In this document: in pieces, positions 1 to 64,000 of the stretch | Layout of the letters: each line of letters opens with the position of its first letter | Numbering within the stretch: the stretch's first letter is position 1 | Source: Candidatus Omnitrophota bacterium | GTDB taxonomy: Bacteria > Omnitrophota > Gorgyraeia > Gygaellales > Profunditerraquicolaceae | DNA: 64,000 nt | Assembly (NCBI GenBank): GCA_020058085.1 | Contig: JAGVER010000005.1 | Location: forward strand, 2,743 to 66,742 | Direction of reading: 5' to 3' | Translations under genes and position numbers: made by a program | Notes under the pieces: generated by a model | Database searches by the model: none | Told to the model about the DNA's origin: nothing | What the model saw: only the letters and a program-made list of their open reading frames with translations

Positions 1-3000
1 GGCGGAACCTGGCAGGATATAGTTTCGAATTTAGATGTTGTTCCGGGGGCTAATACCTACCCCTGGACAGTTCCTGTTTCTACCAGCACAAATACAGTGG
101 TTAAGGTAAGTGATTCTTCCGCGCTTTCTAGCGTCTTTAAGCAGACCGGCGTATTTACTATTCGCGGTGGTTTTAGCTTTGTGCATCCAGTAAGTACAGA
201 CCGTTGGTTGGCCAATAGTTCTAAACTTATAGAATGGAATACATTGGGTAGTATTTCTTCCGTTTATATACAGTATTCCTTGCAAGGCGGGGCAGGAGGA
301 ATTTGGAATTTTGTTAATGACGGTTCACCTATTTCTAATGCTACAGAGCAGTATAGTTGGACAGTTCCTAACGCAATTTCGTCTCAGGCGTGCATAAAAA
401 TCACTGATATTAATGATCCTCAAGCTAGCAAGATTTCGGATATTTTTAATATCCATGGCGCTATAACTTTGACCCAGCCCAATGGACAGGAAAAATTAAA
501 AGCGGGCCAGTCTGATACCTCAAGCAAAATCAAATGGACAATGACTGGGCCTATTTCTAGCGTTGACTTAGCACTTTCTACTAATGGCCAGGCGGGAACC
601 TATACGACTTTTGCTGTCAATCAATCAGCTGCGCTTTTAGAGTATCCGTGGTCAGTGCCTACTACTACGCTTTCAAATAATTGTTTTATCCGTATCCGCG
701 ATTCAGGAGATAATTTAGTGGAGGATTTTTCGGATTTAGCCTTTAAGATTATGGAGAACTTCAATCTTACTTCACCTAATGGCACAGAGCAGTGGGTGGT
801 GAGTGATCCACACGATATCACTTGGAACTCTGTAGGCCTGGCAAGTTCTGTTAATCTTAAATATTCCATAGATGCGGCTCATACCACTTGGACTCCGATT
901 ATTTCACAGACCGTTAATGATGGAGTTCATCCTTGGACTATTCCACCCACAATTTCGTCTACTTGTCAGGTACGGGTTTCTGATTTTAATGACGACACAG
1001 ACTCCTATGATCTTTCTGACAGTGACTTCAAAATCCAGGGTAGGGTTACTTTAATTTCTCCTGTAGGCGGTGAAAAATGGGGTTGCGCTAGCCAGCAGTG
1101 GATACGCTGGGGTTGGGATGGAAACATTGCCAAGGTAGACATTCATTATTATAACGGTTCAACCTGGGTAGCTATTGATGAAGCTCAAGGGTATATCAAT
1201 ACTGGTGAGTACGAATGGACCATACCTACGATTTCTACCATTGCGGCAAAGGTGCGCGTAAGAGATAATGCTGATCCCATCAATGTTTACGATATTTCGG
1301 CTGTTCCTTTTAAGATAATGGGCAGGGTAGTGGTTCAGGTTCCTAATGGCGCAGAGGTCTGGTATGCAGGTAGTAATGCTGTCATTACTTGGACAAAATA
1401 TGGGCCTGCTTCTTTTGATACTGTCCGGATTGATTATTCTCTTGATGACCCGGCGTTTAATAGCCCACAGTCTATCACTACTTCTACACCCAATGATGGC
1501 AGCTTTGACTGGTTAAATATGCCTCAAGAGGCAGTTTCAGGTAAGGTCAGAATTCGTATTGCCAAACCCGATGATATTGCCGATGTTTCGGATATCTCCG
1601 ACGGCGATTTCCGCGTGCGCGTGCAGTTCACTTTAAATTCGCCTAATGGCGGACAGAAATGGAGCGTGGCAGGAGAACAAACAATTACCTGGGCACAGAT
1701 TGGAAATACACAAGGGGTAAAGTTTATTTATTATAGACAGGGTAATCCCGCGATTAATCAAACATTTACTCTTCCTTCGGTTTATACAACCGGGACTTGG
1801 AACCATACCTGGACAATACCTGATTTTATTCAGAATGATTTAATAATGCGCGTAGAAGACCCACTGGACAACGGAGCTTTTGATATTTCTGACGCTACTT
1901 TTAAGATTATGGCGGGATTTGTGGTAACTCGTCCGGATGCTTCTTCGGCAAATGAGGTAGATTATAAATGGTATATAGAAGACCCTGAAATTATCCGTTG
2001 GACTTACACCGGAACAGTTTCAGATGTTGGTATTTATTACTCTACTGTTGGCGGTATAGATGGCAGCTGGGTAGCTTTAACCTCTGTCCCTGCCAGTAAT
2101 TTACAATGGACCTGGCCATCTGTGCCTAACCAGATTACTACGCAATTAAAAGTTAAAGTGGGTTCAGCTACTGATGCCGATGCTTATGGTCTTTCTTTCG
2201 GAATGTCCAGGATCGGATCCAAATTTAATTTAACCGCACCTTTAGGGGCTGAAGAATTAATTGTGCAAGATCCTTTTACGATTATCTGGGCTAATACCGG
2301 CACAGTAAGCAAGGTAGACCTGCATTATTCTACGGATGATTTTGTTACACCCAGGGAAATAATTACGAATCTAAACAATGGAGCAAACGGTGGTTTTTAT
2401 AACTGGACCGTTCCTGATGTATTTAGTCATCCGGGCGATCCGCAGACCGTAAAAGTGCGGGTAAAAAGATACACAGATGATGATTCCTTTTTCTTTGATA
2501 TTTCTGGCAATTTCAGGATTAAAGGTAGTCTCTGGGTTAAATCTCCGATTTTAGATGATGAATGGGATATTGGCCAGCCCTATCAGATTAAGTGGGGTTG
2601 GAAGGGAACAATGCCGCAGGTAAAGATTGCCTACTCTACAAATGGTCTATCCGGCCCGTTCAATCCAATTCTGGAGAGTTACGGAATCCCTAATGATGGT
2701 AAAGTGGCAAATGGCGCCGGCTCCGGCGGCCCCGGTTCAGAATATACCTATACTTGGACAATTCCGGATGAAGCCACAGCCAATGCCGTAATTAGAATTC
2801 AAGATGAGCGTATCACAGAATCAGATATAGTTGATGATAGTGAAATTTTTCATATCATTGGTTACCTTGCCAATGTAAAAATAAAAGACCCGGCAAATGG
2901 CCAGGAGGTGAATAAATTAGCCGTAGCCAGTAATTATAATATCAATTGGGAGTGGGGTGGGTCAATGCCCGAGGTTAAAATAACCTATTCTATAAACGGG

Positions 3001-6000
3001 GATACCGGGCCGTTTAATCCCATTGTGGAGAATTATGGAGTTCCTAATGATGGTAAAGTGGCAAATGGCGCCGGCTCCGGCGGCCCCGGTTCAGAATATA
3101 CCTATACTTGGACAATTCCCGATACTATCTCGCCGAATTGTAAGGTAAGAGTAGCAGACCCTAGGGATGAAACTGTGTTTAGCGAATCTGCAATATTTAA
3201 AATTCAGGGCGCCTTTACTTTGATTACTCCGCTAGTGGTTGATAATGGGCAGGGTGTTTATGAATGCCGCTGGGTTACTAATGAAGTAAGAGAAGTAAAA
3301 TGGACTACTTTTGGAACAATCCCCAAGGTTGATTTGGTTTATGCTAAAGATTCTGATAGTGATGGTGATATCGATAATGCGGATTTTACGCAAGAAATTG
3401 CCATGGTAAATGGGACTAATATTAATAATCTTAATACATTTAATTGGACAATTCCCAATGAGCGCTTAGCCAATCCGCCTTATTATGTGGAAGCCAAGAT
3501 ACGTATTTATGACCATAATGATCATGATGTTTATGTTCAGGGCCCGGTTACCGCCGGTGGAGTGGATAACTTGAAGATTGATTACTATAAGATTACCTGG
3601 GATATTAGGGATCTGATTACTAACCGGCAGATCGAAGGCTTGACAGTAAACGATACCTCCGGCTGGGTAGCTACCGGGCTTGCTTCGCCTATCACTCGTT
3701 ATGTTCCTGCAGGTTTCTGGACAGCAGAATGGACAAATAAAGATTATGGGCCGATATCTGAATCTTATCTTGCAGGCTGGGATGAAGATGCTCAGATTTG
3801 GCGGGGTGACCGCACAATTTATCGCACTATGGAGACTTTGGTAGTGCATATCTGGCGGGCTTATTCAGAATTTTCTTATGATGTTCCGCCTACGGATAAA
3901 TTAAATATTACCAGCTGGTTGGAAAGAGATGGTTATTTGGTTTCCGGCGTTTTGATTACAGATGTAACTATCTATGATGGTTTTGATAAGATAAAGAGAA
4001 AGACTAACTTAGTAGACGAGGCCGCTAATAAATTCTATTATTATACTGATATCCCTCCCGGCGTAAAATTGTGGATAGGCGACCGCTTGGGGGAACTGCG
4101 CACTATGCAAAATGTAATCAATGATTGCGCGCCGTATAAAACCGGCGAGATGGCTATACCTGCTGACTTTGCCGGTTTCTTTATCCAGTCTTGGTCTCCC
4201 ACTTCCTATACTGCCTCAGGCACAAATCACAGTACTTTGCAATCAGGTAGAGTCTACGCAGTTGCCAGCTATATGGGTTTATCCACCGGCGCTACCTTTA
4301 CTACTCCCGTATCATTTACGGTTACGATACCCATAGCCATGGCTAATGTTGAAGCAGCGGTTACTGGAATGGTTGACACGGTTAACTCTGTTTTGGATAA
4401 GCCTATATCCGTAGTCAGTGCGGAGATACAGGCTCAGTTAGAGGCGCAAACCGGGATTATTGACCAAAAAATGACTGAGCAGACCCAGATAATTCAGGTT
4501 GCCACCAATAATATGCAGACGATCATTCAGGATGCGATGGTTAGTTTTGAGACTACGGTGCAGGATTCAATTACTCTCTTGAAATCAAGCGCGGCGACAG
4601 CAGAAGAGGCAGCCGGGCTTCTGGAGACCACTGCTAAAAAATACTCTTGGAATGCTATGGTCTCTCCTGATCCGGCACTTACCGGCGATACTGTTACGCT
4701 AACTGCCCAGGGTATGCCCGGGTTAGCTCCCGTGCTTAAAGTTTATAGCTGGGATAATAAGACTATTTTAGATAATATAAAATTGACTGAGGCCAGCGAG
4801 GGAGTCTATAATTATGAATTTAAGGTGGATGCCCGTTTTACCGCGGGAAAGGCGTATACTTATGTGGTTACTGAGCAGAGTACTGCCGGCATGGTCTCCG
4901 GCTCCGGAATGGTAGAAAGTATGAGTCTTACTACGATTGCTGGTTTAGCGGCAGCCGCGCCTGGAGCGGAAAGGGCTGCCAAGAAGGCATTAGATGCGAT
5001 TGCGGCAGTTGAGGCAGTATTAATCTCTAAGGAGCCGATGAATATTGCCCTTACCCTAAAGAACCTTAAAGATTCCGTAGACGCGCTTCCAGAGGTAATG
5101 ACAAAAGAAGGCCCTTCCGCTCGTCTGGCTCAAACAGTAAATGAGATATCAAACAGGATAAAGAAATTGGGCGGCGATGAGGGGTATGATTTTACTACTT
5201 TAGTAGGTGAAGCTATAAACGAGGCGCCGGCTATCAAAGAATTACGCAGCAAGGCGGATGCAATCAGGACATCTACCGATGTTTTGACAAATGTTTTTGA
5301 AGCCAAATTTGGCGGCGTAGATAAGCCTGTTGTTGTAACTTCACTGGAACCCGGAAGCGTCAAATTCCGGATTGTAGCGCTTAACCCTTCGAAGACCAAG
5401 ACGCAAAAAACAGAGATAAAATACTATTTGCCTGCTGAAGTAAAACCAAAAGATATTTCAGATACAGCGGGCTTAGATTTGGAATATGATTCCGAAAAGT
5501 CTATTTACTACGTATATAAACCTGATCTAGAACTTTCTCCGGGTGAGATGCGCGTATTTGAGGTAGAAGTAGAAGATATTTGGTTCTTAGAGCAGAATAA
5601 ACTTTTAGAACTAAAGAATCGCACTGATATAGTCCTTGGTAAGCTTGAGACAACGCCTTATTATACAAAAGCTAAAGAGATAGCCGATACTATTTATCCG
5701 CGCTTAGATGAGATAGCTCTTTCTCAAAAAGATGATTCAATCAATCGCGAACAACATATAGGTATCTATCGGCAAAACCTTTTGACCTTAGGTCAGGTTA
5801 AAGAAGATATCGCCCGAATGGAAAAGATTCTTGTTACTGCCGGAGGGCCACCTGCGCCTGAAATGTTAGCCAAGACTAAAATAAAGGCGGATGAGCCTTC
5901 AAAGACAATGACCTGGATAGTTATTTGCACAGTTATTATTTTTACCGGGCTCTTAGCTGGAGTTCTTTTCTTTACTTGGCACCGCCAGGCACGCATCAGT

Positions 6001-6078
6001 AAAGAAGAACTTTTATCTGCTAAAAAGTCTGCCTTTCCAGAATCTGGTTCTAAAGAAGAACCTAAAGAAAATTCATAA
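1..6078 (+). CDS. Giant repeat-rich cell-surface protein, 5'-truncated by the window edge. It has >=12 tandem ~95-118 aa beta-rich (Ig-like) repeats, non-repeat beta and helical C-terminal regions, and a single C-terminal TM anchor.
   Basis: Frame 1 is open from nt 1, and GGTWQDIVSNLDVVPGANTYPWTVPVS already fits the repeat consensus, so the GTG at 97 is not the true start. Repeat consensus is roughly [FL]xLxSPNGGExW...ITW...G....V.I.YS....W..I....NDG.Y.WT[IV]P.....C.[IV]R[IV].D......D.SD..F.I.G. The TM helix MTWIVICTVIIFTGLLAGVLFFTW (nt 5908-5979) is followed by the basic tail HRQARISKEE. Confidence 0.85.
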   Translation, partial: GGTWQDIVSNLDVVPGANTYPWTVPVSTSTNTVVKVSDSSALSSVFKQTGVFTIRGGFSFVHPVSTDRWLANSSKLIEWNTLGSISSVYIQYSLQGGAGGIWNFVNDGSPISNATEQYSWTVPNAISSQACIKITDINDPQASKISDIFNIHGAITLTQPNGQEKLKAGQSDTSSKIKWTMTGPISSVDLALSTNGQAGTYTTFAVNQSAALLEYPWSVPTTTLSNNCFIRIRDSGDNLVEDFSDLAFKIMENFNLTSPNGTEQWVVSDPHDITWNSVGLASSVNLKYSIDAAHTTWTPIISQTVNDGVHPWTIPPTISSTCQVRVSDFNDDTDSYDLSDSDFKIQGRVTLISPVGGEKWGCASQQWIRWGWDGNIAKVDIHYYNGSTWVAIDEAQGYINTGEYEWTIPTISTIAAKVRVRDNADPINVYDISAVPFKIMGRVVVQVPNGAEVWYAGSNAVITWTKYGPASFDTVRIDYSLDDPAFNSPQSITTSTPNDGSFDWLNMPQEAVSGKVRIRIAKPDDIADVSDISDGDFRVRVQFTLNSPNGGQKWSVAGEQTITWAQIGNTQGVKFIYYRQGNPAINQTFTLPSVYTTGTWNHTWTIPDFIQNDLIMRVEDPLDNGAFDISDATFKIMAGFVVTRPDASSANEVDYKWYIEDPEIIRWTYTGTVSDVGIYYSTVGGIDGSWVALTSVPASNLQWTWPSVPNQITTQLKVKVGSATDADAYGLSFGMSRIGSKFNLTAPLGAEELIVQDPFTIIWANTGTVSKVDLHYSTDDFVTPREIITNLNNGANGGFYNWTVPDVFSHPGDPQTVKVRVKRYTDDDSFFFDISGNFRIKGSLWVKSPILDDEWDIGQPYQIKWGWKGTMPQVKIAYSTNGLSGPFNPILESYGIPNDGKVANGAGSGGPGSEYTYTWTIPDEATANAVIRIQDERITESDIVDDSEIFHIIGYLANVKIKDPANGQEVNKLAVASNYNINWEWGGSMPEVKITYSINGDTGPFNPIVENYGVPNDGKVANGAGSGGPGSEYTYTWTIPDTISPNCKVRVADPRDETVFSESAIFKIQGAFTLITPLVVDNGQGVYECRWVTNEVREVKWTTFGTIPKVDLVYAKDSDSDGDIDNADFTQEIAMVNGTNINNLNTFNWTIPNERLANPPYYVEAKIRIYDHNDHDVYVQGPVTAGGVDNLKIDYYKITWDIRDLITNRQIEGLTVNDTSGWVATGLASPITRYVPAGFWTAEWTNKDYGPISESYLAGWDEDAQIWRGDRTIYRTMETLVVHIWRAYSEFSYDVPPTDKLNITSWLERDGYLVSGVLITDVTIYDGFDKIKRKTNLVDEAANKFYYYTDIPPGVKLWIGDRLGELRTMQNVINDCAPYKTGEMAIPADFAGFFIQSWSPTSYTASGTNHSTLQSGRVYAVASYMGLSTGATFTTPVSFTVTIPIAMANVEAAVTGMVDTVNSVLDKPISVVSAEIQAQLEAQTGIIDQKMTEQTQIIQVATNNMQTIIQDAMVSFETTVQDSITLLKSSAATAEEAAGLLETTAKKYSWNAMVSPDPALTGDTVTLTAQGMPGLAPVLKVYSWDNKTILDNIKLTEASEGVYNYEFKVDARFTAGKAYTYVVTEQSTAGMVSGSGMVESMSLTTIAGLAAAAPGAERAAKKALDAIAAVEAVLISKEPMNIALTLKNLKDSVDALPEVMTKEGPSARLAQTVNEISNRIKKLGGDEGYDFTTLVGEAINEAPAIKELRSKADAIRTSTDVLTNVFEAKFGGVDKPVVVTSLEPGSVKFRIVALNPSKTKTQKTEIKYYLPAEVKPKDISDTAGLDLEYDSEKSIYYVYKPDLELSPGEMRVFEVEVEDIWFLEQNKLLELKNRTDIVLGKLETTPYYTKAKEIADTIYPRLDEIALSQKDDSINREQHIGIYRQNLLTLGQVKEDIARMEKILVTAGGPPAPEMLAKTKIKADEPSKTMTWIVICTVIIFTGLLAGVLFFTWHRQARISKEELLSAKKSAFPESGSKEEPKENS
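2689..3119 (+). repeat. Two perfect 77-nt direct repeats (2689-2765 and 3043-3119), 354 nt apart, inside adjacent protein repeats of the giant gene
   Basis: cctaatgatggtaaagtggcaaatggcgccggctccggcggccccggttcagaatatacctatacttggacaattcc occurs identically twice. It encodes PNDGKVANGAGSGGPGSEYTYTWTIP in both repeat units, while the flanking sequence has diverged. Confidence 0.95.
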
Positions 6079-6101
6079 AAAGGATAAGATTAAGATAAAA
6101 A

Positions 6102-6335
6102 ATGTTTCTTGATATTACTGTTTTAAGTCCAAAAGAAATAGTTTTTGAAGGAAAGGCTAAAAGTGTTATTTTACCGGGCGAAAATGGCGTATTCGAAGTG
6201 TTAGTGTTTCATAAATTTATCTTAAGCCGGCTTATTTCCGGAAAAATCACGGTAGATGAACAAAGCTTTCCCATACGCAGGGGGATTGTTAAGGCCCGTC
6301 AGAATAAAGTCACCATAATTATGGAAGAAGGATGA
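6102..6335 (+). CDS. atpC: F-type ATPase epsilon subunit, N-terminal beta-sandwich only (77 aa)
   Basis: VILPGENGVFEVLVFHKFILSRL...NKVTIIMEE matches the epsilon N-domain pattern (PG.eG.fgvL..H.p....L ... VtIla). The C-terminal two-helix hairpin is absent. ATGA overlap with the next gene. Confidence 0.7.
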   Translation: MFLDITVLSPKEIVFEGKAKSVILPGENGVFEVLVFHKFILSRLISGKITVDEQSFPIRRGIVKARQNKVTIIMEEG

Positions 6336-6550
6336 GCAGGAATATAGCACTTATTGTAATCTTTGGGTTCTGTGTATTGGGCCCTTGTGCTGTATTTGCC
6401 GCGGGTAGTTTCGCCAGTATTAACGCGCTGGGAAGGAATCCTTCAAGCGCGCCTAAAATATTTACCGCGATGATTATCGCGCTTGTTTTTGCTCAAGCCT
6501 TAGCAATTATAGCAATGTTAATAGTTTTTCAATTGTTCTCGCAATCATAG
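6332..6550 (+). CDS. ATPase c-subunit-like two-helix membrane hairpin lacking any acidic residue
   Basis: 72 aa with two hydrophobic helices joined by the polar loop GRNPSS (cf. ARQPE). It aligns nearly colinearly (one-residue offset) with 72-aa bacterial c subunits. ALVFAQALAIIAML corresponds to GVALVEALPIIGVV, with Gln55 (CAA, nt 6494-6496) at the ion-binding Glu position. The whole protein has no D or E, and the helix-1 GxGxGxG motif is degenerate. Confidence 0.6.
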   Translation: MSRNIALIVIFGFCVLGPCAVFAAGSFASINALGRNPSSAPKIFTAMIIALVFAQALAIIAMLIVFQLFSQS

Positions 6551-6601
6551 GCAGATAGAGTATAATTATCGCAAAGAGAGCTTAATTAGGAAAGGTAAAA
6601 T

Positions 6602-7318
6602 ATGTTTATCGTCCCTTTAATAATATTCCAGATATTTATTTTTGTTATTTTGGTTTTTGCTTTACGTAAAATAATGATGAAAAATGTGGTTTCGGCTACA
6701 AGGCACATTAATGAAATGGGCCAGGATTATGATAAAAAAGAAGAGGAGATAAGCAGGCGGTTTGAAGAACTAAAGCAGGAATCAGAGGAAACGGTTAGAA
6801 AAGCGCAACAAGAAGCGCAAGAGTTAAAGGCAGGGATTATTAAAGAAGCTGAAAGCGAAAGAGATAAAATGTTAAAACAGAGCAGGTCTCAAAGCGATGA
6901 GATAATTAAGCAGGCAGATAAGTCAAGGCAGCTTTTGCTCTCTGAAATAGACGAAAGAATAGCCAAAGAAGCGGTTAACAAAGCCTGTGAATTAATCCAG
7001 GAGACTTTGCCGGAACAGCTTAAGCAGAATGTGCATAGGTATTGGGTAAAAGAACTTATTAACGCTGGATTTAGCGAATTAGAGCGTTTACGCATTCCCA
7101 AAGATATCGACGAGGTAAAGATTATTTCAGCCTTTAATCTGGATGAAGAAGAGCGCAAAAATCTGTTTGATAAATTAAAAAACACGCTGGGTTCCGGGGT
7201 TAAATTTAAAGAAGAGATTGAACCAAAGGTAGTCGCAGGGATTATCATTACTATAGGCAGTCTTGTCCTAGACGGAAGTTTAAGGAATAAGATTAAGGAG
7301 AATATTAGGAATGCCTGA
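6602..7318 (+). CDS. ATPase peripheral-stalk b subunit fused to a delta/OSCP-like C-terminal domain
   Basis: N-terminal TM helix (MFIVPLIIFQIFIFVILVFAL), then a long charged coiled coil typical of subunit b. The C-terminus KVVAGIIITIGSLVLDGSLRNKIKENI matches the delta-subunit C-terminal signature (v.gG..i.iGd.viDgSvr..L..L). No separate atpH gene is present. Confidence 0.65.
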   Translation: MFIVPLIIFQIFIFVILVFALRKIMMKNVVSATRHINEMGQDYDKKEEEISRRFEELKQESEETVRKAQQEAQELKAGIIKEAESERDKMLKQSRSQSDEIIKQADKSRQLLLSEIDERIAKEAVNKACELIQETLPEQLKQNVHRYWVKELINAGFSELERLRIPKDIDEVKIISAFNLDEEERKNLFDKLKNTLGSGVKFKEEIEPKVVAGIIITIGSLVLDGSLRNKIKENIRNA

Positions 7319-8804
7319 TTCGGTATTAAAGGAAACAAGTATTAGAAGTGCGACCCGATTTGAAGTTAGAGAGATTGGACAAGTTCAGTCGGTGCGTAAA
7401 TTTATTCTTATTGTCAAGGGCCTGCCATCTTGTATTAATGGCCAGATTGTGGAGCTCGCAAATGGCACATTAGGATTGGTGATGGGTTTTACCGAAGATA
7501 AAGTCCAGATTTTAGTTTTAGGCGATGCTAGTTCTATCCGCGCGGGAGATGAGGTTTATAATAAAGGAAGGTCTTTGAATTTAGCTGTAGCAGACGCATT
7601 TTTAGGGCGGATAATCAACAGCCTTTGCCAGCCACAGGATGGCTTAGGCCCTATAGTGGTAAGCGAATTATATCCTGTATTTAAAGTGGCGCCGGGAGTT
7701 ATGGACCGCGCGCCTGTAAAAGATACCCTTGAAACAGGAACACTGATTCTGGACGCGATTATTCCTATAGCCAAGGGGCAGCGTCAGCTTCTTATAGGAG
7801 ATAGGCTTACCGGTAAGACAACGGTCGCGATTGACGCTATATTAAATCAAAAAGGCAAGGATGTTATTTGTATTTATTGCTGTATCGGGAAACCGTACTC
7901 CAGCTTCTTAAAGATTTTGGATATTCTAAATGAAAAAGATGCCTTACAATATACAATAATAGTCAGCGGTGTAGCATCTGTATCTACGGGAGAGCAATAT
8001 CTGGCCCCTTATACCGCCTGTATGCTGGGCGAATATTTTATGAATAAAGGCAAAGATGTTTTAGTTGTATTTGATGATTTGACTAAGCACGCGTGGATAT
8101 ATAGGCAGATATCTCTTCTTCTTGAGCGCGCGCCCGGAAGAGAGGCATACCCCGGAGATATATTTTATATTCATTCCCAATTAATGGAGCGCGCAGGTTT
8201 TCTTAAGCAGGAACTAGGTAGCGGATCAATGACATTTTTCCCCATTGTAGAAATACTTCAGGGCGATGTTACCGGTTATGTTTCCACAAACTTAATCTCT
8301 ATGACTGACGGGCAGCTGTATTTCTCTACCACACTTTTTAATAAAGGGTTTAAGCCGGCAATTGATTTTGGCCTTTCAGTTTCCCGTATCGGAAATAAGG
8401 CGCAATGGCCGGCGATGAAAGATTTAAGCAAATCTTTACGCCTGGATTACCTCCAGTATAAAGAACTTTTACAAATGACGCAATTACGGACTAGCGGGTT
8501 ATCCAAAGAAGCAGAGTTACGCTTAAAAAGAGGAGAAGCAATAAATCAACTTATTATTCAGGATAAAAATATCCCTGTTTCCTTGGAGGAGCAGATAATT
8601 TATCTGGTTGCTTTAAGCCGCGGCGTGCTTGATAATTTGCCGGTAAGTAAAATTAAACAATTTAAACAAGAGATCCTCAAATTCTTAGATAAGCGTTATC
8701 CGGGATTTTCTTTAAGCCTTCGTAACAGTAAGGCATTGACAGATGAAACCAAGATACAGATAGAGGATGTTTTGAGGGAGTATTTTAAGGAAGCGATAAA
8801 GTAA
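7311..8804 (+). CDS. atpA: F-type ATPase alpha subunit
   Basis: 497 aa. P-loop GDRLTGKTTVAID, LLLERAPGREAYPGDIFYIHSQLMERA, GLSVSRIG. Confidence 0.9.
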   Translation: MPDSVLKETSIRSATRFEVREIGQVQSVRKFILIVKGLPSCINGQIVELANGTLGLVMGFTEDKVQILVLGDASSIRAGDEVYNKGRSLNLAVADAFLGRIINSLCQPQDGLGPIVVSELYPVFKVAPGVMDRAPVKDTLETGTLILDAIIPIAKGQRQLLIGDRLTGKTTVAIDAILNQKGKDVICIYCCIGKPYSSFLKILDILNEKDALQYTIIVSGVASVSTGEQYLAPYTACMLGEYFMNKGKDVLVVFDDLTKHAWIYRQISLLLERAPGREAYPGDIFYIHSQLMERAGFLKQELGSGSMTFFPIVEILQGDVTGYVSTNLISMTDGQLYFSTTLFNKGFKPAIDFGLSVSRIGNKAQWPAMKDLSKSLRLDYLQYKELLQMTQLRTSGLSKEAELRLKRGEAINQLIIQDKNIPVSLEEQIIYLVALSRGVLDNLPVSKIKQFKQEILKFLDKRYPGFSLSLRNSKALTDETKIQIEDVLREYFKEAIK

Positions 8805-8807
8805 CCA

Positions 8808-9653
8808 ATGAAGACACTTTCAAACATAAAAAAAGATTTAGAGTTTAACCGCGGACTTTCTTCTTTAATCGAAGTGTTAAAAACTATGGCCGTGGCGCAA
8901 TACAGGATATTAGAGGAGAGGTTAAAGATTTTCGAGAAATTAATTGTATCCATAGAAGATTTTTTTGAGCATGTCGATATCACCAAGATTAATCATCCGT
9001 ATTTAATCCCCCAAAATAGATTTCAAGGAGTAGTGGCAATAACTTCTGACAGTGGGCTTTTGGGCGGCCTTAACATGCAGGTCGTCTCCGGCGCGCTTTT
9101 GGAATTAGAAAAGACCCCCGGCAAGCTTATTATTATCGGCGAACGCGGTAAACTTTATGTACGGGAGACTAACATTCCTTTTGTCTCTTTTGGCGGAGTT
9201 AAGGATGATGAGCGCTATGCCCAGGCCATGCAATTAAGGGATTATCTATTAGCTAAGGTTCTTGACGGCTCTTTCGGGTCTTTAAAGATAATTTATCCGC
9301 ATCCTGTATCTTTTACTGTGCAGCACGTGGAAACAGTTTCATTCCTGCCTTATAAGCCGAATTTAGTTAAGGAGAATACCGCTCTCCAAGCTTATCCAGA
9401 AGTTATTTTAGAATCAAGGGTAGGTGATATTATGCAATATTTGGTGTATACCTGGATGGGCCAGAAAATTTATGAAATCTTCGGCTTAAGCCGCTTGGCA
9501 GAATTTGCTGCCCGTTTTGTGCATCTTGAAGGAAGCCATCAGAGATTAAGAGAAATGGATACTAAAATTAAATTGGAGTATTTTCATGTCAGGCACGAAC
9601 TTATTGACCGTAATATGCGTGAGCTTTTCGCGGCAAGATTAGCTTTTTCTTAA
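8808..9653 (+). CDS. atpG: F-type ATPase gamma subunit
   Basis: 281 aa lying between alpha and beta. The N-terminal helix IKKDLEFNRGLSSLIEVLKTMAVAQY and C-terminal helix RHELIDRNMRELFAARLA fit the gamma coiled coil. Confidence 0.75.
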   Translation: MKTLSNIKKDLEFNRGLSSLIEVLKTMAVAQYRILEERLKIFEKLIVSIEDFFEHVDITKINHPYLIPQNRFQGVVAITSDSGLLGGLNMQVVSGALLELEKTPGKLIIIGERGKLYVRETNIPFVSFGGVKDDERYAQAMQLRDYLLAKVLDGSFGSLKIIYPHPVSFTVQHVETVSFLPYKPNLVKENTALQAYPEVILESRVGDIMQYLVYTWMGQKIYEIFGLSRLAEFAARFVHLEGSHQRLREMDTKIKLEYFHVRHELIDRNMRELFAARLAFS

Positions 9654-9656
9654 TAT

Positions 9657-11057
9657 ATGAAAGAAAATAAAGATATTATAATAGGGCATGTATCCGCGGT
9701 TCAGGGGCCTGTAGTGGATGTTAAATTCCAGAATTCAGTTGATGTGCCTAATATATTCAGCGTTATTCAAACCCAAACCATAGATAAAGAAAAGGTTGTT
9801 TTAGAGGTAGCAGAACATCTTCCGGGAAACATTGCCCGTTGCATTGCTATTAACTCGACGATAAATCTTCAGCGTAATCAGGAAGCCTACTCAAGTGGCG
9901 CTACTATTCAAATTCCTACAGGCGATATGCTTTATGGGCGCATAATAAATATGTTGGGGGAGCCCATTGATCAGAAAGGCGAAATTAAAAGTTCAGAGAG
10001 ATCTAATATAAGAAAAGCAGATATGGGAAGCCAGGTTAGATTAAAAAAAGATTTCCATAGGAGCTTTGATGTAATGGAGACCGGGATTAAAGTTATTGAT
10101 CTTCTTTTTCCCGTGGTTAAGGGAGGCAAAACCGGGATTTTAGGTGGCGCGGCTTTGGGAAAAAGTATTTTAACCCTGGAAATTATTCAGCATATTGTAA
10201 AAAGGCATCAGGGTAGCTGCGTATTTGTGGGTGTCGGTGAGCGTATCCGCGAGGGAAACGAGCTTTATTATGAATTATTAAAACACGAAGTTTTAGCTAA
10301 AACAATGATGGTCTTTGGCCAGATGAATGAGCCTCCGGGAGCCCGTTTCGGCGTGGCAATGACAGGTATTACCTTGGCTGAATCTGTTCAAAGGAAGAAT
10401 CAGGATGTCCTGCTTTTTGTGGATAATATTTTCAGGTTTGTTCAGGCAGGAGCAGAGATATCTACCCTTTTAGGCCGCGTTCCATCGGAGACAGGTTATC
10501 AGCCTACCTTGATTTCAGAGGCGAGTGAATTTCATGAGAGGATACGTTCTTCACAGGAAGCAGGCGGCGCGATTACTTCTTTTGAAGCAGTATATGTTCC
10601 TGCCGATGATTTAACTGATCCGGCAGTAGTAGCTATTTTTAGTTTCTTGGATTCAATTCTGGTACTTTCACGCGAACGCATACAATTGGGTTTGTATCCT
10701 GCGGTAGATCCCTTATTATCGTCCTGCGCTAATTTGGATATTGATATCGTCGGCAGAAAACATTTTGATATTTCTCAAGAGGTAATCAGGATTTTTCAGA
10801 GATACGAAGAATTAAGGCGCATTGTTTTAGTTGTGGGAATCGATGAATTATCGTCCACCGACCGCATTCTTTATGAACGCGCCAGAAAATTACAGAATTT
10901 TCTTACCCAGCCATTTTTTGTCGCGGAGACTTACACCGGTAAAAAGGGAGAGTATGTCACTTTGCCCCAGACTCTCGAAGGTTGTGAAAGGATTATCGCG
11001 GGAAGAGTTGATTCTATCCCCGAGGAACAATTTTATTTGATTGGTGTTTTGCCCTAA
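9657..11057 (+). CDS. atpD: F-type ATPase beta subunit (catalytic)
   Basis: 466 aa. P-loop GGAALGKS, VGVGERIREGNELY, DVLLFVDNIFRFVQAG, GRVPSETGYQPTL, YVPADDLTDPA. The DELSEED region reads DELSSTD. Confidence 0.92.
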   Translation: MKENKDIIIGHVSAVQGPVVDVKFQNSVDVPNIFSVIQTQTIDKEKVVLEVAEHLPGNIARCIAINSTINLQRNQEAYSSGATIQIPTGDMLYGRIINMLGEPIDQKGEIKSSERSNIRKADMGSQVRLKKDFHRSFDVMETGIKVIDLLFPVVKGGKTGILGGAALGKSILTLEIIQHIVKRHQGSCVFVGVGERIREGNELYYELLKHEVLAKTMMVFGQMNEPPGARFGVAMTGITLAESVQRKNQDVLLFVDNIFRFVQAGAEISTLLGRVPSETGYQPTLISEASEFHERIRSSQEAGGAITSFEAVYVPADDLTDPAVVAIFSFLDSILVLSRERIQLGLYPAVDPLLSSCANLDIDIVGRKHFDISQEVIRIFQRYEELRRIVLVVGIDELSSTDRILYERARKLQNFLTQPFFVAETYTGKKGEYVTLPQTLEGCERIIAGRVDSIPEEQFYLIGVLP

Positions 11058-11059
11058 AG

Positions 11060-11527
11060 ATGATTAGAAGTCCCAAAAGATTAGGTGATATCTTAATAGA
11101 GAAAGGCTTGATAACCCAAGAAGTGTTAGATGATGCTTTACGCGAGCAGCGGGAAACAAAGGAATTCTTGGGCGCAATATTATTAAGAAAAAAACGGATC
11201 AAAGAAGCGGATTTGTTAACGGCGCTATCTGAACAATTTCATATTCCACTTTTTAGTTTGAAAGATAAATATATTGATTGGAATTTAGTCAAGGGCTTCA
11301 GCGCTTCGCTAATTTTAGATTACAGATGTTTCCCTGTAGCCAAAGATGATTGGTCAATAACCATGGCCATAACTAACCCCTTGGATATCCGGGTACTAAA
11401 GAGGGTCGAAGATGAAGCAAAGGGATTAAGATTGAAATTAGTTTTGGTTTCCGAGGGAGATATCAACGATTCTATTAAGAGGTACAATAGCTATCTAAGG
11501 GGTAATATTTCTAAACTATTCGAGTAA
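11060..11527 (+). CDS. Stand-alone GspE/MshE N-terminal (MshEN / T2SSE_N) domain protein, predicted c-di-GMP receptor
   Basis: 155 aa. Residues 7-30, RLGDILIEKGLITQEVLDDALREQ, match the 24-residue MshEN motif RLGxx[LVI][LVI]xxG[LVI][LVI]xxxxLxxxLxxQ exactly. After a 5-residue spacer comes a second copy, FLGAILLRKKRIKEADLLTALSEQ, with G->K at one position. Confidence 0.8.
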   Translation: MIRSPKRLGDILIEKGLITQEVLDDALREQRETKEFLGAILLRKKRIKEADLLTALSEQFHIPLFSLKDKYIDWNLVKGFSASLILDYRCFPVAKDDWSITMAITNPLDIRVLKRVEDEAKGLRLKLVLVSEGDINDSIKRYNSYLRGNISKLFE

Positions 11528-11530
11528 AAT

Positions 11531-13684
11531 ATGCCTAAGAAACTAGATATAATTTTATCAGAAGCATTAATTGAAAAAAGGTTAATCGCGCAGAATGATA
11601 TAGGCAATTTTCTTAAAGAGGCTGAGTCATTGAATGAAAGCCTGCAGCAAATTTTAATTAAACGGGGCATTTTTCCTGAAAAAGATATTTTGAATATTTT
11701 GGGGGAAAAATTAAAGTTATCCAGCGTTAACTTAAGAGAGATCACAATTGATAAAGCTGTTTTAGCAAAAGTCCCGGTCAAAATTGCCTTGTATTATAGA
11801 TTCGTCCCGGTTCAAATAAAAGACAGGGTTTTAACTATTGCGGTTTCTTGCCCGTTAGAGATAAAAATCCAGGATGAGGTAAGGGCGCAGCTGGGTTATG
11901 ATATTGAGACGGTTCTCTCTTCTTCGGGCGATCTCCTGGAATCCCTGAAGAAATATTATGGCTTGGCGGCCGATACCTTAGAAAAGATTTCTTCTAACGT
12001 CCAGCAGGCCGAAGCATCCCACGAAACGCATTTTGAGACAGTAGAGGATATTGAAAAGCTGGCAGGAGACGCTTCGGTAATAAAATTGGTCAACCAGATA
12101 ATTCTGGAGGGATTCAGGAAACGCGCTACCGATATTCACATTGAGCCTTATAGAGAAGGGGTCTCTTTACGTTATCGCATTGACGGGTTGCTTTACGACG
12201 CAAATTTTCCTCCCGAAATAAAGAATTTCTTAAGCGCTATAATTTCCCGTATTAAGATAATGTCCAATTTAAATATTGTTGAGCGTAGGCTACCCCAGGA
12301 TGGCAGGGCGATAGTAAAGGTTGGAGAGCAGATGCTGGATCTGCGTATTTCCACAATACCTACGCCATTCGGGGAAAGTGTGGTAGTAAGGATCCTGCCT
12401 ACGCAGATGCTTTTTAGCCTGGAGAAGCTTGGGCTTGGGAAAAAAGATTTGCAGGTTTTTGAGGGATTAATTAAGAAACCCCATGGTATAATTTTTGTTA
12501 CCGGTCCGACAGGGAGCGGAAAGACTACTACCTTGTATGCCTGTTTAAGCAGGATTAATACCAAAGAACGTAAAATTATTACCATTGAGGATCCTATTGA
12601 GTATGAAATGTCCGGGATTACCCAGATACAGGTTAGTCCGGATATCGGCCTGGATTTTGCCCGGGGATTACGCAGTATTTTAAGGCATGACCCGGATGTA
12701 ATAATGGTAGGAGAGGTCAGGGATTTAGAAACCGCAGAAATAGCTATTCGCGTGGCCTTGACCGGCCACCTTGTATTTTCCACTCTCCATACTAATGATG
12801 CTGCCAGCGGTATCACCAGATTAATAGACATAGGAGTCGAACCGTTTCTTTTGGCTTCCAGCGTTGAGGCATTCATTGCCCAGCGTTTAATAAGATTAAT
12901 TTGTCCTGATTGTAAAATTGAGGATAACGCCGCTCCCATAGAATTAAAAGAGCTGATTGCCCGGGACATTTCCTTGAAGTCCTTAAATGAGGTTAAGATA
13001 TTTAAAGGTAAGGGTTGCCCGAGTTGCAACTTTACCGGATTTTTCGGCAGGACCGCAATTTACGAAATACTCCCGGTGGACGAAGCAATGAAGGATTTAA
13101 TTTTGAAGAAAGCCACTGCTACTCAGATAAAAAGGCTTGCTCTTTCAAAAGGGATGCGTACATTGCGTCAGGATGGTTGGCATAAAGTAATTCTCGGAGC
13201 GACCACCCCTGAAGAAGTGATGAAAGTTACTTCTGCCGAAGAGTATACGGAAGAAGATAAAAATGCCCGGTTCCTTCCCGCCGGTTCTTTAAAGCCAGTA
13301 ACTTATCAAGTCCCAAATCCCGATGAGAAAAGGGCGTATCTTCGCTTAAACAGCAAAGTGAATTTACGTTATAAAGTATTTGATACGGCAGAGAAGCTGC
13401 TCAAAAAAGGATTTAAGCCGGAAGAGTTTAGCGTTACAAATAATCTTTCCGCGGGGGGCCTGGTCTTTTTTTCAGACGATATGCTGGCTGTTGGTTTGAT
13501 TTTAGAATTAACTATAGAACTGCCTGATAGCGAGGAGCCGATAGGATGCCTGGCTAAAGTGGTAAGGCTGGAAGAGAGGCAGGATCATAAAGGTTATAAT
13601 GTTGCAGTTTGTTTTCTGGATATAACCGGCGCAGGAAGATCAAGGCTAGGAAGGTACATAGAATTAGAAACGGAGATGATATAA
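11531..13684 (+). CDS. GspE/PilB-family secretion ATPase with N-terminal T2SSE_N domain and C-terminal PilZ domain
   Basis: 717 aa. Walker A GPTGSGKTTT, Asp/His boxes, tetracysteine CPDC...CPSC. The C-terminal ~120 aa carry the PilZ motifs KRAYLR (RxxxR) and NLSAGG ([DN]xSxxG). Confidence 0.9.
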   Translation: MPKKLDIILSEALIEKRLIAQNDIGNFLKEAESLNESLQQILIKRGIFPEKDILNILGEKLKLSSVNLREITIDKAVLAKVPVKIALYYRFVPVQIKDRVLTIAVSCPLEIKIQDEVRAQLGYDIETVLSSSGDLLESLKKYYGLAADTLEKISSNVQQAEASHETHFETVEDIEKLAGDASVIKLVNQIILEGFRKRATDIHIEPYREGVSLRYRIDGLLYDANFPPEIKNFLSAIISRIKIMSNLNIVERRLPQDGRAIVKVGEQMLDLRISTIPTPFGESVVVRILPTQMLFSLEKLGLGKKDLQVFEGLIKKPHGIIFVTGPTGSGKTTTLYACLSRINTKERKIITIEDPIEYEMSGITQIQVSPDIGLDFARGLRSILRHDPDVIMVGEVRDLETAEIAIRVALTGHLVFSTLHTNDAASGITRLIDIGVEPFLLASSVEAFIAQRLIRLICPDCKIEDNAAPIELKELIARDISLKSLNEVKIFKGKGCPSCNFTGFFGRTAIYEILPVDEAMKDLILKKATATQIKRLALSKGMRTLRQDGWHKVILGATTPEEVMKVTSAEEYTEEDKNARFLPAGSLKPVTYQVPNPDEKRAYLRLNSKVNLRYKVFDTAEKLLKKGFKPEEFSVTNNLSAGGLVFFSDDMLAVGLILELTIELPDSEEPIGCLAKVVRLEERQDHKGYNVAVCFLDITGAGRSRLGRYIELETEMI

Positions 13685-13688
13685 CAAT

Positions 13689-14903
13689 ATGGGCACGTAT
13701 AAATATCGCGCAAAAAAAGGTTTTAATGAAGTTGTGGAAGGGTTAATTGACGCGCAGTCTGAAAAAGAAGCGATTGAAAAGTTAAGCTCTATGGAGTTGT
13801 TGCCCTTACACTTGGAAGAAGCCCGTGCCAGTAAATCTAAATCCATTTCTTTAGTCAAATTTCGCGGTAAAATTAAATCACGCGAAATTACTATTTTCAG
13901 CCGTCAATTAGCCAGCCTTTTGAAATCCGGCGTAGCTATTTTAAACGCCCTTAATATTATCAATGATCAGTCTGATGATTCTAACCTGAAAAATATACTT
14001 TATAATATTAGCAATGCAATAAAAGATGGCGCTACATTTTCTTCGGTGCTTGCGCAATATCCCCGGGTTTTTTCTCCTCTTTATGTTGCCATGATCCGCA
14101 CGGGAGAAGGCAGCGGGTCGCTTCCGGATGTGCTTTTAAGGATATCTGACTATCGCATCAAGCAAGAAGAGATGCTTTCGCGTTTTCGTATGGCCCTTGT
14201 TTACCCGATACTCATGGCAGTTGTGGGCCTGGGCACTATAATTTTTATGCTCACATTTGTAATGCCAAGATTAATGAAGATATTTTTGAGCATGGGGCAG
14301 GATTTACCTTTACCTACCCGTATTTTAATTGCGATAAGTGGTTTTCTTTGCCATAGCTGGTTTTGGGTAGTCTTAATTTTGGCAATCATAATTTTAATTC
14401 TTCGTAGAGAACTAAGGACAAAGTCCGGAAGGCTATCTTTGAGCCTGTTTAAATTACACCTTCCTTTGTTCGGAAAGCTTATCCTTAAAGCTGAACTTGC
14501 CCGTTTTTGCCGTACCCTGGAATTACTCATAAAAGATGGCATCACTATATTAAAGGCGATTGAAATAGCTGTTCCGGTAATTGACAACGAAATAATAAAG
14601 AACCATTTATTGCAGAGTTATCAACAACTACAGCGCGGCGGTTCTTTTGGTAGGAGTTTAAGAAATGTAAAATTATTTCCTGTTTTCATGAGTAACCTTA
14701 TAGGAGTAGGCGAAGAATCAGGCAGGCTTGATGAGGCCTTGGCGGAAGTGGCAGGTAATTACGAGCGGGATACTGACGAAGCAATTAAGGTAATGAACAG
14801 TCTCTTAGAGCCGGTGATGATTTTAGTAATGGGCTTAATCGTAGGTTTTATCGTGGTTGCAATGATTCTGCCCATATTTGAAATCAACATGATGGCTAAA
14901 TGA
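13689..14903 (+). CDS. GspF/PilC-family inner-membrane platform protein
   Basis: 404 aa with a duplicated T2SSF domain architecture, three TM segments, and a position directly after the GspE-like ATPase. Confidence 0.9.
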   Translation: MGTYKYRAKKGFNEVVEGLIDAQSEKEAIEKLSSMELLPLHLEEARASKSKSISLVKFRGKIKSREITIFSRQLASLLKSGVAILNALNIINDQSDDSNLKNILYNISNAIKDGATFSSVLAQYPRVFSPLYVAMIRTGEGSGSLPDVLLRISDYRIKQEEMLSRFRMALVYPILMAVVGLGTIIFMLTFVMPRLMKIFLSMGQDLPLPTRILIAISGFLCHSWFWVVLILAIIILILRRELRTKSGRLSLSLFKLHLPLFGKLILKAELARFCRTLELLIKDGITILKAIEIAVPVIDNEIIKNHLLQSYQQLQRGGSFGRSLRNVKLFPVFMSNLIGVGEESGRLDEALAEVAGNYERDTDEAIKVMNSLLEPVMILVMGLIVGFIVVAMILPIFEINMMAK

Positions 14904-15757
14904 TAAAGAAAGTAAAGATTTTACTTATTTTCCCGCTGCTATTTTTATCTTTATCTATAGCTAAGGCGGAAGAGTGGCAGGAGTTAAAGAGTGAACATTT
15001 TATCGCTTATTTTACCCGGGATGAAAAATTCGTCAAAGAAGTATTGGATAAAGCAGAGGTTTATTATCGTAGCATCGCTTTAGATTTAGGGTATTCTAGA
15101 TACAAAGAATTCTGGACTTGGGATAAAAGAGTAAAAATTTATATTTATCCGGACCATGCCTCCTATTTAAAGGCAACGGGTCAACCTGACTGGTCTCAGG
15201 GGGTAGCGGATTACAGGGCTAAACAGATAATTAGTTTTATCTGGAGCAGGGGATTTCTTGAATCGCTTCTTCCTCACGAAATGGCCCATTTGATTTTTAG
15301 GGATTTTGTGGGTTTTGAAAGCGATATACCCCTCTGGTTAGATGAAGGCGTGGCGCAATGGGCAGAAGATGTAAAAAGAGGGACAATGAAGAGGATGGTC
15401 AAGGATGCTTATAATCAGAATGGATTATTGAGTATGAATGATATGATGAAATTAGAGATTAGGAATTTAAAGGATAAAAACCTGGTTTTTATCCGGCCAA
15501 CACGCACAAAAGAAGGCAACGACGGAGTTGTAATTTTAAATAGCACTAATTTAGTTAATCTTTATTATTTAGAGGCCGCTTCACTAGTAGATTTTCTTAT
15601 AGCAAAATATGGCTCTGATAGTTTTGCTAATTTGTGTCGTCAGCTGCGCGACGGCAAGCAGATAGAAGAGGCCTTAACTTTTACTTATCCTAGTTCTATC
15701 CGTAGTATCGGTGACTTGGATAATCAGTGGAGAGATTATATAGCGAGGCAGTATTGA
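14900..15757 (+). CDS. Secreted zinc metalloprotease-like protein (peptidase MA-like, HExxH)
   Basis: Signal peptide MIKKVKILLIFPLLFLSLSIAKA. HEMAH at LLPHEMAHLIF and a downstream LWLDEGVAQWAE (gluzincin-type third ligand). ATGA overlap with the GspF-like gene. Confidence 0.6.
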   Translation: MIKKVKILLIFPLLFLSLSIAKAEEWQELKSEHFIAYFTRDEKFVKEVLDKAEVYYRSIALDLGYSRYKEFWTWDKRVKIYIYPDHASYLKATGQPDWSQGVADYRAKQIISFIWSRGFLESLLPHEMAHLIFRDFVGFESDIPLWLDEGVAQWAEDVKRGTMKRMVKDAYNQNGLLSMNDMMKLEIRNLKDKNLVFIRPTRTKEGNDGVVILNSTNLVNLYYLEAASLVDFLIAKYGSDSFANLCRQLRDGKQIEEALTFTYPSSIRSIGDLDNQWRDYIARQY

Positions 15758-15770
15758 CCAGGAGGGATTA

Positions 15771-16184
15771 ATGACTGGAATTAAAAAAACAGATGGTTTT
15801 ACTTTAATTGAGCTTATGCTTGTGGTTGTAATTATCGGTGCATTAGTGGCTATGGTTATGCCCAGGCTTACCGGAAGAGGCGAGCAGGCGCGCGTTGGCG
15901 CGGCCATGGCAGATATCCGCGCTAACATTGCCACTGCTTTAAAACTTTACGAATTAGATAATGGTAGTTTCCCCAGGACAGAAGAAGGATTGAATGCTTT
16001 ATTGAATAAACTTGCTTCTGCGTCAAACTGGAACGGCCCATATCTGGAAAAAAGCCCGGTAGACCCCTGGGGTAGGGAATATAAATATAAATGTCCGGGC
16101 GAACACAGGCCGGCGGATTACGATTTGTATTCATTAGGTAAAGACGGAGTGGAAAGCCAGGATGATGCCAAAAATTGGGAATAA
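15771..16184 (+). CDS. gspG: Type II secretion major pseudopilin GspG
   Basis: Prepilin leader MTGIKKTDG|FTLIELMLVVVIIG. C-terminus NGPYLEK.PVDPWGREYKYKCPGEHRPADYDLYSLGKDG is the classic GspG signature. Confidence 0.9.
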   Translation: MTGIKKTDGFTLIELMLVVVIIGALVAMVMPRLTGRGEQARVGAAMADIRANIATALKLYELDNGSFPRTEEGLNALLNKLASASNWNGPYLEKSPVDPWGREYKYKCPGEHRPADYDLYSLGKDGVESQDDAKNWE

Positions 16185-16557
16185 GCGGGCATTTACCCTT
16201 CTGGAGGTAATGGTTACTACCGCGGTATTATCATTAGGGACTGTTTTAATACATGAATCATTTTTTATTACTTTGGATTCATATGATTATTGTTCTAATT
16301 ATTTTAATGTTGCTCCATGGATGGATGAAAAAATCTGGCAGGTGCGGGATAATATAATCCGTCTTGGTTCATCCAGCCAGATAGAAACAAGCGGCACATT
16401 TACAATCAAAAATAAAGATTTTTCCTGGAATTTATCGCATAGTTTAGTAGAAGGCGCACAAGATTTGCATAAACTGGATCTGGTTGTTTTCTGGAAAGAA
16501 GGTCAGAGAAAGGTAAAATTATCAAGGACTGCTTATGCTAAGTATGCGCAAAGTTAG
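16162..16557 (+). CDS. Minor pseudopilin (prepilin-type N-terminal domain)
   Basis: N-terminus ...KRAFTLLEVMVTTAVLSLG has the conserved Glu5. The -1 residue is Ala rather than Gly. Confidence 0.6.
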   Translation: MMPKIGNKRAFTLLEVMVTTAVLSLGTVLIHESFFITLDSYDYCSNYFNVAPWMDEKIWQVRDNIIRLGSSSQIETSGTFTIKNKDFSWNLSHSLVEGAQDLHKLDLVVFWKEGQRKVKLSRTAYAKYAQS

Positions 16558-17119
16558 CCCGGGAATTACCCTTATTGAGTTACTCATTGTTACCGTATTG
16601 CTATCTGTAGTTTCAATGGCAGTATACGCAACTTTTAACAATGGCATAAAAATCTGGCAGAAACTGAATACACCGGTAGAGGGAGAAGATTTGGGTATTT
16701 TTTTTGATAAATTCACCCGGGACCTGGCGAATGGTTTCAAATTTTCAACTATTCCATTTTCGGGGTCAGAAGACAGGTTCCAATTCGCCACTCTCGTTAA
16801 CAGCCCAAGATTAGGCGGGAAGACAGTGGGCGAGGTAGTTTATTATTATGACCGCGGCAGCGTAACCTTAAATAGGCAGGAACTGGATTTCTCCCTGGTT
16901 TATAAAGGAGAAGAATCCGTAAGTAATCAGAAATTAAGCAATGTAAGATCCCTAAAATTTCAGTACTATTTTTATGATAAAGAAAAAAAAGAATATTCTT
17001 GGCAGGACGAATGGTTGAAAGAGACTCTACCTGTGGCTGTAAAGGTGGAATTTGAGATTAACTATGGTAAGGAAAATAACAAGTTCACGAAGACAGCCAA
17101 TATTCCCGTTGGCAGCTAA
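16535..17119 (+). CDS. Minor pseudopilin, GspJ/PulJ-like
   Basis: N-terminus ...SPG|ITLIELLIVTVLLSVVS. Size and beta-rich C-terminal part fit GspJ-like proteins. Confidence 0.6.
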   Translation: MLSMRKVSPGITLIELLIVTVLLSVVSMAVYATFNNGIKIWQKLNTPVEGEDLGIFFDKFTRDLANGFKFSTIPFSGSEDRFQFATLVNSPRLGGKTVGEVVYYYDRGSVTLNRQELDFSLVYKGEESVSNQKLSNVRSLKFQYYFYDKEKKEYSWQDEWLKETLPVAVKVEFEINYGKENNKFTKTANIPVGS

Positions 17120-18113
17120 AAAGGGAAGCATATTAATAATTGTGTTGTGGTCGCTTTGTTTATTAACTACTTTTGCTGTAATATTGGGTTATGGAGTTAG
17201 GCAGAAGCTTTCTTTGGCCAGCCGGATAGATGAGAGAGATAAGTTGCATTTTATCGTCGGGATTGGTGCAGAAAGGGCGATCCTTGAATTGAAGAATGAA
17301 CCGGAAAAGACTTATGACGTTTTTAAGGATAACTGGAGCAGTAATACCAACGCGTTTAAAGATATAGATATTGGCGACGCCAGGATTAATATCTGCTATA
17401 ATTATATCAACGAGCCTCAGGGGTTAGTTGAGGTTAGGTACGGGCTCATTGATGAGGAAAGAAAAATAAACATAAATAAGGCTGAGGTAAAAGTATTAGA
17501 GCGGTTTTTTCGCATTGCTCTTAATTACAATGAGAATCAGGCGCAGGAGTTGGCCGCATCTATTGTTGACTGGCGCGATAGTGATAGTGAACTATCCGTC
17601 CCTTTAGGCAGCGCGGAAGATTCATATTACAGGGATCTTGAGCAACCCTATGAAGCAAAGGACGCGGTATTTGAAATTTTAGAAGAACTCCTTTTGGTTA
17701 GAGGCATTAGAGAGGATAGCTTCCAGAAAATAAAAGATTATCTTACTGTCTACGGAAGTGGTAGAATTAATATCAATACCGTTTCTAAGCCGGTTCTTTT
17801 GGCCTTAGGATTAAGTGATGATATTACAGGTAAGATCTTAAATTTTCGTTCGGGAGAGGACGGGATTTTAGGTACCGACGATGACAATGTTTTCGATCAG
17901 ACCGCGAATATACTGCCGAAGTTAAGCCAGTTTTATGACTTAAGCGAATCTGAAGTAGCGGCGCTTAGCGCGGTTGTCAGCGAATATTTAACTACAAAAT
18001 CAAATATTTTTATGGCCAAAAGCACAGCCAGATTAAACGGCAAGAATTATACAGAAGAATTGACTTGCGTGTTTGACCGCAAGGGCAAGATTCTTTATTG
18101 GCAGGAGCAGTAA
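17052..18113 (+). CDS. GspK-like minor pseudopilin
   Basis: Hydrophobic N-terminus KKGSILIIVLWSLCLL without Glu5 (a GspK hallmark), plus HhH-like segments (RININTVSKPVLLALGL). The start is uncertain: ATG 17052/17064 or in-frame TTG 17109. Confidence 0.6.
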   Translation: MRLTMVRKITSSRRQPIFPLAAKKGSILIIVLWSLCLLTTFAVILGYGVRQKLSLASRIDERDKLHFIVGIGAERAILELKNEPEKTYDVFKDNWSSNTNAFKDIDIGDARINICYNYINEPQGLVEVRYGLIDEERKININKAEVKVLERFFRIALNYNENQAQELAASIVDWRDSDSELSVPLGSAEDSYYRDLEQPYEAKDAVFEILEELLLVRGIREDSFQKIKDYLTVYGSGRININTVSKPVLLALGLSDDITGKILNFRSGEDGILGTDDDNVFDQTANILPKLSQFYDLSESEVAALSAVVSEYLTTKSNIFMAKSTARLNGKNYTEELTCVFDRKGKILYWQEQ

Positions 18114-19601
18114 ATGTCTGGGGTCAACTTAAAGAGAATTAATCTTAGATCCTTCGCGAGAAACAGAAATGAACTTGTAGGCATAGATTTTAGCGGCAAT
18201 AATTTAAAGTTTGCCCATGCAAGAATCTCATCTAATAAAAGAGAGGTGATCAATCTTTCTAGCCGCGATATAAGCGGCCTAGCCGATGCCGATATCTCCA
18301 AGGTTATAAGGTCCGGCTATGGCGAATTAGGCGCTAAAAACCCACAAATTATAAATATCATACCTCCGCATTTGGTGATAACTAAGAATATTGAAATTCC
18401 TTCGGTTAATGAAAAAGAGATAAGAGAGATTATAAACCTGCAGGCAGGCAGGCATACTCCATATTCGCGCGAAGAGATAATTGTGGATTATATTGATATA
18501 GGCACTTACAAGAATAGTTATACCAAAATACTTTTGGTGATTGTTGCGCGTAGTGTCGTAAAAAGGCAGTTTGAGATATTGGATAAAGCCGGCCTTCAGT
18601 TAGAGCGGGTGTTGCTTGCTCCGGAAGGCTTGGCCTGGTCTGTTTCCAAGGTATTAAAGATTGAAACCCAGGATTCTCCGGCTAACGTCGTACATATTGA
18701 TGAAGGTTTTACCGATTTTAGTATTGTTTTTAAGAATAACGTAGTCTTTATCAGGTCTATCCCCATAGGAACAAGGCATTTATTAAATGAGAAGGGAAAG
18801 TATGAAAGCAGATTTGTTGAAGAGCTTAAAAATTCTCTCGAGGCTTATCAAAATGAGGATATAGAAAAGAGCCCCAGTGTTATTATTTTAACAGGAGCTG
18901 TTGAAGAATTAAAAGATTTGGAAGCCGTCTTAAATAGCAGTTTGCATTTGCCTATTAAAGTAATGCCTTATTTTAAGAATCTTACAATTTCAGACCAGGC
19001 ATTAAAGGCAGCATCCGCAACAAGGAATTTATCTTTTCTGAATGTAATTGCCCCTCTTCTTACAACGCAAGATATGAAGATAAACCTTGTGCCCGAGGAA
19101 GTAAAACTAAGAAAATCGCTTGAAGAAAAAGGAAGAGATCTGATTAAAGCAGGGATTTTTGTTTTATTGTCTTTTGTTTTGTTATTTTCTATAATGGCAA
19201 GTAAAATTTATTTTAAAAGCGCTTATTTAAAGGTTTTAAATAATAAATACCAGCCATTGAGCCAGGATGCGCAAAAATTAGAAGAAGATTTTACCAAAGT
19301 GAGCGCGATAAAAGGTTATCTGGCTAAGCGCGGATATCTTTTAGAGATATTAACTGAATTATATAATGTTACTCCGGAGGGCTTAGAGTTAAACGATATC
19401 CGTTTTGATGAGCAGGGTAAGTTTACCGTTAGAGGCGTTGCTGAGTCCATGTCTACGGTATTTTCTTTTGTTGGCAGTATGGAAAAATCAAAATATTTTG
19501 AAGATGTTAAGACCAAATACACCTCAAAACGAAAAGACGGGATGAAAGATGTAACTGATTTTGAGATAGCTGCTTCGCTTAAAAAGTATTTTTCTTCATG
19601 A
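18114..19601 (+). CDS. PilM-PilN fusion (GspL-like) assembly protein
   Basis: N-terminal actin-like PilM region (VGIDFSGNNLKFAHARIS...), then a single TM (IFVLLSFVLLFSIMASKIYF), then a PilN-like periplasmic domain. Confidence 0.7.
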   Translation: MSGVNLKRINLRSFARNRNELVGIDFSGNNLKFAHARISSNKREVINLSSRDISGLADADISKVIRSGYGELGAKNPQIINIIPPHLVITKNIEIPSVNEKEIREIINLQAGRHTPYSREEIIVDYIDIGTYKNSYTKILLVIVARSVVKRQFEILDKAGLQLERVLLAPEGLAWSVSKVLKIETQDSPANVVHIDEGFTDFSIVFKNNVVFIRSIPIGTRHLLNEKGKYESRFVEELKNSLEAYQNEDIEKSPSVIILTGAVEELKDLEAVLNSSLHLPIKVMPYFKNLTISDQALKAASATRNLSFLNVIAPLLTTQDMKINLVPEEVKLRKSLEEKGRDLIKAGIFVLLSFVLLFSIMASKIYFKSAYLKVLNNKYQPLSQDAQKLEEDFTKVSAIKGYLAKRGYLLEILTELYNVTPEGLELNDIRFDEQGKFTVRGVAESMSTVFSFVGSMEKSKYFEDVKTKYTSKRKDGMKDVTDFEIAASLKKYFSS

Positions 19602-20161
19602 AAATAATAAATCTGCAGGTTTTGTCTATGGTTCTTTCTCGTTTATCTAAAAGAGAAAAGGCCATTCTTTATGGCACGGTTCTTGTCGTATCTTTGACCG
19701 CGATAGATCGCTTAATAATAAATCCTATTTTCTCTAAGATGGAGGCGTTAAATAAGCAGATACAGGAAAAAGATGCCGGGATTAAAAAGGATTTGCGCAT
19801 ACTGGCGCAGAAAGAGAGGATCCTGGCTGAAAAGGTAAAATATGCCTCTTTTTTAAGTTCTTCAGCATCCGAAGAAGAAGAGATGACCTCAATTTTGAAA
19901 GAAGTTGAAGCCTTGGCGGGAAAAAGTTCGGTGTATCTTGTCGATATGAAGCCCGTGGGTTTGAAAAAGTCCGGTTCATCGGAAAAATACCTGATTAATG
20001 TTAATTGCGAGGCGCAAATGGAACAACTTACTGAATTTATTTATAATATAGAAAGTTCAAACAAGTTACTCTCCGTTGAGAAGTGCCAGATAAACCCGAA
20101 ATCAAAAGATTCAAGCGTGGTAAAGTGCAGTATGTCAATAGCCAAAATAGTGGTAAAATAA
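19598..20161 (+). CDS. PilO/GspM-like bitopic assembly protein
   Basis: N-terminal TM (AILYGTVLVVSLTAIDRLII), a coiled coil, then a small alpha/beta C-terminal domain. ATGA overlap with the PilMN gene. Confidence 0.5.
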   Translation: MKIINLQVLSMVLSRLSKREKAILYGTVLVVSLTAIDRLIINPIFSKMEALNKQIQEKDAGIKKDLRILAQKERILAEKVKYASFLSSSASEEEEMTSILKEVEALAGKSSVYLVDMKPVGLKKSGSSEKYLINVNCEAQMEQLTEFIYNIESSNKLLSVEKCQINPKSKDSSVVKCSMSIAKIVVK

Positions 20162-20163
20162 AT

Positions 20164-20379
20164 ATGCCTGATGCGATTACACAAGTAGGTTTGGTAGCCG
20201 GAGAGATATGGCATTTTATTAATGATAAGGGCGGTGAGGCAACTTTATCCGCGCTCTTAAGTTCCATAAACCATAGCCAACAAGTTGTTTTTATGAGCCT
20301 TGGCTGGTTAGCGCGCGAGGGCCAGGTGTTCTTGGAAGAAAAAGATAGTGATTTCAAGGTGGTAGTTAAAAAACGGTAA
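20164..20379 (+). CDS. Small winged-helix protein (DUF2582-like)
   Basis: The ATG at 20164 lies 2 nt after the upstream stop. MPDAITQVGLVAGEIWHFINDKGGEATLSALL...LGWLAREGQV fits the small wHTH family. The ORF-track start at 20083 would overlap the PilO-like gene by 79 nt. Confidence 0.5.
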   Translation: MPDAITQVGLVAGEIWHFINDKGGEATLSALLSSINHSQQVVFMSLGWLAREGQVFLEEKDSDFKVVVKKR

Positions 20380-20427
20380 CACCCGGCCTTAATGGATAGG
20401 CCGGTGTGCACTTACTGTGCAAGGAGG
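20379..20427 (+). promoter_or_regulatory. Hairpin-hairpin-SD leader motif (copy 1 of a repeated element)
   Basis: acacccggcc(20379-88)/ggccggtgtg(20399-408) form a stem with a bulged C. A second hairpin, tgcac-ttact-gtgca, is followed by SD aggagg (20422-27) and the ATG at 20433. The motif is nearly identical to 22028-22076. Confidence 0.6.
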
Positions 20428-20432
20428 TTTAG

Positions 20433-20924
20433 ATGAAGAAAGTAACCGGTATTATCTTAGCCTTGTTGATAGCCACAAGCTTAAATTCTTTTGCCTTGGA
20501 TATTCCGCTTATGGACATGCGTAATAAAATCTTTGAAGAATCTAAAGTCATGAAGAAGAAATTGGCGAATTCAAAAGATATTATTTTCTTAAACAGCATG
20601 TGGGATTCATGCGTAATAGCGATTAACCAATTAGACGCGTATTTTTCTTTAGTGGGGATTTTTAATACTATTAAAAAAGAAAACCTGACAGAAGCTTCCG
20701 TAGGATACCTTATCAGTTGGCTAAATCAGACTAAGCAGACGAACGAATTGAATATAAAAAACCTGAATTCGTTGACATCTACATTTGAGGCAAGGACCAA
20801 GCTTTACAAGGCAAAATTAACAAATATTTTTACCGAGTTAGATAGCCACATAACTAAAGAGCTGGAGAAGCTTTCGTTATTACAGAGATCTCTTCAAAAA
20901 ACTAAGCCCGGTAAGAAACCTTAG
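20433..20924 (+). CDS. Hypothetical secreted helical protein
   Basis: Signal peptide MKKVTGIILALLIATSLNSFA and a strong SD. I recognise no family. Confidence 0.6.
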   Translation: MKKVTGIILALLIATSLNSFALDIPLMDMRNKIFEESKVMKKKLANSKDIIFLNSMWDSCVIAINQLDAYFSLVGIFNTIKKENLTEASVGYLISWLNQTKQTNELNIKNLNSLTSTFEARTKLYKAKLTNIFTELDSHITKELEKLSLLQRSLQKTKPGKKP

Positions 20925-20933
20925 GGTATGTGA

Positions 20934-21287
20934 ATGTTTATCAAAATAAAAAATATCTGCCTGTTAGCTATATTTTCTCTTATTATTTTATTCCCTCTCT
21001 TCGCGCAGGATGATACGGGCCTGAAGGAAGATGCCGAGGGGAAAACAGTAATTAAGACTGTATCCGGGCTTAAATTTGAAGTTCCTGAAGACAGGCCCAT
21101 CGAAGAGAGGAATAATATTATCGCCCCAATGCCCTTGGATGAATATGTCGCGTTAAAATTTTCGAAGTTTGAATCCCGCTTGCAGAAAATCGAGGAGAAT
21201 ATCAACCAAATTCAGGATCAATTAAATATTATTCAAGGGGAGTTAAACTCACCCAAGGCCAAAGAAAACCCTTCGCAAAAACCGTAA
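20934..21287 (+). CDS. Hypothetical secreted protein with C-terminal coiled coil
   Basis: Signal peptide MFIKIKNICLLAIFSLIILFPLFAQ. The C-terminal heptad-like segment is LQKIEENINQIQDQLNIIQGEL. Confidence 0.55.
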   Translation: MFIKIKNICLLAIFSLIILFPLFAQDDTGLKEDAEGKTVIKTVSGLKFEVPEDRPIEERNNIIAPMPLDEYVALKFSKFESRLQKIEENINQIQDQLNIIQGELNSPKAKENPSQKP

Positions 21288-21422
21288 TCAGTTAAGAAAT
21301 AAAAAAAAGATACTATAATAAACTCTGCTGACTTTTATGTTTTTATCTTTGGCTTCACTCACGTTCAGGTCCTTGTTGCCTACGGCAATTTCGCTAAACA
21401 AAAACTTAAAGAGCTCAAATTT

Positions 21423-21637
21423 CGCACAGCCAGTGCGCATACCTCGCCTCGACCGAAGGGCGAGTGTGTTGCTTTCTGCAGCACTTGCCAATCGCCTCAG
21501 AAGAGGCGCACTTTACTATCAGATAAGTAAAGGTGCCTATTTGGCAAGGTGCGCTAGACCAAAGATTAAGGTGCTCTTATCCTTGATCTCACTTGCGTTC
21601 GATCAAGGATTTCGCTGGACCAAAGATTAAGGTGCTC
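21423..21637 (+). ncRNA. Candidate structured RNA or long 5' leader of unknown class
   Basis: Consecutive hairpins: cgcac/gtgcg (21423-37), ctcgcc/ggcgag (21443-64), gtgttgc/gcagcac (21466-84, U.G wobble only on the plus strand). There is also a three-way junction closed by cttgccaa/ttggcaag (21484-21548), then two 25-nt direct repeats cgct[ag]gaccaaagattaaggtgctc (21552-76, 21613-37) flanking the hairpin atccttgatc/gatcaaggat. Confidence 0.35.
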
Positions 21638-21714
21638 AAATTATTATTGCATTAATCTGACTTTAGCTATACAATAAAAAGCCTGTGAAAGTTTTATGCT
21701 AAAAAGGAGAAGAG

Positions 21715-21876
21715 ATGGTTGAGCGTAGTGAGTTTAAGGGTAAGCCTGTTTTGGTAATCAAGAGGGATGAGAATGATCAATACCCGTTTTCATTCGGAAT
21801 TAGCAAGGCCAAGTTGATCCTGGAGAACATTGAAGAGATCAAAAAGTTTGTTTCAGAGACAGAGGCTAAGCAATAA
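21715..21876 (+). CDS. Small hypothetical protein (53 aa), absent from the ORF track
   Basis: SD aaaaggaga sits 5 nt upstream of the ATG at 21715. Product is MVERSEFKGKPVLVIKRDENDQYPFSFGISKAKLILENIEEIKKFVSETEAKQ, with protein-like composition. Confidence 0.5.
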   Translation: MVERSEFKGKPVLVIKRDENDQYPFSFGISKAKLILENIEEIKKFVSETEAKQ

Positions 21877-21890
21877 AAAATATGAATATG

Positions 21891-21919
21891 TTGACTTGGG
21901 AATTAAATTAAAGTATAAT
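21891..21919 (+). promoter_or_regulatory. Sigma70-type promoter for rpsO-pnp
   Basis: TTGACT (21891-96), 17-nt spacer, TATAAT (21914-19). Confidence 0.65.
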
Positions 21920-21931
21920 ATTAAATATGAG

Positions 21932-22076
21932 ACACCCCGCGTTAAACATGAGGCACCTGGCCTCGATAGGAATTAGGCCAGTGTTCGCCTGGTGGCGAAA
22001 ATTGCGCGGGTGTGCGCTTACTGTGCAACACCCGGCCTTATTTGAGAGGCCGGTGTGCACTTACTGTGCAAGGAGG
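21932..22076 (+). promoter_or_regulatory. Structured rpsO 5' leader made of two tandem copies of the hairpin motif; candidate S15 autoregulatory element
   Basis: Unit A is acaccccgcg(21932-41)/cgcgggtgtg(22005-14) enclosing two internal hairpins, then tgcgc-ttact-gtgca. Unit B is acacccggcc(22028-37)/ggccggtgtg(22048-57), then tgcac-ttact-gtgca, then SD aggagg (22071-76). Stem sequences covary between units (ccgcg/cgcgg vs cggcc/ggccg). Confidence 0.6.
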
Positions 22077-22085
22077 TGATTAAGG

Positions 22086-22355
22086 TTGGTTTTGGTAAAA
22101 GAAAAGAAGATAAAGATCATTGATGAGTTTAGGGTTCACGCTAGGGATACCGGTTCAGCCGAGGTCCAGATCGCAATATTAACTGAAAGAATTAATCAGT
22201 TAGGGGATCATTTTAAGGCCCACAAAAAAGATTTTAGTTCTCGCCGCGGTTTACTTTGCCTTGTAGGCACGCGCCGTAGTCTGCTCAGTTATCTCAAGAA
22301 GAAAAATGCCAAGAAGTACGAAGAGGTTTTGGGCAAGCTTCACTTGAGAAAATAA
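22086..22355 (+). CDS. rpsO: 30S ribosomal protein S15
   Basis: TTG start 9 nt after the SD. ...DTGSAEVQIAILTERINQLGDHFKAHKKDFSSRRGLLCLVGTRRSLLSYLKKKN... is canonical S15. Confidence 0.95.
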   Translation: MVLVKEKKIKIIDEFRVHARDTGSAEVQIAILTERINQLGDHFKAHKKDFSSRRGLLCLVGTRRSLLSYLKKKNAKKYEEVLGKLHLRK

Positions 22356-22380
22356 ACCGGAGTTATAATCCTAAAATAAT

Positions 22381-24462
22381 ATGAATGATAATACCTTAAA
22401 ATTAAAATTTGGTAGGAACGACCTAATCTTAGAAACAGGTAAGGTTGCTAAGCAAGCTAACGGTTCCGTAGTTGTTACTTATGGCGGAACAGTTGTGCTA
22501 ATTACTGCCTGTATGTCTCGCGAAGTAAGAGAAGGGCGTGATTTCTTTCCTTTAACAGTAGAATATCAGGAGAAGACTTACGCTGCCGGAAGGATTCCGG
22601 GAGGTTTTTTCAAGCGAGAGGGCAGGCCTTCGGAGAGCGAGATTCTTGCTGCCCGATTAATCGACCGGCCAATAAGGCCGCTTTTCCCAAAAGGTTTATT
22701 TAATGACGTACAGGTTATGGCTATTGTCCTCTCAAGCGACGGAGAGAATGATCCGGATGTCTTAGCGGTCAATGGCGCTTCAGCGGCATTATGTATATCT
22801 GATATACCATTTAATGGCCCATTAGTAGCATGTCGTGTAGCCAGAGTAAATAACGAATTAATAATTAATCCTACTTATGCCGAATTAGATATCGCGGACT
22901 TAGAAGTAATTATAGCCGCTAACAATAAAGGTATCGTGATGCTTGAATCAAAAGCCAAAGAGATATCCGAAGAAGAGTATCTTGAGGTAGTTAGGTTTGG
23001 GCATAATCATTTGAAAGATCTGATTCATCTTCAGGAGGAATTTGCTAAGAAGTACGGAAAACCTAAAGCAAATGTTGAATTTAAGAAGATAGACCCGGAT
23101 TTAAAGGCTAAGGTTAACGAATTATCGCGCGATAGGCTAAAAGAAGTCTATAGCCTTGGTAAAAAAGAAGAGCGTGAAGAAGCAGTGCATTTATTGGCTA
23201 AAGAACTTGAAGAAAAACTTACTGCTGAAGGTTATTCTAGCGATCAGATTAAGCTTGCGCTTGATGAAGTAGAGGCGCAGCAAGTTAGAAATAAGATACT
23301 TACCGAAAATGTGCGTATTGACGGCAGGGGTTTTAAAGATATACGACCGATTACTTGTGAAGTTTCTCTCTTACCCCGTACTCATGGTTCAAGTTTGTTT
23401 ACCCGCGGGCAGACACAGAGTCTTGCTGTAACTACTTTAGGCACAGGTGAAGATGAACAGATGGTCGAAGCCTTAGAGGGCAAAAAATATAAATCTTTTA
23501 TGTTGCATTATAGTTTTCCGCCTTTTAGTGTTGGTGAGACCGGGCCTGTGCGTGGTCCGGGCAGAAGAGAGATAGGCCATGGAGCATTGGCTGAGAAAGC
23601 TATCCTTGCAGTAATGCCGTCTAAAGAAAAATTTCCTTATACAGTAAGAGTGGTATCCGAGATTTTAGAGTCAAATGGCTCTTCAAGCATGGCTACAGTT
23701 TGTGCTGTGGCTTTATCGCTTATGGATGCGGGTGTGCCTATAAAAGATACTGTTGCCGGTATTGCTTTAGGTTTAATTAAAGAAGGGGATAAAGCTTTAA
23801 TTCTGACAGATATCGCGGGCCTTGAAGATCATTTCGGAGATATGGATTTTAAAGTTGCCGGAACTAGGCAGGGTGTTACTGCTGTGCAATTAGATTTAAA
23901 AATAGACGGCATAGAGATAGAGTTATTAGGTAAGTGTTTATCTGAAGCTAAAATAGCCAGAATGACCATTTTAGATAAAATGAGCGAAGCCTTATCCAAG
24001 CCCCGCGAGAAATTATCCAGCTATGCCCCGCGTATAGATGTATTAAAGATAAATACCGAGAAGATCGGGGAACTTATTGGCCCAGGCGGAAAGAATATCA
24101 AAGCGATTATTGCCGCAACCGGAGCAAGCGTAGATATAGAGGACGATGGCACGGTTTTGGTTGGTTCTACTGACGCTTTAAAGTCAGAGGCGGCGATTAA
24201 GATGATTAGGGCAATAACCGATGATGTAGAAGTTGGCCGTGTCTATATAGGTAAAGTAAAGCGTATCATGCCGTTTGGCGCTTTCTGTGAAATTGCCCCG
24301 CGTAAAGAAGGTTTGGTGCATGTTTCAGAACTTTCGGATAAATTCATCAAGAATGTTGATGAAGTGGTTAAAATCGGCGATGAGATTAAAGTTAAGGTCA
24401 TCGGTATAGATGAATTAGGCAGGATAAATTTAAGTAAGAAACAAGCCGAGCAGGCTGGTTAG
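22381..24462 (+). CDS. pnp: Polyribonucleotide nucleotidyltransferase (PNPase)
   Basis: 693 aa with two RNase PH domains, KH and S1 domains. rpsO-pnp synteny. Confidence 0.95.
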   Translation: MNDNTLKLKFGRNDLILETGKVAKQANGSVVVTYGGTVVLITACMSREVREGRDFFPLTVEYQEKTYAAGRIPGGFFKREGRPSESEILAARLIDRPIRPLFPKGLFNDVQVMAIVLSSDGENDPDVLAVNGASAALCISDIPFNGPLVACRVARVNNELIINPTYAELDIADLEVIIAANNKGIVMLESKAKEISEEEYLEVVRFGHNHLKDLIHLQEEFAKKYGKPKANVEFKKIDPDLKAKVNELSRDRLKEVYSLGKKEEREEAVHLLAKELEEKLTAEGYSSDQIKLALDEVEAQQVRNKILTENVRIDGRGFKDIRPITCEVSLLPRTHGSSLFTRGQTQSLAVTTLGTGEDEQMVEALEGKKYKSFMLHYSFPPFSVGETGPVRGPGRREIGHGALAEKAILAVMPSKEKFPYTVRVVSEILESNGSSSMATVCAVALSLMDAGVPIKDTVAGIALGLIKEGDKALILTDIAGLEDHFGDMDFKVAGTRQGVTAVQLDLKIDGIEIELLGKCLSEAKIARMTILDKMSEALSKPREKLSSYAPRIDVLKINTEKIGELIGPGGKNIKAIIAATGASVDIEDDGTVLVGSTDALKSEAAIKMIRAITDDVEVGRVYIGKVKRIMPFGAFCEIAPRKEGLVHVSELSDKFIKNVDEVVKIGDEIKVKVIGIDELGRINLSKKQAEQAG

Positions 24463-24469
24463 ACAAGAA

Positions 24470-26617
24470 GTGAGAGAGAAAAGGTTAAATGAAATAAAAG
24501 GCGTAATTTTGGTTGCGGTAGGCCTAATGGTTTTGGCCAGCCTCGTACGATTTGAACGCTTTGACCTTCCGTTTTATACTTCGTATCCCAATCTCCCCCC
24601 AAAAAATCTATTAGGAATATTCGGCGCTTATTTAGGCGAGTTGATTGTATTCTTATTTGGCAGGCCCACCAGTTTTGTCTTACCGATATTGATTATCTTG
24701 TTAGGTGTTAAATTCTTTCGCCAGGAGAAACCTTATTTGAGCATACCTAGGATTTCAGGGATGTTCGTATTGCTTATTTCTATAAGTTCCCTGATAGGCA
24801 TGTTTAATTTAAGCAGCGAAAGCATGAGGTTTTATTATTCCGGGCTTTTTGGGGCCTTGTTAACAAAATTCATAACTACTTACTTTAGCCGTTTAGGCGG
24901 GTTTATTATATTTATTACTTTTGCTCTTTTGTCATTAGCATTAGTTAGCGAGATCTTATTATCTTCATTATTTGCTAATTCTGCGGAAAAACTCAAGGGT
25001 TTATTAGCGGCTATATTTAAACCAAGGAAGGCGATAGAAGTCAAGTCTAAGATTATTGAAAAGAAAAATAATCTTTCTCTCTTTCCTAAGCCTAGCCTAG
25101 TTAAAGAAGAGTCGCTTGTCTCTAGGCCAAAGATTCAGATTAAGGCTAAGCCTATTAATCCGGAGCCGAAAGCAAAACCGCAGGAATTAAAAATTGGCGA
25201 TTATCGTCTTCCTTCTCTGGATTTATTAGATGCTCCTCCGCCGCCAGAGGCGAGGCAGATTAAGGAAAACCTGGAGGATAATGCTAGAATACTCGAAGAT
25301 ACTTTAGGAGATTTCGGTATTGTGGCTAAAGTTACGGATATTGAGCGCGGCCCGATAATCACTCGTTATGAGCTTGAGCCTGCGCCGGGTATAAAACTAA
25401 GCCGTATTATGAATTTAAGCGATGATATCGCTTTAAGTATGAAGGCGCAATCAGTAAGAATTCTTGCTCCTATCCCGGGTAAGGATAGGGTGGGGATAGA
25501 AGTTCCTAATACTCAAGGGAGTTTTGTATATTTGGAGGAGGTTTTTGCTTCTAGTGAATTTCAGAAAACCGATACTGCCCTTACTCTCGCTTTAGGTAAA
25601 GATATCACCGGCCGGCCCATAATTACCGATCTTGACGACATGCCACATCTTTTGATTGCCGGGACTACCGGTTCAGGAAAAACAGTTTGCGTAAATTCTC
25701 TGATTTTGTCTTTGCTTTTTAAGAGTTCTCCAACAGATTTGAAATTCGTGATGATCGACCCTAAGATGGTTGAGCTTATGCCTTTTAACGGCCTGCCGCA
25801 TCTTTTATGCCCGGTTGTAACGGATTCTAAGAAAGCTTACACTGCCCTTAATTGGGTGGTAGGAGAGATGGAAGAGCGTTATCGGCTCTTGTCTAAGGCA
25901 AGCGCGAGGAATATCGAAGCTTATAACGAAAAGCAGGAAAAACTGCCTTATATAATTGTTATTGTTGATGAATTTGCTGATCTTATGACTGTGGCCCGTG
26001 ATCAGACCGAGACAGCAGTTCAGCGTTTAGCGCAGTTATCCCGCGCCGTCGGCATTCATCTTATATTGGCAACTCAAAGGCCTTCGGTAAATGTTATTAC
26101 CGGAGTGATTAAGGCAAATTTACCTGCGCGTATCTCTTTTAAGGTTGCATCTAAAGTAGATTCACGTACGGTCTTGGATATGAATGGAGCAGATAAATTA
26201 TTGGGTAAGGGGGATATGCTTTTTTTGCGTCCCGGGGAATCAAAACCTATTCGTATTCAGGGTACATTGATTAGCGATAAGGAGATAGAAAGAGTTGTGA
26301 ATTTTATAAAATCGCAAGCTGAACCCGTATACGATGAAGAGATATTGAAGGAACAGCAAAAGAGCGGAATAAATGGTAACGAAAAAGATGAATTTTATAA
26401 TGAGGCGGTAAAGATTATAATGGAGAGTAACCAAGCCTCGGTATCTATATTGCAGAGGAGGATGCGCTTGGGTTATACTCGTGCCGCCCGGATTATTGAT
26501 ATGATGGAGCAGGAAGGATTAGTCGGTCCATTTGAGGGAAGTAAACCACGCAGGATTTTGATTGACCGGGATGCTTGGTTAAAAAATACTGTTGCCGGAA
26601 TCGGAGATAAAGAATAA
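24470..26617 (+). CDS. ftsK: DNA translocase FtsK
   Basis: N-terminal TM segments, a proline-rich linker, a motor domain with AGTTGSGKT, and a C-terminal gamma wHTH (ASVSILQRRMRLGYTRAARIID). Confidence 0.92.
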   Translation: MREKRLNEIKGVILVAVGLMVLASLVRFERFDLPFYTSYPNLPPKNLLGIFGAYLGELIVFLFGRPTSFVLPILIILLGVKFFRQEKPYLSIPRISGMFVLLISISSLIGMFNLSSESMRFYYSGLFGALLTKFITTYFSRLGGFIIFITFALLSLALVSEILLSSLFANSAEKLKGLLAAIFKPRKAIEVKSKIIEKKNNLSLFPKPSLVKEESLVSRPKIQIKAKPINPEPKAKPQELKIGDYRLPSLDLLDAPPPPEARQIKENLEDNARILEDTLGDFGIVAKVTDIERGPIITRYELEPAPGIKLSRIMNLSDDIALSMKAQSVRILAPIPGKDRVGIEVPNTQGSFVYLEEVFASSEFQKTDTALTLALGKDITGRPIITDLDDMPHLLIAGTTGSGKTVCVNSLILSLLFKSSPTDLKFVMIDPKMVELMPFNGLPHLLCPVVTDSKKAYTALNWVVGEMEERYRLLSKASARNIEAYNEKQEKLPYIIVIVDEFADLMTVARDQTETAVQRLAQLSRAVGIHLILATQRPSVNVITGVIKANLPARISFKVASKVDSRTVLDMNGADKLLGKGDMLFLRPGESKPIRIQGTLISDKEIERVVNFIKSQAEPVYDEEILKEQQKSGINGNEKDEFYNEAVKIIMESNQASVSILQRRMRLGYTRAARIIDMMEQEGLVGPFEGSKPRRILIDRDAWLKNTVAGIGDKE

Positions 26618-27384
26618 TGAATATAGAATTAATAGGTGAGAGGTTAAAAAAGATTCGTCAAGAAAAAGGCTTAACCTTAGAGGATCTCCAGAAGAAAACC
26701 AAGGTACATCTTAATATTTTAAAGGCTATAGAGGGAGAGACGCTTACTAATTTAAGCCCAATATATTTGAAAGGGTTTATTAAGATTTATTGTAAGGCCC
26801 TAGATTTAGAACCTAAGGATTATATACCAGATTATAAAGAATCATCTTCGAGCGTTATATTAGGAGCACATAAAACTAAGGATTCGTTCCTAAGAAGTGT
26901 AGGCATGAAGATGAGTTTTTTAAAACCAAATAAGAATATAAGAAAGATAATTATTATTGGATTAATTATTCTGGCTTTTTCAATTGTTTTGTTTAAAGTG
27001 GTTGGCTGTTTGTCCTCGAGGCGAACCGCCGCCATTCCTCTCTCCTCAAAAATTAACCAGTCTAGAAAACAAGAATCTTTTCAGCCAGCCGCAGGAACCA
27101 ATATTCCTAAAGAGGCATCGGGTGGTATAAGGCTTGTGGTCAGCGCAAGGGAAAATTGTTTAGTTCTTGTTAAGTCTGATGGAAAGGTAGTTTTCCATAG
27201 GGTCTTAGAAAAAGGAAGGTCTAACAACTGGAAAGCTAAAGAAAGAATAGATCTTTCTCTGGGTAATGCTTCAGCTGTAGAGATAGTTGTTAACGGCCAG
27301 CGTTTTAAAGATTTAGGTAGAAAGGGCCAGCCTTTAAAGAATATAGTCATTACTGAAAAAGAAGGTTTGAGTATTCCCCGGTGA
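26617..27384 (+). CDS. rodZ: RodZ-like cytoskeleton protein (HTH + TM + DUF4115)
   Basis: N-terminal XRE-type HTH (IGERLKKIRQEKGLTLEDLQKKTKV), one TM, and a C-terminal beta domain. Confidence 0.7.
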   Translation: MNIELIGERLKKIRQEKGLTLEDLQKKTKVHLNILKAIEGETLTNLSPIYLKGFIKIYCKALDLEPKDYIPDYKESSSSVILGAHKTKDSFLRSVGMKMSFLKPNKNIRKIIIIGLIILAFSIVLFKVVGCLSSRRTAAIPLSSKINQSRKQESFQPAAGTNIPKEASGGIRLVVSARENCLVLVKSDGKVVFHRVLEKGRSNNWKAKERIDLSLGNASAVEIVVNGQRFKDLGRKGQPLKNIVITEKEGLSIPR

Positions 27385-28634
27385 AGCCAAGGATCGGGAT
27401 ATTAAGCTTAGGTTGTCCTAGGAATCTGGTAGATTCAGAAGATATCTTAGGTAGATTATTTAGAAAAGGCTACGAAATAGTTGATATAGATAAAGCTCAG
27501 GTCGCGTTGGTAAATACATGTGCATTTATTGAAGAAGCAAAACAGGAATCTATTGAGGCGATTCTGGAGCTGATAGATTTAAAGAAAAAAGGCAAGCTTA
27601 AGAAGGTTATTGTGTATGGCTGTTTATCCCAGCGCTATAAAAGTATCTTAAGCAAGGAATTATCGGAAGTAGATGCTTTTGTAGGCAGGATTTCACTTAA
27701 TTATGGGCTTAGCCGGTTTGCTATTACTCCTAAACATTACGCGTATCTGAAGATTTGCGAAGGTTGCGTAAACCTGTGCAGTTTCTGTGTAATCCCCAAG
27801 ATTAAAGGAAGGCTGAATAGTCTTTCTTTTGATTCGATTATAAGTAAAGTAGGGCAATTCTCAAAAGAAAGAATTTCGGAATTAAATATCGTTGGCCAAG
27901 ATATTACGGGATACGGTATAGATTTGAAGAATGGTATAAACCTTGCTAAGCTTCTTGGCAAAATAATTAAGAAGGCCAAGGGGATAGATTGGATTAGGCT
28001 CTTATATCTCAATCCGATAAGATTAGGCGAAGACTTATTAGAATTAATAAGGGAAGAGGGAAAGATCTGCAAGTATATTGATTTACCTATTCAACATATC
28101 AATAATCGTATCTTAAAGCTTATGAATAGGAATGTTTCCCGGGATCCCCGGGGGGGGATTGTTAAGGTTATTGATAAGGTGCGTAAGAATATACCCGGAG
28201 TTGCCTTACGCACTAGCGTAATTACCGGTTTCCCGGGTGAGACAGATAAAGAGTTCTTGGAACTTTTGGAATTTATCAAAGAGGCTAAGTTTGAAAGATT
28301 GGGTGCATTTAAATACTCAAGAGAAGAAGGGACAAAAGCTTATGATTTTAAAGGGCAGATCCCCGAAGCAGTTAAATCCGATCGTTTTAGCCAAATAATG
28401 TCTCTTCAGCAGGAGATCTCGACCGGAATCAATAGTAAATTTATTGGTAAAACCTTGAAGGTTTTGGTTGATGAATGTAAGAATGGCGATTATGTTGGGC
28501 GTAGCGAGTTTGATGCACCCGAGGTGGACGGCCTAGTCTATATAAAATCAAAAAGAAGGCTCAAACCGGGAGATTTTGTGAATTTGAAAATTACAGATAC
28601 GCTAGAATATGATTTAGTAGGGGAGGAGAGATAA
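27381..28634 (+). CDS. rimO: Ribosomal protein S12 methylthiotransferase RimO
   Basis: SLGCPRNLVDSE N-terminus, radical-SAM CEGCVNLCSFC, and a C-terminal TRAM domain. Confidence 0.85.
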   Translation: MKPRIGILSLGCPRNLVDSEDILGRLFRKGYEIVDIDKAQVALVNTCAFIEEAKQESIEAILELIDLKKKGKLKKVIVYGCLSQRYKSILSKELSEVDAFVGRISLNYGLSRFAITPKHYAYLKICEGCVNLCSFCVIPKIKGRLNSLSFDSIISKVGQFSKERISELNIVGQDITGYGIDLKNGINLAKLLGKIIKKAKGIDWIRLLYLNPIRLGEDLLELIREEGKICKYIDLPIQHINNRILKLMNRNVSRDPRGGIVKVIDKVRKNIPGVALRTSVITGFPGETDKEFLELLEFIKEAKFERLGAFKYSREEGTKAYDFKGQIPEAVKSDRFSQIMSLQQEISTGINSKFIGKTLKVLVDECKNGDYVGRSEFDAPEVDGLVYIKSKRRLKPGDFVNLKITDTLEYDLVGEER

Positions 28635-29213
28635 ATGAATTTAGCCAATAGGTTAACAATGTTTAGAATACTGCTTACTTTTTTATTCATGTTTGTTTTT
28701 TCTTGGCAGGGATTGTGGTTTAAAGTTGTGGCACTTCTTATATTTACGGCTGCGGCGCTCTCCGATCTTTTCGACGGTATGATTGCCAAAAAAAGAAACA
28801 TGATTACTGACTTTGGCCGGCTTATGGATCCTATAGCTGATAAGATTCTAGTTCTTGCGGCATTTGCTGCCTTTTTAGAGATGCAGTTATTTGAGGCTTG
28901 GATGTTTGTGATTATTGTTTCCCGTGAGATTTTAATTACATCCCTAAGACTATTTGCTCTTAATAAGGGCAAGATACTCTCTGCTGTGCGCGCAGGAAAA
29001 CATAAGACAGTATCTCAGATGGCGGTGATATTTTACATCTTGATTTTTATTGTGATTAAAGAGGCAGTTAAGATTTATTCTGTCTGGAATCCGGTTTGGG
29101 AGGAGCTTTTCCGCAAGAGCATAAATATCCTGATGTTAATAACTGTCGGGCTTACCCTTTATTCGGGTTTAGCTTATTTATGGGAGAACCGTAAAATAGT
29201 TACTAAGTTGTAA
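28635..29213 (+). CDS. pgsA: CDP-diacylglycerol--glycerol-3-phosphate 3-phosphatidyltransferase
   Basis: CDP-alcohol phosphatidyltransferase motif DGMIAKKRNMITDFGRLMDPIADK. Confidence 0.88.
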   Translation: MNLANRLTMFRILLTFLFMFVFSWQGLWFKVVALLIFTAAALSDLFDGMIAKKRNMITDFGRLMDPIADKILVLAAFAAFLEMQLFEAWMFVIIVSREILITSLRLFALNKGKILSAVRAGKHKTVSQMAVIFYILIFIVIKEAVKIYSVWNPVWEELFRKSINILMLITVGLTLYSGLAYLWENRKIVTKL

Positions 29214-29674
29214 TGGATAAATTCATCACAAAAATATTAAGTACTTTTTTTTATATTGGTTATTTGCCCCTTATCCCCGGCACGTTCGGCAGCCTCGCGG
29301 GTATTTTTTTATTTTACTTAGTTAAGATCAATGCTTTAAATTATACCTTATTTACTTTGGCAGTTATAGTTGTTGGTTTTTTGGTTTGCGGGAAGGCCGA
29401 GAAGGCAATGCATAAGAATGATCCGCGCTACGTTGTAATAGATGAGGTCTCCGGGATGCTTTTAAGCCTTATATTTATTCCTTACGATATTAAATTGGTC
29501 ATAAGCGCTTTTATTTTATTCCGCATTTTGGATACGCTCAAGCCATATCCTGCGGGGCGCTTGGAAAGATCGAAAGGGAGTATAGGGATAATGAGCGACG
29601 ATTTAATCGCGGGATTATATACGAATCTTATTCTTCAGGTAGTGTCGAGGGTTACTTCTTTCAAGACTTCGTAG
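29213..29674 (+). CDS. pgpA: Phosphatidylglycerophosphatase A
   Basis: GYLPLIPGTFGSLAG, VIDEVSG and DTLKPYP motifs. Confidence 0.85.
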   Translation: MDKFITKILSTFFYIGYLPLIPGTFGSLAGIFLFYLVKINALNYTLFTLAVIVVGFLVCGKAEKAMHKNDPRYVVIDEVSGMLLSLIFIPYDIKLVISAFILFRILDTLKPYPAGRLERSKGSIGIMSDDLIAGLYTNLILQVVSRVTSFKTS

Positions 29675-30207
29675 ATTGGCCCGTTGGGTTTAAGGCTGCT
29701 CTTAAAAAGAGTAATTTTATCTGCAATAAAGCTAATCTTTTCCTTAGGCAAGTCATCTCTTAGGGTGCTTAGTCCTCCAATTAGTTTATCTTTATTAAGC
29801 CAAGATTTTATTCTGCCAATAGTAATGTGTCCCGAGAATTGCCGTTCCTCTTTAGGTATATTTAGTCTTTGTAATTTTTCTTCAAGCTCTTCAGCTATGA
29901 GTTTAGTCTCGTTATCCCCATTTTTAATTCCAACCCAGATTATTTTAGGATGATTTATATTCGGGAAGACCCCTAATCCGGCGAGTGTTATTTCAAATTT
30001 AAGTTTATTCTCAGCGGTGTCCTTAATTATTTGATTAATCTTCTCCAGTTTACTATCTTCAATTTCGCCCAAGAATTTTAAGGTTAAATGGATATTATGA
30101 GGCTCTACCCATTTTACATCCGCCCCGCATTGCTTTAATTTATCTTGGAGGCGGCTAAGAGTAGTTTTAATATTTTCGGGTAATTCAATAGCAATAAATG
30201 TTCTCAT
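29635..30207 (-). CDS. thpR: RNA 2',3'-cyclic phosphodiesterase (2H family, LigT/ThpR)
   Basis: Two HxTx motifs: HLTLKFLGE and HITIGR. Confidence 0.88.
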   Translation of the reverse strand: MRTFIAIELPENIKTTLSRLQDKLKQCGADVKWVEPHNIHLTLKFLGEIEDSKLEKINQIIKDTAENKLKFEITLAGLGVFPNINHPKIIWVGIKNGDNETKLIAEELEEKLQRLNIPKEERQFSGHITIGRIKSWLNKDKLIGGLSTLRDDLPKEKISFIADKITLFKSSLKPNGPIYEVLKEVTLDTT

Positions 30208-30220
30208 TATAATATAGTGT

Positions 30221-30398
30221 GAGCTTTTACGTTTTCGCTTCCGGCGCTGAAAACTTTCGCCGTCTGCTTCGGTTTACGGCTCGTTCTCGGCCGACCATAC
30301 AAGGCGTCGGCCTCCACTCGCCGTAATCCCTCGCAGACAAATATTTAATAGCAGTGCCGAAAGTTTTCTAATGCGCCTTCAGCAAAAACGCAAAAGCT
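30221..30398 (-). repeat. GC-rich long imperfect hairpin (~178 nt rod-like inverted repeat) between pncC and thpR
   Basis: The outer arms 30221-59 and 30358-98 are largely complementary. Inner helices are gtctgc/gcagac, ttacggc/gccgtaa and ggccgac/gtcggcc, with apical loop catacaag. One A.C mismatch on the plus strand becomes U.G on the minus strand, which is the transcribed one. Confidence 0.7.
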
Positions 30399-30405
30399 TA
30401 TTATA

Positions 30406-30873
30406 CTATAAAACTAGTTTTAATAATTGTAAGGCTTTTAGCGCCGACTGTTTTCTTATAGAGGCGCGATTGCCTTGAAAGATAAACTTTTTACAGATAG
30501 TTTTATTCTTGTTGGCTAGAGCAATAAAAACTGTGCCGACAGGTTTATCAGGAGTTGCTCCGGTTGGCCCGGCAATGCCTGTTATACCGATTCCGAAATC
30601 AGTTTTGGCTATGCGGCGGATACTTTTTGCCATAAGGCAGGCAATATCTTTTGAGACTACGCCTTTTCTGGTGATTATTGAAGCAGGCACTTTTAGGATA
30701 CTTCTTTTGGCTTGGTTGTTGTAAGTGATTACTCCCAGGATGAAGTATTGAGAGCTACCGGAGAATTGAGTAAGGAGGCTGGAGAGGATTCCACCGGTGC
30801 AAGATTCGGCGGTTGCTATGGTTTTGTTGTTTTTTATTAGAGACTTATGTATATGTTCTGTAATGTTTTGCAT
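30406..30873 (-). CDS. pncC: Nicotinamide-nucleotide amidohydrolase (CinA C-terminal domain)
   Basis: TIATAESCTGGILSSLLT and GITGIAGPTG motifs. Confidence 0.85.
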   Translation of the reverse strand: MQNITEHIHKSLIKNNKTIATAESCTGGILSSLLTQFSGSSQYFILGVITYNNQAKRSILKVPASIITRKGVVSKDIACLMAKSIRRIAKTDFGIGITGIAGPTGATPDKPVGTVFIALANKNKTICKKFIFQGNRASIRKQSALKALQLLKLVL

Positions 30874-30906
30874 AGTTATACTAATATTATAGCCTTTTTA
30901 TCCTTC

Positions 30907-30934
30907 TTGACAAGATGAGTTTTTGTGCTACAAT
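30907..30934 (+). promoter_or_regulatory. Sigma70-type promoter of the rib operon
   Basis: TTGACA (30907-12), 16-nt spacer, TACAAT (30929-34), just upstream of the riboswitch. Confidence 0.6.
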
Positions 30935-30948
30935 TAATCAATAGATTA

Positions 30949-31149
30949 ATCTTCAGGGCAGGGTGGAATTCCCGACCGGCGGTTGCGCAGAAGCGCACAC
31001 CGACGCTTCCTTTAGCGTTGGGTGAAAAGTCCGCGAGCTCTTAACGAAAGTTAGAGCATGAACCGGTGAGACTCCGGTACCGATGGTAGCGCACAGGCGC
31101 ATACTAACCTATCCTATTAGGTTGGGTAACAGTCCAGATGAAAGAAGAT
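30949..31149 (+). ncRNA. FMN riboswitch (RFN element) with expanded peripheral stems
   Basis: P1 is atcttc/gaagat. Conserved cores are cagggcagggtggaattcccgaccggcgg, aaaagtccgcgagc, accggtgagactccggtaccgatgg and aacagtccagatgaaagaaga. It lies upstream of ribBA. Confidence 0.92.
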
Positions 31150-31160
31150 GTTTACACTTA

Positions 31161-31188
31161 AGCCCGAAGATTATATCCGGGCTTTTTT
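31161..31188 (+). terminator. Intrinsic terminator (riboswitch expression platform)
   Basis: agcccg(31161-66)/cgggct(31178-83) stem followed by a T6 tract. Confidence 0.6.
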
Positions 31189-31299
31189 AATGAGCGGATA
31201 ATTTGCGGAAGCGAAGCGACGCAAATTATAGGCTGAAAGCCGTCCGCGAATTAACCCTACCTATTTTATAGATGGGCGGGGGTCATCAGGTCATAATAT

Positions 31300-32511
31300 A
31301 TGCTGAATACTATTCCAGAAATACTTGAGGATTTAAAAAACGGGAAGATGGTCATTGTGGTTGATGATGAAAGCCGCGAGAACGAAGGTGACCTGGTTGT
31401 GGCTGCGTCTTTTACCAAACCAGAAGACATAAATTTCATGGCCAAATTTGGCCGTGGGCTAATTTGTGTCCCTATGGAAGAATCAAGACTTGATTCTCTA
31501 GGTCTAGGACCAATGTTAAAGGAGCAGTATCTTCCTATTCAGAAAGATCCTTTTTCTACTGCTTGGGTTATCTCGGTTGATGCGGCTAGAGGAGTTACTA
31601 CCGGGATATCTGCTTATGACCGTTCGCGTACAATTGAAGTTTTGATCGATCCTAAAACAAGGCCTGAAGATTTAGTTAAGCCAGGGCATGCATTTCCTTT
31701 AAGGGCGCGTCAAGGAGGTGTTTTAGTTCGTGCAGGCCATACTGAAGCAACTCTGGATCTTATGCGTTTAAGCGGATTATATCCGGCAGGAGTTATCTGT
31801 GAGATTATGAATGATGACGGAAGTATGAGTCGGATGCCGCAGCTCTTAGAATTCTCTAAGAAACATAATTTGAAGATCTGTTCTATCGCTAATCTTATTG
31901 AATACCGGCGTAAATCTGAAAGATTAATTGAGAAGTTAGCGGAGACTATTTTACCCACAGAATTCGGAGAATTTAAACTTATCCTTTACAAGGACCTTAC
32001 GAATAATAAGGTTCATACTGCTTTAGTTATGGGACAATTGAACGAGGATCCGGTTTTAGTGCGCGTGCATTCAGAGTGTTTGACTGGAGATGTCTTTGGT
32101 TCATTGCGTTGTGACTGCGGCCGGCAGTTAGCTAAGGCAATGCAGATTATATCTTCTGAAGGTAGGGGAGTTATACTTTATATGAATCAAGAGGGTAGGG
32201 GGATTGGCCTTGTGGATAAGATCAAGGCTTATCATTTGCAGGATAAAGGCATGGATACAGTTGAGGCTAATGAAGCATTGGGGCATAAGCCTGATTTAAG
32301 AGATTATGGAATAGGCGCGCAGATTCTGGTAGATTTAGGAATAAAAAATATAAGGTTGTTTACCAATAATCCGCGTAAGATTATCGGCTTGGAGGGTTAT
32401 GGCCTGCGTGTTGTTGAGCGGGTTTCTTTAGAGATTGGGCATAATCCGGCGAATTACAAATATCTAAAAACCAAAAAGGAGAAGTTGGGGCATAATTTAA
32501 AGATAGAATAA
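31300..32511 (+). CDS. ribBA: Bifunctional 3,4-dihydroxy-2-butanone-4-phosphate synthase / GTP cyclohydrolase II
   Basis: [12 protein letters not shown] (RibB part) and [18 protein letters not shown] (RibA part). Confidence 0.95.
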
Positions 32512-32528
32512 ATAATAGGAGGTGTGAA

Positions 32529-32996
32529 ATGAGTAAAGTAATTGAAGGTAATTTGATCGCCAAGGGGAGAAAGTTTAGTATTGTTGCTTCGCGTTTCAAT
32601 GATTTTATGACTAAGGAACTGGTTTCTGGTTGCGAGGACACTTTAGTCAGGCATGGTGTTTTGGATCAGGATCTAACTATAGCTTGGGTTCCGGGCGCTT
32701 TTGAGATCCCTACTGTTGCCCAGAAGTTGGCTAAAACTAAAGCATATGACGCAGTAATTTGTTTAGGTACGATTATACGCGGAGCAACCCCGCATTTTGA
32801 TTATATTGCTTCTGAAGTAGTCAAGGGTATTGCCAAAGTCTCTTCTGATACGGGGGTTCCGGTAATCTTTGGGGTAATCACCGCTGATACAATTGAACAG
32901 GCGATAGAGCGTTCAGGAACTAAGGATGGTAATAAGGGCCGCGATGCTGCTCTTTCAGCGATCGAGATGGTAAATATTTTAGAGAAGATAAAATAA
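32529..32996 (+). CDS. ribH: 6,7-dimethyl-8-ribityllumazine synthase
   Basis: 155 aa. VPGAFEIP and TPHFDYI motifs. Confidence 0.95.
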
Positions 32997-33412
32997 TGCG
33001 TAAGCGTACAGTTTCCCGCGAATTTGCCTTACAAATTCTTTATCAGTTGGATATTACCCGTGATACCCCTGAGGCTGCTTTGGAAAACTTTTGGTCTGCG
33101 CGCAGCCAAGAGGTGATTGAAGTCGAGTTAAAGGAATTTACTTCCAAACTGGTCAAGGGCGTTGCCTCTTATATAGATGAGATCGATAAAAAGATATCCA
33201 AATATGCCGCTAATTGGCAGCTTAAGCGCATGGCTGTTGTAGATAGGAATATTATGCGCATGGGCTGTTTTGAGATTCTCTATTGCGAGGATATTCCCCC
33301 TAAGGTCTCAATTAACGAGGCAGTTGACCTTGCCAAGAAATTCTCAGGTATAGAGGCAGGCAAATTTGTTAACGCAATTCTGGATAAGGTAAAGATAGAA
33401 AAGGAAAAGTGA
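32996..33412 (+). CDS. nusB: Transcription antitermination factor NusB
   Basis: RKRTVSREFALQILYQLD N-terminus and conserved ribH-nusB synteny. Confidence 0.9.
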   Translation: MRKRTVSREFALQILYQLDITRDTPEAALENFWSARSQEVIEVELKEFTSKLVKGVASYIDEIDKKISKYAANWQLKRMAVVDRNIMRMGCFEILYCEDIPPKVSINEAVDLAKKFSGIEAGKFVNAILDKVKIEKEK

Positions 33413-34233
33413 GATTCGCAGATTTGCACCTACACACCATTTTTTCCGACGGAACATATACTCCTGTTGAGTTGGTATCAAAGGCATTAGATGCCGGTTT
33501 ATCCTGTGTTGCCTTAACTGATCATGATACCGTAGATGCCCTAGAGGAGACGATTAGCATAGGTAATGATCGCGGGCTTGAGGTATTACCTGGCATAGAA
33601 CTTAGCGCTGAATATGAATCTCAAGAAGTGCATGTATTAGGTTATCTTGTTGATTACAGATCGCCTCCATTCTTAAAACAGCTAGAGATCTTAAAAGAAA
33701 ATCGCGTTAAGCGCGTATACAAAATAGTTGAAAAATTAAATAAGCTTGGCATAGGTTTAAATGCACAAGATGTATTTAATATTTCTGAAGGCGCGACTCC
33801 CGGCAGGTTGCATATTGCCCGGGCTTTGGTTAAATCTGGTTTTGTAAAATCAATTTTTGAGGTTTTCAATAGATATATTGGGGACAGAGGTCCGGCTTAT
33901 AGTTTAGGTTTTCGTTTTAGCCCTAAAGAGGCGATAAAATTTATCCGTGATGCAGGAGGGGTACCGGTTTTAGCGCATCCTTACGTCCTTCATAATGATG
34001 AGCTGATCTTGGAATTTATAAGATTAGGGCTTATGGGCCTAGAGGCTTATTACCCGGAACATTCTCAAGGAGAAGTAAACTTTTATTTGAATCTAGCTAA
34101 GGAACATAATTTGTTAGTTACCGGAGGTTCAGATTGCCATGGTAAGGCTAAACCTGAAGTGCGCATTGGTTCATTAAAGATACCTTATGAATTAGTAGAA
34201 AAATTAAAAGAGGCGAAGGAAGGTTTAAAATGA
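33409..34233 (+). CDS. PHP-domain metal-dependent phosphoesterase (TrpH/YciV-like)
   Basis: FADLHLHTIFSDGTYTP, ALTDHDT, AHP and GGSDCHG motifs. Confidence 0.8.
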   Translation: MRFADLHLHTIFSDGTYTPVELVSKALDAGLSCVALTDHDTVDALEETISIGNDRGLEVLPGIELSAEYESQEVHVLGYLVDYRSPPFLKQLEILKENRVKRVYKIVEKLNKLGIGLNAQDVFNISEGATPGRLHIARALVKSGFVKSIFEVFNRYIGDRGPAYSLGFRFSPKEAIKFIRDAGGVPVLAHPYVLHNDELILEFIRLGLMGLEAYYPEHSQGEVNFYLNLAKEHNLLVTGGSDCHGKAKPEVRIGSLKIPYELVEKLKEAKEGLK

Positions 34234-35321
34234 AGAAGTCCCACGAATATTATATGAATTTGGCGATGAAGCTTGCTTTAAGGGCTAAGGGGAAGACATA
34301 TCCTAATCCTATGGTCGGCGCTTTGGTTGTTAAGGGCGACAGGATTTTAGGCAGAGGTTTTCATGCAAAAGCCGGTTTGCCTCACGCGGAGATTATAGCC
34401 TTAGATGAAGCTGGCAAGAATTCTAAGGGAGCAACTCTTTATGTAACTTTGGAACCTTGCGTGCATTTTGGCAGGACTGCGCCTTGCGTGGATAGAATTA
34501 TTAGCAGCCGGATTAAGGAAGTCATTGTAGGTATGATTGATCCTAATCCAATAAATAACGGTAAAGGTATCGCTATCTTAAAGCAGCGTGGGATTAAGGT
34601 TAGCGTAGGGATTTTAGAGGGTAAATTGAAGCGGATGAACGAAGTTTTTATAAAGTATATCTCTAAAAGGATGCCATTTATTACGGTAAAAGTTGCGGAA
34701 TCTCTAGATGGCCGTATTGCCACTAGGACAGGGGATTCTAAATGGATTACCTCGGATAAATCACGAGGTTTTGCGCATCGCATTCGGCAGGATTTTGACG
34801 CAATTATGGTTGGTGTGAATACGGTATTAAGGGATAATCCTAAATTAGACGCGTGGTTTACTAAGAAGCAGCCAGTTAAGATAATTGTAGATAGTCAATT
34901 AAGCACGCCTCAAAGCTCGAATGTTTTTTCTCATGGCGCAGCAGTAATAATTGTAACATTACCTACCAAATCAGGACAGGAGACTGAGAATAGGAAGATT
35001 TTGGTTGATAAAGCTAAGGTTTTAGAAGTTAAAGAAAAAGATGGGCAGATTAATTTAAAAGATATGTTTAAAAAGTTATTTCAGATGGGCATAAGAAGCA
35101 TATTGGTTGAAGGCGGGGGGACATTAAACGGATCTTTGTTTGACGACGGGCTTGTAGATAAGGTAATGTTTTTTATAAGCCCTAGAATCATCGGCGGGAA
35201 AGAAGCGATTGGTTCAGTGATGGGGCAGGGGATAGCGCGTGTTGAACGCTCTGTCAGGATAAAAGATTTGAGGTTAAGGCGCTTCGGCGAAGATATTTTA
35301 GTGGAAGGTTACGTAAAATAA
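34230..35321 (+). CDS. ribD: Bifunctional diaminohydroxyphosphoribosylaminopyrimidine deaminase / 5-amino-6-(5-phosphoribosylamino)uracil reductase
   Basis: HAEIIAL and LEPCVHFGRTAPC (deaminase), plus a C-terminal reductase domain. Confidence 0.93.
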   Translation: MKKSHEYYMNLAMKLALRAKGKTYPNPMVGALVVKGDRILGRGFHAKAGLPHAEIIALDEAGKNSKGATLYVTLEPCVHFGRTAPCVDRIISSRIKEVIVGMIDPNPINNGKGIAILKQRGIKVSVGILEGKLKRMNEVFIKYISKRMPFITVKVAESLDGRIATRTGDSKWITSDKSRGFAHRIRQDFDAIMVGVNTVLRDNPKLDAWFTKKQPVKIIVDSQLSTPQSSNVFSHGAAVIIVTLPTKSGQETENRKILVDKAKVLEVKEKDGQINLKDMFKKLFQMGIRSILVEGGGTLNGSLFDDGLVDKVMFFISPRIIGGKEAIGSVMGQGIARVERSVRIKDLRLRRFGEDILVEGYVK

Positions 35322-35322
35322 T

Positions 35323-35898
35323 ATGTTTACCGGTATAATTGAAGAATTAGGGATAGTTAAGAGAATATCGCGTTCTGGCAATTTTATTCTTCTTGAGATC
35401 TCTGCTCTCAAGGTTACCGAGGCTGTTAAGATAGGGGATAGCATATCTGTGAATGGAGTTTGTCTTACAGTAGTTAAGTCTGGAAATAGTTCAATTAGTT
35501 TTGAGGTAATGGCTGAGACATTTAAAATAACTAACTTAGGTGTTTTAAGGATTAATGAAAAGGTTAACCTTGAAAGCAGCCTAAAAGTAGGGGATAGGCT
35601 ATCCGGACATTTTGTCCTAGGCCATATTGATTGTTTAGGGATAATCCGTAAGAAAGGGATAGTTTCAGGAAACCTAGCGTTCGAAATAACTATACCAGAC
35701 GGGTTTACTAAATATTGCCTGCCTAAAGGTTCAGTTGCTGTCGATGGAATTAGCCTGACTATTCAAGAGAAAAAGTTCGGTTCTTTTAGTGTCTACATTA
35801 TTCCGCATACACTTAAGAATACTACTTTAAGTTTTAAGGGCCCATCTGATAAAGTTAATATTGAATTTGATATGCTCGCCAAAAAAGCTGTATCATGA
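35323..35898 (+). CDS. ribE: Riboflavin synthase alpha chain
   Basis: MFTGIIEELG start and duplicated lumazine-binding barrels (GDSISVNGVCLTV / GSVAVDGISLTI). Confidence 0.93.
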   Translation: MFTGIIEELGIVKRISRSGNFILLEISALKVTEAVKIGDSISVNGVCLTVVKSGNSSISFEVMAETFKITNLGVLRINEKVNLESSLKVGDRLSGHFVLGHIDCLGIIRKKGIVSGNLAFEITIPDGFTKYCLPKGSVAVDGISLTIQEKKFGSFSVYIIPHTLKNTTLSFKGPSDKVNIEFDMLAKKAVS

Positions 35899-35918
35899 GT
35901 TATGTTAACCTGTAGTTA

Positions 35919-35947
35919 TTGCCAACCTCGATAATTTCTGGTATACT
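35919..35947 (+). promoter_or_regulatory. Sigma70-type promoter upstream of tRNA-Pro
   Basis: TTGCCA (35919-24), 17-nt spacer, TATACT (35942-47). Confidence 0.5.
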
Positions 35948-36007
35948 AATAAAATAATAATTTAGGTATTACACGCAAGGATTTCGCCACGGTGCCAAAA
36001 AGATTAA

Positions 36008-36081
36008 CGGGGCGTGGCTCAGTTTGGTAGAGCGCTTGGTTCGGGACCAAGAGGCCGACAGTTCGAATCTGTCCGCCCCGA
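36008..36081 (+). tRNA. tRNA-Pro (anticodon CGG), CCA not encoded
   Basis: Acceptor stem cggggcg/cgccccg, D-arm gctcagtttggtagagc, anticodon stem cttgg/ccaag with loop ttCGGga, T-arm gacag-ttcgaat-ctgtc. Confidence 0.9.
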
Positions 36082-36086
36082 TAACT

Positions 36087-36359
36087 ATGAAAAAGCTCGT
36101 TCATGTTTATTATTTTGGCAGGGTGCAGGGAGTAGGATTTAGATTTACTGCTCAACGTATTGCCGAAGAGCTTGGTCTTTGTGGTTGGGTTAGTAATCTT
36201 GACGACGGGAGTGTTGAGATATGCGCTGAAGGAGATGAAGGCGTATTAAATGATTTTCTTACGCAGATTAACAGTGCTTTTAACAGCTATATTAAGGATA
36301 AGCAAGTAAACTGGAAGCCTGCTGCAGGCGAGTTCCGTGATTTTAGCATAAAGTTTTAA
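36087..36359 (+). CDS. acyP: Acylphosphatase
   Basis: The ATG at 36087 lies just after the t[17 protein letters not shown] and [13 protein letters not shown] motifs. The ORF-track start at 36024 would overlap the tRNA. Confidence 0.85.
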
Positions 36360-38351
36360 ATGCAAGATATTAAAAAAACCATAGAATCCCTAAGAGAAGA
36401 GATTCGCCAGCACGACTACCTTTATTATATTTTAAGCCAACCTAAAGTCTCCGATAAAGAATACGATTTATTGCTCTCTAAACTAAAGAAATTGGAGGAT
36501 GGATTTCCTAAGCTTAAATCCGACGATTCTCCTACTGTGCGCGTATCCGGTGGAATCTCAGAAGGTTTTAGTACGGTCAAGCATAGGGAGAAAATGCTTT
36601 CTCTTGAAAATACCTATTCTTTTGAAGAGTTAAAAGAGTGGGATGCGCGGGTACTCAAGGGTTTAGGCAAGAGTAAAAAAATAGAATATGTTCTTGAGCT
36701 TAAAATTGACGGGGTAAGCGCAAACCTAAGTTACAAGCAAGGCAAATTTGTTATTGGAGCAACTAGGGGGGACGGCGAGAGAGGTGAAGACGTTACACAG
36801 AATTTAAAAGCAATCAGAGCGATACCTCTAAAGTTATTAGGAAAAAATATCCCCGCGTTTATTGAAATACGCGGTGAAGTCTATATGGAAAGGGCTGATT
36901 TTATTAAGTTAAATGAGGAGAGGGAGGATGAGGGAGAAGTTTCGTTTGCTAACCCTCGTAATGCTACAAGTGGTTCTTTAAAGCTTCTTGATTCCGGGCT
37001 TACCTATAAACGTAGGCTCAATTTCTTCGCGCATTCTTTAGGTGAGCTTAAGGGTTTAGAGATTAAGACTCACTGGGATTTCTTGAGCTTATTAAAAGAG
37101 TGGGGGGTGCGCGGAAATATGCACGCTAAACTTTGCCGTAATTTAAATGAAGTAATTGAGTATTGCAATTTCTGGGAGAAGAAACGAGAAAAGCTAACTT
37201 ATGATATAGATGGAATAGTAGTAAAGGTTAATGAGATTACGCAGGAGAAGAGTTTAGGAGCTACCTTAAAGAGCCCGCGCTGGGCAGTGGCTTATAAATT
37301 TCCCGCGCGCCAGGCGACTACTGAAGTTTTAAAGATAAATGTTAATGTTGGCAGAACCGGAGTGATAACTCCGGCTGCAGAGCTTGCACCCGTAGAATGC
37401 GCAGGGGTAATTATTAGCCACGCGACCCTACATAATTTTGACGAGATAAAACGCCTGAATATAAGAGTAGGCGATCGTGTGCTCATTGAACGCGCAGGTG
37501 AGGTTATCCCAAAGGTAATTAAGGTGGTGGAGCCCCGAGGTAAGGAAGAATTTAAGATTCCCAAGAGTTGTCCGGCGTGCCAAGGGCGCGTAGTTAAAGA
37601 GAAGAAAGAAGATGTGGCTTACCGCTGTATTAATCCTTTTTGTCCGGCGCAGCTCGAAAGAGGGATATTTCATTTTGCATCACGCGCGGCTATGGATATC
37701 GAGGGTTTAGGAGAATCAGCCATAGCACAACTGGTCAAACTAAGATTGGTAAAGAACTTTGCAGATATTTATAAATTAAGGCAGGCGGATCTAGAAAAGT
37801 TGGATCTATTTAAAGAGAAAAAGATAGATAATTTACTTACGGCAATTCAAAAAAGCAAGACCCGTCCCTTATCTCGGCTTATTTATGCTTTAGGTATTCG
37901 TCATGCAGGAGAGAAAGCTTCTTTTGTTTTGGCTAAAAAGTTTAAGTCGCTGGATAATTTATTAAAGGCTAAAAAAGAGGACTTAGAGAAAATATACGAG
38001 GTGGGCCCGGTTATTGCTGATTCAGTTATAGGTTATTTTTCTCAGAGTCAGACTAAGCAGATGATTAGAACTTTAAAAGAAATGGGTTTAAATTTTAATG
38101 AAGAATTCGCTCCTCTTAGGGATACGGATTTGGCCGGTAAGTCAGTAGTTTTTACCGGAGAGTTGAAAGATTATAGCCGTCTTCAAGCTGAAGAATTAGT
38201 GCGTAACCTCGGAGGAAATTCGTCTTCATCGGTTAGCAAGAATACGGATTTTTTAGTGGCAGGAGATAGCCCCGGGTCTAAATTTGAAAAAGCAAAAAAG
38301 TTAAGCGTGAAGATTATTGACGAAAGAAAATTTAAGGAGATAATCAGATGA
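36360..38351 (+). CDS. ligA: NAD-dependent DNA ligase
   Basis: Adenylation motif ELKIDGVS, Zn finger CPACQG...C..C, HhH and BRCT domains. Confidence 0.95.
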   Translation: MQDIKKTIESLREEIRQHDYLYYILSQPKVSDKEYDLLLSKLKKLEDGFPKLKSDDSPTVRVSGGISEGFSTVKHREKMLSLENTYSFEELKEWDARVLKGLGKSKKIEYVLELKIDGVSANLSYKQGKFVIGATRGDGERGEDVTQNLKAIRAIPLKLLGKNIPAFIEIRGEVYMERADFIKLNEEREDEGEVSFANPRNATSGSLKLLDSGLTYKRRLNFFAHSLGELKGLEIKTHWDFLSLLKEWGVRGNMHAKLCRNLNEVIEYCNFWEKKREKLTYDIDGIVVKVNEITQEKSLGATLKSPRWAVAYKFPARQATTEVLKINVNVGRTGVITPAAELAPVECAGVIISHATLHNFDEIKRLNIRVGDRVLIERAGEVIPKVIKVVEPRGKEEFKIPKSCPACQGRVVKEKKEDVAYRCINPFCPAQLERGIFHFASRAAMDIEGLGESAIAQLVKLRLVKNFADIYKLRQADLEKLDLFKEKKIDNLLTAIQKSKTRPLSRLIYALGIRHAGEKASFVLAKKFKSLDNLLKAKKEDLEKIYEVGPVIADSVIGYFSQSQTKQMIRTLKEMGLNFNEEFAPLRDTDLAGKSVVFTGELKDYSRLQAEELVRNLGGNSSSSVSKNTDFLVAGDSPGSKFEKAKKLSVKIIDERKFKEIIR

Positions 38352-38842
38352 TGCGCAAGTCGTTTATTTATATTCTCGGATTAATCATGTTAATGAATTT
38401 AGTGGGTTGCGAAGCATTCGTGCGCAAGTTTACCCGCAAATCTAAAAAGGAGAAGGCTCCGGAAGAGATGGTCATTGCCCCTGAAGAGTGGAAGGGGCCA
38501 AAAATGACTAAGGAGCAGATGTATAGGCAATATTATACCTTTTGGAAATCTTGGCAGGATGAATTAATTAGCGCCTTATCGCAGAGTAGCGTGTCTTTAA
38601 AGAAAAAGAATGATTGCGCAGAACAGGCAGTTAAGAATCTTTTAGGGATGAGGACGATGTTAAATGAGACCGAGCAAAAACAATTGGATGTTTATCTGAA
38701 GCAGATGACTGATTTAAAGAACGCAATCAAGTCCGATATCTATGGAGCGTCCAATAATTCTAACCGTCAGGATGCCGAAAGAGTAAGAAGGAACATACTC
38801 CAGAGGTATTCTTACAGCGATATTAAGGATGATCTAAAATGA
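38348..38842 (+). CDS. Hypothetical lipoprotein
   Basis: Lipobox LMNLVGC. Confidence 0.55.
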   Translation: MMRKSFIYILGLIMLMNLVGCEAFVRKFTRKSKKEKAPEEMVIAPEEWKGPKMTKEQMYRQYYTFWKSWQDELISALSQSSVSLKKKNDCAEQAVKNLLGMRTMLNETEQKQLDVYLKQMTDLKNAIKSDIYGASNNSNRQDAERVRRNILQRYSYSDIKDDLK

Positions 38843-39450
38843 TTCTGGAGACAGTTTCTGTAGGGGCAATGGGAGTAAATTGTTATATACTTGCCTCAAA
38901 AGAAGGCTCTAAGGCTATTATTATTGATCCCGGAGATCAGGAACGTAAGATTCGGCAAGTATTAGATAAACATAAATTAGTGCCGGGTTTTATTATTAAT
39001 ACCCATGGACATTATGATCATATCGGGGCAGATGATAAATTTAATGTGCTAGTATATGCGCATAAGCTCGAAGTACCTTTATTAAAAGAGCCGATGCTTA
39101 ATCTCTCCGGTTTGTTTTCTCTGCCCTATCAAGTCAAATCAGAGGTTAAGTCTTTAGAAGATGGAGAAAGAGTCACTTTGGATGATATTCAGTTAAAGGT
39201 GATACATACTCCCGGGCATACTCGTGGAGGAATAACCTTATTATTAGAAAAGCCAGTAGATAAAGTTGCTTTTACCGGGGATACATTATTTTGTCAGGGG
39301 ATCGGCAGGTCGGATTTATCCGGAGGAGATGAAGAGTTGTTAATTAAATCCATAAAAGAGAAGCTCTTTACCTTACCTTCTGAAACTAAGATCTATCCCG
39401 GGCATGGAGCGTCTTCTACGATAGGAGAAGAGAAGAATAATTTAAGATGA
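38839..39450 (+). CDS. MBL-fold metallo-hydrolase
   Basis: NTHGHYDHIG motif, later HTPGHT and GD..F. Confidence 0.85.
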   Translation: MILETVSVGAMGVNCYILASKEGSKAIIIDPGDQERKIRQVLDKHKLVPGFIINTHGHYDHIGADDKFNVLVYAHKLEVPLLKEPMLNLSGLFSLPYQVKSEVKSLEDGERVTLDDIQLKVIHTPGHTRGGITLLLEKPVDKVAFTGDTLFCQGIGRSDLSGGDEELLIKSIKEKLFTLPSETKIYPGHGASSTIGEEKNNLR

Positions 39451-40334
39451 AGGAATTAATTGATACATTTCTTAATTATCTTTCAGTTGAGCGGGGTTTA
39501 GCCAATAATACGATTATTGCCTACCGTGAAGATTTAAATAATTATTTAGGTTTTATTGAGAAGAGCCATATCGAAGTTTTATCAAAAATATCTAAAGACA
39601 ATATTACAGGTTTTATGCTTAGCCAGCGGGATAGCGGGATTGCTCCTAATTCAGTAGCGAGAAGGCTTGCGGCAATCAGGATGTTTCACAGATTCTTGGC
39701 TCGCGAGAGGATCTTAAAATCTGACCCTAGCACCCTGATTGATTCGCCAAAATTATGGAAGAGGGTCCCGGATACACTTACAGTTAATGAGGTTGAGGCT
39801 TTAATCGCCCAACCAAATGTGCATGATACGCAAGGAACAAGAGACAAGGCAATATTAGAGACGCTTTATGCCACAGGGATGCGTGTTTCCGAAGCAGTAA
39901 ACCTAAAAAAAGACAATACGAACTTGGATATCGGGTTTTTGCGTTGTATCGGCAAGGGGAATAAAGAGAGGATTATTCCTTTGGGAAAGAAGGCCATCGT
40001 CAGCATAAATAGGTATCTTCAAGTCTCTCGGCCCAAGCTTCTTAAAGATAAAGAATCCGAATTCTTATTTGTAAGCCGTTTTGGTAAAAAGATCTCACGC
40101 CAATCATTTTGGAAGATTATTAAAAAATACGCGAAACTTGCGCGCATTAAGAAGCCGATTAAGCCGCATACCTTAAGGCATTCTTTTGCCACGCACCTAT
40201 TAGAGCATGGAGCGGATCTGCGTTCTGTTCAGGAGATGCTCGGGCATTCGGATATCTCTACGACCCAGATTTATACGCATATAAATAAAGATAGATTAAA
40301 GAGCGTGCATAAACAATTTCACCCAAGGCCGTAA
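39447..40334 (+). CDS. xerD: Tyrosine site-specific recombinase XerD/XerC
   Basis: C-terminal catalytic region HTLRHSFATHLLEHGADLRSVQEMLGHSDISTTQIYTH. Confidence 0.85.
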   Translation: MKELIDTFLNYLSVERGLANNTIIAYREDLNNYLGFIEKSHIEVLSKISKDNITGFMLSQRDSGIAPNSVARRLAAIRMFHRFLARERILKSDPSTLIDSPKLWKRVPDTLTVNEVEALIAQPNVHDTQGTRDKAILETLYATGMRVSEAVNLKKDNTNLDIGFLRCIGKGNKERIIPLGKKAIVSINRYLQVSRPKLLKDKESEFLFVSRFGKKISRQSFWKIIKKYAKLARIKKPIKPHTLRHSFATHLLEHGADLRSVQEMLGHSDISTTQIYTHINKDRLKSVHKQFHPRP

Positions 40335-40335
40335 A

Positions 40336-41649
40336 ATGGAAAAACTTTTAAGTAAAATACCGGAAGAATTAAGAAGCCTAATAAGCAAGTTGCGTGAACA
40401 AGCCTTAGCGCAAGATTTAAAGGTATATCTTGTGGGCGGATTTGTGCGCGATCTTATCCTAGGGGTTAAGAATCTTGATTTAGATATTGTGGTAGAAGGT
40501 GATGGGATAAAATTTGCCGAGGATTTTGTTAAGCCACAAGAGGGCAAGATTATTGTGCATAAACATTTCGGCACAGCTACGGTTTTTCTGGAAAAAATAT
40601 TTAAAGTAGATTTCTCAAGCGCAAGAAAAGAGATCTACCCTAAGCCTGCACACTTGCCAATAGTCTCACCTGGATCATTAAAGGATGATTTATTCCGCCG
40701 TGACTTTACTATTAATGCTATGGCGATAAGTTTAGCCGAAGGAACAATTGTAGATTATTTTGACGGTCAAGACGATTTACGCAATAAGAAGATACGCATC
40801 CTGCATGATTTAAGCTTTATAGACGATCCTACGCGGGTATTAAGGGGGATACGTTTTGAGCAAAGATTTAATTTTAGTATAGAATCTAAGACGCTCAAAC
40901 TCCTTAAAGAAGCAGTAAAGCTTAGAATGCTAGAAAAGGTTCAGCCTCACCGCACACGTGATGATCTGATCCTAGCGTTGAAAGAAAATAATCCCATAGG
41001 TAATATTATTCGGATAAAACAACTCGTAGGTTTTAAGTTTATCCATCCCAAACTTCGTCTCTTCGCGAATAATTTTGCCTATTTAAGGTCTTTGGAAAAA
41101 GAGATTAAATGGTTTGATAAGAATTATCCCCAGCGCAGAGGATTGGATGTTTGGTTAATTTATCTTATAGGGCTAGTCGATTCTCTTAAGCCTCTAGCTA
41201 TCAGAAATATCTGTGATAGGTTTGGGCTACGTAAGGGCGAAGAAAAAAGGTTACTAGGTCCTAAGCAAGTTACACGCAGGTTTATCGTTGATTTAAGTAA
41301 TCCCAAGATTAAGCCAGCGAGAATATTTGCTTTATTAAATCCTTTAAGTTACGAAACGGTTATTGCCTTGAAGGCAAAATATAATAATCCCGTATTAAAG
41401 CGGCACATTGCTGATTTCTTGGAGATTTATAATGATATGTGTATCTTTGTTTCCGGGGATGATTTACATTGTCTGGGGCTCTCTCCCGGTCCAAGGTATC
41501 AGGAGATATTTACTCTGGTTTTAAATGCCAAGCTTAACGGTGAGGTTAAGAATAAAGAAGAAGAGTTGTCTCTAATCAAAGAGTTGTTAAACAAGAGGCA
41601 CCCAATTCTAAGAGGAGTGGCACCCAATTCTAAAGGCACCTTGCCCTAA
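40336..41649 (+). CDS. cca: tRNA nucleotidyltransferase / poly(A) polymerase family (CCA-adding enzyme)
   Basis: VGGFVRDLILG..NLDLDIVVEG and RRDFTINAMA motifs. Confidence 0.8.
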   Translation: MEKLLSKIPEELRSLISKLREQALAQDLKVYLVGGFVRDLILGVKNLDLDIVVEGDGIKFAEDFVKPQEGKIIVHKHFGTATVFLEKIFKVDFSSARKEIYPKPAHLPIVSPGSLKDDLFRRDFTINAMAISLAEGTIVDYFDGQDDLRNKKIRILHDLSFIDDPTRVLRGIRFEQRFNFSIESKTLKLLKEAVKLRMLEKVQPHRTRDDLILALKENNPIGNIIRIKQLVGFKFIHPKLRLFANNFAYLRSLEKEIKWFDKNYPQRRGLDVWLIYLIGLVDSLKPLAIRNICDRFGLRKGEEKRLLGPKQVTRRFIVDLSNPKIKPARIFALLNPLSYETVIALKAKYNNPVLKRHIADFLEIYNDMCIFVSGDDLHCLGLSPGPRYQEIFTLVLNAKLNGEVKNKEEELSLIKELLNKRHPILRGVAPNSKGTLP

Positions 41650-41716
41650 AGGATAAGCAAGTGTCCCGCCTTCTGCGGGAATGAATTGGTGCCCATAACC
41701 ATGGGAGTTAAATAAG

Positions 41717-42103
41717 ATGTCAAGACAGGAAAAGATAGCTGAAGCAATCAGGCAGGAAGCAAGTGTTATAATACATGATAAGCTCAAGGATCCGCGATTA
41801 GGGTTTGTAACTATTACCAATGTTGAGATAACCCATGACTTAAGATTCGCTAAGATATTCTTTAGCGTGTTAGGTAATGAAGTGGCTTATAAGAAGACTA
41901 AGGCGGCTTTAAATTCTTCTCTGGGATTTGTGCGCAAGCTGATCGCCCAGAGGTTATCCTTAAGATTCGCGCCGGAGATCGCTTTTTACGATGATAGGTC
42001 TACTGAATATAGCGTGCGTATCGAAGAGGTATTAAATTCGTTAAAGGAGAATGATGAACAAGCAAAACCTAAAAAAAGTCGCCGGAGCAATAAGAAAATA
42101 TAA
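41717..42103 (+). CDS. rbfA: Ribosome-binding factor A
   Basis: LKDPRLGFVTITNVEITHDLRFAKIFFSV. Confidence 0.92.
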   Translation: MSRQEKIAEAIRQEASVIIHDKLKDPRLGFVTITNVEITHDLRFAKIFFSVLGNEVAYKKTKAALNSSLGFVRKLIAQRLSLRFAPEIAFYDDRSTEYSVRIEEVLNSLKENDEQAKPKKSRRSNKKI

Positions 42104-43034
42104 CAGTTTTTTAATCACAGTTCATACTTCTCCCGAAGGTGATGCTATTGGTTCGGAATTAGCGTTTTATCATCTCTTAAGGAAGTTGAGAAAAACCGCG
42201 ATTGTTGTAAATGAAGACCCCACACCCGTAGAGTATGATTCTTTCCCTGAAAAAGAACGGATACAAGTCTATAAGCCCAATCTAAAAGATATTGATTTTG
42301 ACTGCATGGTTGTTTTGGATTGCTCTGATTTAATCCGCACAGGAGAGATTTATAAATTAAATAAAGATAATAAGCCTGTAATTAATATAGATCACCATAT
42401 AAGTAATAGTAACTTCGGCACTCTAAATTTAGTTGATGCAGGAGCATCTTCTGCCTCCGAATTAGTTTATAGTTTATATAAAAAGATGCATGTACCTTTT
42501 GATAAAGACTCTGCGTTTCTTTTATATGTCGGGATTATGACTGACACTGGCTCATTCCGTTATTCTAATACTACAAGTTATACACATAGAGCAGTAGCAG
42601 AGTTGATGTGTTTTGGATTTGATGTTCGGAAAACTTACAGTGATATCTACGAAAACATTCCTTTTGCAGATACGCAATTATTGATTAAGGCCCTTGCGCA
42701 TGTGCATCTTACGGCTAATGGCAGAATTGCTTGGGTTGAGCTTCCAGCTAAACTCTTAAGGCATAAAAAACTATCCTTTGATCTATCCGACCATATTTTA
42801 AGTTTTATCCGCTCAATAAAAAATACGCAGGTTGTCGTGCTCTTTAGGGAGAATCTGGGTACAAAGAAAGAGATTCGTTTTAATTTGAGATCTAGCGGTA
42901 TGGTTGATGTAAATAAAGTCGCGCAAGCATTTGGCGGTGGCGGACACAAAAGCGCCGCTGGCTGCACTACTCTTGGTAAGCTTTCAGAAGTCCGCCGTAA
43001 GGTTATTGCCAAGATTTGCGCGGATCTCAAATAG
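42051..43034 (+). CDS. nrnA: DHH-family phosphoesterase, NrnA-like (oligoribonuclease/pAp phosphatase)
   Basis: SPEGDAIGS, IDHH and GGGHKSAAG motifs. It overlaps the rbfA 3' end by 53 nt. Confidence 0.85.
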   Translation: MMNKQNLKKVAGAIRKYNSFLITVHTSPEGDAIGSELAFYHLLRKLRKTAIVVNEDPTPVEYDSFPEKERIQVYKPNLKDIDFDCMVVLDCSDLIRTGEIYKLNKDNKPVINIDHHISNSNFGTLNLVDAGASSASELVYSLYKKMHVPFDKDSAFLLYVGIMTDTGSFRYSNTTSYTHRAVAELMCFGFDVRKTYSDIYENIPFADTQLLIKALAHVHLTANGRIAWVELPAKLLRHKKLSFDLSDHILSFIRSIKNTQVVVLFRENLGTKKEIRFNLRSSGMVDVNKVAQAFGGGGHKSAAGCTTLGKLSEVRRKVIAKICADLK

Positions 43035-43052
43035 AGATTACCTTTATTTATT

Positions 43053-43721
43053 ATGCTTAACGACTATGTATTAAAGAATAGGAATAACCTTAACGCGAGA
43101 ATTATTCTTCTCGGGTTTTTTATTCTATTGAGTCCATTTCTCCATCCACAAGCGGCAATTCCCGCGGAGTATCCTTGGCAGCTTAGGTTAAATAAAGAGG
43201 AGATCTTAGTCTATACCCGCAGGGTTGAAGCTTCCCCGATTCTTGAGTTTAAAGCGAATATAATTGTGGATGAGCCGCTGGATAAAGTAGTTCGCTTCTT
43301 TGAAGACGAAAAAAATATGACTCAATGGTATTATCAATGTGTTCGGGCGGAACTTGTCCAGAAGGAGAGCGTAGGGAAAAAGATCTTTTATTTTGTTCTT
43401 CATCTACCTTGGCCGGTTACAGAACGTGATTGCGTTTTTAGCCAGATCAAGTCTATTAATCCTGATAATGGGGTGGTTAGTTATATTATTAGCGTGCTTC
43501 CCGAGAGGCTCCTAGAACAAAAAGGAAAGATCCGTGTACTTTCTCTTAACTCCATCTGGCGTTTTGTTCCCTTAAAAGATGGCCGGACGGAGGTTTATTT
43601 TCAACAACATAGCAATCCCGGAGGCAGCATTCCATCTTTTCTGATAAATAAGCTCTCCGTAGAAATTCCTTTCTATAGTCTTAAAAATCTAAGTAAGATG
43701 GTTAAGGATATAAAAGAATAG
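43053..43721 (+). CDS. START/SRPBCC lipid-binding domain protein with signal peptide
   Basis: N-terminal hydrophobic signal, ~200 aa domain with the START-like pattern (W..........F.....V......V......D...WD). Confidence 0.5.
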   Translation: MLNDYVLKNRNNLNARIILLGFFILLSPFLHPQAAIPAEYPWQLRLNKEEILVYTRRVEASPILEFKANIIVDEPLDKVVRFFEDEKNMTQWYYQCVRAELVQKESVGKKIFYFVLHLPWPVTERDCVFSQIKSINPDNGVVSYIISVLPERLLEQKGKIRVLSLNSIWRFVPLKDGRTEVYFQQHSNPGGSIPSFLINKLSVEIPFYSLKNLSKMVKDIKE

Positions 43722-43733
43722 GGGCTAAATTTT

Positions 43734-44501
43734 ATGTCTAAATATTATACTGGCAGGAGAACCAAGAATTTATTTGATCCGCAATCCAAGGCTCCTTTTA
43801 AGCTAAGCCGCACGAAAATTGAACTTTTTATTAACTGCCCGCGATGTTTTTATTTAGATAGGAGGTTGGGCGTAGGGCAGCCTCCCGGATATCCCTTTGC
43901 TTTAAATTCCGCAGTAGATAAACTATTGAAAAAAGAATTTGATTTTTATAGGGAGAGGCAAAGAGTCCATCCTCTTATGGAAGCCAATGGAATTAAGGCA
44001 GTTCCTTTTAAGCATGAGAAGATGGATTATTGGCGGGATGCCCTGCGCGGTGGAATTGAGTATTTGCATCCTCCGACTAATCTTTTGCTTTGTGGGGGTA
44101 TCGATGATCTTTGGGTTGCGCCAAGCGGAGAGCTTTTTATCGTGGATTACAAGAGCACAGCCAAGGAAGAAGAAGTAAACATAGATGCGGATTGGCAGAT
44201 ATCTTATAAGAGGCAGATGGAGATATACCAGTGGTTATTCAGGCGCAATGGTTTTAATGTATCGCCAACCAGTTATTTTGTATATTGCAACGGCTTGACG
44301 GATAAAGAGAGTTTTGAGGCAAGGCTTGATTTTGATATAAAGATAATACCTTATCTGGGGGATGATTCTTGGTTGGAGGCTAAGATTGTTCAGATGCATA
44401 AATGCCTGATTAGCACTGAAGTTCCTGATTGCGGCGCTGACTGTGACTATTGCCGATATAGGAAGGCTATCTCTGAAGTGAGTAAACAAAGCTTTTGTTA
44501 G
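43734..44501 (+). CDS. PD-(D/E)XK nuclease family protein with Cas4-like cysteine cluster
   Basis: IDDLW...IVDYKS core. An N-terminal cysteine pair (NCPRC) and C-terminal CGADCDYC suggest a 4Fe-4S cluster. Confidence 0.6.
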   Translation: MSKYYTGRRTKNLFDPQSKAPFKLSRTKIELFINCPRCFYLDRRLGVGQPPGYPFALNSAVDKLLKKEFDFYRERQRVHPLMEANGIKAVPFKHEKMDYWRDALRGGIEYLHPPTNLLLCGGIDDLWVAPSGELFIVDYKSTAKEEEVNIDADWQISYKRQMEIYQWLFRRNGFNVSPTSYFVYCNGLTDKESFEARLDFDIKIIPYLGDDSWLEAKIVQMHKCLISTEVPDCGADCDYCRYRKAISEVSKQSFC

Positions 44502-44512
44502 GCTAGTAAAGA

Positions 44513-45583
44513 ATGAAAAGCAAAGTATATTTTATTCGTCTTAGGAATTCAGAGGAGTTACGAGTGGTTATAAGCAAGCTTGAACATCTGCTTGAAAAAA
44601 GCCATCTCTTTGATTTTATTCGTCCAAATTCTAAGGTTGCTGTTAAGATGCATTTCGGAGAAGAAGGGAACACCGGATTTGTCAAACCAGAGTATCTGCG
44701 TGTAGTCTGCAATAAGGTATCCGGTCAGGGAGCAAGCGCATTTATATCAGATACCAATACTCTTTACCGTGGCCGGCGCACTAATTCCCCAGATCATTTG
44801 GCACTTGCCCGCGAACATGGTTTTACCCGCGAGGCAACCGGTGTTGAAGTGGTTGTGCCCGATGATCATGATAAAGGAAGTACCATAGATATACCAATCA
44901 ATCAAAGATTTATCAAGATTGCTAAGCTTGCGCGAATTTTTGTGGATGCTGATGCCATCGTAGGTGTCAGCCATTTCAAGGGGCATATCATGACTGGTTT
45001 TGGCGGAGCTCTGAAAAATCTTGGTATGGGTTGTGCCGCGCGGGTAGGTAAACTACAGCAGCATTCTGATATTTCGCCTATTGTCTATGAGCAGAGATGC
45101 ACGGGTTGCGGGGAGTGCGTTAATGTTTGTCCTGTAGACGCAATTCTTATTAAAAATAATAAATCGGTTATCAATGGCTTAAAATGTATTGGTTGCGCAA
45201 CTTGTATCGCAGTATGCCCTTATTCGGCGATAGATGTACCTTGGGAATCAGGCGGAGCCATTATTCAGGAGAAGATGATTGAATATGCTTCGGCGGTGAT
45301 GAGAAACAAGAAGGGAAAAGCCACGTTTTTAAATTTTGCTCTTAAGATTACCAAGGAATGCGACTGTCTGGCAAAGGATGACCCCAGGATTGCGCCTGAT
45401 ATCGGAGTATTGGCGTCGAATGATCCGGTAAGTATTGATAAGGCCAGTTTTGATTTAATAAATCAGGCATGCGGTAGGGATATCTTTAAAGAGCTTCATC
45501 CTCAGCGTGATGGTAGCAAACAGCTTAAGTATGCTCAAGAATTGGGTTTGGGTAGTTTGGATTATGAGCTGATTGATTTGTAG
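44513..45583 (+). CDS. DUF362-domain protein with 2x[4Fe-4S] ferredoxin insert
   Basis: CTGCGECVNVCP and CIGCATCIAVCP motifs inside a DUF362-like frame. Confidence 0.75.
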   Translation: MKSKVYFIRLRNSEELRVVISKLEHLLEKSHLFDFIRPNSKVAVKMHFGEEGNTGFVKPEYLRVVCNKVSGQGASAFISDTNTLYRGRRTNSPDHLALAREHGFTREATGVEVVVPDDHDKGSTIDIPINQRFIKIAKLARIFVDADAIVGVSHFKGHIMTGFGGALKNLGMGCAARVGKLQQHSDISPIVYEQRCTGCGECVNVCPVDAILIKNNKSVINGLKCIGCATCIAVCPYSAIDVPWESGGAIIQEKMIEYASAVMRNKKGKATFLNFALKITKECDCLAKDDPRIAPDIGVLASNDPVSIDKASFDLINQACGRDIFKELHPQRDGSKQLKYAQELGLGSLDYELIDL

Positions 45584-46643
45584 TAAAAATAGGGTTGAAT
45601 TGATAATGGAAAAGAATCGGAAAGAATATGAAGTTGGCGATCAGGCAATCGATAGCTTAATTAATGAACTTGCCAAGAGGTCCAGTTCTGTTGAAACCGA
45701 GCATTTATTGCGCGAGATACTCACGACTACAGTTAAATTGGGTATGGAGTCCGGAGACAGAGGAGATCTTAAGCTTGTAAATAATGCACTAAAGGAATTG
45801 CGCTATTCTTTTAAGATTTTTTTTCCTTATCGGGCTGTTAAAAAGGTAATAATCTTTGGGTCGGCAAGGTCAAAGAAAGAATCAGCAGAATATAAGATGG
45901 CCGAGGCATTCTCCGGAAAACTGACAAAAAAAGGCTATATGATTGTAACCGGAGGTGGCCCCGGGGTAATGGAAGCTGGCAATAAGGGTGCGGAAATCGG
46001 GAAAGACTTCGCGCTAAACATCCGTCTTCCTTTTGAGCAAAAACCAAATCCTTACGTGCATGAAAAAGATAAATTAATTAATTTTAAATATTTTTTCACG
46101 AGAAAGTTAATTTTTGTAAAAGAAACTGATGCAACCGCTCTTTTCCCGGGTGGATTCGGGACTCAAGATGAGGGGCTTGAAATGCTTACTCTAATCCAAA
46201 CCGGTAAATCCCGGCCCCGTCCCGTAGTTTTAATGGAACCGAAAGGTTCAAGATACTGGTCCGCGTGGATGGATTTTGTGAATAACCAGTTAGTTAAGAA
46301 AGGTTTTATTAAAAAAGAAGACCTTAATATTTTTCGTATCGTGAAAACTGTTGATCAAGGAATTAAGTATATAGAAGATTTTTATCGAGTATACCACTCG
46401 ATAAGGTATGTTCTAGGCTTAACTGTGCTAAGGCTGAATAAGGAGATTTCCGGAAAAAAGTTGAAGTTTATCAATCAAGAATTTAAGGACATTTTGACAA
46501 GCGGAGAGATTAAAGTTTCTCCTCCGACGAAGAAAGAAATTTTGGAAAATGAATTTCTTAATCTACCTAGGCTCGCGATGAATTTTAACTTACGTGATTA
46601 CGGCAGGCTCTTCGAGTTGATTCGAGTTATTAACGAAGTTTAA
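45573..46643 (+). CDS. LOG/TIGR00730-family nucleotide 5'-monophosphate nucleosidase-like protein (PpnN-like long form)
   Basis: IFGSAR, TGGGPGVMEAGNKGA and PGGFGTQDE motifs. The start may be ATG 45606. Confidence 0.7.
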   Translation: MICSKNRVELIMEKNRKEYEVGDQAIDSLINELAKRSSSVETEHLLREILTTTVKLGMESGDRGDLKLVNNALKELRYSFKIFFPYRAVKKVIIFGSARSKKESAEYKMAEAFSGKLTKKGYMIVTGGGPGVMEAGNKGAEIGKDFALNIRLPFEQKPNPYVHEKDKLINFKYFFTRKLIFVKETDATALFPGGFGTQDEGLEMLTLIQTGKSRPRPVVLMEPKGSRYWSAWMDFVNNQLVKKGFIKKEDLNIFRIVKTVDQGIKYIEDFYRVYHSIRYVLGLTVLRLNKEISGKKLKFINQEFKDILTSGEIKVSPPTKKEILENEFLNLPRLAMNFNLRDYGRLFELIRVINEV

Positions 46644-46660
46644 TGCGCAGGCGGGAGAAT

Positions 46661-47158
46661 TTAGGGTGTTTCTTGTTCGGCCTTATTTGTTATCTTCTGA
46701 ATTATCGGATTATCTTTAAGCCGTATCAATTTCTCATTATTCATCAAGCTAGCGGTATTTCCGGATTTTACCGCATTAATAATTTCAGGGTCATTAAGGA
46801 CCGCCTGAAACTGGGGATCATTTTGCAGTGACGTAACCATTCCCATGGTTTCTTTGTCGCCGAGTATTTTATTTTTCATAGCTTCTATCTGATCTGAAGA
46901 AGGTCCATAGCCTCGGGGTGTCGTAACTCCTGGATTTTTCTCGGTGTCAGCGAGAATGATCTGCTTAATACGCGATTCTTCTATTTGTAACACGCCCATC
47001 TCTTGAGAATTAATGGTATATTTCCCGTTATTTATTCCAGAGACTTCACCGATAATAACACTTCCATCAACAAGCTCAACCTTGCTTAACTTATTTGCTA
47101 GCGCTAGAGAGATAAAAATATTAAAGAATACAATCAAAGTTAATATAGTCTTCTTCAT
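46661..47158 (-). CDS. Hypothetical secreted protein with C-terminal DP/STI1-like repeats
   Basis: Signal peptide MKKTILTLIVFFNIFISLALA. The C-terminus is LQNDPQFQAVLNDPEIINAVKSGNTASLMNNEKLIRLKDNPIIQKI. Confidence 0.6.
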   Translation of the reverse strand: MKKTILTLIVFFNIFISLALANKLSKVELVDGSVIIGEVSGINNGKYTINSQEMGVLQIEESRIKQIILADTEKNPGVTTPRGYGPSSDQIEAMKNKILGDKETMGMVTSLQNDPQFQAVLNDPEIINAVKSGNTASLMNNEKLIRLKDNPIIQKITNKAEQETP

Positions 47159-47271
47159 TATTTTTTCCTTTCTTTTCCAGATTTATATTTTACAATATAG
47201 CATTTTTTATTTTGAATAGCAATAAGATATTGATATTTACTTTATTATCTTTATAATAAGAACTATAAAAT

Positions 47272-48222
47272 ATGAAAATCATTTACGGAATAAATAAGAT
47301 TGAAGAATTTAAGAAGCCTGTTTTGGCGATGGGGGTCTTTGATGGAGTCCATCGCGGGCATAAGAAGATACTTAAGGCGGCTGTGGAGAAAGCGCGTAAG
47401 ATTAGAGGCACGAGCATTGCCTTGACTTTCTGGCCGCATCCGCAGAAAGAAGGGAACCTTTATTCTTTGGAGCATAGATTACGGCTTATCGCCGAGCTAG
47501 GGATTGATCTCTGCATTGTGGTTAATTTTAGCCGGAATTTTGCCGAGATTAAGGCGCAGGATTTTATAAAAGATATCTTAGTTGATAAAATATGCGCAGA
47601 ATATATTTATGTGGGCAATGATTTTAAGTTTGGCAAGAATGCGGAAGGCGACCTTGTCCTTTTAGATAATTTAGGCAGGATTTATGGTTTTAAAGCAAAG
47701 GGCCTTAAGATAATTAAGTCCGGAAGTAAACCTGTAAGTAGTACGTTAATCCGTAGCCTTGTCAAAAAAGGCGAGATAAGAAAAGCGCAAGGGCTCTTGC
47801 ACCGGCCGGTAAGTATTCTTGGGACTGTAATAAGGGGAACAACTTTGGGCAGGATATTAGGTTTTCCGACGGCAAATATAGATCCGCATCATGAAGTAAT
47901 CCCGGCAACGGGAATCTATGCTGTAAAAGTTGTTCTTGGAAAAAATAAATTAAAAGGCGTTTGTTACATTGGCATAAGGCCAACCATTAAAACAAGGGGA
48001 CGGTTCTATTTTTCTAAAAATAGAACCGTCCCCATTGTTTTAAAAAATAACAAGGTGAATGTCGAAGTTTACATATTTAATTTTAAGAAAAATATTTACG
48101 GAAAATATCTGGAGATCCAATTTGTGAAAAAGATCCGTTCGGACAGAAAATTTCCTTCTTTAACGCTCTTAGCCAATCAGATCAAAAAAGACGTAGCCTC
48201 TGCAAAGAAAATCCTCTCCTAA
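47272..48222 (+). CDS. ribF: Bifunctional riboflavin kinase / FMN adenylyltransferase
   Basis: GVFDGVHRGH, FWPHP, GFPTANI and IRSDRKFPSL motifs. Confidence 0.92.
   Translation: MKIIYGINKIEEFKKPVLAMGVFDGVHRGHKKILKAAVEKARKIRGTSIALTFWPHPQKEGNLYSLEHRLRLIAELGIDLCIVVNFSRNFAEIKAQDFIKDILVDKICAEYIYVGNDFKFGKNAEGDLVLLDNLGRIYGFKAKGLKIIKSGSKPVSSTLIRSLVKKGEIRKAQGLLHRPVSILGTVIRGTTLGRILGFPTANIDPHHEVIPATGIYAVKVVLGKNKLKGVCYIGIRPTIKTRGRFYFSKNRTVPIVLKNNKVNVEVYIFNFKKNIYGKYLEIQFVKKIRSDRKFPSLTLLANQIKKDVASAKKILS
47989..48041. repeat. Perfect 18-bp-arm palindrome (extended to ~25 bp) lying in-frame inside ribF
   Basis: ggggacggttctattttt (47996-48013), ct, aaaaatagaaccgtcccc (48016-48033). It is flanked by aaaacaa/ttgtttt. 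It encodes ...KTRGRFYFSKNRTVPIVLK..., which sits between conserved RibF blocks (GIRPT ... VEVYIFNF). Confidence 0.9.
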
Positions 48223-48307
48223 GCCTTTTGAGCACCACAATGCCTAGTAATTTAATCTAGATTAGCCACTACCTCTTGTTTTAGAGCAATTTAGGTAAAT
48301 TTTTTTC

Positions 48308-48336
48308 TTGACAAAGGGGAGGATTATATCTATACT
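48308..48336 (+). promoter_or_regulatory. Near-consensus sigma70 promoter of the dcw cluster (Pmra)
   Basis: TTGACA (48308-13), 17-nt spacer, TATACT (48331-36). Confidence 0.7.
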
Positions 48337-48347
48337 TTGACTACAAA

Positions 48348-48372
48348 GTGGATGAAAGTGGGACATAGTGGA
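48348..48372 (+). promoter_or_regulatory. MraZ operator: three GTGG[AG] boxes at 10-nt periodicity
   Basis: GTGGA(48348) tgaaa GTGGG(48358) acata GTGGA(48368), between the -10 element and the mraZ SD. Confidence 0.75.
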
Positions 48373-48385
48373 AGGAGTCTAAGCC

Positions 48386-48823
48386 ATGTTCTATGGCGAA
48401 TATTTGCATTCTATAGATCGTAAGGGCCGCTTAATATTGCCTGCCAAATTTCGTGAGGCTGCCAAAGCACATTTTATTGAAAAATTCTTTGTGACTCGAG
48501 GTTTGGATAGCTGTCTTTTTATGCTCGCTGAAGAAGAGTGGAAGACTCAAGAAAGCAAGTTTAAGGCAATCTCTTTTACTAAGGCAGAGTCACGAAAATT
48601 TAACCGTCTTTATTTTTCCGGGGCCGTAGAGGTAAATTTTGATACACAAGGCAGGATTCTTCTGCCGCAATACTTAAAAGATTTCGCCCAGATTAAGAAA
48701 GATGTAGTTATCGTTGGTGTTTCTAACAGGATTGAGATTTGGGCAAAAGATAAATGGAACGAGTTTTACGGAAATTCTAAGCAGTCTTTCGAAGAGATTG
48801 CCGAGAAGTTGATGGATGCTTAA
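48386..48823 (+). CDS. mraZ: Transcriptional regulator MraZ
   Basis: MFYGEY.HSIDRKGRLILPAKFR and a second DTQGRILLPQYL SpoVT-AbrB repeat. Confidence 0.95.
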   Translation: MFYGEYLHSIDRKGRLILPAKFREAAKAHFIEKFFVTRGLDSCLFMLAEEEWKTQESKFKAISFTKAESRKFNRLYFSGAVEVNFDTQGRILLPQYLKDFAQIKKDVVIVGVSNRIEIWAKDKWNEFYGNSKQSFEEIAEKLMDA

Positions 48824-49718
48824 TACAAAATTTCATACTCCCGTAATGCTGCGGGAGGTCTTAGAATATTTAGATTTAAAGCCCGGCAAGGTAATAGTGG
48901 ATGCTACATTAGGGACCGCTGGGCATTCGGAAAATATATTAGAGCGGATTCTCCCTGGAGGAGGGCTCATCGGAATTGACCGCGATGAAGAATCTTTGTC
49001 TATCGCGCGAGAAAGGTTGAGTAAATTTGGGTTCGCTGCTAAATTTATCCACGGAAATTTCGTGGATTTAGATACGCTCTTAGAAAACTTGAAAGTAAGT
49101 AAGGTTGATGGCGTGCTTTTTGATTTAGGTATTTCTTCTGTCCAGCTTCAAGACACTGGCCGCGGTTTTAGTTTTCAAAGGGAGGGGCCTTTGGATATGC
49201 GTATGGATAAAGATAGTTATGTATCGGCGTATGATTTAGTGAATAACTTAAATGAAGAAGAGCTTTCTACTCTACTCTGGAATTTCGGAGAAGAGAGGTG
49301 GCATAATCGTATCGCTCGTATTCTGGTTCAGGAGAGAGAGAAGCATCCTATAACTACTACTCTAGAATTGGCCGATATCGTAGCCAGATCAATTCCTTCA
49401 AGGTATCGTTACCACCATTACCGTATACATCCGGCAACTCGGACTTTTCAGGCAGTGCGTATTGCCGTAAACAGGGAGTTGGAGATCCTGGAGTCCGCGG
49501 TTAATAAAGCCATTGCGATTTTAAATAAAAAAGCTAGGATTTGCGTTATTTCATTTCATTCGCTAGAAGACAGGGTGATAAAATTTGCGTTCCGTAGGGC
49601 AGAGGCCGACGGATTAATAAATATAGTAACTCCTAAACCTTTAACTCCGGCTCAGTCAGAAGTTGTGGCTAATCCGGCAAGCCGCTCCTCAAAGTTGAGA
49701 GTGGCAGAAAGAATATAA
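48816..49718 (+). CDS. rsmH: 16S rRNA (cytosine1402-N4)-methyltransferase
   Basis: HTPVML.EV, DATLGTAGHS, FDLGISS.Q, SFHSLEDR. Confidence 0.95.
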   Translation: MLNTKFHTPVMLREVLEYLDLKPGKVIVDATLGTAGHSENILERILPGGGLIGIDRDEESLSIARERLSKFGFAAKFIHGNFVDLDTLLENLKVSKVDGVLFDLGISSVQLQDTGRGFSFQREGPLDMRMDKDSYVSAYDLVNNLNEEELSTLLWNFGEERWHNRIARILVQEREKHPITTTLELADIVARSIPSRYRYHHYRIHPATRTFQAVRIAVNRELEILESAVNKAIAILNKKARICVISFHSLEDRVIKFAFRRAEADGLINIVTPKPLTPAQSEVVANPASRSSKLRVAERI

Positions 49719-49722
49719 AGCT

Positions 49723-50091
49723 ATGAGACTAAATAAATTCTTATCCCTGATTATTTCTGTTACTCTTTTCTCGGTGCTTTATGTTTACCAACAAAGCGAA
49801 ATTGTACGATTGGCTTATGCAGAACAAAAGCAACATACGGTCTTTCAGGATTTGTTAGATAAGAATAGTCTCCTAAGGTATAATATTGAAAAGAACTCTT
49901 CTCTGGTTAATATCGGGAATACTTTATCAAGCCGTTCGGATTTCCAGATGCCGGAGAAATATCAGTTAGTAAGATTAGTACCTACTAAGACAGGCGTTAC
50001 TTTTGCTCAAGGTTTTGGAGTCAGAGAAACTTTATTATCGCGTATTTTTGGTCCCAATAAGCAAGCGGAAGCAAGGACTATCAACCCCTAA
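49723..50091 (+). CDS. ftsL: FtsL-like bitopic division protein
   Basis: Single N-terminal TM and a position between rsmH and ftsI. Confidence 0.55.
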   Translation: MRLNKFLSLIISVTLFSVLYVYQQSEIVRLAYAEQKQHTVFQDLLDKNSLLRYNIEKNSSLVNIGNTLSSRSDFQMPEKYQLVRLVPTKTGVTFAQGFGVRETLLSRIFGPNKQAEARTINP

Positions 50092-50112
50092 TTTTCTTAG
50101 TCAAGGCTTAAT

Positions 50113-51828
50113 GTGCATATAAGTAACTATCGCCGAAAGTGCGAGGCGGTATTCCTATTTCTCCTTCTATTTTTAATCTTCTGCATTCTTAGATTACTCT
50201 ATATTCAAATCTTCCGCTCGAATTATCTAGCGGAAATTGCCAATAAGCAGCATAATCTATTTGCGGAGCTGGAACCATTTCGCGGCATAATTTATGATAT
50301 TAACTTTAAGCCGCAAACTCTTAATCTTCCTGCGGATTCGCTCTATGCTTCCCCGAACATGATGACAGAGAAGGATAAAGAAGCAGCTATCTTTCAACTA
50401 TCTGGTATATTAAATTTTAGCAAGGATTATTTAAGGGGTAGGTTATATCGCAAAAAATCTTTTATTTGGCTTGCGCGCAAAATAACTCCGGAACAAGCGC
50501 AGGCAATTAAGAAGCTAAAGATTAAAAGTTTAGGTTTCCTAAGGGAGAGCAAACGCAGTTATCCTAATACTTATCTGGCCAGTCAGATTATAGGATTTGC
50601 CGGGATTGACAATAGAGGATTAGAGGGGATCGAGCTTTATCTGGATAGATACTTAATGGGTGAGCCGGGGTGGGGAATATTTCTAAGGGACGCGCGGCAG
50701 AAGAGGTTGGATATTTACCAAAAAATGGTTTTGCCTAAAGATGGCATGGATGTTGTTTTAACTATTGATCAGGTGGTACAATATATCGCTGAGAGGGAAC
50801 TGGATAAGGCGTATAAGACTCACAATGCCAAAGGCGCAAGTATTATTGTTATGGATCCGCATACTGGTAGGATCCTGGCTTTAGCTAATCGGCCTACTTA
50901 TAACTTAAATGAGTATAGCAATGTTAGTAAAGATCAGACACGCAACCGCGCGATATGCGATTTATTCGAGCCGGGTTCAGTATTTAAGATAGTTACTGCT
51001 TCTGCAGCTTTGGAAGAGAAGAGGATAACCGAGGAGGATAAGATATTTTGCGAAAATGGATCTTATCGCGTAGCTAATCATACTTTACATGACCATACTT
51101 CGCATGGGTGGCTAACGTTTCGGGAGGTAATCGAGCAGTCAAGTAATATTGGTACTACTAAAATTGCCCAGATGCTTGGTCCGGAAATAGTCTATAAATA
51201 TGTAAGGCTTTTCGGTTTTGGCTCTAAGCTGGGGATCGACCTGCAGGGAGAGATATCTGGAATGATTAAGGAGCCGCGTTTCTGGTCTAAGACATCTATA
51301 GGCGCTGTGCCGATAGGGCAGGAAGTAGGAGTAACTACCCTGCAATTAGCTAGTGCGCTCTCCGTTATTGCGAACGGTGGCCAATTAATGAAGCCTTATA
51401 TTATAGAGGAGATTCGTGATAAACAGGGAAGGGTTATCAAGCGGACATCCCCTACCTTAATACGTAAAGTTATCTCTTTAGATACTGCGGCGCGAATATC
51501 TAAGATGCTTACCGGAGTAGTTGAGGAAGGGACGGGCAGAATGGCTCAGATTCCCGGGCTTACTTCTGCAGGCAAGACCGGAACTGCCCAGAAACTAGAT
51601 GCTAATGGCGCATACTCGCATGATAAGTTTGTCGCTTCATTTATTGGTTTTGCTCCGGTAGAAGACCCGGTGGTGACAATTGTAGTTTCTCTTGATGAAC
51701 CTCATCCATATTATTTTGGAGGCGTGGTTGCTGCTCCGGTATTTAGAAATGTAGCTGCCGATGTAGTGCGATACTTAAAGACAAAGCAGTCTTTAGATAC
51801 CCAGATGAACTCACTGAGTCATCAATAA
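50113..51828 (+). CDS. ftsI: Peptidoglycan D,D-transpeptidase FtsI (class B PBP)
   Basis: GTG start, N-terminal TM, and SxxK (GSVFK), SSN and KTGT motifs. Confidence 0.9.
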   Translation: MHISNYRRKCEAVFLFLLLFLIFCILRLLYIQIFRSNYLAEIANKQHNLFAELEPFRGIIYDINFKPQTLNLPADSLYASPNMMTEKDKEAAIFQLSGILNFSKDYLRGRLYRKKSFIWLARKITPEQAQAIKKLKIKSLGFLRESKRSYPNTYLASQIIGFAGIDNRGLEGIELYLDRYLMGEPGWGIFLRDARQKRLDIYQKMVLPKDGMDVVLTIDQVVQYIAERELDKAYKTHNAKGASIIVMDPHTGRILALANRPTYNLNEYSNVSKDQTRNRAICDLFEPGSVFKIVTASAALEEKRITEEDKIFCENGSYRVANHTLHDHTSHGWLTFREVIEQSSNIGTTKIAQMLGPEIVYKYVRLFGFGSKLGIDLQGEISGMIKEPRFWSKTSIGAVPIGQEVGVTTLQLASALSVIANGGQLMKPYIIEEIRDKQGRVIKRTSPTLIRKVISLDTAARISKMLTGVVEEGTGRMAQIPGLTSAGKTGTAQKLDANGAYSHDKFVASFIGFAPVEDPVVTIVVSLDEPHPYYFGGVVAAPVFRNVAADVVRYLKTKQSLDTQMNSLSHQ

Positions 51829-51830
51829 AT

Positions 51831-51949
51831 AATGGTCACATTGGCTGAGCTGATTTTGGTGCGAGACAAGGAACGAGGACGCAGGCGTAGCCTTCTGCTA
51901 CGCCAAGGACGAGTGACGCAGTCAGAGCCCAAAATCAGCTCAGCCCATT
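51831..51949 (+). repeat. GC-rich long hairpin element B (ftsI-murE spacer)
   Basis: Perfect 17-bp arms ggctgagctgattttgg (51843-59)/ccaaaatcagctcagcc (51929-45), and an apical hairpin ggcgtagc-cttct-gctacgcc (51884-51904). Confidence 0.8.
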
Positions 51950-51962
51950 AAATAGAATTAGC

Positions 51963-52070
51963 AGGGGAAGCCCGCCTTTCGGCCGTCTGCGGCGTTGCTC
52001 CTCCTCGGCGTAGTGCTTCGACTACGCCATCGTCGTCGCGCCTTGCATACGGCCTAAACTCGGGCTTTCA
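51963..52070 (+). repeat. GC-rich long hairpin element C (ftsI-murE spacer)
   Basis: Helices are gaagcccg/cgggcttt (G.U on the plus strand), ggccgt/acggcc, and the apical ggcgtagt-gcttcg-actacgcc (52007-28). It shares the ggcgtag apex with element B. Confidence 0.75.
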
Positions 52071-52100
52071 ATGTGCCCATTATTTGTTGATGACTCAGTA

Positions 52101-53537
52101 ATGCAAATAGAAGACCTCATTAAATTAATTAGGGCTCGTAAGATTAACGGCATAAGTTGTAATTCTAAGGCCGTGAAGAAAGGTTCTCTCTTTGTGGCGG
52201 TAAAAGGCGCGAAAGAGGACGGAAGCAGGTTTATTGATCAGGCGATATCAAGAGGCGCAAAGATTATAGTTTACGGATTAGGTTTAAGAAAGAATATAAA
52301 GAGAGGTGTTTCTTTGGTAAAAGTTAAAGATACACGTCTGGCGATAGCGCAATTATCTTCGGAATTCTACGGTAATCCTTCTGAACAATTAAAGATTATA
52401 GGAGTTACCGGGACTAACGGTAAAACTACGATTACCTATATCTTAGAGGCCATACTGAAGGAAGCGGGATCTAAGGTAGCAGTTATAGGCACGGTAAATT
52501 ATCGTTTTAAGGATATTATTCTGCCGGCTAGAAATACTACCCCTGGGCCGTTGGAACTTCAGTCAATGATGGCAAGTATGGTTAAAGAGAGGATTGATTA
52601 TTGTGCAATCGAAGTTTCTTCTCACGCCTTGGAGCAGGGGAGAGTTTTGGGTATAAATTTTCAATCCGCGATATTTACTAATCTCGCTCAAGATCATCTT
52701 GATTACCATAAGACCATAGGAAGTTATTTTTTGGCGAAAACTAAGCTTTTTAAGGGGCTATCCCCGCGTTCTTTTGCTGTTTTGAATTATGATGATAAAT
52801 ATTTTTCGTCGCTCAAAAAATTAACTAAGGCAAAAGTAATCACTTATGGGTTAAGCGTTAAATCTCAGGTGAGAGCCGTAAATATAAAATATGGTTTAAG
52901 TTCTACAGAGTTCTTACTATTTTTTCCTAAAGGAGAGATGGAGATAAAAACCCGTCTTATTGGCAAGCATAATCTCTATAATCTGTTGGCTGCATTTAGT
53001 TGGGCTTATCAGGAAGACATAGATTTAAAAGATATAAAGACTGCACTAGAAAAATTCTCTTTTGTGCCAGGCAGGCTTGAAAGAATAGAATGCAAAAAAG
53101 GATTTTATGTATTTGTGGATTACGCCCATACCGAAGATGCCTTAAAAAATATCCTCCTTTTTTTAAGAGGTTTATCGCCGAGAAAAATTATCACTGTTTT
53201 TGGTTGCGGTGGAGAGAGGGATAAGCTTAAGCGTCCAAAGATGGGGAGAGTAGCAACCGAGTTATCAGATTTTGTGGTGATTACGGATGACAATCCGCGT
53301 TCTGAAAAATCCGAAAATATAATTAGTGATATAAAAAAAGGGACAAAGAAAGATAATTATTCTGTTTTCCCAGCTAGAAAAGCGGCGATAAAAAACGCAA
53401 TATCTATGGCGGTTAAGGGAGATATTGTGGTAATTGCTGGTAAGGGGCATGAGGATTATCAGGTGCTTGGGGATGGTGTTATACATTTTGATGATCGGGA
53501 GGAGGTAAGGTTATGTTTAAAATCCCTGAATTATTAA
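52101..53537 (+). CDS. murE: UDP-N-acetylmuramoyl-L-alanyl-D-glutamate--2,6-diaminopimelate ligase
   Basis: GVTGTNGKTT, and DNPR at ITDDNPRSE. ATG 52101 is preferred because ATG 52071 lies within or next to hairpin element C. Confidence 0.9.
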   Translation: MQIEDLIKLIRARKINGISCNSKAVKKGSLFVAVKGAKEDGSRFIDQAISRGAKIIVYGLGLRKNIKRGVSLVKVKDTRLAIAQLSSEFYGNPSEQLKIIGVTGTNGKTTITYILEAILKEAGSKVAVIGTVNYRFKDIILPARNTTPGPLELQSMMASMVKERIDYCAIEVSSHALEQGRVLGINFQSAIFTNLAQDHLDYHKTIGSYFLAKTKLFKGLSPRSFAVLNYDDKYFSSLKKLTKAKVITYGLSVKSQVRAVNIKYGLSSTEFLLFFPKGEMEIKTRLIGKHNLYNLLAAFSWAYQEDIDLKDIKTALEKFSFVPGRLERIECKKGFYVFVDYAHTEDALKNILLFLRGLSPRKIITVFGCGGERDKLKRPKMGRVATELSDFVVITDDNPRSEKSENIISDIKKGTKKDNYSVFPARKAAIKNAISMAVKGDIVVIAGKGHEDYQVLGDGVIHFDDREEVRLCLKSLNY

Positions 53538-54859
53538 AAGCCACGCAGGGTAAATTAACTTCCGGAGATGATGGCGTAATTGTCAAGGACATTTCTATTG
53601 ATTCCCGTCAGATTAGAAAAGGCATGGCTTTTATTGCCATCAAGGGTGATAATTTCGATGGTCATAATTTTATTTGGAAATCCGTAGAGAAAGGCGCAAA
53701 TTGCGTTATTACAGAGAGGAAAATCAAGAAAATAGATAATCTAGCTATAATCAAGGTTAAGAATACTATCCGAGCCTTAGGAGATATTGCCCGGTTTAAT
53801 CGCAATAGATATAAGATTCCAGTTATCATAGTTACCGGTTCTAACGGCAAGACTACAACTAAGGATATGATTGCTGAGGTTTTATCTAAAGATCTTAGAG
53901 TTCTTAAAAATGAGGGGACCAAGAATAACCATATCGGCCTTCCCCTGACTCTGCTTAAACTGAATAGTTCTTACGACGTAGCTGTATTAGAGGTAGGTAC
54001 TAATCATTTCGGAGAAGTAAAATATCTTAGCGATATAGCTTGTGCGAACATAGGGGTAGTTACCAATATCGGTCCTTCTCACTTGGAGTACTTTAAAGAC
54101 CTAAGAGGAGTCTTTAAGGAAAAATATGATTTGATAAGAAGCCTTAAAGATCCGGCTATTGCAGTATTAAATGCCGATGATCCGTATTTAAGGAGAGAGC
54201 TAATTAAGAAAAAGAATAAGCCATTTCTTATAGGCGTGGGTGTAAAAAACAAAAGCGATTATCTGGCTTCTGATATTTTGGATTTTTTCGGTAAGTATAG
54301 CTTTAAGCTGAATCAAAGATTAGAATTTGCATTAAACGTCCCGGGGTACTATAATATCCATAATAGTTTACTTGCTATAGCTGTGGCTAGGATTCTCGGA
54401 GTGGAGCATCGCAAGATCGCTTCGGCGTTATCAAGCTTTGAGCTTCCCAAGGGCAGGCTAAATTTCCTTAAGGTAAAAGGCGTTAGATTTATCGACGATA
54501 CTTATAATTCTAATCCACTTTCTTTAAAGCAGGCCTTGGGTTTAGTTAAAGAGGCTAGGGTTAAGGGAAGAAAGATTGTTGTTATGGGCGATATGCTGGA
54601 GCTGGGCGCAGCAAGTAAAAAGCTGCATATTCAGGCTATAGAAGATGCCGCTAAAGTTTGTGATAATCTTATAATTGTAGGCAGGATTAACGGTTTAAGC
54701 TTAAAAGATGCGCGTCCATTAAAGAATAATGTAATCTCCTGCGAAAATTCATTGCAGGCAAAGAAGATCTTATTAGAGAGAATAATTGTTGAGCCCGGAG
54801 ATATGGTTTTGGTGAAAGGCTCACGGATGATGAAAATGGAAGAGGTCTTTAGCTTTTAA
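53513..54859 (+). CDS. murF: UDP-N-acetylmuramoyl-tripeptide--D-alanyl-D-alanine ligase
   Basis: VTGSNGKTTTKDM and dcw synteny. Confidence 0.92.
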   Translation: MFKIPELLKATQGKLTSGDDGVIVKDISIDSRQIRKGMAFIAIKGDNFDGHNFIWKSVEKGANCVITERKIKKIDNLAIIKVKNTIRALGDIARFNRNRYKIPVIIVTGSNGKTTTKDMIAEVLSKDLRVLKNEGTKNNHIGLPLTLLKLNSSYDVAVLEVGTNHFGEVKYLSDIACANIGVVTNIGPSHLEYFKDLRGVFKEKYDLIRSLKDPAIAVLNADDPYLRRELIKKKNKPFLIGVGVKNKSDYLASDILDFFGKYSFKLNQRLEFALNVPGYYNIHNSLLAIAVARILGVEHRKIASALSSFELPKGRLNFLKVKGVRFIDDTYNSNPLSLKQALGLVKEARVKGRKIVVMGDMLELGAASKKLHIQAIEDAAKVCDNLIIVGRINGLSLKDARPLKNNVISCENSLQAKKILLERIIVEPGDMVLVKGSRMMKMEEVFSF

Positions 54860-55947
54860 TGTTCTATAATCTACTTTACCCCCTACACAATATAATATCC
54901 GCTTTTAATATATTCCGTTATATTACCTTTCGTTCAGCTATGGCTGCTTTGACCAGTTTTATTATAAGCCTCTTATTAGGCCCCATTGTAATAAAAAAGC
55001 TTAAGGCTTTAAAGATAGGGGAGAAGATAAATAAGGGGGATAGTGTTAAGCTTGATGATTTACATCGTATTAAACATGACACCCCTACTATGGGGGGAAT
55101 ACTTATATTAATCGCAATAGTTTCTTCTACGTTGCTTTGGGCGGATATGACTAATAAATATATCTGGGTTGCCCTTTTTAGCACCATATGGCTTGGGGTA
55201 ACCGGATTTGCCGATGACTATCTAAAGCAGGTTAAGAAAAAGTCTAAGGGACTTTCTGCCAAAACAAAATTTACCAGTCAAGTTGTCCTTGGCTTAATTC
55301 TCGGTGTGATCTTCCTCTTTAATTTTCAGAATAGCCTAAAATTGGACGTGCCATTCTTAAAGAATGTAGCTCTGGATTTAGACGGTCTTTATATAATTTT
55401 TGTTATTTTGGTTGTAGCTGGAACTTCTAACGCGGTAAACCTTACCGACGGATTAGACGGTTTGGCTATAGGGATTGTAGTCATGGCGGCTTTAGCTTTT
55501 AGCATTCTTTGCTATGTCTCCGGTAATATAAAAATGAGCGAATATCTTCTAGTGCCTTATCTTCAGGGTAGCGGAGAGTTAACTGTCTTTTGCGCGGGCA
55601 TATTAGGCGCAGGTTTAGGTTTTCTATGGTTTAACTGTTATCCTGCCACTATATTTATGGGGGATGTGGGTTCTTTGGCCCTTGGCGGAGCATTAGGCAC
55701 AGTAGCACTCTTAATACGCAAAGAGCTTCTTTTGATTCTTGTAGGAGGAATCTTTGTGGTTGAGGCCTTATCCGTAATATTGCAGGTAGGGTCTTTTCGT
55801 CTAACCAAGAAGCGAATCTTTAAGATTGCGCCGTTGCATCATCATTTTCAGTTTCTTAACTGGCCGGAGAATAAGGTTATTGTCAGGTTTTGGATTATTG
55901 CCGGTTTTTTGGCGCTTATGACTATAGTGACTTTAAAGATTCGCTAG
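54859..55947 (+). CDS. mraY: Phospho-N-acetylmuramoyl-pentapeptide transferase
   Basis: NAVNLTDGLDGLA, PATIFMGDVGSL, APLHHHF. Confidence 0.95.
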   Translation: MFYNLLYPLHNIISAFNIFRYITFRSAMAALTSFIISLLLGPIVIKKLKALKIGEKINKGDSVKLDDLHRIKHDTPTMGGILILIAIVSSTLLWADMTNKYIWVALFSTIWLGVTGFADDYLKQVKKKSKGLSAKTKFTSQVVLGLILGVIFLFNFQNSLKLDVPFLKNVALDLDGLYIIFVILVVAGTSNAVNLTDGLDGLAIGIVVMAALAFSILCYVSGNIKMSEYLLVPYLQGSGELTVFCAGILGAGLGFLWFNCYPATIFMGDVGSLALGGALGTVALLIRKELLLILVGGIFVVEALSVILQVGSFRLTKKRIFKIAPLHHHFQFLNWPENKVIVRFWIIAGFLALMTIVTLKIR

Positions 55948-55954
55948 TTTTTCC

Positions 55955-57229
55955 ATGAAAAATAAAGATTACTTTAGAGGTAAGAATGTTTTAATTACCG
56001 GATTTGCGCGTAGTGGCTTGGCTTCAGCTAATCTTCTTTATGATTTAGGAGCCAATGTAAGTGTAACTGATAATCAGGATAATCTAATAACCCATCAGAA
56101 TTTAAAAGAACTAAAATCTCAAAAGATAAAAATAGAGCTAGGCAAGCATTCCCGCGAGTTTATCAAGGATGTCGATCTTTTGGTTATTTCTCCGGGGGTG
56201 CCTAACAATGCCTTGCCAATCCTCTGGGCGAGAGAAGCTAGGGTTCCGGTTATCAGCGAGATTGAGTTGGCTTGGATCTTATGCCCGGCGCAAATTATTG
56301 CCATAACCGGGACTAACGGTAAAACTACGGTTACTACATTACTAGGCAAAATAATCGAGGCTTCAGGTAAAAGAGTTTTTACCTGCGGAAATATCGGAAA
56401 ACCTTTTTCTTCGGAAGTAGATAAAATGCGAGAGGGTGATTTTGTTTCTCTTGAAGTTAGCTCTTTTCAGCTTGAGAATATAGATAAATTTAAGCCAAAT
56501 GTTTCAGTAGTTCTTAATCTAAGTCGTAATCACCTCGATCGTTATAATGATATGCAGGAATATCTTGAAGCTAAGAAACGTATATTTAAGAATCAGGATA
56601 GTTCTGATTCTTTAGTATTAAATTATGATGATCCTGTAATCCGCGATTTAAGTCGAGATTCGAGGGCTAAGATAGTTTATTTCAAGAAAGAGGCTGGCTT
56701 GAATCCCAATCAATCGGCAGCCTTAGTAATTGCCGCTATTTTTAATATAGAGAGGGATCTGGTCTTTAATATCTTTCGGGATTTTAAGGGAGTCGAGCAT
56801 CGGATGGAGGAGGTTTCAGAATTAGACGGGGTAAGGTTTATCAATGATTCTAAATCTACTACTACAGAGGCAACGGTATGGGCCTTAAAGAGCCTCTCTT
56901 GCCCGGTTATTCTTATTGCCGGCGGCAGGGAGAAGGGTAATGATTATAGCGAAGTCTTAAAGCTCGCGCGTGGTAAAGTTAAGTCGGCGATATTAATCGG
57001 AGAGGCAAAAGATAAAATACGCGAGGCATTCACAGGAGTGGTTGATACAGAATTTGCCGCTACTCTCGGTGAAGCTGTAAAAAAAGCCGTCTCTCTGGCG
57101 CCTAAAGGAGACTGCGTTTTGTTTTCTCCTATGTGTAAAAGTTTTGATATGTTTCCCAATTATGAAGAAAGAGGGAAGGCTTTTAAGTCAATAGTATCTG
57201 ATTTATCTAAATTCAAGCCTAAGTTATGA
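55955..57229 (+). CDS. murD: UDP-N-acetylmuramoylalanine--D-glutamate ligase
   Basis: ITGTNGKTTV and dcw synteny. Confidence 0.92.
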   Translation: MKNKDYFRGKNVLITGFARSGLASANLLYDLGANVSVTDNQDNLITHQNLKELKSQKIKIELGKHSREFIKDVDLLVISPGVPNNALPILWAREARVPVISEIELAWILCPAQIIAITGTNGKTTVTTLLGKIIEASGKRVFTCGNIGKPFSSEVDKMREGDFVSLEVSSFQLENIDKFKPNVSVVLNLSRNHLDRYNDMQEYLEAKKRIFKNQDSSDSLVLNYDDPVIRDLSRDSRAKIVYFKKEAGLNPNQSAALVIAAIFNIERDLVFNIFRDFKGVEHRMEEVSELDGVRFINDSKSTTTEATVWALKSLSCPVILIAGGREKGNDYSEVLKLARGKVKSAILIGEAKDKIREAFTGVVDTEFAATLGEAVKKAVSLAPKGDCVLFSPMCKSFDMFPNYEERGKAFKSIVSDLSKFKPKL

Positions 57230-58320
57230 TACGCAATATTAGAATTAATCTTTTTACGGTTTCGGTTATACTTATGTGCATAGGTATTATAATGATTTAT
57301 AGCTCGTCAAGTATCTATGCTTGGGAGAGATATAAGGATGGTTTCTTCTTTTTAAAGAGGCATTTAGTCTTTATGCTTATAGGCGCTCTCCTTACGTTTA
57401 TTTTTATGGCTATTGATTATCGCAAGCTAAGAAGTATTGTCCAGCCGTTGATTTTAATTTCTATCCTCTTGTTAGTATTAGTTTTGATCCCGGGCATAGG
57501 AAGAGAAGTCTCCGGAGCGCGAAGGTGGTTTAGGTTTAAGATGTTAAGTTTTCAGCCTTCGGAGTTTGCTAATCTTGCAGTTATTATTTATATCTCTGAT
57601 TTTATCGCCCGTAAAGGCAACCTTATCAAAACATTCTTGAAAGGTTTTCTACCCCCGATGTTTTTATTGGGTGTTTTTTCTATACTGATACTAATACAGC
57701 CGGATCTAGGAACAACAGTGGCTTTAGGGCTTGTAGTTATAACTATGCTTTTTGTGGCAGGGGTTCGGCCGGCGTATATATTGTCTCTAATTCTAAGTAG
57801 TATTCCGTTGTTGTATGTTTTAATATTTAGCGTACCCTATCGAAGGGCAAGGATTATGGCATTTATTAATCCTTGGCTTGATCCTAGAGGAAGCGGTTTT
57901 CAGATAATTCAATCGCAGATTGCCTTAGGGTCTGGAGGAATATTTGGTGTTGGTCTAGGGCATTCAAGGCAGAAGTTATTTTATCTTCCGGCGGCGCATA
58001 CCGATTTTATCTTCTCCATAATCGGAGAAGAGCTAGGGTTATTAGGCACCATAGGCGTAATCATATTATTCATTATTTTTATTCAGCAGGGAATTAAGAT
58101 TATCAAGAATGCTCCGGATAAATTTGGTTATTTTCTTAGTTTAGGTTTGGTTTTGATGATCTCATTCAGGGCAATAGTAAATATAGGAGTCTCCTGCGGC
58201 ATGTTGCCTACTAAAGGACTGCCACTTCCCTTTATCAGTTATGGAGGTTCGTCTTTTATTTTTGATATGGTTAGTGTGGGCATATTGGTTAATATCGCGC
58301 GCACCGGAGAGTATCCTTAA
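57226..58320 (+). CDS. ftsW: SEDS peptidoglycan glycosyltransferase FtsW
   Basis: Multi-TM protein with FQPSEFA, PDLGT and LPTKGLPLPFISYGGSS motifs. Confidence 0.92.
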   Translation: MIRNIRINLFTVSVILMCIGIIMIYSSSSIYAWERYKDGFFFLKRHLVFMLIGALLTFIFMAIDYRKLRSIVQPLILISILLLVLVLIPGIGREVSGARRWFRFKMLSFQPSEFANLAVIIYISDFIARKGNLIKTFLKGFLPPMFLLGVFSILILIQPDLGTTVALGLVVITMLFVAGVRPAYILSLILSSIPLLYVLIFSVPYRRARIMAFINPWLDPRGSGFQIIQSQIALGSGGIFGVGLGHSRQKLFYLPAAHTDFIFSIIGEELGLLGTIGVIILFIIFIQQGIKIIKNAPDKFGYFLSLGLVLMISFRAIVNIGVSCGMLPTKGLPLPFISYGGSSFIFDMVSVGILVNIARTGEYP

Positions 58321-58326
58321 AATAGT

Positions 58327-59412
58327 ATGAAAATTATAGCTGTTGCAGGAGCAAGCGGCGGGCATATCTATCCGGCCTTAGCTTTTCTAGAGAGGTTTTC
58401 AGGGGAAGAGGGAGAAATTGAAGCATTATTGGTCCTACCCTCTAGAAGCATAAAGGCTGATTTTGATTCTTGCAATTATCCGATAAAATACATATCTTCT
58501 GGCCGGGTTAGTTTCTCTCTGAACCAGAGAAGCGTTTTAGCTTTTCTAAAATTTCTAAAAGGGGGATGGGAAAGCCTTTCTATACTACTTAAGTTTAATC
58601 CTGATATTGTAATAGGTTTTGGCAGTATTGATTCTGTTCCTTTGGTTATGCTGGCTTGGTTTTTTAGGATTAAAACCATTATACACGAACAGAATCTCCT
58701 GCCGGGTAAGGCGAACAGGTTTTTAGCTAGGTTTGTAGATAAGATTGCTCTCTCTTATCCTGGCTCTGGGAGATATTTTAATTTATCAGAGAGCAAAATA
58801 CTCCTTACCGGGAATCCAATAAGGGGGAGGCTAAGGAAGATTGGTAGAGAAGAGGCTTTAAATTTCTTTGGATTAAAGAAGGATAAGTTTACTATCTTGG
58901 TTATGGGCGGCAGCCAGGGGAGTAAACATATTAATACCGCGTTTCTTAATATAACAGGATTGATAAAAGATAAAGCTAATCTGCAGGTCATACATCTTTT
59001 GGGTAAGGAGGAACGCAAGGAGATCAGAGAGGCATATGAAAAAATAGGTATTAAAGCTAAAGTATTTGATTTTTTTAGCGCCATGGAATTTGCCTATAGC
59101 GCCGCGGATCTGGCGGTAACTCGCGCCGGTGCGTCTACTATATCCGAATTGATTTATTTTAAGCTACCGGCGATAATCTTCCCGTATCCGTATGCTTACG
59201 AGCATCAGCTTGAGAACGCCAAGATATTAAGTGAGAGAGGGTGCGCGGTAGTTATGAATGAGAGTAATTTAGAGGATGGTTTATTTTTGGAGAGATTAGA
59301 GTTGTTAATTAAAGACAAGAATATATTAAATAATATGGTTTTGAACTTCGATAGTTTTCCTGTAATTTCTGCCGCAAACAGGCTTAAGGAAGTAGTACTA
59401 GCTTTAAATTAG
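58327..59412 (+). CDS. murG: UDP-N-acetylglucosamine--N-acetylmuramyl-(pentapeptide) pyrophosphoryl-undecaprenol N-acetylglucosamine transferase
   Basis: GGHIYPALA, MGGSQGS, RAGASTISE. Confidence 0.92.
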   Translation: MKIIAVAGASGGHIYPALAFLERFSGEEGEIEALLVLPSRSIKADFDSCNYPIKYISSGRVSFSLNQRSVLAFLKFLKGGWESLSILLKFNPDIVIGFGSIDSVPLVMLAWFFRIKTIIHEQNLLPGKANRFLARFVDKIALSYPGSGRYFNLSESKILLTGNPIRGRLRKIGREEALNFFGLKKDKFTILVMGGSQGSKHINTAFLNITGLIKDKANLQVIHLLGKEERKEIREAYEKIGIKAKVFDFFSAMEFAYSAADLAVTRAGASTISELIYFKLPAIIFPYPYAYEHQLENAKILSERGCAVVMNESNLEDGLFLERLELLIKDKNILNNMVLNFDSFPVISAANRLKEVVLALN

Positions 59413-59413
59413 A

Positions 59414-60775
59414 ATGCAAAAACATTATCATTTGGTGGGTATTGGCGGGATAGGGATGAGTGGGATTGCGCAGTTACTTTTGTGCTGTAATTATAAAGTA
59501 ACCGGTTCAGACTTAAAAGAGAATAAGAATACGAAGGAGTTAAGAAGATTAGGCGCGGTGATTTTTATCGGCCATAGTCCGGAAAACATAAAAGGCGCTG
59601 ATGTGGCAGTATATTCCTCGGCGATAAAAGAAGATAATCCGGAGGTTAAGGAAGCCAAGAGATTAAAAATTACTTTGATTATGCGTGCTCAGGCCCTAGC
59701 AGAACTGATGATTGATAAATCAGTAGTTACTGTAGCCGGAAGCCATGGCAAGACTACGATCACATCATTGGTCTCTTACCTCTTGCTTGAAGCCGGGCTT
59801 TCACCTACTGTGGCCATAGGCGGGATCTTGAGAAATATTGATACCAATGCCTGTGTAGGAAACGGTAAGTTTTTTGTTGCTGAAGCTGATGAATCTGACG
59901 GCTCATTCCTTTATTATAGACCGAAGTTTTCCATAATTACTAATATTGACCATGAGCATCTTGATTACTATAAAGATTTTGAGAAAGAAGTCGAGGCGTT
60001 CCGTAAATTCTTAAATTCAACCAGTGAAGACGGCTGTGTATTTTGTTGCAGTGATGATTTAAATCTTAAAGAGCTAATTAAAGGATACAAGAAGAGATTT
60101 GTTTTGTTCGGTTTAAAACCGGGGGCGGATATATATCCTAAGAATATAACGATGGAGGGCCTGCGTAGTGATTTCGACTGCTTCTTTAAGGACAAATTTG
60201 TGGCGAGGTTCAGCCTTGCTTTAGGAGGCGAGCATAATATCTCTAATGCTCTCTCAGTAATTGCCTTAGGCTTGGAACTTGGCATAGATCTAAAGTTTAT
60301 TAAGGATGCGCTCGCAGGATATAAAGGCGCCGTGAGGCGGTTAGAAGTAAAATTTAAGGATCAAAATTATACAATTATCGATGATTATGCGCATCATCCT
60401 ACAGAGATTAAGGCGACGCTAAAAGCAGTAAGTAATTTAAAGGCAAAAAGAGTTATTGCTATATTCCAGCCGCATCGTTTTACGCGCACACAATTGCTTT
60501 TTGATGAATTTGTCAAAAGTTTTGATAATGCCGACTATCTTATTATTACGGATATATATCCCGCAAGTGAGCAGCCAATCTTAAATATCAATAGTGCTAA
60601 TCTTTGCCGTAGAATTAAAGAGTATGCGTCTGATAAAAAGGTTTATTTTGTTCCTAAGGAAGAGATCGTAAATAAGGTTTCAGAGATAGCTAAGCCCGGG
60701 GATATAATTATTACGCTTGGGGCAGGTGATATCGTGAGGATAAGCGATGAATTGGCAGAGAAGTTTAGAAATTAA
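59414..60775 (+). CDS. murC: UDP-N-acetylmuramate--L-alanine ligase
   Basis: HLVGIGGIGMSGIA, VAGSHGKTTITS, DDYAHHPTEI. Confidence 0.93.
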   Translation: MQKHYHLVGIGGIGMSGIAQLLLCCNYKVTGSDLKENKNTKELRRLGAVIFIGHSPENIKGADVAVYSSAIKEDNPEVKEAKRLKITLIMRAQALAELMIDKSVVTVAGSHGKTTITSLVSYLLLEAGLSPTVAIGGILRNIDTNACVGNGKFFVAEADESDGSFLYYRPKFSIITNIDHEHLDYYKDFEKEVEAFRKFLNSTSEDGCVFCCSDDLNLKELIKGYKKRFVLFGLKPGADIYPKNITMEGLRSDFDCFFKDKFVARFSLALGGEHNISNALSVIALGLELGIDLKFIKDALAGYKGAVRRLEVKFKDQNYTIIDDYAHHPTEIKATLKAVSNLKAKRVIAIFQPHRFTRTQLLFDEFVKSFDNADYLIITDIYPASEQPILNINSANLCRRIKEYASDKKVYFVPKEEIVNKVSEIAKPGDIIITLGAGDIVRISDELAEKFRN

Positions 60776-61634
60776 GCGCAACCAGTCGTTAAAAAATAAA
60801 ACCACCTTTAAAATCGGAGGCAAGGCTGATTTTTTTAGCGAGCCCAATGATCTAGCGGAATTAAATCTGGTTGTTAGTTGGGCTAAAAAAAATAGTATAC
60901 CTGTTTCTGTTGTTGGCGCGGGGAGTAACTTATTGATAAGCGATAAAGGGGTTAGAGGGCTGGTAATAAGATTAAACTCTGCTTATTTTAGAAATATATC
61001 ATTAAAGGGGAGTTGTATAGAGGCGGGCAGCGGGGTAACGCTTCCCCAACTTATCCAATTCGTGAAAAATAAGTCATTGAGCGGATCTGAATTTTTAGCG
61101 GGAATACCCGGAACTTTAGGCGGGGCATTAGCGATGAATGCCGGATGCTGGGGAAAGAGTATCGGGGATTTAGTTAGGGAAGTAGAGGTGCTGGATTACG
61201 CGGGGAATATAAAAAAGATTAGAAGCAAAGAGATAAAATTCGGTTATCGTAAAACCAATCTGAAGAATTGTATTATTTTAAGCGCGGTATTAAAGTTCAA
61301 GAGAGGCGGCAGAGAGGCGATTATTCGTAGTATTAAGGAATATATTTTGAAGAGGCGCAATAGTCAGGACTTGACTTTTCCTAATGCCGGGTGTATCTTT
61401 AAAAATCCCAAATCTTTATCTGCAGGCAGGCTGATAGATCTTTGTGGGCTAAAAGGCAAAAGCATGGGGGGCGCACTCATCTCTGATAAACATGCGAATT
61501 TTATCTTAAATAAAGGTGATGCTAAGGCTGGAGACGTTTTAAAGCTTATGCGTTTGATTAAAACGAGGGTGAGGAAGAGATTCAAAGTTAATCTAGAGCC
61601 GGAAATAAAAATATGGGGAGGCACTCAACGCTAA
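60747..61634 (+). CDS. murB: UDP-N-acetylenolpyruvoylglucosamine reductase
   Basis: FAD-binding N-terminus (TTFKIGGKADFF, GAGSNLL), SAGRLID and HANFILN motifs. Confidence 0.9.
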   Translation: MNWQRSLEIKRNQSLKNKTTFKIGGKADFFSEPNDLAELNLVVSWAKKNSIPVSVVGAGSNLLISDKGVRGLVIRLNSAYFRNISLKGSCIEAGSGVTLPQLIQFVKNKSLSGSEFLAGIPGTLGGALAMNAGCWGKSIGDLVREVEVLDYAGNIKKIRSKEIKFGYRKTNLKNCIILSAVLKFKRGGREAIIRSIKEYILKRRNSQDLTFPNAGCIFKNPKSLSAGRLIDLCGLKGKSMGGALISDKHANFILNKGDAKAGDVLKLMRLIKTRVRKRFKVNLEPEIKIWGGTQR

Positions 61635-61702
61635 GGGGTACCTGGCGCAAATAGGTATTGCGCCAGTATGCGCTTGGTAGCGCAGAATTGCGTTGGTGCC
61701 CC
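61635..61702 (+). repeat. GC-rich multi-hairpin element D (murB-ddl spacer)
   Basis: The outer stem ggggtacc/ggtgcccc (U.G on the plus strand) encloses ctggcgcaa/ttgcgccag and tgcgct/agcgca hairpins. Confidence 0.7.
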
Positions 61703-61708
61703 ATTGGT

Positions 61709-62647
61709 ATGGGGAAAAAAGATTTTGGTAGAGTTGGTGTTTTAATGGCCGGACCATCGAGCGAGAAGAAGATTTCGCTAAAGTCAGGGCACGCGGTATT
61801 AAATGCCTTAAGGGAATCAGGGGTTAACGCTCTTCCGGTAATTATTAAGAATGATAGCATTAAAGATAATATACGCCTGCTTAAATCTAAGAATATAGAT
61901 TGCGCTTTTATTGCTTTGCATGGTTCATTTGGTGAAGATGGTGGGATACAAAATATTTTGAGCAAACTCAAAATACCTTTTACCGGTTCAGGGGTTTGCG
62001 CGAGCAGATTAGCTATGGATAAGGTTGCTTCGCGAAATATCTTTAAAAAACATGGTTTAGATGTGCCGTGTTTTCAAGTAATCAAAAGAAATTCTTATAA
62101 GATTAATAATCTCCGGGCATTTAATTTTCCTTTAGTAGTCAAGCCGGTTAGCCATGGTTCAAGTATCGGGCTTTCTATCGTGGATAGTAAAAAGAATATT
62201 CCTAAAGCAATAAAGCTAGCTTTTAAGTTTGACAAAAGAATAATTATTGAGGAATATATAAGGGGGAGAGAATTAACCGTTGGGATCATCGACGGTAAGG
62301 CTCTTCCGGTGGTGGAGATATTCACTAAACATTTTTTCTTTGATTATCAAGCTAAATATAAAAAGGGGTTAACGGATTACGTTGTTCCGGCTAAGTTGCC
62401 AAGTAAGGTCGCCACTAAGGTAAAGAAAAAAGCGCTATTGGCACATAAGCTTTTAGGTTGTTTTGGTTGTTCCAGAGTAGATATTATTTTGGATGCTAAA
62501 AGTAAGCCTTTTATACTTGAGTTAAATACGATACCCGGTTTTACCGCAACCAGCCTTTTGCCTAAAGCAGCAAATAAATCTGGCATAGGTTTTAATGAAT
62601 TATGCATTAAATTAATTAGTTTAGCTTATGAAAAGACGCAAAGATAA
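61709..62647 (+). CDS. ddl: D-alanine--D-alanine ligase
   Basis: RVGVLMAGPSSE, ALHGSFGEDGGIQ, ELNTIPG. ATG 61709 is preferred because ATG 61658 lies inside hairpin element D. Confidence 0.9.
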   Translation: MGKKDFGRVGVLMAGPSSEKKISLKSGHAVLNALRESGVNALPVIIKNDSIKDNIRLLKSKNIDCAFIALHGSFGEDGGIQNILSKLKIPFTGSGVCASRLAMDKVASRNIFKKHGLDVPCFQVIKRNSYKINNLRAFNFPLVVKPVSHGSSIGLSIVDSKKNIPKAIKLAFKFDKRIIIEEYIRGRELTVGIIDGKALPVVEIFTKHFFFDYQAKYKKGLTDYVVPAKLPSKVATKVKKKALLAHKLLGCFGCSRVDIILDAKSKPFILELNTIPGFTATSLLPKAANKSGIGFNELCIKLISLAYEKTQR

Positions 62648-63416
62648 TTTTCCTGTTAGGCCATTGTTTTTAAGTATAATTATTATTGCTATTATTTTTA
62701 TTATAGGTTATATCCGGAAAGTTTTGACTACTTCAGATTATTTTAAGGTCAAAGGTATTATTAGCCGAGAGGAATTAAATACTGATTTTTCATATCTTAA
62801 AGGGAGAAATATATTTACTCTTGATTTGAGCGGAGAATCTGTGAATATCGCCAAGAAATGCCCGGATTGTTTAAGGGTAAGGTTAGCGCGCGTCTTACCA
62901 GACCACTTATTTGTAGAATTTATAAGGCGTAGGCCAGTAGCATTAGTAAAACTTTATCGTTATTTTGTCGTTGACCAGTACGGTGTATTCTTTGGTAGTG
63001 TCTTAAATCCCGACGGCTTAAACTTGCCTTTGGTTACCGGGTTAGAGACAAGATTATTTGGAATAACTCTCGGTAAGAGGAGCGCGACAAAAGAGTTGAT
63101 TTTAGTCCTAAGTATTATTAAGGAATTCAATAAGTCGTTTTTAATGAGAGATTACCAAATTCGCAGGATTGAAGTTGGTACGGTGGAAGATATTACGATT
63201 TTTATCCCCTTTGATTTAAATAAAGACGCATATTCCCAATGGCAGGTGCCGGCAAGAGAAAATATACTTGAAGTTAGGATATCTCAAGGTAATATATTAG
63301 AGAAGATTGCGGTTATCTCTGGATTGATGAATCAGGAAAAGCATAATCTCGGTAACATTAAATACATAGACTTACGGTTTAAGGAGCCGGTAATAAAGTT
63401 TAAGGATGCTAAATAA
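62628..63416 (+). CDS. ftsQ: Cell division protein FtsQ
   Basis: N-terminal TM, POTRA-like region, and a position between ddl and ftsA. Confidence 0.8.
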   Translation: MKRRKDNFPVRPLFLSIIIIAIIFIIGYIRKVLTTSDYFKVKGIISREELNTDFSYLKGRNIFTLDLSGESVNIAKKCPDCLRVRLARVLPDHLFVEFIRRRPVALVKLYRYFVVDQYGVFFGSVLNPDGLNLPLVTGLETRLFGITLGKRSATKELILVLSIIKEFNKSFLMRDYQIRRIEVGTVEDITIFIPFDLNKDAYSQWQVPARENILEVRISQGNILEKIAVISGLMNQEKHNLGNIKYIDLRFKEPVIKFKDAK

Positions 63417-64000
63417 TTATATTTGCGCGTTAGATATTGGTTCAAGCAAGATTGCTGTAGTTTTAGCAGAGTTTAGAAAGAAGAAGCTTGCGAATATTTA
63501 CTTTGATTCTATCTCTGTTAAGGGGGTGAAAGAAGGGGCGATTGTAGACTCCACAAACCTTATCGGTTTGGTAAGCAAGATACTAAAAGGTCTGAAGATA
63601 AAATCCGGGATAAATATTAAATTTGTTTCAGTAAATATCTCCGGCCAGGATATAATCACCAAGCATAGCCGCGCGGTTATCCCCCTAGCCGAGAGGGGGA
63701 ATAAGGTTATAAGTATCGCTGATTTGCAGCGGGTGAATGAGCAGGCGCGAATACTCGGCTCAAGCATTGAAGACGAAATAATCCATATGATTCCTTTGAG
63801 TTATTCCATAGATGCTAAGGGCGACATATTAAATCCTCTAGGGTTATATAGCCATAGGCTGGAGGTGGATTTATATCTGGTTTGTAGCAAATTATCTTCG
63901 GTGCAGAGCCTGACCCGGATAATCAACCAGTCAGGGTATGAGGTTAGAGATCTTTTCCTCTCAGGGATAGCCACTAGTAAAGCAGTCTTTGGCCCGGGAT
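63406..64000 (+). CDS. ftsA: Cell division protein FtsA, 3'-truncated by the window edge (absent from the ORF track)
   Basis: The ATG at 63406 overlaps the ftsQ stop. MLNNYICALDIGSSKIAVVLAE...VNISGQDI...IHMIPLSYSIDAKGDILNPLG is a typical FtsA N-terminus, and the frame is open to nt 64000. Confidence 0.88.
   Translation, partial: MLNNYICALDIGSSKIAVVLAEFRKKKLANIYFDSISVKGVKEGAIVDSTNLIGLVSKILKGLKIKSGINIKFVSVNISGQDIITKHSRAVIPLAERGNKVISIADLQRVNEQARILGSSIEDEIIHMIPLSYSIDAKGDILNPLGLYSHRLEVDLYLVCSKLSSVQSLTRIINQSGYEVRDLFLSGIATSKAVFGPG

Follow-up and report, generated by a model that had tools for sequence, protein, structure and literature searches.

The genes at the left end of the window, by which we mean the whole 64-kb stretch of DNA that was analysed, probably constitute a typical Omnitrophota "symbiotic F-type ATPase / T4aP" locus, that is, one conserved cluster, probably co-transcribed, in which three functional parts are combined. 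The first would be a very large fibre-like Ig-repeat protein, anchored in the inner membrane by the TM helix near its C-terminus and by a conserved membrane-proximal module; the second an F1-like rotary ATPase (epsilon, c, b-delta, alpha, gamma and beta) acting as an ATP-hydrolysing motor; and the third a T2SS-like pseudopilus machine (GspE, F, G, two minor pseudopilins, K, PilMN and PilO) together with an exported Peptidase_MA. Seymour et al. 2023 (Nat Microbiol, PMC10066038) describe a non-respiratory F-type ATPase beside a T4aP-like cluster as a trait of the phylum Omnitrophota as a whole; in 57 of 66 contigs they found the two sets of genes no more than 10 kb apart, and they propose attachment to, or motility on, host cells as the role. 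The window shares with these loci a non-respiratory F-type ATPase adjoining a T4P/T2SS-like cluster, and its closest relatives with a name are Omnitrophota. The statement in the preliminary description that ATP synthase operons are not normally fused to T2SS/T4P operons needs correction, since the co-location of motor and pilus has been published. The main text of PMC10066038, as searched, covers co-location and alpha/beta phylogeny, and we found in it no mention of the large Ig-repeat protein directly upstream, of the missing subunit a, of a c carboxylate that is not conserved, of a shortened epsilon or of the MshEN/PilZ receptors. The motor-pilus link has been known since 2023; neither the link to the surface protein nor the ion-uncoupled anatomy was found in the literature searched.

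The preliminary description pointed to the tight packing of the cluster. All 17 claimed junctions, starting with that of the large gene and ending with that of the wHTH gene, were reproduced from the ORF list and Pfam, with values of 23, -4, 51, -8, 3, 3, 2, 3, 4, -4, 13, -23, -23, -68, 0, -4 and 2 nt. The claimed absence of a terminator before position 20379 also held: every + strand terminator-like site there is intragenic, with zero in the gaps, and the scan gave 16 terminator-like sites in all, against 15.5 +/- 4 expected from shuffles. The packing is therefore real, but as proof of a unit it carries little weight, because the remaining window is packed alike. Housekeeping genes elsewhere in the window have a median junction of 1 nt (at most 51 nt in 32 of 38), and pnp-ftsK-rodZ-miaB-like-pgsA-pgpA, the rib genes with nusB and the dcw cluster are tightly packed unrelated examples. 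The + strand holds nearly all plausible genes of the 64 kb (real minus-strand genes number about three), and the cumulative GC skew rises steadily across the window. Co-directional tight packing is the norm for this genome, and the run of 17 junctions, the longest in the window (the runner-up has 9), shows little alone. Such packing is what three unrelated modules that merely neighbour each other in a compact, co-directional genome would also give; we regard chance adjacency of this kind as very improbable, and it has largely been refuted by conserved synteny, because dozens of dereplicated loci show the same order with short junctions, at gamma identities to the window down to ~46% in full-cluster loci and ~34% in a minimal clade.

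For the synteny sample, related loci were dereplicated at 95% gamma identity, giving 79 clusters. In 26 of 27 loci the gene directly upstream of epsilon encodes a homolog of the large protein, and in 39 of 40 a GspE-type ATPase follows beta, either directly or with the small MshEN gene in between; the latter count includes two loci that the script flagged only for overlapping stop-to-stop ORFs. GspF follows GspE in 31/34 loci, and the corresponding counts for GspG and Peptidase_MA are 23/26 and 18/26. The median junction is 11 nt between the large gene and epsilon (30 loci) and 7.5 nt between beta and MshEN (36 loci). When the look-up was started from the large protein, three orthologs (29-37% identity) were all found upstream of epsilon-c-b/delta-alpha-gamma-beta-(MshEN)-GspE-GspF, and two gamma look-ups gave the identical layout. 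The conservation of synteny proposed as a check in the preliminary description is thus strongly positive from both the ATPase and the large protein; it is therefore very likely that the three modules are one functional unit. Gene content, conserved linkage and the loss of ion-coupling features are observed, and co-transcription, a physical or energetic coupling and the biological role are what we infer.

The three-part union is not universal, because a minimal clade (L002, L083, L085 and L086; beta 58% identical) has only c-b/delta-alpha-gamma-beta-GspE/PilZ, with no GspF, large protein or pseudopilins within flanks of ~3-10 kb, and L088 has the ATPase alone. The adjacency of beta and GspE/PilZ, which persists in the minimal clade, is the deepest conserved link. 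The core might accordingly be a pair formed by the F1-like ATPase and the c-di-GMP-binding GspE, to which the Omnitrophota branch added the large protein and pseudopilins as lineage-specific cargo or fibre on an older two-ATPase module. We consider this possible but unlikely, because the flanks of the minimal clade are so short that the missing genes may sit elsewhere, and because in the main clade the large protein is linked as tightly as GspE. The members of the three-part cluster, described below, are all encoded on the + strand.

The very large surface protein is represented in the window by its C-terminal 2025 aa (1-6078), being truncated by the left window edge. A 100% identical protein (P0121) has 2925 aa, so that the full protein has at least 2925 aa; P0121 is itself probably cut at a contig edge, because its first residues resemble mid-repeat sequence. 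Since the N-terminus was not recovered, export of the protein is assumed. Tandem Ig-like beta-sandwich repeats of the Kre9_KNH / Reelin-subrepeat type are followed by unique domains, a single TM helix and a cytoplasmic tail of ~30 aa, and the orthologs directly upstream of epsilon are 29-64% identical. The most conserved part is the C-terminal module (4801-6078), where identity is mostly 55-65%, compared with 30-40% for the repeats; it comprises a beta-sandwich, a three-helix bundle, the TM helix, located at about nt 5902-5976, and a tail in which the motif AKKSAFP occurs, and its AF2 model has pLDDT 78-93 over residues 190-350. The last 280-330 aa form a gene of their own in L095, L109, L113 and L164, and the membrane-proximal module has 912 representative homologs, some of them fused to GGDEF cyclases.

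The ATPase module shares homologs of alpha, beta, gamma, epsilon, c and b/delta with canonical F1Fo ATP synthase, arranged in the non-canonical order epsilon-c-b/delta-alpha-gamma-beta. F1 alpha (7311-8804) passes the atpA equivalog cutoffs (561.5 vs 554; 542 vs 484), and F1 beta (9657-11057) passes the atpD cutoff (559.7 vs 462.9). The alpha SxSR motif, which we take to hold the arginine finger, is kept in 57/57 family members; the beta Walker A (P-loop) is kept in 55/55, in the strict form GxGERxREG in 45/55, and beta is apparently catalytically competent. Both subunits score as canonical F-type, on which ground an N-ATPase identity was rejected; a Mycoplasma type 2/3 identity was also rejected, as alpha and beta fail the curated cutoffs of both Mycoplasma families. 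The clustering of alpha with Mycoplasma type 2/3, given in PMC10066038, was not reproduced by HMM scores in the window. The beta family is monophyletic when compared with 78 canonical betas in an NJ tree; its identity to canonical betas is ~48%, and that of canonical betas among themselves 71%. F1 gamma (8808-9653; PF00231, 106 bits) is divergent and falls under the NCBIfam gamma cutoff (74.9 vs 194); a search for its homologs returned 714 proteins (E <= 1e-5), and the named ones among the best 120 are nearly all Omnitrophota.

The strongest internal clues to the function of this ATPase, missed in the preliminary description, are four features in which it differs from canonical F1Fo: subunit a is lacking, the c-ring carboxylate is not conserved, epsilon is truncated, and the b-delta fusion matches only the C-terminal part of the delta (OSCP) profile. 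An HMM of canonical subunit a gave zero matches at E <= 1 in ~85 family loci or the whole window, against 21 matches in canonical control loci, and a canonical subunit a gene cannot fit inside the module, because the largest gap is at most 471 nt and canonical subunit a has 230-297 aa. Subunit c (6332-6550; 72 aa, two TM helices, PF00137) has Q aligned where solved c subunits have E at the ion-binding carboxylate. Among 38 family members this column holds E17, Q13, V2, F2, I2, L1 and A1, eight being hydrophobic; the residue flips between E, Q and hydrophobic among close relatives, whereas the remainder of c, including the loop ALGRNPSSAPKIF, is nearly invariant. Epsilon (6102-6335; 77 aa, PF02823) consists of the N-terminal beta-sandwich only, matching the first 79 of 130 profile positions, and has 74-81 aa in all family members, the C-terminal helices always being missing. 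The stator (6602-7318; PF00430 + PF00213) joins a TM helix and a b-like helix to the C-terminal part of delta/OSCP, covering only positions 95-167 of the 172 in PF00213, and its best NCBIfam match, alt_F1F0_F0_B (58 bits), is under the cutoff of 224.7.

Since subunit a, a conserved c carboxylate and the inhibitory C-terminal domain of epsilon are all missing, we read the enzyme as an ATP-hydrolysing mechanical motor rather than an ion-coupled ATP synthase. Ion coupling may be retained in some lineages, because Glu is kept in 17/38 c subunits and the gene for subunit a could lie at another place in the genome. Some bacteria have split atp operons, and an ordinary energy-conserving F-type synthase with its subunit a at another locus, sharing the operon, for example, for local ATP supply, would agree with these Glu residues, the cutoffs passed by alpha and beta and the intact catalytic motifs. 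Such a synthase is nevertheless improbable in our judgement, considering the combined evidence from a, c, epsilon and b-delta, the low gamma score and the separate beta clade. The separation of "respiratory" and "symbiotic" ATPase clades inside the phylum, made in PMC10066038, also speaks against it.

An analogy to a mechanical motor of this kind is found in the Mycoplasma F1-like ATPases, which are F1-derived, have lost ATP synthesis and are tied to host-interaction surface proteins; for type 3 (F1-like X0 with MIB-MIP), genetic linkage and functional requirement have been shown (PMC3369863, PMC11864180, PMC12994834). The window apparently shares with them an F1-derived non-synthase ATPase linked to surface proteins, but its alpha and beta are far closer to canonical F1, and its cluster keeps recognisable c and b-delta and includes a GspE/F pseudopilus machine. 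Mycoplasmas are not known to have such a machine, and their type 2 motor (M. mobile gliding) pairs with very large surface "leg" proteins. Their F1-like clusters are not known to encode recognisable c or b-delta either (PMC3369863).

Directly after beta comes the gene for a stand-alone MshEN protein (11060-11527; 155 aa, PF05157), a predicted c-di-GMP receptor that passes NF053729 (61.6, cutoff 38) and has the binding motif RLGDILIEKGLITQEVLDDALREQ; in 26 loci it separates beta from GspE. In the third part, the GspE/PilB-type assembly ATPase (11531-13684; T2SSE 432 bits) carries an N-terminal MshEN and a C-terminal PilZ domain, and scores 589 vs 630 with the GspE model and 564 vs 676 with the PilB model; its PilZ domain has the motifs RxxxR and NxSxxG, and PilZ motifs occur in 34/44 GspE homologs. 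These intact motifs in both proteins support the earlier idea of c-di-GMP control, with binding as a prediction, and the GGDEF fusions of the membrane-proximal module point the same way. The inner-membrane platform protein of GspF/PilC type (13689-14903; PF00482) scores 372.7 with the GspF model, cutoff 424, and is followed by the Peptidase_MA zinc metallopeptidase (14900-15757; HExxH, PF13485), predicted to be exported by its N-terminal hydrophobic segment. Next are the major pseudopilin GspG (15771-16184; T2SSG, N_methyl, TIGR01710 135.3 vs cutoff 88.85), two minor pseudopilins in an order conserved in related loci (16162-16557, and GspJ-like 16535-17119; N_methyl, T2SSJ) and a GspK-like minor pseudopilin (17052-18113; PF21687 T2SSK_1st), whose overlap with the upstream gene is conserved (family median -66 nt). 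A PilM-PilN fusion, a GspL-like assembly-platform protein with one TM helix (18114-19601; PF11104 + PF05137), and a PilO/GspM-like protein (19598-20161; PF10741, PF04350) complete the machine.

By these scores, which are nearer T2SS than T4aP, the module is classed as T2SS-like. With T2SS and MshE-type c-di-GMP-regulated T4P ATPases (Wang et al. 2016, PMC5013675) it shares GspE, F, G, J, K, a PilM/N/O-like platform and an MshEN domain on the ATPase. It differs in the extra PilZ of GspE, the separate MshEN-only protein with an intact motif and the operon-like cluster shared with an F1-like ATPase; secretin, GspC, prepilin peptidase and retraction ATPase are all absent from the window. The small winged-helix gene (20164-20379; DUF2582, PF10771) occupies this position in the window alone, with a homolog there in zero related loci. 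Conversely, the conserved cluster probably extends beyond 20379, at least to a small gene (20934-21287) whose product has an N-terminal hydrophobic segment and zero matches in Pfam or NCBIfam; it is probably a cluster member, because homologs lie directly after PilO in L095, L107 and L137.

From these parts we infer a mechanism in which a rise of c-di-GMP would switch the machine on through the stand-alone MshEN protein and the PilZ domain of GspE. The ATPase would exert torque or force at the membrane, acting on the anchor of the large protein, on the GspE/F platform or on both, and the pseudopilus would extend or deploy the large-protein fibre. Together they might let the cell attach to host or prey cells or move on them, by analogy with the mycoplasma ATPases that work with large surface proteins.

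One relative has three additional PilZ-only genes, which also agrees with c-di-GMP control, and in L085 and L086 a longer Peptidase_MA-like protein (28% identity, a weak match; DUF1570 / Peptidase_M1) is encoded upstream of c.

The ORF list and Pfam scans reproduced exactly the gene calls of the preliminary description. On the forward strand, a large protein gene runs off the left edge of the window and has its stop at 6078, followed by genes for the ATPase subunits epsilon (6102-6335), c (6332-6550), a b-delta fusion (6602-7318), alpha (7311-8804), gamma (8808-9653), and beta (9657-11057). The genes next in order on the same strand encode an MshEN-only protein (11060-11527), GspE with MshEN and PilZ domains (11531-13684), GspF (13689-14903), an exported Peptidase_MA protein (14900-15757), GspG (15771-16184), two minor pseudopilins (16162-17119), GspK (17052-18113), a PilM-PilN fusion (18114-19601), PilO/GspM (19598-20161), and a DUF2582 winged-helix protein (20164-20379). 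The 17 junctions from the large gene to the DUF2582 gene measure 23, -4, 51, -8, 3, 3, 2, 3, 4, -4, 13, -23, -23, -68, 0, -4, and 2 nt, respectively; the MshEN gene begins 2 nt after the beta stop, and GspE is the next gene after it.

These junctions had been taken to mark a tight 20-kb co-directional train. They are correct, but the packing is less discriminating than was claimed, since unrelated housekeeping genes in the rest of the window abut likewise, with a median junction of 1 nt, at most 51 nt at 32 of the 38 junctions, and nine such junctions in the longest run. Examples are rpsO-pnp-ftsK-rodZ-miaB-like-pgsA-pgpA, the riboflavin genes with nusB, ligA...xerC...cca, and the dcw cluster. 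The forward strand carries nearly all plausible genes of the window, with about three on the minus strand (29635-30207, LigT-like; 30406-30873, CinA; and 46661-47158), and because the cumulative GC skew rises steadily throughout, the window probably lies within a single replichore. Terminator-like sites in the window number 16, compared with 15.5 +/- 4 expected from shuffles, and those on the forward strand before 20379 are all intragenic. Both promoter and terminator scans gave counts equal to the shuffle expectation, and transcription units were neither defined nor split by them.

When beta was used as the query with one genome per species, most matches were canonical ATP synthases of about 48% identity, which swamped the scan, and only two family members were obtained: L001, a locus of an Omnitrophota MAG (72%) keeping the window gene order from b-delta through PilMN, and L002, from a MAG labelled Planctomycetota (58%). 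This was solved by switching the bait to the divergent gamma subunit. The gamma search yielded 714 homologs (E <= 1e-5). The best 120 are all at least 60% identical, and nearly all of those that carry a name are called Omnitrophota; the cluster is common in this phylum. A metagenome scan with the gamma alignment added 80 loci, and after labelling of locus ORFs by BLAST against the window proteins, dereplication at 95% gamma identity resulted in 79 clusters.

Immediately upstream of epsilon there is a large-protein homolog in 26 of the 27 loci that have at least 1.5 kb on that side, and GspE follows beta in 39 of the 40 loci with at least 3 kb downstream of beta (37 by the script count, two more having been flagged merely for overlapping stop-to-stop ORFs). 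Among these GspE-after-beta loci, PilZ is present on at least 33 and an MshEN-only gene intervenes in 26. GspF follows GspE in 31 of 34 loci, while GspG and Peptidase_MA were found in 23 and 18 of 26 loci, respectively. The median junction is 11 nt from the large gene to epsilon (n = 30 loci) and 7.5 nt from beta to MshEN (n = 36 loci). In a reverse look-up, all three large-protein orthologs used (29-37% identical) precede epsilon-c-b/delta-alpha-gamma-beta-(MshEN)-GspE-GspF, and two further gamma look-ups gave a matching layout. The synteny check proposed in the preliminary description was strongly positive: the linkage of large gene, ATPase, and GspE is conserved both from the gamma side and from the large-protein side. 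The three modules very probably form one functional unit, and their adjacency by mere chance is extremely improbable.

A minimal clade of four loci (L002, L083, L085, and L086) has c-b/delta-alpha-gamma-beta-GspE/PilZ only, with varied neighbours in the roughly 3-10 kb of flank covered. Since only the ATPase and GspE/PilZ are kept there, the beta-GspE link is the deepest conserved one, and this favours an account in which ATPase and GspE were the core pair and the other parts were added later; we regard this account as unlikely, and it is compatible with much of the view of one functional unit. In L002, a PD-(D/E)XK nuclease gene (9607-9996) lies between gamma and beta. A separate ATPase-alone variant, L088 (contig Ga0265292_1000019, about 7100-12300), has epsilon-c-c-b/delta-alpha-gamma-beta with two c genes and without GspE or the large protein; it is preceded by glycosyltransferase, methyltransferase, and polysaccharide-export genes, and its aligned c copy has Glu at the ion site.

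The catalytic subunits score as those of an F1 enzyme: alpha passes the atpA cutoffs (561.5 vs 554 for NF009884 and 542 vs 484.45 for TIGR00962), and beta passes the atpD cutoff (559.7 vs 462.85 for TIGR01039). The Walker A motif of beta is kept in 55 of 55 sequences, with the strict GxGERxREG pattern in 45, and the SxSR motif of alpha, which we take to be the arginine-finger site, in 57 of 57. In an NJ tree the 55 family betas formed one clade apart from 78 canonical betas, to which they are about 48% identical, whereas the canonical betas are 71% identical among themselves.

Several named ATPase families were considered and rejected. The operon order of N-ATPases is beta-epsilon-Q-R-a-c-b-alpha-gamma; in the present locus subunit a is absent and the order is instead epsilon-c-b/delta-alpha-gamma-beta. 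On the alt_F1F0 models of this alternate F1Fo ATPase (Dibrova et al., 2010), alpha scored 508.1 against a cutoff of 750.5, beta 483.3 against 752, and the b-delta fusion 58 bits against 224.7 (alt_F1F0_F0_B). The Mycoplasma type 2 (gliding) models gave 400.6 vs 600 (MMOB1660) and 427 vs 850 (MMOB1670), and those of type 3 (F1-like X0) gave 304.2 vs 520 (MSC_0619) and 403.1 vs 570 (MSC_0618). In a PDB search, beta matched canonical F1 at 470 bits and Mycoplasma mobile G1 beta at 335 bits, and G1 alpha was not among the 60 best matches to the window alpha. On these curated-family scores, the label "type 2/3" for the Omnitrophota ATPase looks doubtful. A further difference is that the cluster ATPase keeps a c-ring and stator, which the Mycoplasma enzymes are not known to have.

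Within the cluster loci, the ATPase has lost its ion-coupling features or kept them only in degenerate form. A profile HMM of 14 canonical a subunits gave no match at E <= 1 in either the family loci or the whole 64 kb of the window, while 21 matches were obtained in canonical control loci, and no gap in the ATPase module is long enough for a subunit a gene. The window subunit c has Gln where all aligned solved c subunits have Glu. At this column the 38 distinct family c subunits have E (17), Q (13), V (2), F (2), I (2), L (1), and A (1), and even nearly identical sequences can differ in it, although the cytoplasmic loop ALGRNPSSAPKIF hardly varies. Epsilon scored 45.8 vs a cutoff of 67.25 and covers only profile positions 2-79 of 130, and its length of 74-81 aa in all family members corresponds to the beta-sandwich alone; delta, fused to b, covers only positions 95-167 of the OSCP profile, and gamma is below its family cutoff (74.9 vs 194.45). 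The atpA and atpD scores and the 17 Glu-bearing c subunits would be in keeping with an ordinary synthase that has its subunit a gene at another locus, but the variable ion site and the reduced epsilon speak against it; we consider it improbable. Our reading from the sequences is that the ATPase may be a hydrolysis-competent F1 on a c-ring that serves as a structural rotor or anchor and not as an ion carrier.

For the pseudopilus module, the T2SS-like label given in the preliminary description fits better than T4aP, because GspG passes its equivalog cutoff (TIGR01710, 135.3 vs 88.85), GspE (589.4 vs 630.25) and GspF (372.7 vs 424) score best on T2SS models, just under the cutoffs, and the GspE protein scores lower on the PilB model (563.9 vs 675.65). 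PilM, PilN, and PilO domains are present in the window cluster. Neither GspD secretin, GspC, and prepilin peptidase nor PilT retraction ATPase and PilQ secretin were found among the scanned proteins of the 64-kb window, and in the related loci too little sequence follows PilO to show downstream genes for secretin, GspC, or prepilin peptidase.

Control by c-di-GMP had also been proposed. The receptor motifs are intact: the MshEN-only protein scored 61.6 on NF053729, the model of the c-di-GMP-binding motif (cutoff, 38), and the PilZ domain of GspE scored 43.4 vs 22.5 with RAYLR and NLSAGG in its sequence. These motifs support the proposed control, and binding by both proteins is predicted. Of the 44 GspE proteins of the family, 34 have the PilZ motif pair, and a strict MshEN-motif regular expression matched 8 of 38 small MshEN proteins, a rate that we treated as a limit of the pattern and not as motif loss. 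In the related locus L165, three tandem PilZ-only genes (18063-19610; 161-168 aa) lie between GspE and GspF.

The window copy of the large protein is the C-terminal 2025 aa of P0121, a protein of 2925 aa that itself appears to be cut at the contig edge. Since the copy in the related locus L081 aligns along all 2025 residues at 35% identity, the large proteins are true orthologs. The N-terminus was not recovered: the orthologs examined (up to 3485 aa) reach the contig end or come within about 110 nt of it, or are without a credible start, and the gene in locus L136 looks frameshifted within a repeat. In L081, L082, L163-L166, and the contig of the window, the contig ends inside this large repeat-rich gene, whose repeats evidently interrupt assembly. 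Public annotations give 2240-3485 aa, often without a partial flag; because contigs end inside the gene, such sizes are too small and the annotated N-termini are false.

Most of the large protein consists of Ig-like repeats, which are found also in surface proteins of other phyla, and the best conserved part is the last 425 aa or so. The C-terminal module combines a beta-sandwich and a bundle of three helices (AF2 pLDDT 78-93, in a model of moderate overall quality, pLDDT 69.8) with a single TM helix and a basic tail that bears the motif AKKSAFP. In four relatives the last 280-330 aa are a gene of their own, directly before epsilon, and the 912 representative homologs of the module include stand-alone proteins of 260-300 aa. 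Against the PDB, Foldseek gave nothing below E = 0.09 and the sequence search nothing, and the module has no Pfam or NCBIfam match. Its membrane-proximal beta-sandwich/helical-bundle domain (window 5350-5880, about aa 1784-1960) occurs also in proteins of about 420-650 aa (P0270, P0287, and P0295), and a GGDEF diguanylate cyclase domain forms the C-terminal end of three of the seven examined.

Omnitrophota are widespread, uncultured, and ultra-small, and are thought to be predators or parasites. In the mechanism we propose, the cluster would be a single transcription unit, and ATP hydrolysis by F1 would deliver torque or force at the membrane, with the large protein's anchor module, the GspE/F platform, or the two together as its target. 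A rising c-di-GMP level would license assembly via MshEN and PilZ, and the pseudopilus would move or deploy the fibre so that it makes contact with the cells of hosts or prey; as a guess, Peptidase_MA might process the fibre. We lean towards this statement as a whole, that is, one functional unit together with the mechanism including the non-synthase motor reading. If so, an F1Fo-type enzyme would have become a mechanical motor here too, as in Mycoplasma types 2 and 3, and with its retained c-ring and stator it would be a good system for the role of a c-ring without ion transport.

A more specific reading is modelled on single-pass type I proteins such as Ac45/ATP6AP1, which sit within V-ATPase c-rings. 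By this analogy, the a-less, ion-uncoupled c-ring would be a rotor socket that takes up the giant fibre protein's single C-terminal TM helix, ATP hydrolysis in F1 would twist or torque the extracellular fibre of several thousand residues, and the c-di-GMP-gated GspE/F pseudopilus would act as a deployment piston. We hold this to be a long shot; if true, it would mean a previously undescribed rotary surface machine for prey-cell grabbing or drilling.

The preliminary description had stated that ATP synthase operons are not normally fused to T2SS/T4P operons, and this calls for correction, as co-location of ATPase and T4aP genes is already published: Seymour et al. (2023; PMC10066038) report "symbiotic" non-respiratory F-type ATPase clusters adjoining T4aP clusters in every Omnitrophota class, with ATPase and T4aP genes at most 10 kb apart in 57 of 66 contigs. 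The window likewise has, in an Omnitrophota genome, an F-type ATPase of the non-respiratory clade within 10 kb of a T4P-like cluster; the beta family is separate from the 78 canonical betas, and the nearest relatives are named Omnitrophota. Because of this co-location, the locus belongs to the published kind, and in the literature searched we found nothing that described the subunit anatomy or gave the large protein as a constant third partner. For giant genes, West-Roberts et al. (2023) and a 2026 preprint describe flanking secretion and pilus genes, the 2023 arrangement (secretion system upstream, pilZ downstream) being unlike that of the window cluster; term searches of these two sources gave no such ATPase cluster beside giant genes.

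The cluster unites two ATP-driven machines and a giant surface protein, and the newly documented features sharpen the hypothesis by making the published co-location testable: the absence of subunit a, the free variation at the carboxylate site, the shortened epsilon, the conserved anchor module, which bears a tail motif and in some relatives stands apart, and the c-di-GMP receptors, of which there are two kinds.

Several features downstream of the cluster were also recorded. An element of about 50 nt is present in two copies (20379-20430 and 22029-22078), with a partial copy near 21985-22028. It has a GC-rich hairpin (CACCCGGCC...GGCCGGTG), a second small hairpin (TGCACTTACTGTGCA), and AGGAGG, and lies immediately 5' of the start codons of a 163-aa gene at 20433 and rpsO at 22086; its 25-nt core occurs exactly twice, with 0 expected. 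Rfam has no family for the structured element near 20379 or for the non-coding 21290-21715. The region 21290-21880 has about 430 nt without a convincing ORF and a direct repeat (GACCAAAGATTAAGGTGCTC, two copies), and after this stretch comes a 53-aa ORF (21716-21877) that is preceded by a good Shine-Dalgarno sequence. Just upstream of rpsO is the region's best sigma-70-like match (21891-21919, 11/12). An FMN riboswitch (30945-31153, 85 bits) lies upstream of ribBA (31300), with nusB and a PHP-domain gene interspersed among the riboflavin genes. The sole tRNA gene of the 64 kb is tRNA-Pro(CGG) at 36008-36081, and the dcw cell-wall/division cluster is located at about 48.8-63.4 kb of the window.

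Follow-up and report, generated by a model that had tools for sequence, protein, structure and literature searches.

What does a giant, membrane-anchored protein built of Ig-like repeats do at the head of an F-type ATPase/type IV pilus operon? This question is raised by the beginning of the window, by which we mean the whole stretch of 64,000 nt analysed from a Candidatus Omnitrophota bacterium (GCA_020058085.1, JAGVER010000005.1:2743-66742).

The giant fibre and its membrane anchor

The reading frame runs without interruption from base 1 to a stop codon at 6076-6078, and the database protein P0001 (2,925 aa), 100% identical to its product, is longer; the first-pass annotation was thus right in counting at least 2,025 codons and in placing the 5' end beyond the window. 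Recovery of the full gene succeeded only in part, since the N-terminus of P0001 itself falls mid-repeat and the sequence there is also incomplete. The fibre gene is at least 8.8 kb long, and the window holds its 3' part, encoding the C-terminal two-thirds or less of the protein. Relatives reach about 6,900 aa and have Sec signal peptides, and three complete giants with an N-terminal signal peptide were found (L067, 3,646 aa; P0170, 6,457 aa; P0176, 6,910 aa). The closest homologs all come from Omnitrophota MAGs, and hardly any homologs exist for the N-terminal head of L067. The features of the rod are as follows.

1-6078, + strand: giant fibre gene, 3' part (6,078 nt; 2,025 codons plus stop; extends upstream at least 2.7 kb beyond the window)
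1-3555, + strand: 12 Ig-like repeats (units below from the repeat HMM; fold from AF2 model/Foldseek)
1-165, + strand: partial repeat unit
178-456, 469-753, 766-1038, 1051-1320, + strand: first to fourth complete units
1333-1620, 1633-1911, 1924-2214, 2230-2523, + strand: fifth to eighth complete units
2536-2859 (R10), 2881-3207 (R11), 3244-3555, + strand: ninth to eleventh complete units
2689-2765, + strand: gene-conversion tract, R10 copy, donor type (exact-repeat, codon and ortholog comparison)
3043-3119, + strand: gene-conversion tract, R11 copy, converted repeat (same comparisons)

The repeat HMM delimited 11 complete units of 90-109 aa within nt 178-3555 in addition to the partial one, so that the earlier count of about 12 repeats stood while their lengths proved somewhat shorter than the 95-118 aa given. 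An AF2 model of R10-R11 showed two 7-stranded sandwiches (pLDDT 79), with ICAM-1, CD4, RAGE, scFv and complement MG domains as top Foldseek PDB matches (probability 0.95-1.0). Structure prediction and Foldseek neighbours therefore agreed with the Ig-like fold proposed before, and the repeats are predicted to be Ig-like β-sandwiches. This places the protein among bacterial tandem-repeat fibres of Ig-like fold, a fold class rather than a single Pfam family, whose repeats are β-sandwiches of 7-9 strands. At the sequence level their best match is the Kre9/KNH-like Ig-like domain PF10342, at 17.7 bits for the whole window protein and 14.4-18.6 bits for four of ten single repeats, the remaining repeats giving no match; as every score lies below the Pfam gathering threshold (24.6 bits), membership of Kre9_KNH was rejected, and the Kre9/KNH-type likeness mentioned previously falls short of it. 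Many fibre homologs have precomputed PF10342/PF21471 matches, and the NCBI name attached to PF10342 is 'Ser-Thr-rich GPI-anchored membrane family protein'. Bacteroidota proteins that share the repeats are without the C-terminal region of the fibre. The rod comprises at least 21 Ig-like domains; relatives have 27 to about 36 repeat-matched stretches in proteins of 3,600-6,900 aa, and repeat number differs widely between species.

The exact 77-nt segment reported in two adjacent repeats was confirmed in coordinates and length (2689-2765 = 3043-3119, no extension possible). Its R10 copy encodes the Gly-rich loop PNDGKVANGAGSGGPGSEY followed by the strand YTWTIP, and the match sits within a 189-nt direct repeat that is 82% identical at 354-nt spacing. 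The identity is far beyond chance, because the same codon is used at 24 of 24 degenerate identical-residue positions within the tract versus 10 of 26 elsewhere (Fisher p = 1.2e-6). R10 and R11 are 56% identical, every other pair 18-40%, and R11 has the R10-type sequence at a site where orthologs carry a different one. This comparison confirms the gene conversion suggested before and shows its direction, R10 to R11, while the further proposal of a length or antigenic variation mechanism was not borne out: there is a single tract here, and in only 9 of 57 family loci does the gene contain an exact repeat of 40 nt or more.

After the repeats come a stalk and an anchor module (AF2 model, residues numbered within the C-terminal region).

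3583-4320, + strand: two non-repeat β-sandwich domains (residues 10-255)
4324-4644, + strand: Ala/Gln-rich helix of about 100 residues (residues 257-363)
4651-4917, + strand: conserved Ig-like β-sandwich (residues 366-454; also family conservation)
4918-4965, + strand: Ala-rich linker ...SLTTIAGLAAAAPGA..., most conserved family segment (79% mean identity; low pLDDT)
4966-5310, + strand: helical bundle 1 (residues 471-585)
5323-6075, + strand: anchor module; in about 20% of relatives encoded by a gene of its own, with a signal peptide
5329-5571, + strand: anchor β-sandwich
5593-5892, + strand: helical bundle 2
5908-5979, + strand: TM helix (aa 1970-1993)
5980-6075, + strand: predicted cytoplasmic tail with S-A-F-P-E motif (32 aa)

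The C-terminal model (pLDDT 78.5) consists of β-sandwiches and helices alone, with no enzyme fold, and displays the non-repeat β domains and helical stretches expected from the first-pass annotation. The C-terminal region had no Pfam matches, the two non-repeat β-sandwich domains included, and no PDB sequence relatives; among the Foldseek neighbours of its model are S-layer proteins of archaea, which likewise consist of Ig-like domains. Mean identity in the family is 68% for the TM helix and 67% for the anchor sandwich, versus 38-55% for the ectodomains, and 92 of 99 unique anchors keep the F-P motif of the tail (x-F-P-x). The final ~245 aa, from the β-sandwich through helical bundle and TM helix to the tail, are encoded separately in roughly 20% of relatives, by a gene whose product has its own signal peptide in L006, L067, L005, L070 and L074; the separate anchor is 43% identical to the window C-terminus (E = 2e-72). 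The giant protein of these split types stops just past helical bundle 1 and the break lies behind strand 1 of the anchor β-sandwich, which suggests that the two parts remain associated.

The segment at aa 1970-1993 is the sole strongly hydrophobic one in the window protein, and it lies near the C-terminus, in line with the single TM helix and short cytoplasmic tail described before. Since the anchor has its own signal peptide in split relatives, the bulk lies outside the cytoplasmic membrane and the tail inside, and the fibre is a type I membrane protein; signal peptides on separate anchors and complete relatives likewise uphold the earlier placement of the bulk outside. The term 'tail-anchored' holds for the position of the single TM helix only: the strict class, defined by a C-terminal single TM, an N-terminal part in the cytosol and the absence of a signal peptide, is ruled out by the signal peptides on relatives' anchors and complete giants. 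We hold this architecture and topology with high confidence.

The ATPase/pilus operon

The earlier reading of the locus had seen the fibre and missed its context, an operon with the following genes.

6102-6335, + strand: F-type ATPase ε (77 aa; N-terminal β-sandwich only)
6332-6550, + strand: F-type ATPase c subunit (Gln at the ion-binding Glu position)
6602-7318, + strand: b/δ fusion (peripheral stalk)
7311-8804, + strand: ATPase α
8808-9653, + strand: ATPase γ
9657-11057, + strand: ATPase β (P-loop, GER and DNIFRF motifs intact)
11060-11527, + strand: stand-alone MshEN-domain protein
11531-13684, + strand: PilB/GspE-type ATPase (N-terminal MshEN, C-terminal PilZ domain)
13689-14903, + strand: PilC/GspF-type platform protein
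14900-15757, + strand: exported peptidase MA-family protein
15771-16184 and 16162-16557, + strand: pilin/pseudopilin genes (part of 15771-20161)
16535-17119, + strand: GspJ-like; 17052-18113, + strand: GspK-like
18114-19601, + strand: PilM-PilN fusion; 19598-20161, + strand: PilO/GspM-like

Between the fibre stop codon and ε there are 23 nt without a terminator-like site, and all genes over 6102-20161 overlap or stand 2-52 nt apart. No secretin gene was found in the ATPase/pilus cluster; the window also holds a dcw/peptidoglycan cluster.

Synteny was followed in both directions. Among 68 species-representative loci found via the C-terminal region of the giant protein (33-61% identity), ~65 of the ~65 with enough downstream DNA have ε-c-b/δ-α-γ-β and then PilB/PilC. 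When loci were retrieved by γ alone, the anchor lay directly upstream of ε in 29/29 loci and PilB downstream in 32/32 among the best 80 matches, a sample biased toward close relatives because it is made of best matches. The anchor gene always adjoins ε, even where split from the fibre, and in the loci sampled the fibre gene is the invariant first gene of the F-type ATPase/type IV pilus operon. One variant (L005) keeps ε and c with no α/γ/β nearby. Fibre and anchor can also exist without an adjacent ATPase, because the loci of a distant relative, P0092 (L075/L076), encode a giant protein together with a homolog of the anchor (E = 7e-51), while no ATPase lies within 10 kb. We consider it very probable that the fibre is functionally part of the operon.

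The ATPase is itself peculiar. No subunit a is present in the window, where the sole gap (6550-6602) is too small, and a search of the anchor-to-β interval for unassigned ORFs of 100 aa or more with three or more hydrophobic segments gave 0 candidates in 99 loci, a copy elsewhere in the genome being possible. The Gln of the window c subunit aligns to the ion-binding Glu of solved c-rings; at this position 100 unique family sequences have Q46, E38, A6, T4, F2, S2, V1 and L1, so that 62% are without the carboxylate. The ε subunit consists of the N-domain only, without the inhibitory domain. The catalytic motifs of α and β are intact, and the PDB entries closest to α in sequence are canonical F1 α subunits (E = 1e-146). 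A chemiosmotic F1Fo ATP synthase was rejected, given the absence of subunit a at the loci and the Gln in place of the conserved c Glu. Judged by its gene content, the ATPase appears to lack an ion channel at this locus.

Proposed role of the fibre and competing readings

The overall best explanation, which in our judgement could equally prove right or wrong, is that the exported, membrane-anchored fibre is the surface arm of a machine for attachment that runs on ATP. Judging from complete homologs, the chain would leave the cytoplasm by means of a Sec signal peptide. The Ig-like rod would join a stalk of two β-sandwiches, a ~100-residue helix, an Ig-like domain and a helical bundle, and the stalk would join the anchor module, composed of a β-sandwich, a helical bundle, the conserved TM helix and the 32-aa tail. 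The fibre would form the extracellular adhesive arm of the ATPase/pilus apparatus, with the anchor TM helix and tail docking it to membrane machinery, namely the F-type rotary ATPase, the PilB/PilC pilus platform or both. This ATPase would hydrolyse ATP and be unable to translocate ions because of the missing subunit a, the degenerate c carboxylate and an ε without inhibitory domain, and the energy of ATP would go into deploying, tensioning or moving the fibre as the bacterium attaches to a host or prey cell. The repeats would diversify via gene conversion and segmental duplication, like those of other repeat adhesins.

An adhesive or host-contact role is rather probable, while direct mechanical coupling of the fibre to the ATPase, a physical link that we infer, is doubtful. 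Hints of coupling are the conservation of the TM helix and anchor sandwich, the tail F-P motif and the adjacency of anchor and ε. Omnitrophota are diderm, and counted against the surface arm were an inner-membrane anchor in such a cell with no secretin in the cluster, the departure of the P0092 loci and the L005 variant from full ATPase linkage, and the near absence of homologs for the L067 head.

A passive giant adhesin or spacer, which would bind host or prey and be only co-transcribed with the pilus and ATPase genes, so as to produce all parts of an attachment programme at once, passing no force or signal, is a reading that we entertain tentatively. Strings of Ig-like domains without a catalytic domain are typical of passive adhesins, the P0092 relative has fibre and anchor without an adjoining ATPase, and recombination varies repeat number and sequence as in ordinary adhesins. 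However, an exception-free two-way linkage (~65/65, 29/29) down to 33% identity is stronger than what co-regulation tends to maintain, the anchor gene directly precedes ε even when split from the fibre, and the TM helix and tail motif are conserved above the ectodomains, which a mere anchor does not need. Going further than the surface arm, fibre and anchor might be the mechanical output of a new motor, in which an ATP-spun c-ring would pass torque or a conformational cycle through TM helix and tail; we think this unlikely. If true, ultra-small diderm bacteria would glide, reel or grapple on prey by ATP, with a fibre more than 100 nm long driven by an ATPase that lost its ion channel, having neither subunit a nor carboxylates in its c-ring.

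It is improbable that the fibre never contacts other cells and serves as an envelope scaffold, either a periplasmic ruler or an S-layer-like coat organising the pilus/ATPase apparatus. Inner-membrane anchoring in a diderm, a cluster without secretin and the archaeal Ig-like S-layer proteins among the Foldseek neighbours would fit, but at least 21 to about 36 domains, at an inferred length of roughly 4 nm per Ig domain, far exceed the periplasm, and wide variation in repeat number between species is unexpected for a ruler. Still less probable is a secreted cargo, that is, a T2SS-like pseudopilus substrate freed from its anchor, for example by the peptidase MA, with an unrelated ATPase. The operon does have GspG/J/K-like pseudopilins, GspE/F-like genes and an exported metallopeptidase, and split-type relatives have a giant protein without anchor; yet the peptidase accompanies fused and split types alike and is absent in several loci, the position of the split break suggests that the parts stay together, and the invariant ATPase is left without a role. 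Finally, a pseudogene remnant or a misassembled repeat region is scarcely credible: the contig break falls within the fibre repeats, and other assembly paths through R10/R11 are possible because 77 nt, the tract length, is a common de Bruijn k-mer size in metagenome assembly, but the 6 kb frame is unbroken with all domains intact, the C-terminal region is conserved over more than 100 loci, and both 77-nt copies are located in complete in-frame Ig domains.

Comparison with known systems

The surface-arm reading joins a locus already published to a gene for which we did not find a description. ATPase/T4aP loci in Omnitrophota were judged non-respiratory and linked to symbiosis and to attachment or motility on host cells (Seymour et al. 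2023, PMC10066038). A further mark of such loci would be an α subunit that groups with the F1-like ATPases of Mycoplasma types 2/3 and apart from respiratory enzymes. By a Seymour-type criterion, the α/β genes and type IV pilus genes of this Omnitrophota genome stand no more than 10 kb apart in the window, and the 'symbiotic' F-type ATPase/type-4a pilus loci of that paper are of the same type as our operon. The available parts of its text and supplements treat 'giant ORFs' (those >20 kb) separately, and these parts mention no Ig-repeat protein of >3,000 aa and no anchor gene at the head of the locus, nor a lack of subunit a or a degenerate c-ring carboxylate.

The giant T1SS adhesins SiiE, LapA and MpIBP resemble the fibre in presenting thousands of residues of tandem Ig-like domains as a rod and in changing repeat number by recombination. 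They differ in their C-terminal RTX/T1SS signals, outer-membrane retention and absence of a TM helix, whereas the fibre begins, in relatives, with a Sec signal and ends in a TM anchor of the inner membrane. The window protein gave no match to RTX/HemolysinCabind; a T1SS RTX adhesin was rejected on the absence of RTX repeats, a C-terminus formed by a TM helix, and ATPase/T4P genes as neighbours. Flavobacterium SprB is a giant repeat adhesin of a diderm, moved by the T9SS/GldLM rotary membrane motor. That motor uses proton-motive force, and SprB, a substrate of the T9SS, carries its sorting domain at the C-terminus, whereas the fibre operon has no T9SS genes and its candidate motor would be ATP-driven. 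Por_Secre_tail (PF18962) is absent from the fibre, which excluded an SprB-like T9SS cargo, and occurs only in the repeat-sharing Bacteroidota proteins.

Other giant proteins of Omnitrophota ('Archaeovorins', dockerin-type and others) are often encoded near T2SS/T4P genes with a proposed role in prey contact, and are multi-enzyme, dockerin or TSP3/WD/HEAT scaffolds of 25-147 kaa with many TM helices (10.1101/2023.11.21.568195; 10.64898/2026.06.07.730766). In these two reports (West-Roberts 2023 and the 2026 preprint) there is no mention of PF10342/PF21471-type repeats or of an ATPase link. Phylum and very long proteins are common to both families, but the fibre family is smaller (3.6-6.9 kaa), purely Ig-like, single-TM and tied to the ATPase.

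Gliding in Mycoplasma mobile combines the giant surface proteins Gli349, Gli521 and Gli123 (123-521 kDa) with an F1-like α/β motor, a non-chemiosmotic F1-ATPase paralog whose proposed origin is 'F1-ATPase plus adhesin' (PMC6935860, PMC7052211). The likeness to the fibre operon is functional and architectural only; we regard the two as analogous rather than homologous. Mycoplasma is without an outer membrane and its motor without c and b/δ subunits, whereas the Omnitrophota operon keeps c, b/δ, γ and ε all together and includes the fibre gene. In M. mobile the genes of the motor and the gli genes lie at separate loci. Were fibre and anchor indeed the mechanical output of a motor, they would represent a second, independent invention of the M. 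mobile principle of F1-ATPase plus adhesin, with the membrane rotor retained. Overall, the fibre-anchor family points to a surface arm, so far undescribed, for attachment powered by ATP.

Extent and architecture of the giant gene

The giant gene (1-6078, + strand) reads in frame 1 without a stop from base 1 to the stop codon at 6076-6078, giving 2,025 codons, as the first-pass annotation had described; all its coordinates held when the frame, the transmembrane segment and the 77-nt repeat were re-measured. Its proposal that the gene extends beyond the window was also correct, as a homology search retrieved a 100% identical protein of 2,925 aa (P0001) on a 72.9-kb JGI contig, in which a repeat HMM recognizes 21 units altogether and whose N-terminus falls within a repeat (half unit, residues 1-50). 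Since it opens mid-repeat, P0001 is likewise cut, probably by the contig end. At many loci from species-representative genomes the homologous ORF covers at least 4,100-4,480 aa and has not ended by the edge of the full 10-kb upstream flank, and the largest family members in an exhaustive library measure 6,457-6,941 aa. A profile search against 1.84 billion representatives returned 15,336 matches, mostly drawn by two repeats within the profile and no gauge of family size; the head of a complete giant (L067, aa 1-487), used as query for full-length relatives, gave three weak matches. The GC content of the gene (0.42-0.45) is slightly above that of its neighbours (0.37-0.43).

An HMM built from the protein delimited 12 repeat units in the window (one cut at the window edge and 11 complete, 90-109 aa, nt 178-3555), in agreement with the roughly 12 tandem repeats first proposed. 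Two adjacent units, R10 and R11, share 56% identity, against 18-40% for every other pair. Their joint AlphaFold model (pLDDT 79) consists of two seven-stranded β-sandwiches whose PDB structural neighbours are tandem Ig-superfamily domains (e.g. ICAM-1, CD4, RAGE and complement MG domains), and the suggested Ig-like fold is thereby confirmed. The suggested Kre9/KNH kinship is not confirmed, every score for Pfam Kre9_KNH (14-18.6 bits) lying below the cut-off of 24.6; neither Pfam nor NCBIfam gave an above-threshold match for the whole protein, single repeats or C-terminal sub-domains.

For the C-terminal 840 residues, Pfam and NCBIfam gave no relatives and a PDB sequence search a single insignificant match; homologs of this region are almost all from Omnitrophota. 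Its AlphaFold model (pLDDT 78.5, from a 44-sequence alignment) opens with two β-sandwiches and runs through a ~100-residue helix, an Ig-like sandwich, a first helical bundle, a further β-sandwich, a second helical bundle and the TM helix to a disordered tail; its structural neighbours were generic β-sandwich strings only, with no enzyme fold among them. By computation, the fibre is elongated and all-β. Mean identity is 79% in the Ala-rich linker TTIAGLAAAAP, 68% in the TM helix and 67% in the last β-sandwich, against 38-55% in the ectodomains. The linker (window 4918-4965, SLTTIAGLAAAAPGA), predicted to be disordered and located between the Ig-like domain and the first helical bundle, is the family's most conserved stretch, and this conservation suggests a processing or partner-binding site.

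The protein has a single strongly hydrophobic stretch (aa 1970-1993, nt 5908-5979), the one C-terminal TM helix anticipated in the first reading, followed by a 32-residue tail whose F-P motif is present in 92 of 99 anchors. About 19 of the 97 classifiable loci are split: the giant stops at '...GG.D.PVV.V...' and the final ~245 aa form a gene of their own. In L006, one such locus, the separate anchor product carries its own signal peptide and is 43% identical to the C-terminus of the window protein (E = 2e-72); L005, L067, L070, L074 and L075 have a separate anchor gene arranged in the same way. Moreover, complete giants (L067, P0170, P0176 and others) begin with Sec-type signal peptides. These signal peptides place the fibre bulk on the outer side of the cytoplasmic membrane, with the 32-aa tail on the inner side. 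Computationally, then, the fibre is exported and type I anchored: the first-pass topology stands, and its strict label 'tail-anchored' does not, given the signal peptides in relatives. The fused/split break lies between predicted strands 1 and 2 of the last β-sandwich (window 5323-5355, junction ...KPVVVTSLEPGSVKFRIVAL...). Because the break separates strand 1 from strand 2, the model suggests that in split lineages the fibre might be held to its anchor by strand complementation.

Recombination among the repeats

The segments 2689-2765 and 3043-3119 are an exact, non-extendable 77-nt repeat within a 189-nt direct repeat of 82% identity and 354-nt spacing. At degenerate codons for identical residues the same codon is used in 24 of 24 cases inside the tract versus 10 of 26 outside (Fisher p = 1.2e-6). 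In the closest orthologs (P0003 and P0121) the two repeats differ at this site, with 'GPFNPI..NDGIV..' in R10 and 'NGFA.ETQN..VGTVPNAAGAGG..' in R11, and the window has R10-type sequence in both. Read from these sequences, the tract is a gene conversion of R10 into R11 and not a whole-repeat duplication. Codon identity and ortholog comparison thus bear out both the exact repeat and the gene conversion proposed initially. As a caveat, alternative assembly paths through R10 and R11 are conceivable, since the tract length of 77 nt matches a k-mer size in widespread use for assembly. The tract codes for a Gly-rich loop and the following β-strand; this loop is the sole low-confidence part of each domain in the R10-R11 model.

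Within the giant gene, exact repeats of 40 nt or more were found in 9 of 57 family loci, with recurring spacings of ~1.14 kb and 2.0-2.2 kb. One of them (L016, 143-4618, within a homologous giant gene) is a direct repeat of 2,259 nt at a spacing of 2,217 nt, for which a very recent block duplication of ~7 repeats and an artefact of assembly are the two readings; L013 has an exact repeat of 214 nt, and L012 has several exact repeats. Upstream of the window, P0001 retains an old ~7-repeat block duplication (aa 1-284 versus 708-980; 35% identity over 290 aa, E = 2e-36). Recombination among the repeats is recurrent, not universal, and with such exact repeats in only 9 of 57 loci, the length or antigenic variation raised in the first reading is not supported as a programmed system.

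Linkage of the fibre with ATPase and pilus genes

A gene run whose members overlap or are separated by 2-52 nt starts 23 nt past the giant gene stop and ends at ~20.2 kb. Promoter and terminator scans were at background level, their sole usable outcome being that the 23-nt gap has no terminator-like site.

Table. Genes of the run, in order
6102-6335, ATPase ε
6332-6550, ATPase c
then ATPase b/δ fusion, α, γ and β
11060-11527, stand-alone MshEN protein
11531-13684, PilB/GspE-type ATPase with N-terminal MshEN and C-terminal PilZ
then PilC/GspF
14900-15757, exported peptidase MA
then four pilin/pseudopilin genes, PilM-N and a PilO/GspM-like gene

MshEN and PilZ domains bind c-di-GMP, so the ATPase/pilus apparatus may be under c-di-GMP control; some loci (L002, L003) have two stand-alone MshEN genes each. 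The peptidase MA-family gene (zincin-like), between PilC and the pilin genes, occurs in many loci, not all; as a candidate correlate of the fused or split state it was dropped, being found with both. Two small exported proteins (163 and 117 aa, the first without a Pfam match) are encoded at the cluster end (20433-21287), before the housekeeping genes that fill the remaining window (rpsO, pnp, ftsK, rodZ, riboflavin genes, ligA, a Xer-type recombinase of the Phage_integrase family and the dcw cluster). No secretin gene was found anywhere in the window. Strand bias is strong, 48 of the 52 window ORFs with 150 aa or more being on the + strand, and every 2-kb bin of the window (1-64000) has a positive GC skew, as would fit a single replichore arm in a small genome.

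The same cluster or a variant of it was present in all six homolog contexts inspected singly. The C-terminal alignment, searched against 185,579 species-representative genomes, retrieved 68 loci, nearly all labelled Omnitrophota, and in all ~65 with sufficient downstream DNA the anchor was followed by ε, c, b/δ, α, γ and β, then PilB/PilC, an ATPase/PilB/PilC order kept down to 33-35% identity of the fibre C-terminus. In the reverse test, an alignment of cluster γ subunits was searched against metagenome contigs; among the best 80 matches, which are biased to the cluster's relatives, the anchor directly preceded ε in 29/29 loci with at least 3.8 kb upstream, and PilB was present in 32/32 with sufficient downstream DNA. 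Two exceptions were found. L005 retains ε and c and encodes, instead of b/δ-α-γ-β, an exported protein of 304 aa and a HEAT-repeat protein of 831 aa. In the distant P0092 lineage (L075/L076) a 2,082-aa giant occurs with an anchor homolog (E = 7e-51), and no ATPase lies closer than 10 kb. Computation places the fibre gene in the operon and shows it joined, without exception in the two counts above, to PilB/PilC genes and an F-type ATPase that is non-chemiosmotic.

In L005 (10819-14713) the fibre gene is followed by two anchor paralogs, one without TM helix, flanking a 193-aa gene, then ε and c; its pilus genes are on the opposite strand. Just upstream of the giant-plus-anchor pair, L075 (5829-9970) and L076 (1328-5469) carry a diversity-generating retroelement (reverse transcriptase, bAvd and an FGE-sulfatase-type target protein) with a Y1 transposase alongside.

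The F-type ATPase and its possible role

The α subunit matches canonical F1 α (E = 1e-146), and the P-loop, GER and DNIFRF motifs are kept in α and β. The window has no space for a subunit a, and in 99 loci the stretch between anchor and β contains no unassigned ORF that reaches 100 aa and has at least three hydrophobic segments. Considered as a substitute for subunit a, the anchor was rejected for its single TM helix and absent conserved Arg, and as a second peripheral-stalk b subunit because its soluble part lies on the wrong membrane side. In the c subunit a Gln aligns exactly with the ion-binding Glu of solved c-rings; among 100 unique family c subunits this position is Q in 46, E in 38, A in 6, T in 4, F in 2, S in 2, V in 1 and L in 1. 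Since ion translocation requires the c-ring carboxylate, this variability is incompatible with ion translocation. At 77 aa, ε is reduced to its N-terminal sandwich and lacks the C-terminal helices, which in bacterial F-ATPases inhibit ATP hydrolysis. Judged from its subunits, with no subunit a, the c-ring carboxylate lost in most members and ε truncated, the F-type ATPase of the locus cannot be chemiosmotic, and the complex resembles a rotary engine driven by ATP hydrolysis, which has a membrane rotor and a stator stalk and no ion path.

By itself, a giant adhesin with Ig repeats and a conversion tract is ordinary, and the first-pass annotation, right in its observations, was partly right in interpreting them. 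What is newly recognized is the invariant partnership of fibre, dedicated anchor, ion-blind F-type ATPase and pilus system. In the mechanism we propose, the fibre would contact other cells, the conserved TM helix and F-P tail motif would dock it on the membrane machinery, and ATP energy would move or deploy it. Direct mechanical coupling of fibre and ATPase is a tentative idea that we consider rather unlikely to hold, the main arguments against it being the ATPase-free distant relative and the unsolved crossing of the outer membrane. That the fibre is a passive adhesin, merely co-expressed, appears about equally doubtful to us. Omnitrophota are widespread, uncultured and ultra-small, and are thought to be epibionts or predators. 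For their 'symbiotic' ATPase/pilus locus as published, we know of no surface component, and the giant Ig-domain fibre with its dedicated membrane anchor supplies an invariant one. Moreover, the role of an F-type rotary ATPase freed from ion transport, a long-standing curiosity, becomes directly testable, as candidate partners can now be named (anchor TM/tail, c-ring, b/δ, PilC and PilB-MshEN-PilZ). If coupling proves false, the gene still represents an adhesin family that is new and specific to the phylum, and it marks these loci well.

These results extend the locus published by Seymour et al. (2023, PMC10066038), who regard it as non-respiratory and tied to symbiosis. Their main text and searchable supplements do not mention the fibre/anchor gene, nor that subunit a is missing and the c-ring altered. 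The fibre family is also absent from two preprints on Omnitrophota giant proteins (10.1101/2023.11.21.568195; 10.64898/2026.06.07.730766), whose giants, in contrast, are much larger multi-enzyme, dockerin or other repeat scaffolds. In the phylum, F-type α and β are frequent, γ is rarely called and V/A-type ATPases are common (2026 preprint, 10.64898/2026.06.07.730766); these frequencies are consistent with the divergent, non-respiratory F-type set of the locus. The closest functional analogue of fibre plus ATPase is Mycoplasma mobile, whose gliding uses the giant surface proteins Gli123/349/521 and an F1-like α/β motor, for which the authors suggest an 'F1-ATPase plus adhesin' origin (PMC6935860). 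If coupling is true, the Omnitrophota locus would be a second, independent evolution of an ATPase-plus-adhesin machine for motility or attachment.

Follow-up and report, generated by a model that had tools for sequence, protein, structure and literature searches.

What does an F-type ATPase do when its catalytic head has been kept and the parts that move ions have not? The question is posed by six genes on the + strand of a 64,000-nucleotide stretch of an Omnitrophota contig (hereafter the window), which occupy positions 6102-11057 in the order ε, c, b/δ, α, γ and β. An initial annotation had proposed this order from the letters alone; all six ORFs lie at the coordinates given there, and each is named by the Pfam and NCBIfam profile searches through which we assigned subunit identities.

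The catalytic head

The α subunit (497 aa; 7311-8804, + strand) scores 542 bits against NCBIfam atpA (cut-off 484), and the β subunit (466 aa; 9657-11057, +) scores 560 bits against atpD (cut-off 463). The P-loop GDRLTGKT and the arginine finger of α are intact, with K175, T176 and R376 (E. coli numbering) kept in 60-62 of 62 loci, and β residues K155, E181, R182, D242, R246 and Y331 are invariant in all 62. The catalytic motifs listed in the initial annotation (GDRLTGKT, GGAALGKS, GERIREGNE, DNIFRF and YVPADDLTDPA) can all be read in the translations. Canonical F1 α chains are the best PDB matches of α (463-490 bits), and β matches canonical β chains at 444-470 bits versus 335 bits for β of the Mycoplasma mobile G1-ATPase. 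The γ subunit (281 aa; 8808-9653, +) is divergent, being recognized by Pfam ATP-synt over residues 5-275 at 106 bits and by TIGR01146 at 75 bits, which is under the cut-off. The ε subunit (77 aa; 6102-6335, +) consists of the β-sandwich only: its ATP-synt_DE_N match (E = 6.9e-12) is confined to residues 4-75, the inhibitory C-terminal helices are missing as had been noted, and ε is short in all relatives, the orthologues also measuring 77 aa. The acidic residues of the β DELSEED motif normally touch the C-terminal domain of ε; here the motif reads DELSSTD, and its acidic residues have decayed in relatives as well. Judged by its sequences, the α3β3-γ-ε head is catalytically intact.

Position 55 of the c subunit

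The ε stop codon overlaps the start of the c gene (ATGA, -4 nt), which encodes a 72-aa hairpin (6332-6550, +; Pfam ATP-synt_C, 27.3 bits) with no Asp or Glu anywhere in its translation, as first observed in the initial annotation. The ion-binding Glu has given way to Gln at residue 55 (codon CAA, 6494-6496), which aligns with E. coli cAsp61; each lies 20 residues past the loop Arg of R-Q/N-P. Among 86 sequences from about 80 species-level loci, this position holds Q in 42, E in 36, V in three, A in two, and G, F and S in one each. Glu55 is ancestral and retained in basal branches of an α+β tree that requires at least 11 independent E-to-Q changes, and E and non-E states alternate among very close relatives, in which neither c nor the content of the locus differs systematically in any other way. 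The family alignment contains no compensating membrane carboxylate in c. In a search of 1.84 billion proteins the carboxylate-free c was confined to the Omnitrophota family, all more distant c sequences keeping Glu. An assembly error, the alternative that the initial annotation attached to the finding of Glu in relatives, was rejected because dozens of independently assembled genomes have Gln, Val, Ala or another residue here, even though many relatives do carry Glu55.

The remainder of c is under purifying selection (dN/dS about 0.18) and is as conserved as its partners, with a mean p-distance of 0.32 versus 0.34 and 0.29 for α and β. Its cytoplasmic loop G-R-N-P-S-S-A-P-K-I-F, the contact for γ and ε, is invariant in the family. 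These comparisons support the view that the Omnitrophota family as a whole can dispense with the c-ring carboxylate; about 40% of species keep Glu55, and in those lineages it may serve some ion-related role.

The peripheral stalk and the search for subunit a

The b/δ gene (6602-7318, +) encodes a protein that begins with a TM helix, continues as one unbroken helix of ~130 residues and ends in a δ/OSCP C-domain. Pfam ATP-synt_B covers residues 7-132 and the C-terminal half of OSCP covers residues 162-233 (profile positions 95-167); the N-terminal helical bundle of δ is missing. The best NCBIfam match is alt_F1F0_F0_B at 58 bits, under its cut-off. Foldseek aligned the AF2 model (pLDDT 84.7) with the mycobacterial b-δ C-domain at an rmsd of 1.5-2.4 Å, and with OSCP/δ too; on this predicted structure the protein is a real membrane-anchored stalk.

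No AtpB-like ORF was detected at E<=10 when phmmer was run with E. coli AtpB against every ORF of 40 aa or more in the 64-kb window and in 85 related loci, these loci and their surroundings amounting to about 1.1 Mb. The window ORFs with at least three hydrophobic segments are the GspF/PilC, FtsK, PgsA, PgpA, MraY-region and FtsW-region proteins. Sporadic multi-TM ORFs at the related loci were considered as candidates for subunit a and rejected, being kinases, a permease or PilC. The reported absence of subunit a from the window is thus upheld by both scans, and as far as sequence comparison reaches the subunit is missing at the level of the locus, in the window and in the 85 species-level loci alike. 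Of the layout that the initial annotation proposed to look for in relatives, the a-less part holds in all 85 loci, whereas the carboxylate-less part holds in about 50 of 86 and fails in the 36 with Glu55.

Genomic setting and module X

The six genes had been presented as a unit of their own; the genes stand, but this frame is too narrow, as they form the middle of an array of 17 co-directional genes with intergenic gaps of -68 to +51 nt. At one end of the array is a giant surface-protein gene that extends past the left edge of the window; at the other is a cluster resembling type II secretion (T2SS) and type IV pilus (T4P) systems. The repeat-rich giant protein is represented by its C-terminal 2,025 residues (1-6078, +; frame 1 is stop-free over nt 1-6075 and already open at nt 1), and in Pfam it yields nothing but a weak match to the Ig-like Kre9_KNH; orthologous upstream ORFs reach 7,326 aa (L001) and 7,753 aa (L004). 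Downstream, 2 nt past the β stop, begins a stand-alone 155-aa MshEN-domain protein (11060-11527, +; E = 1.8e-12), a c-di-GMP-binding domain type whose gene is found in most related loci. It is followed by a GspE/PilB-type secretion/pilus ATPase that carries MshEN at its N-terminus and PilZ at its C-terminus (11531-13684, +; T2SSE, E = 1.5e-129), the GspF/PilC inner-membrane platform protein (13689-14903, +; T2SSF, E = 3.9e-55) and a Peptidase_MA-family metalloprotease of conserved synteny (14900-15757, +; Peptidase_MA_2). A pseudopilin and assembly block closes the array (15771-20161, +; gaps -68 to +13 nt), comprising by Pfam match, all on the + strand, GspG (15771-16184), an N-methyl pseudopilin (16162-16557), GspJ-like (16535-17119) and GspK-like (17052-18113) proteins, a PilM-PilN fusion (18114-19601) and a GspM/PilO-like protein (19598-20161). 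The order giant protein/module X, ε-c-b/δ-α-γ-β, MshEN, GspE-PilZ, GspF, peptidase, pseudopilins is fixed in 80 of 80 genome loci. Across the related loci, respiratory genes never lie beside the operon, and its flanks are always the giant surface protein and T2SS/T4P genes.

The direct upstream neighbor of ε is always what we call module X, as a gene or as a segment. In this window the giant protein carries it as a fused segment (5320-6078, +) made up of a conserved β-sandwich, a three-helix bundle, a single TM helix towards the C-terminus (nt 5911-5979) and ~35 aa of cytoplasmic tail; in about 20 other species module X stands alone as a protein of 263-300 aa with its own signal peptide. Its AF2 model (pLDDT 88.7) gave no significant match in a fold search of the PDB. 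Neither module X nor b/δ has a conserved membrane-embedded Arg or polar residue, the Arg and Lys residues at the cytoplasmic boundary being variable. Mirror-tree partial correlations of module X with b/δ (r = 0.37) and c (r = 0.27) are weak and could reflect shared membrane composition.

Comparison with known systems

The locus is a member of the set of non-respiratory 'symbiotic' (sF-ATP) F-type ATPase loci described in Omnitrophota by Seymour et al. 2023 (Nat Microbiol, PMC10066038), and this kind of locus is therefore already known. On the basis of α-subunit phylogeny and co-location only, that study proposed a non-respiratory role in attachment or motility on host cells, with T4aP genes within 10 kb of the ATPase loci in 57 of 66 contigs. 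Phylum and co-location are the same here, where the β stop lies 2 nt from the MshEN/GspE-PilB genes. The text and supplements searched make no mention of a missing subunit a, a retained but carboxylate-free c, a b/δ fusion, a short ε, module X or obligatory adjacency to a giant ORF; these features, together with the statistics for c position 55, are new here. Complete Omnitrophota genomes have also been reported to lack a complete F1Fo, and most Gorgyraeia to carry V/A-type ATPase subunits (10.64898/2026.06.07.730766).

The initial annotation had drawn a comparison with the Type 2 and Type 3 'F1-like X0' ATPases of Mycoplasma (Beven et al. 2012, PMC3369863), which include the gliding G1-ATPase of M. 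mobile (PMC11864180) and the MIB-MIP-linked Type 3 (PMC12994834). The likeness is one of analogy: both combine an F1-type α/β/γ/ε head removed from chemiosmosis with a non-Fo membrane partner and a surface role (gliding legs of giant proteins, or antibody cleavage) in a small host-dependent bacterium. Family membership is not borne out, as the window α and β score no closer to the Type 2/3 models than those of E. coli and fall under every cut-off, and the statement in PMC10066038 that α clusters with these types finds no support in our HMM scores. From these scores and the 335 versus 444-470 bits for β we conclude that the origin was independent. The Mycoplasma clusters also lack c, b and δ homologues and instead have three unrelated proteins, of which two contain 3 and 12 TM helices, whereas the Omnitrophota locus keeps a genuine c and b/δ and its extra partner is single-pass.

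Compared with canonical F1Fo (atpIBEFHAGDC), α, β, γ, the ε N-domain, the c hairpin, the b helix and the δ C-domain are homologous, α and β score above the equivalog cut-offs and no catalytic residue is missing; the locus differs in lacking subunit a, the δ N-domain and the ε C-domain, in a c carboxylate that is not conserved, in fused b and δ, and in a gene order of its own set among surface and secretion genes. N-ATPases (atpDCQRBEFAG) likewise have no separate δ and a long b, alt_F1F0_F0_B covers the full b/δ, and our gene order can be derived from β-ε-(QR-a)-c-b-α-γ by cyclic permutation. Unlike them, the locus has no atpQ, atpR or atpB and no ion site in c, and its alt_F1F0 scores stay far from the cut-offs (α 508/750, β 483/752, b 58/225, γ 23/282). 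A further precedent is the V-ATPase, whose c-ring lumen holds single-pass proteins (ATP6AP1/Ac45, PRR and yeast Voa1p), according to the passage of 10.64898/2026.07.01.735876 that cites them. Such a type-I protein, with a large extracytoplasmic domain and a C-terminal TM helix inside the rotor ring, has the topology of X and the giant protein; the likeness would be one of architecture alone, with no homology.

A probable ion-uncoupled motor and its alternatives

An ordinary H+/Na+-translocating F1Fo ATP synthase, with its subunit a gene elsewhere in the genome and Gln55 a local oddity or error, would explain why α and β exceed the canonical NCBI cut-offs, why c and the b/δ stalk are present and why 36 of 86 relatives have Glu55, and our search for subunit a covered the window and the related loci. 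However, in about 50 of 86 species another residue has taken the place of the essential carboxylate, many times independently and with c otherwise conserved, and ion-coupled rotation is incompatible with this pattern. Given in addition that not one atpB was met around the 85 loci, that the operon keeps company with the giant protein and T2SS/T4P genes and never with respiratory ones, and that published surveys term the complex non-respiratory or incomplete, we regard this reading as very unlikely. Somewhat less so, but still quite improbable, is that Glu55 species move ions through an unrecognized non-homologous stator (such as module X or b/δ), with the Gln, Val and Ala species secondarily uncoupled. 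The ancestral Glu kept in basal branches and the presence in X of a conserved membrane partner favor it, but the variable boundary Arg/Lys residues of X and b/δ and the alternation of E and non-E among very close relatives, with c and locus content otherwise unchanged, do not.

The FliH/YscL proteins have been linked to b/δ, with a b-like N-terminus and a δ-like C-terminus. The fusion logic of b/δ may resemble that of FliH, and the F1 head could be a non-rotary export type like the FliI6-FliJ-FliH of type III secretion, energizing or unfolding the giant protein or T2SS substrates for export, with c and b/δ as mere membrane anchors. The position of the genes directly past the giant exported protein and ahead of the secretion genes would suit such a role, and FliI-family models are secondary matches for α and β. 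Against this stand a heterohexamer with non-catalytic α that is typical of rotary F1, scores of 540-560 bits on F-type models versus 165-195 bits on FliI/SctN models, and the lack of any export-gate homologue; moreover, the retention and conservation of γ, ε and the c coupling loop speak for a rotor that is still in use. We consider an export role unlikely. That the operon is a decaying remnant heading to pseudogenization in a reduced genome would fit the losses of subunit a, the δ N-domain, the ε C-domain and the c carboxylate, but it is contradicted by six intact ORFs in about 80 species, invariant catalytic residues, a c gene under the constraint given above, fixed gene order and spacing, and one MAG in which the entire locus occurs twice (as L008 and L014), and is scarcely credible.

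We conclude that the complex is probably a derived Omnitrophota F-type rotary ATPase, uncoupled from the ion gradient, which hydrolyzes ATP to drive or energize a surface apparatus. The initial proposal of an ATP-hydrolyzing module with an inert c-ring, not an ATP synthase, is supported by the comparative data; ATP would be burned for mechanical work because the ion-moving parts are lost and the operon is tied to a giant surface protein and a secretion-pilus machine. Without the half-channels of subunit a, Glu55 would stay protonated and act like Gln, and position 55 would for that reason drift neutrally between E and Q. The c-ring may be retained as rotor and membrane bearing, with b/δ as stator, and hydrolysis would be free of restraint by ε, since the C-terminal domain of ε is lost and DELSEED has decayed. 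Torque may be passed to, or reacted against, module X, the only other ever-present membrane protein and one physically linked to the giant adhesin-like protein. A ring spinning freely without subunit a would have no obvious load, which counts against a motor. An ion-uncoupled motor would probably serve attachment, motility or an attack on host or prey cells, the function put forward by Seymour et al. for such loci. If this is correct, the operon would serve not to make ATP but to turn it into mechanical work at the surface of a tiny predatory or symbiotic bacterium.

Catalytic head, stalk and a locus without subunit a

Six tightly packed ORFs on the + strand (window 6102-11057) were identified with Pfam and NCBIfam as F1 epsilon, c, a b/delta fusion, alpha, gamma and beta, confirming the gene order and subunit identities of the initial annotation. 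The alpha (497 aa) and beta (466 aa) subunits score 542 bits on the NCBIfam atpA model (cut-off 484) and 560 bits on atpD (cut-off 463), and are clearly divergent, with the E. coli proteins reaching 869 and 875 bits on the same models. All alpha and beta catalytic motifs that had been quoted are present: Walker A and B, the catalytic Glu and the Arg finger are intact, and across 62 related loci beta Lys155, Glu181, Arg182, Asp242, Arg246 and Tyr331 are unchanged, alpha Arg376 is invariant, and alpha Lys175 and Thr176 are kept in 60-62 of the 62. The gamma subunit (281 aa, + strand, Pfam and NCBIfam) is separated from alpha by 3 nt in the window and in most loci; in the near-identical loci L001 and L002 a non-coding gap of ~550-600 bp occupies this position (L001 12759-13362, L002 10912-11488).

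Epsilon is 77 aa long and comprises the N-terminal beta-sandwich only (Pfam and NCBIfam), which bears out the proposal that its inhibitory hairpin is missing, and its length is ~77 aa in every related locus. In beta, the acidic residues of DELSEED, the usual contacts of the epsilon C-terminal domain, are eroded to DELS-x-x-D across the family loci. The short epsilon and the decay of DELSEED are consistent with a loss of epsilon auto-inhibition. In the 238 aa b/delta protein, ATP-synt_B matches residues 7-132, and of the OSCP/delta profile the C-terminal half alone (profile positions 95-167) follows, the N-terminal alpha-binding bundle being absent. An AlphaFold2 model (pLDDT 84.7) has a TM helix running into a ~130-residue stalk helix and then an alpha/beta domain, which can be superposed, at 1.5-2.4 A, on the C-domain of delta in mycobacterial b-delta, and also on OSCP. 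Judged from their sequences, the F1 head and stalk look functional.

No subunit a was found in the 64 kb window, nor within ~10 kb on either side in 85 related loci, and phmmer with E. coli AtpB gave no match in the window or in the 85 loci. A hydropathy scan of the window returned only GspF/PilC, FtsK, PgsA, PgpA and cell-wall proteins as ORFs with three or more hydrophobic segments, in line with the earlier reading that no multi-TM subunit a is encoded there. Candidates for a hidden neighbouring subunit a were rejected by Pfam, which assigned the sporadic multi-TM ORFs to PilC, FtsK, PgsA, PgpA, a sensor kinase, a Cache-domain protein and an ArsP permease. One locus, L070, carries a 1.6 kb insertion between c and b/delta (1537-2999) that was likewise rejected, as it encodes a HepT-like RNase/nucleotidyltransferase (MNT) toxin-antitoxin pair. 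For genome '221', the supplement fragments of PMC10066038 list K02111 and K02112 without K02108-K02110.

The c-ring carboxylate

The 72 aa c subunit (6332-6550, + strand) matches Pfam ATP-synt_C at 27 bits and, as stated in the initial annotation, contains no Asp or Glu. Gln55 (CAA, nt 6494-6496) occupies the position of the ion-binding carboxylate, 20 residues past the loop Arg, which is the spacing of E. coli cArg41 and cAsp61. In ion-coupled enzymes this mid-helix-2 carboxylate is invariant. In the Omnitrophota family position 55 is mixed, both among the 120 closest database clusters (E64/Q56/M1) and among 86 sequences comprising the window and 85 loci (Q42/E36/V3/A2/G1/F1/S1), where it is encoded by CAG/CAA, GAG/GAA and other codons. 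Of the layout that the initial annotation proposed to check in relatives, the 85 loci share the absence of subunit a, and the absence of the carboxylate is shared only in part, with Glu in 36 of the 86 sequences. An assembly or sequencing error at Gln55, which the initial annotation had raised against its own reading, is ruled out, because dozens of assemblies made independently of one another repeatedly show Gln (CAA/CAG) or another non-acidic residue there.

When alpha and beta were concatenated (954 columns) for a neighbour-joining tree with E. coli as outgroup, Glu55 came out as ancestral and parsimony requires at least 11 E/Q changes, a count that is approximate because the tree is a simple distance tree, in addition to separate replacements by V, A, G, F and S. 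Pairs of c sequences nearly identical except for E or Q at position 55 are easy to find, and no compensating membrane-embedded carboxylate occurs elsewhere in c in the 86-sequence set. The remainder of the protein is as conserved as the catalytic subunits (mean p-distance 0.32 for c, 0.34 for alpha, 0.29 for beta, 0.52 for gamma and 0.61 for b/delta; c dN/dS ~0.18), and its cytoplasmic loop, GRNPS(S/A)APKIF, which in known enzymes touches gamma and epsilon, is invariant in the family. A c-subunit profile search covering 1.84 billion representative proteins confined the Q/S/A/F variants to the Omnitrophota family, all more distant c subunits retaining Glu. On these comparative sequence data the c-ring carboxylate is dispensable, and not under selection, in this family. 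The simplest reading is that the ring never meets the half-channels of a subunit a, in which case Glu55 would stay protonated and thus be equivalent to Gln.

A mixed ring formed with a second, Glu-bearing c, of which Acetobacterium provides an example, was considered and rejected, since the only locus with two c copies, L050, carries Gln in both; its c genes lie in tandem (L050 976-1495), the second being ~49% identical to the query. Two Cys (C14, C19) are conserved in helix 1 of c, which also has an invariant Pro18 and only a partial small-residue repeat in place of the usual GxGxGxG packing motif. The polar residues Asn4 and Gln67, near opposite ends of the protein, do not vary; the packing or stoichiometry of the ring may not be that of canonical rings. 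The profile search of representative proteins also returned P0383 (1139 aa), P0402 (968 aa), P0427 (631 aa) and P0401 (447 aa), in which c-type hairpins are fused in large numbers (6-15 matched stretches, Glu in every case) and which look like covalently linked rotor rings.

Module X and the giant surface protein

Upstream of epsilon lies a giant repeat-rich surface protein whose ORF is open from nt 1 and stops 23 nt short of epsilon; the window covers at least 2,025 aa of it. In V. archaeovorus the giant ORF is reported to rise in cells attached to prey. Its last ~250 residues (nt 5320-6075, + strand) form a conserved segment, module X, consisting of a beta-sandwich, a three-helix bundle, one C-terminal TM helix and a short cytoplasmic tail. 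The TM helix is strongly conserved (TWIVIF..I.F.GLL..V.FFTW, nt 5911-5979). X is fused to the giant ORF in ~38 of 72 loci, the window among them, and in ~20 of the 72, including basal branches, it is a stand-alone protein of 263-300 aa with its own signal peptide, encoded between the giant gene and epsilon; the fusion therefore appears derived. Signal-peptide-bearing stand-alone versions of ~270 aa include P0302, P0305, P0323, P0338, P0363 and P0320.

The structure model of X is confident (pLDDT 88.7), and a fold search of it against the PDB gave no significant match. Neither X nor b/delta has a conserved membrane-embedded Arg, and thus neither looks like an a-type ion path. In a mirror-tree comparison, in which pairwise distances were correlated after removal of a phylogeny proxy, the X TM helix and tail correlated with b/delta (0.37) and c (0.27) and at ~0 with alpha, beta, gamma and PilC. 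This co-variation of X with the membrane subunits is suggestive only, being too weak to claim contact. We regard X as a previously unremarked seventh component of the system.

Operon context and distribution

The six ATPase genes form the centre of a co-directional array of 17 genes with gaps of -68 to +51 nt. A downstream set begins 2 nt past beta with a stand-alone MshEN protein, GspE/PilB, GspF/PilC, Peptidase_MA and GspG, and continues with pseudopilins (N-methyl, GspJ-like, GspK-like), a PilM-PilN fusion and a GspM/PilO-like protein (Pfam). The GspE/PilB gene, which starts 474 nt past beta, encodes an N-terminal MshEN and a C-terminal PilZ domain and is preceded by the 155 aa stand-alone MshEN (11060-13684), giving three consecutive domains of c-di-GMP-binding type (MshEN, MshEN, PilZ) in this interval. 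Their presence suggests that the whole apparatus may be under c-di-GMP control. The Peptidase_MA metalloprotease (14900-15757) lies between GspF/PilC and GspG in nearly all loci. Up to ~22 kb the cluster showed neither an A24 prepilin peptidase nor a secretin (GspD/PilQ).

Housekeeping genes fill the remainder of the window (PNPase, FtsK, riboflavin genes, LigA, dcw cluster), with a tRNA-Pro(CGG) at 36008-36081 and an XerC/D-type recombinase at 39447-40334. The + strand carries almost all of the long ORFs; over 1-64000 every 2 kb bin has a positive GC skew and the cumulative skew climbs monotonically. From the strand bias and monotonic skew the window resembles a single stretch of core chromosome on the leading strand of one replichore. 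A promoter and terminator scan performed at chance level and was uninformative.

The closest c and b/delta homologues are annotated as Candidatus Omnitrophota/Omnitrophica, and a c-profile scan of GTDB species-representative genomes returned 360 matching stretches. The comparative loci are the best 80 of these 360 (V. archaeovorus LiM is not among them), and in every sufficiently long one the gene order is identical: giant-protein C-terminus, epsilon, c, b/delta, alpha, gamma, beta, (MshEN), GspE/PilB, GspF/PilC, Peptidase_MA, GspG. The MAG STD1_64 holds two complete copies, L008 and L014 (JAQURC010000009.1 and JAQURC010000010.1), as if the giant-ORF/ATPase/T2SS-like unit duplicates whole; mis-binning is the alternative.

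Relation to known ATPases

The window alpha and beta exceed equivalog cut-offs as canonical F1Fo subunits do. The canonical enzyme, however, has a subunit a with its essential Arg, absent from this window and from 85 related loci, a helix-2 Asp/Glu in c where the window has Gln55, and a full delta and two-domain epsilon, whereas here the delta C-terminal half is fused to b and epsilon is reduced to its N-domain. Membership of the N-ATPases was rejected, as all alt_F1F0 scores fall under their cut-offs (alpha 508/750, beta 483/752, b 58/225, gamma 23/282). The N-ATPase operon, atpDCQRBEFAG, contains atpQ, atpR and subunit a, whereas no ORF lies between epsilon and c in the window; the two are alike in a long b without separate delta and in a gene order that is cyclically permuted.

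The Mycoplasma F1-like X0 systems are seven-gene clusters without c, b or delta (PMC3369863). Type 2 drives gliding (PMC11864180), and the MIB-MIP surface system has now proved to depend on Type 3 (PMC12994834). Type 2 beta has a long N-terminal extension that the window beta lacks, and c and b/delta are present in the window; neither the Type 3 X0 proteins with 3 and 12 TM helices nor the MIB-MIP association occurs there. On the Type 2 models glide_MMOB1660 and glide_MMOB1670 the window scored 401 (cut-off 600) and 427 (cut-off 850), against 412 and 495 for E. coli alpha and beta, and on the Type 3 models MSC_0619_alpha and MSC_0618_beta it scored 304 (cut-off 520) and 403 (cut-off 570), against 312 and 427 for E. 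coli. In the PDB comparison M. mobile G1 beta reached 335 bits versus 444-470 for canonical betas. Membership of Types 2 and 3 was rejected on these scores. Since they lie below the cut-offs and are no better than those of E. coli, the comparison drawn in the initial annotation holds for function only: the Mycoplasma systems are the closest functional analogue, not relatives.

Seymour et al. 2023 (PMC10066038) describe an ATPase that is present in every class and adjoins type-4a pilus genes (co-located in 57/66 contigs), argued from alpha phylogeny and co-location. In the window, whose nearest c and b/delta homologues are from Omnitrophota, alpha and beta lie within 10 kb of a type-4 pilus/T2SS-like cluster, as specified by those authors; by this co-location the window belongs to their set, and its kind is already known. 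With regard to the monophyletic 'symbiotic' Omnitrophota clade of alpha in that paper, its alpha is 55-83% identical to that of 80 Omnitrophota loci with identical synteny, and alpha and beta of 62 loci group together relative to a single E. coli outgroup, in a tree that gives no test of monophyly. The clustering of alpha with Mycoplasma Type 2/3 described there (PMC10066038) is not supported by our model scores. Subunit a, c, b/delta, epsilon, module X and giant-ORF adjacency go unmentioned in the searched text and supplements of PMC10066038, and West-Roberts et al. 2023 reported T2SS-like genes near giant genes, with no F-ATPase. Thus the locus class is already in the literature, and its anatomy (the absence of subunit a, the carboxylate-indifferent ring, X and the tie to the giant protein) adds to it. 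A 2026 preprint on 176 complete genomes recorded alpha and beta in 125/176 and gamma in only 30 as 'incomplete F1F0', and V/A-type subunits in most Gorgyraeia (10.64898/2026.06.07.730766), a picture that fits subunits too divergent to pass KO thresholds, with chemiosmosis left to a different enzyme.

Discussion

The comparisons establish, at the level of sequence, an intact rotary head, rotor and stalk, a locus without subunit a, a carboxylate that is not under selection, and an operon in fixed linkage with X or the giant protein on one side and with a T2SS/T4P-like machine of c-di-GMP type on the other. We favor, with some confidence, the interpretation that this is a motor driven by ATP hydrolysis and uncoupled from ions; X, and through it the giant surface protein, would either receive its torque or serve as the brace for it. 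The proposal of an ATP-hydrolyzing module on an inert c-ring, rather than a synthase, is thus supported by the comparative data and sharpened. That the operon is one part of a split but otherwise ordinary ATP synthase is very unlikely, being contradicted by the carboxylate data, and a decaying remnant is scarcely credible in view of the conservation. We also consider it unlikely that the ATPase serves as a T3SS-like energizer of export, and quite improbable that Glu-type species retain residual ion coupling through a non-homologous stator.

A further elaboration of the ion-uncoupled motor, which we put forward tentatively as possible though doubtful, is that the F-type ATPase was exapted to transmit torque across the membrane. 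Its ion-blind c-ring would persist as a rotor and single-pass X would replace subunit a, the conserved C-terminal helix of X lodging in or on the ring as the ATP6AP1/Ac45 and Voa1p helices sit in V-ATPase rings (precedent cited in 10.64898/2026.07.01.735876). Rotation would then cross the inner membrane to the periplasmic domain of X and, where X is fused, pass straight to the giant surface protein, which might act together with the T2SS/T4P-like machine when the cell attaches or preys.

Obligatory coupling between the c-ring carboxylate and the subunit a Arg has its textbook example in the rotary F-ATPases. In KEGG and NCBI pipelines the genes of this family are annotated as 'F0F1 ATP synthase', and chemiosmotic ATP synthesis may be attributed to the genomes in error in metabolic reconstructions. 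A bioenergeticist would be surprised by a strongly conserved c-ring that lacks a subunit a, is indifferent to its carboxylate and is linked with a single-pass protein and a giant surface protein. With the rotor-stator architecture, c-ring included, retained across hundreds of uncultivated species, the family is a natural experiment on the purpose of a c-ring when no ions are carried. It would represent a second, independent case, beside the mycoplasmas, of an ATP synthase re-used as a cell-surface motor and, if the torque-transmitter reading is true, a bacterial surface motor of a new class, assembled from the parts of an ATP synthase with an origin separate from that of the Mycoplasma systems. 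Candidates for the membrane interface are module X, b/delta and c, and the MshEN and PilZ domains point to c-di-GMP control, in a surface system tied to the enigmatic giant proteins of predatory or episymbiotic Omnitrophota; these would be starting parts for the study of how such nanobacteria attach to or attack their hosts.
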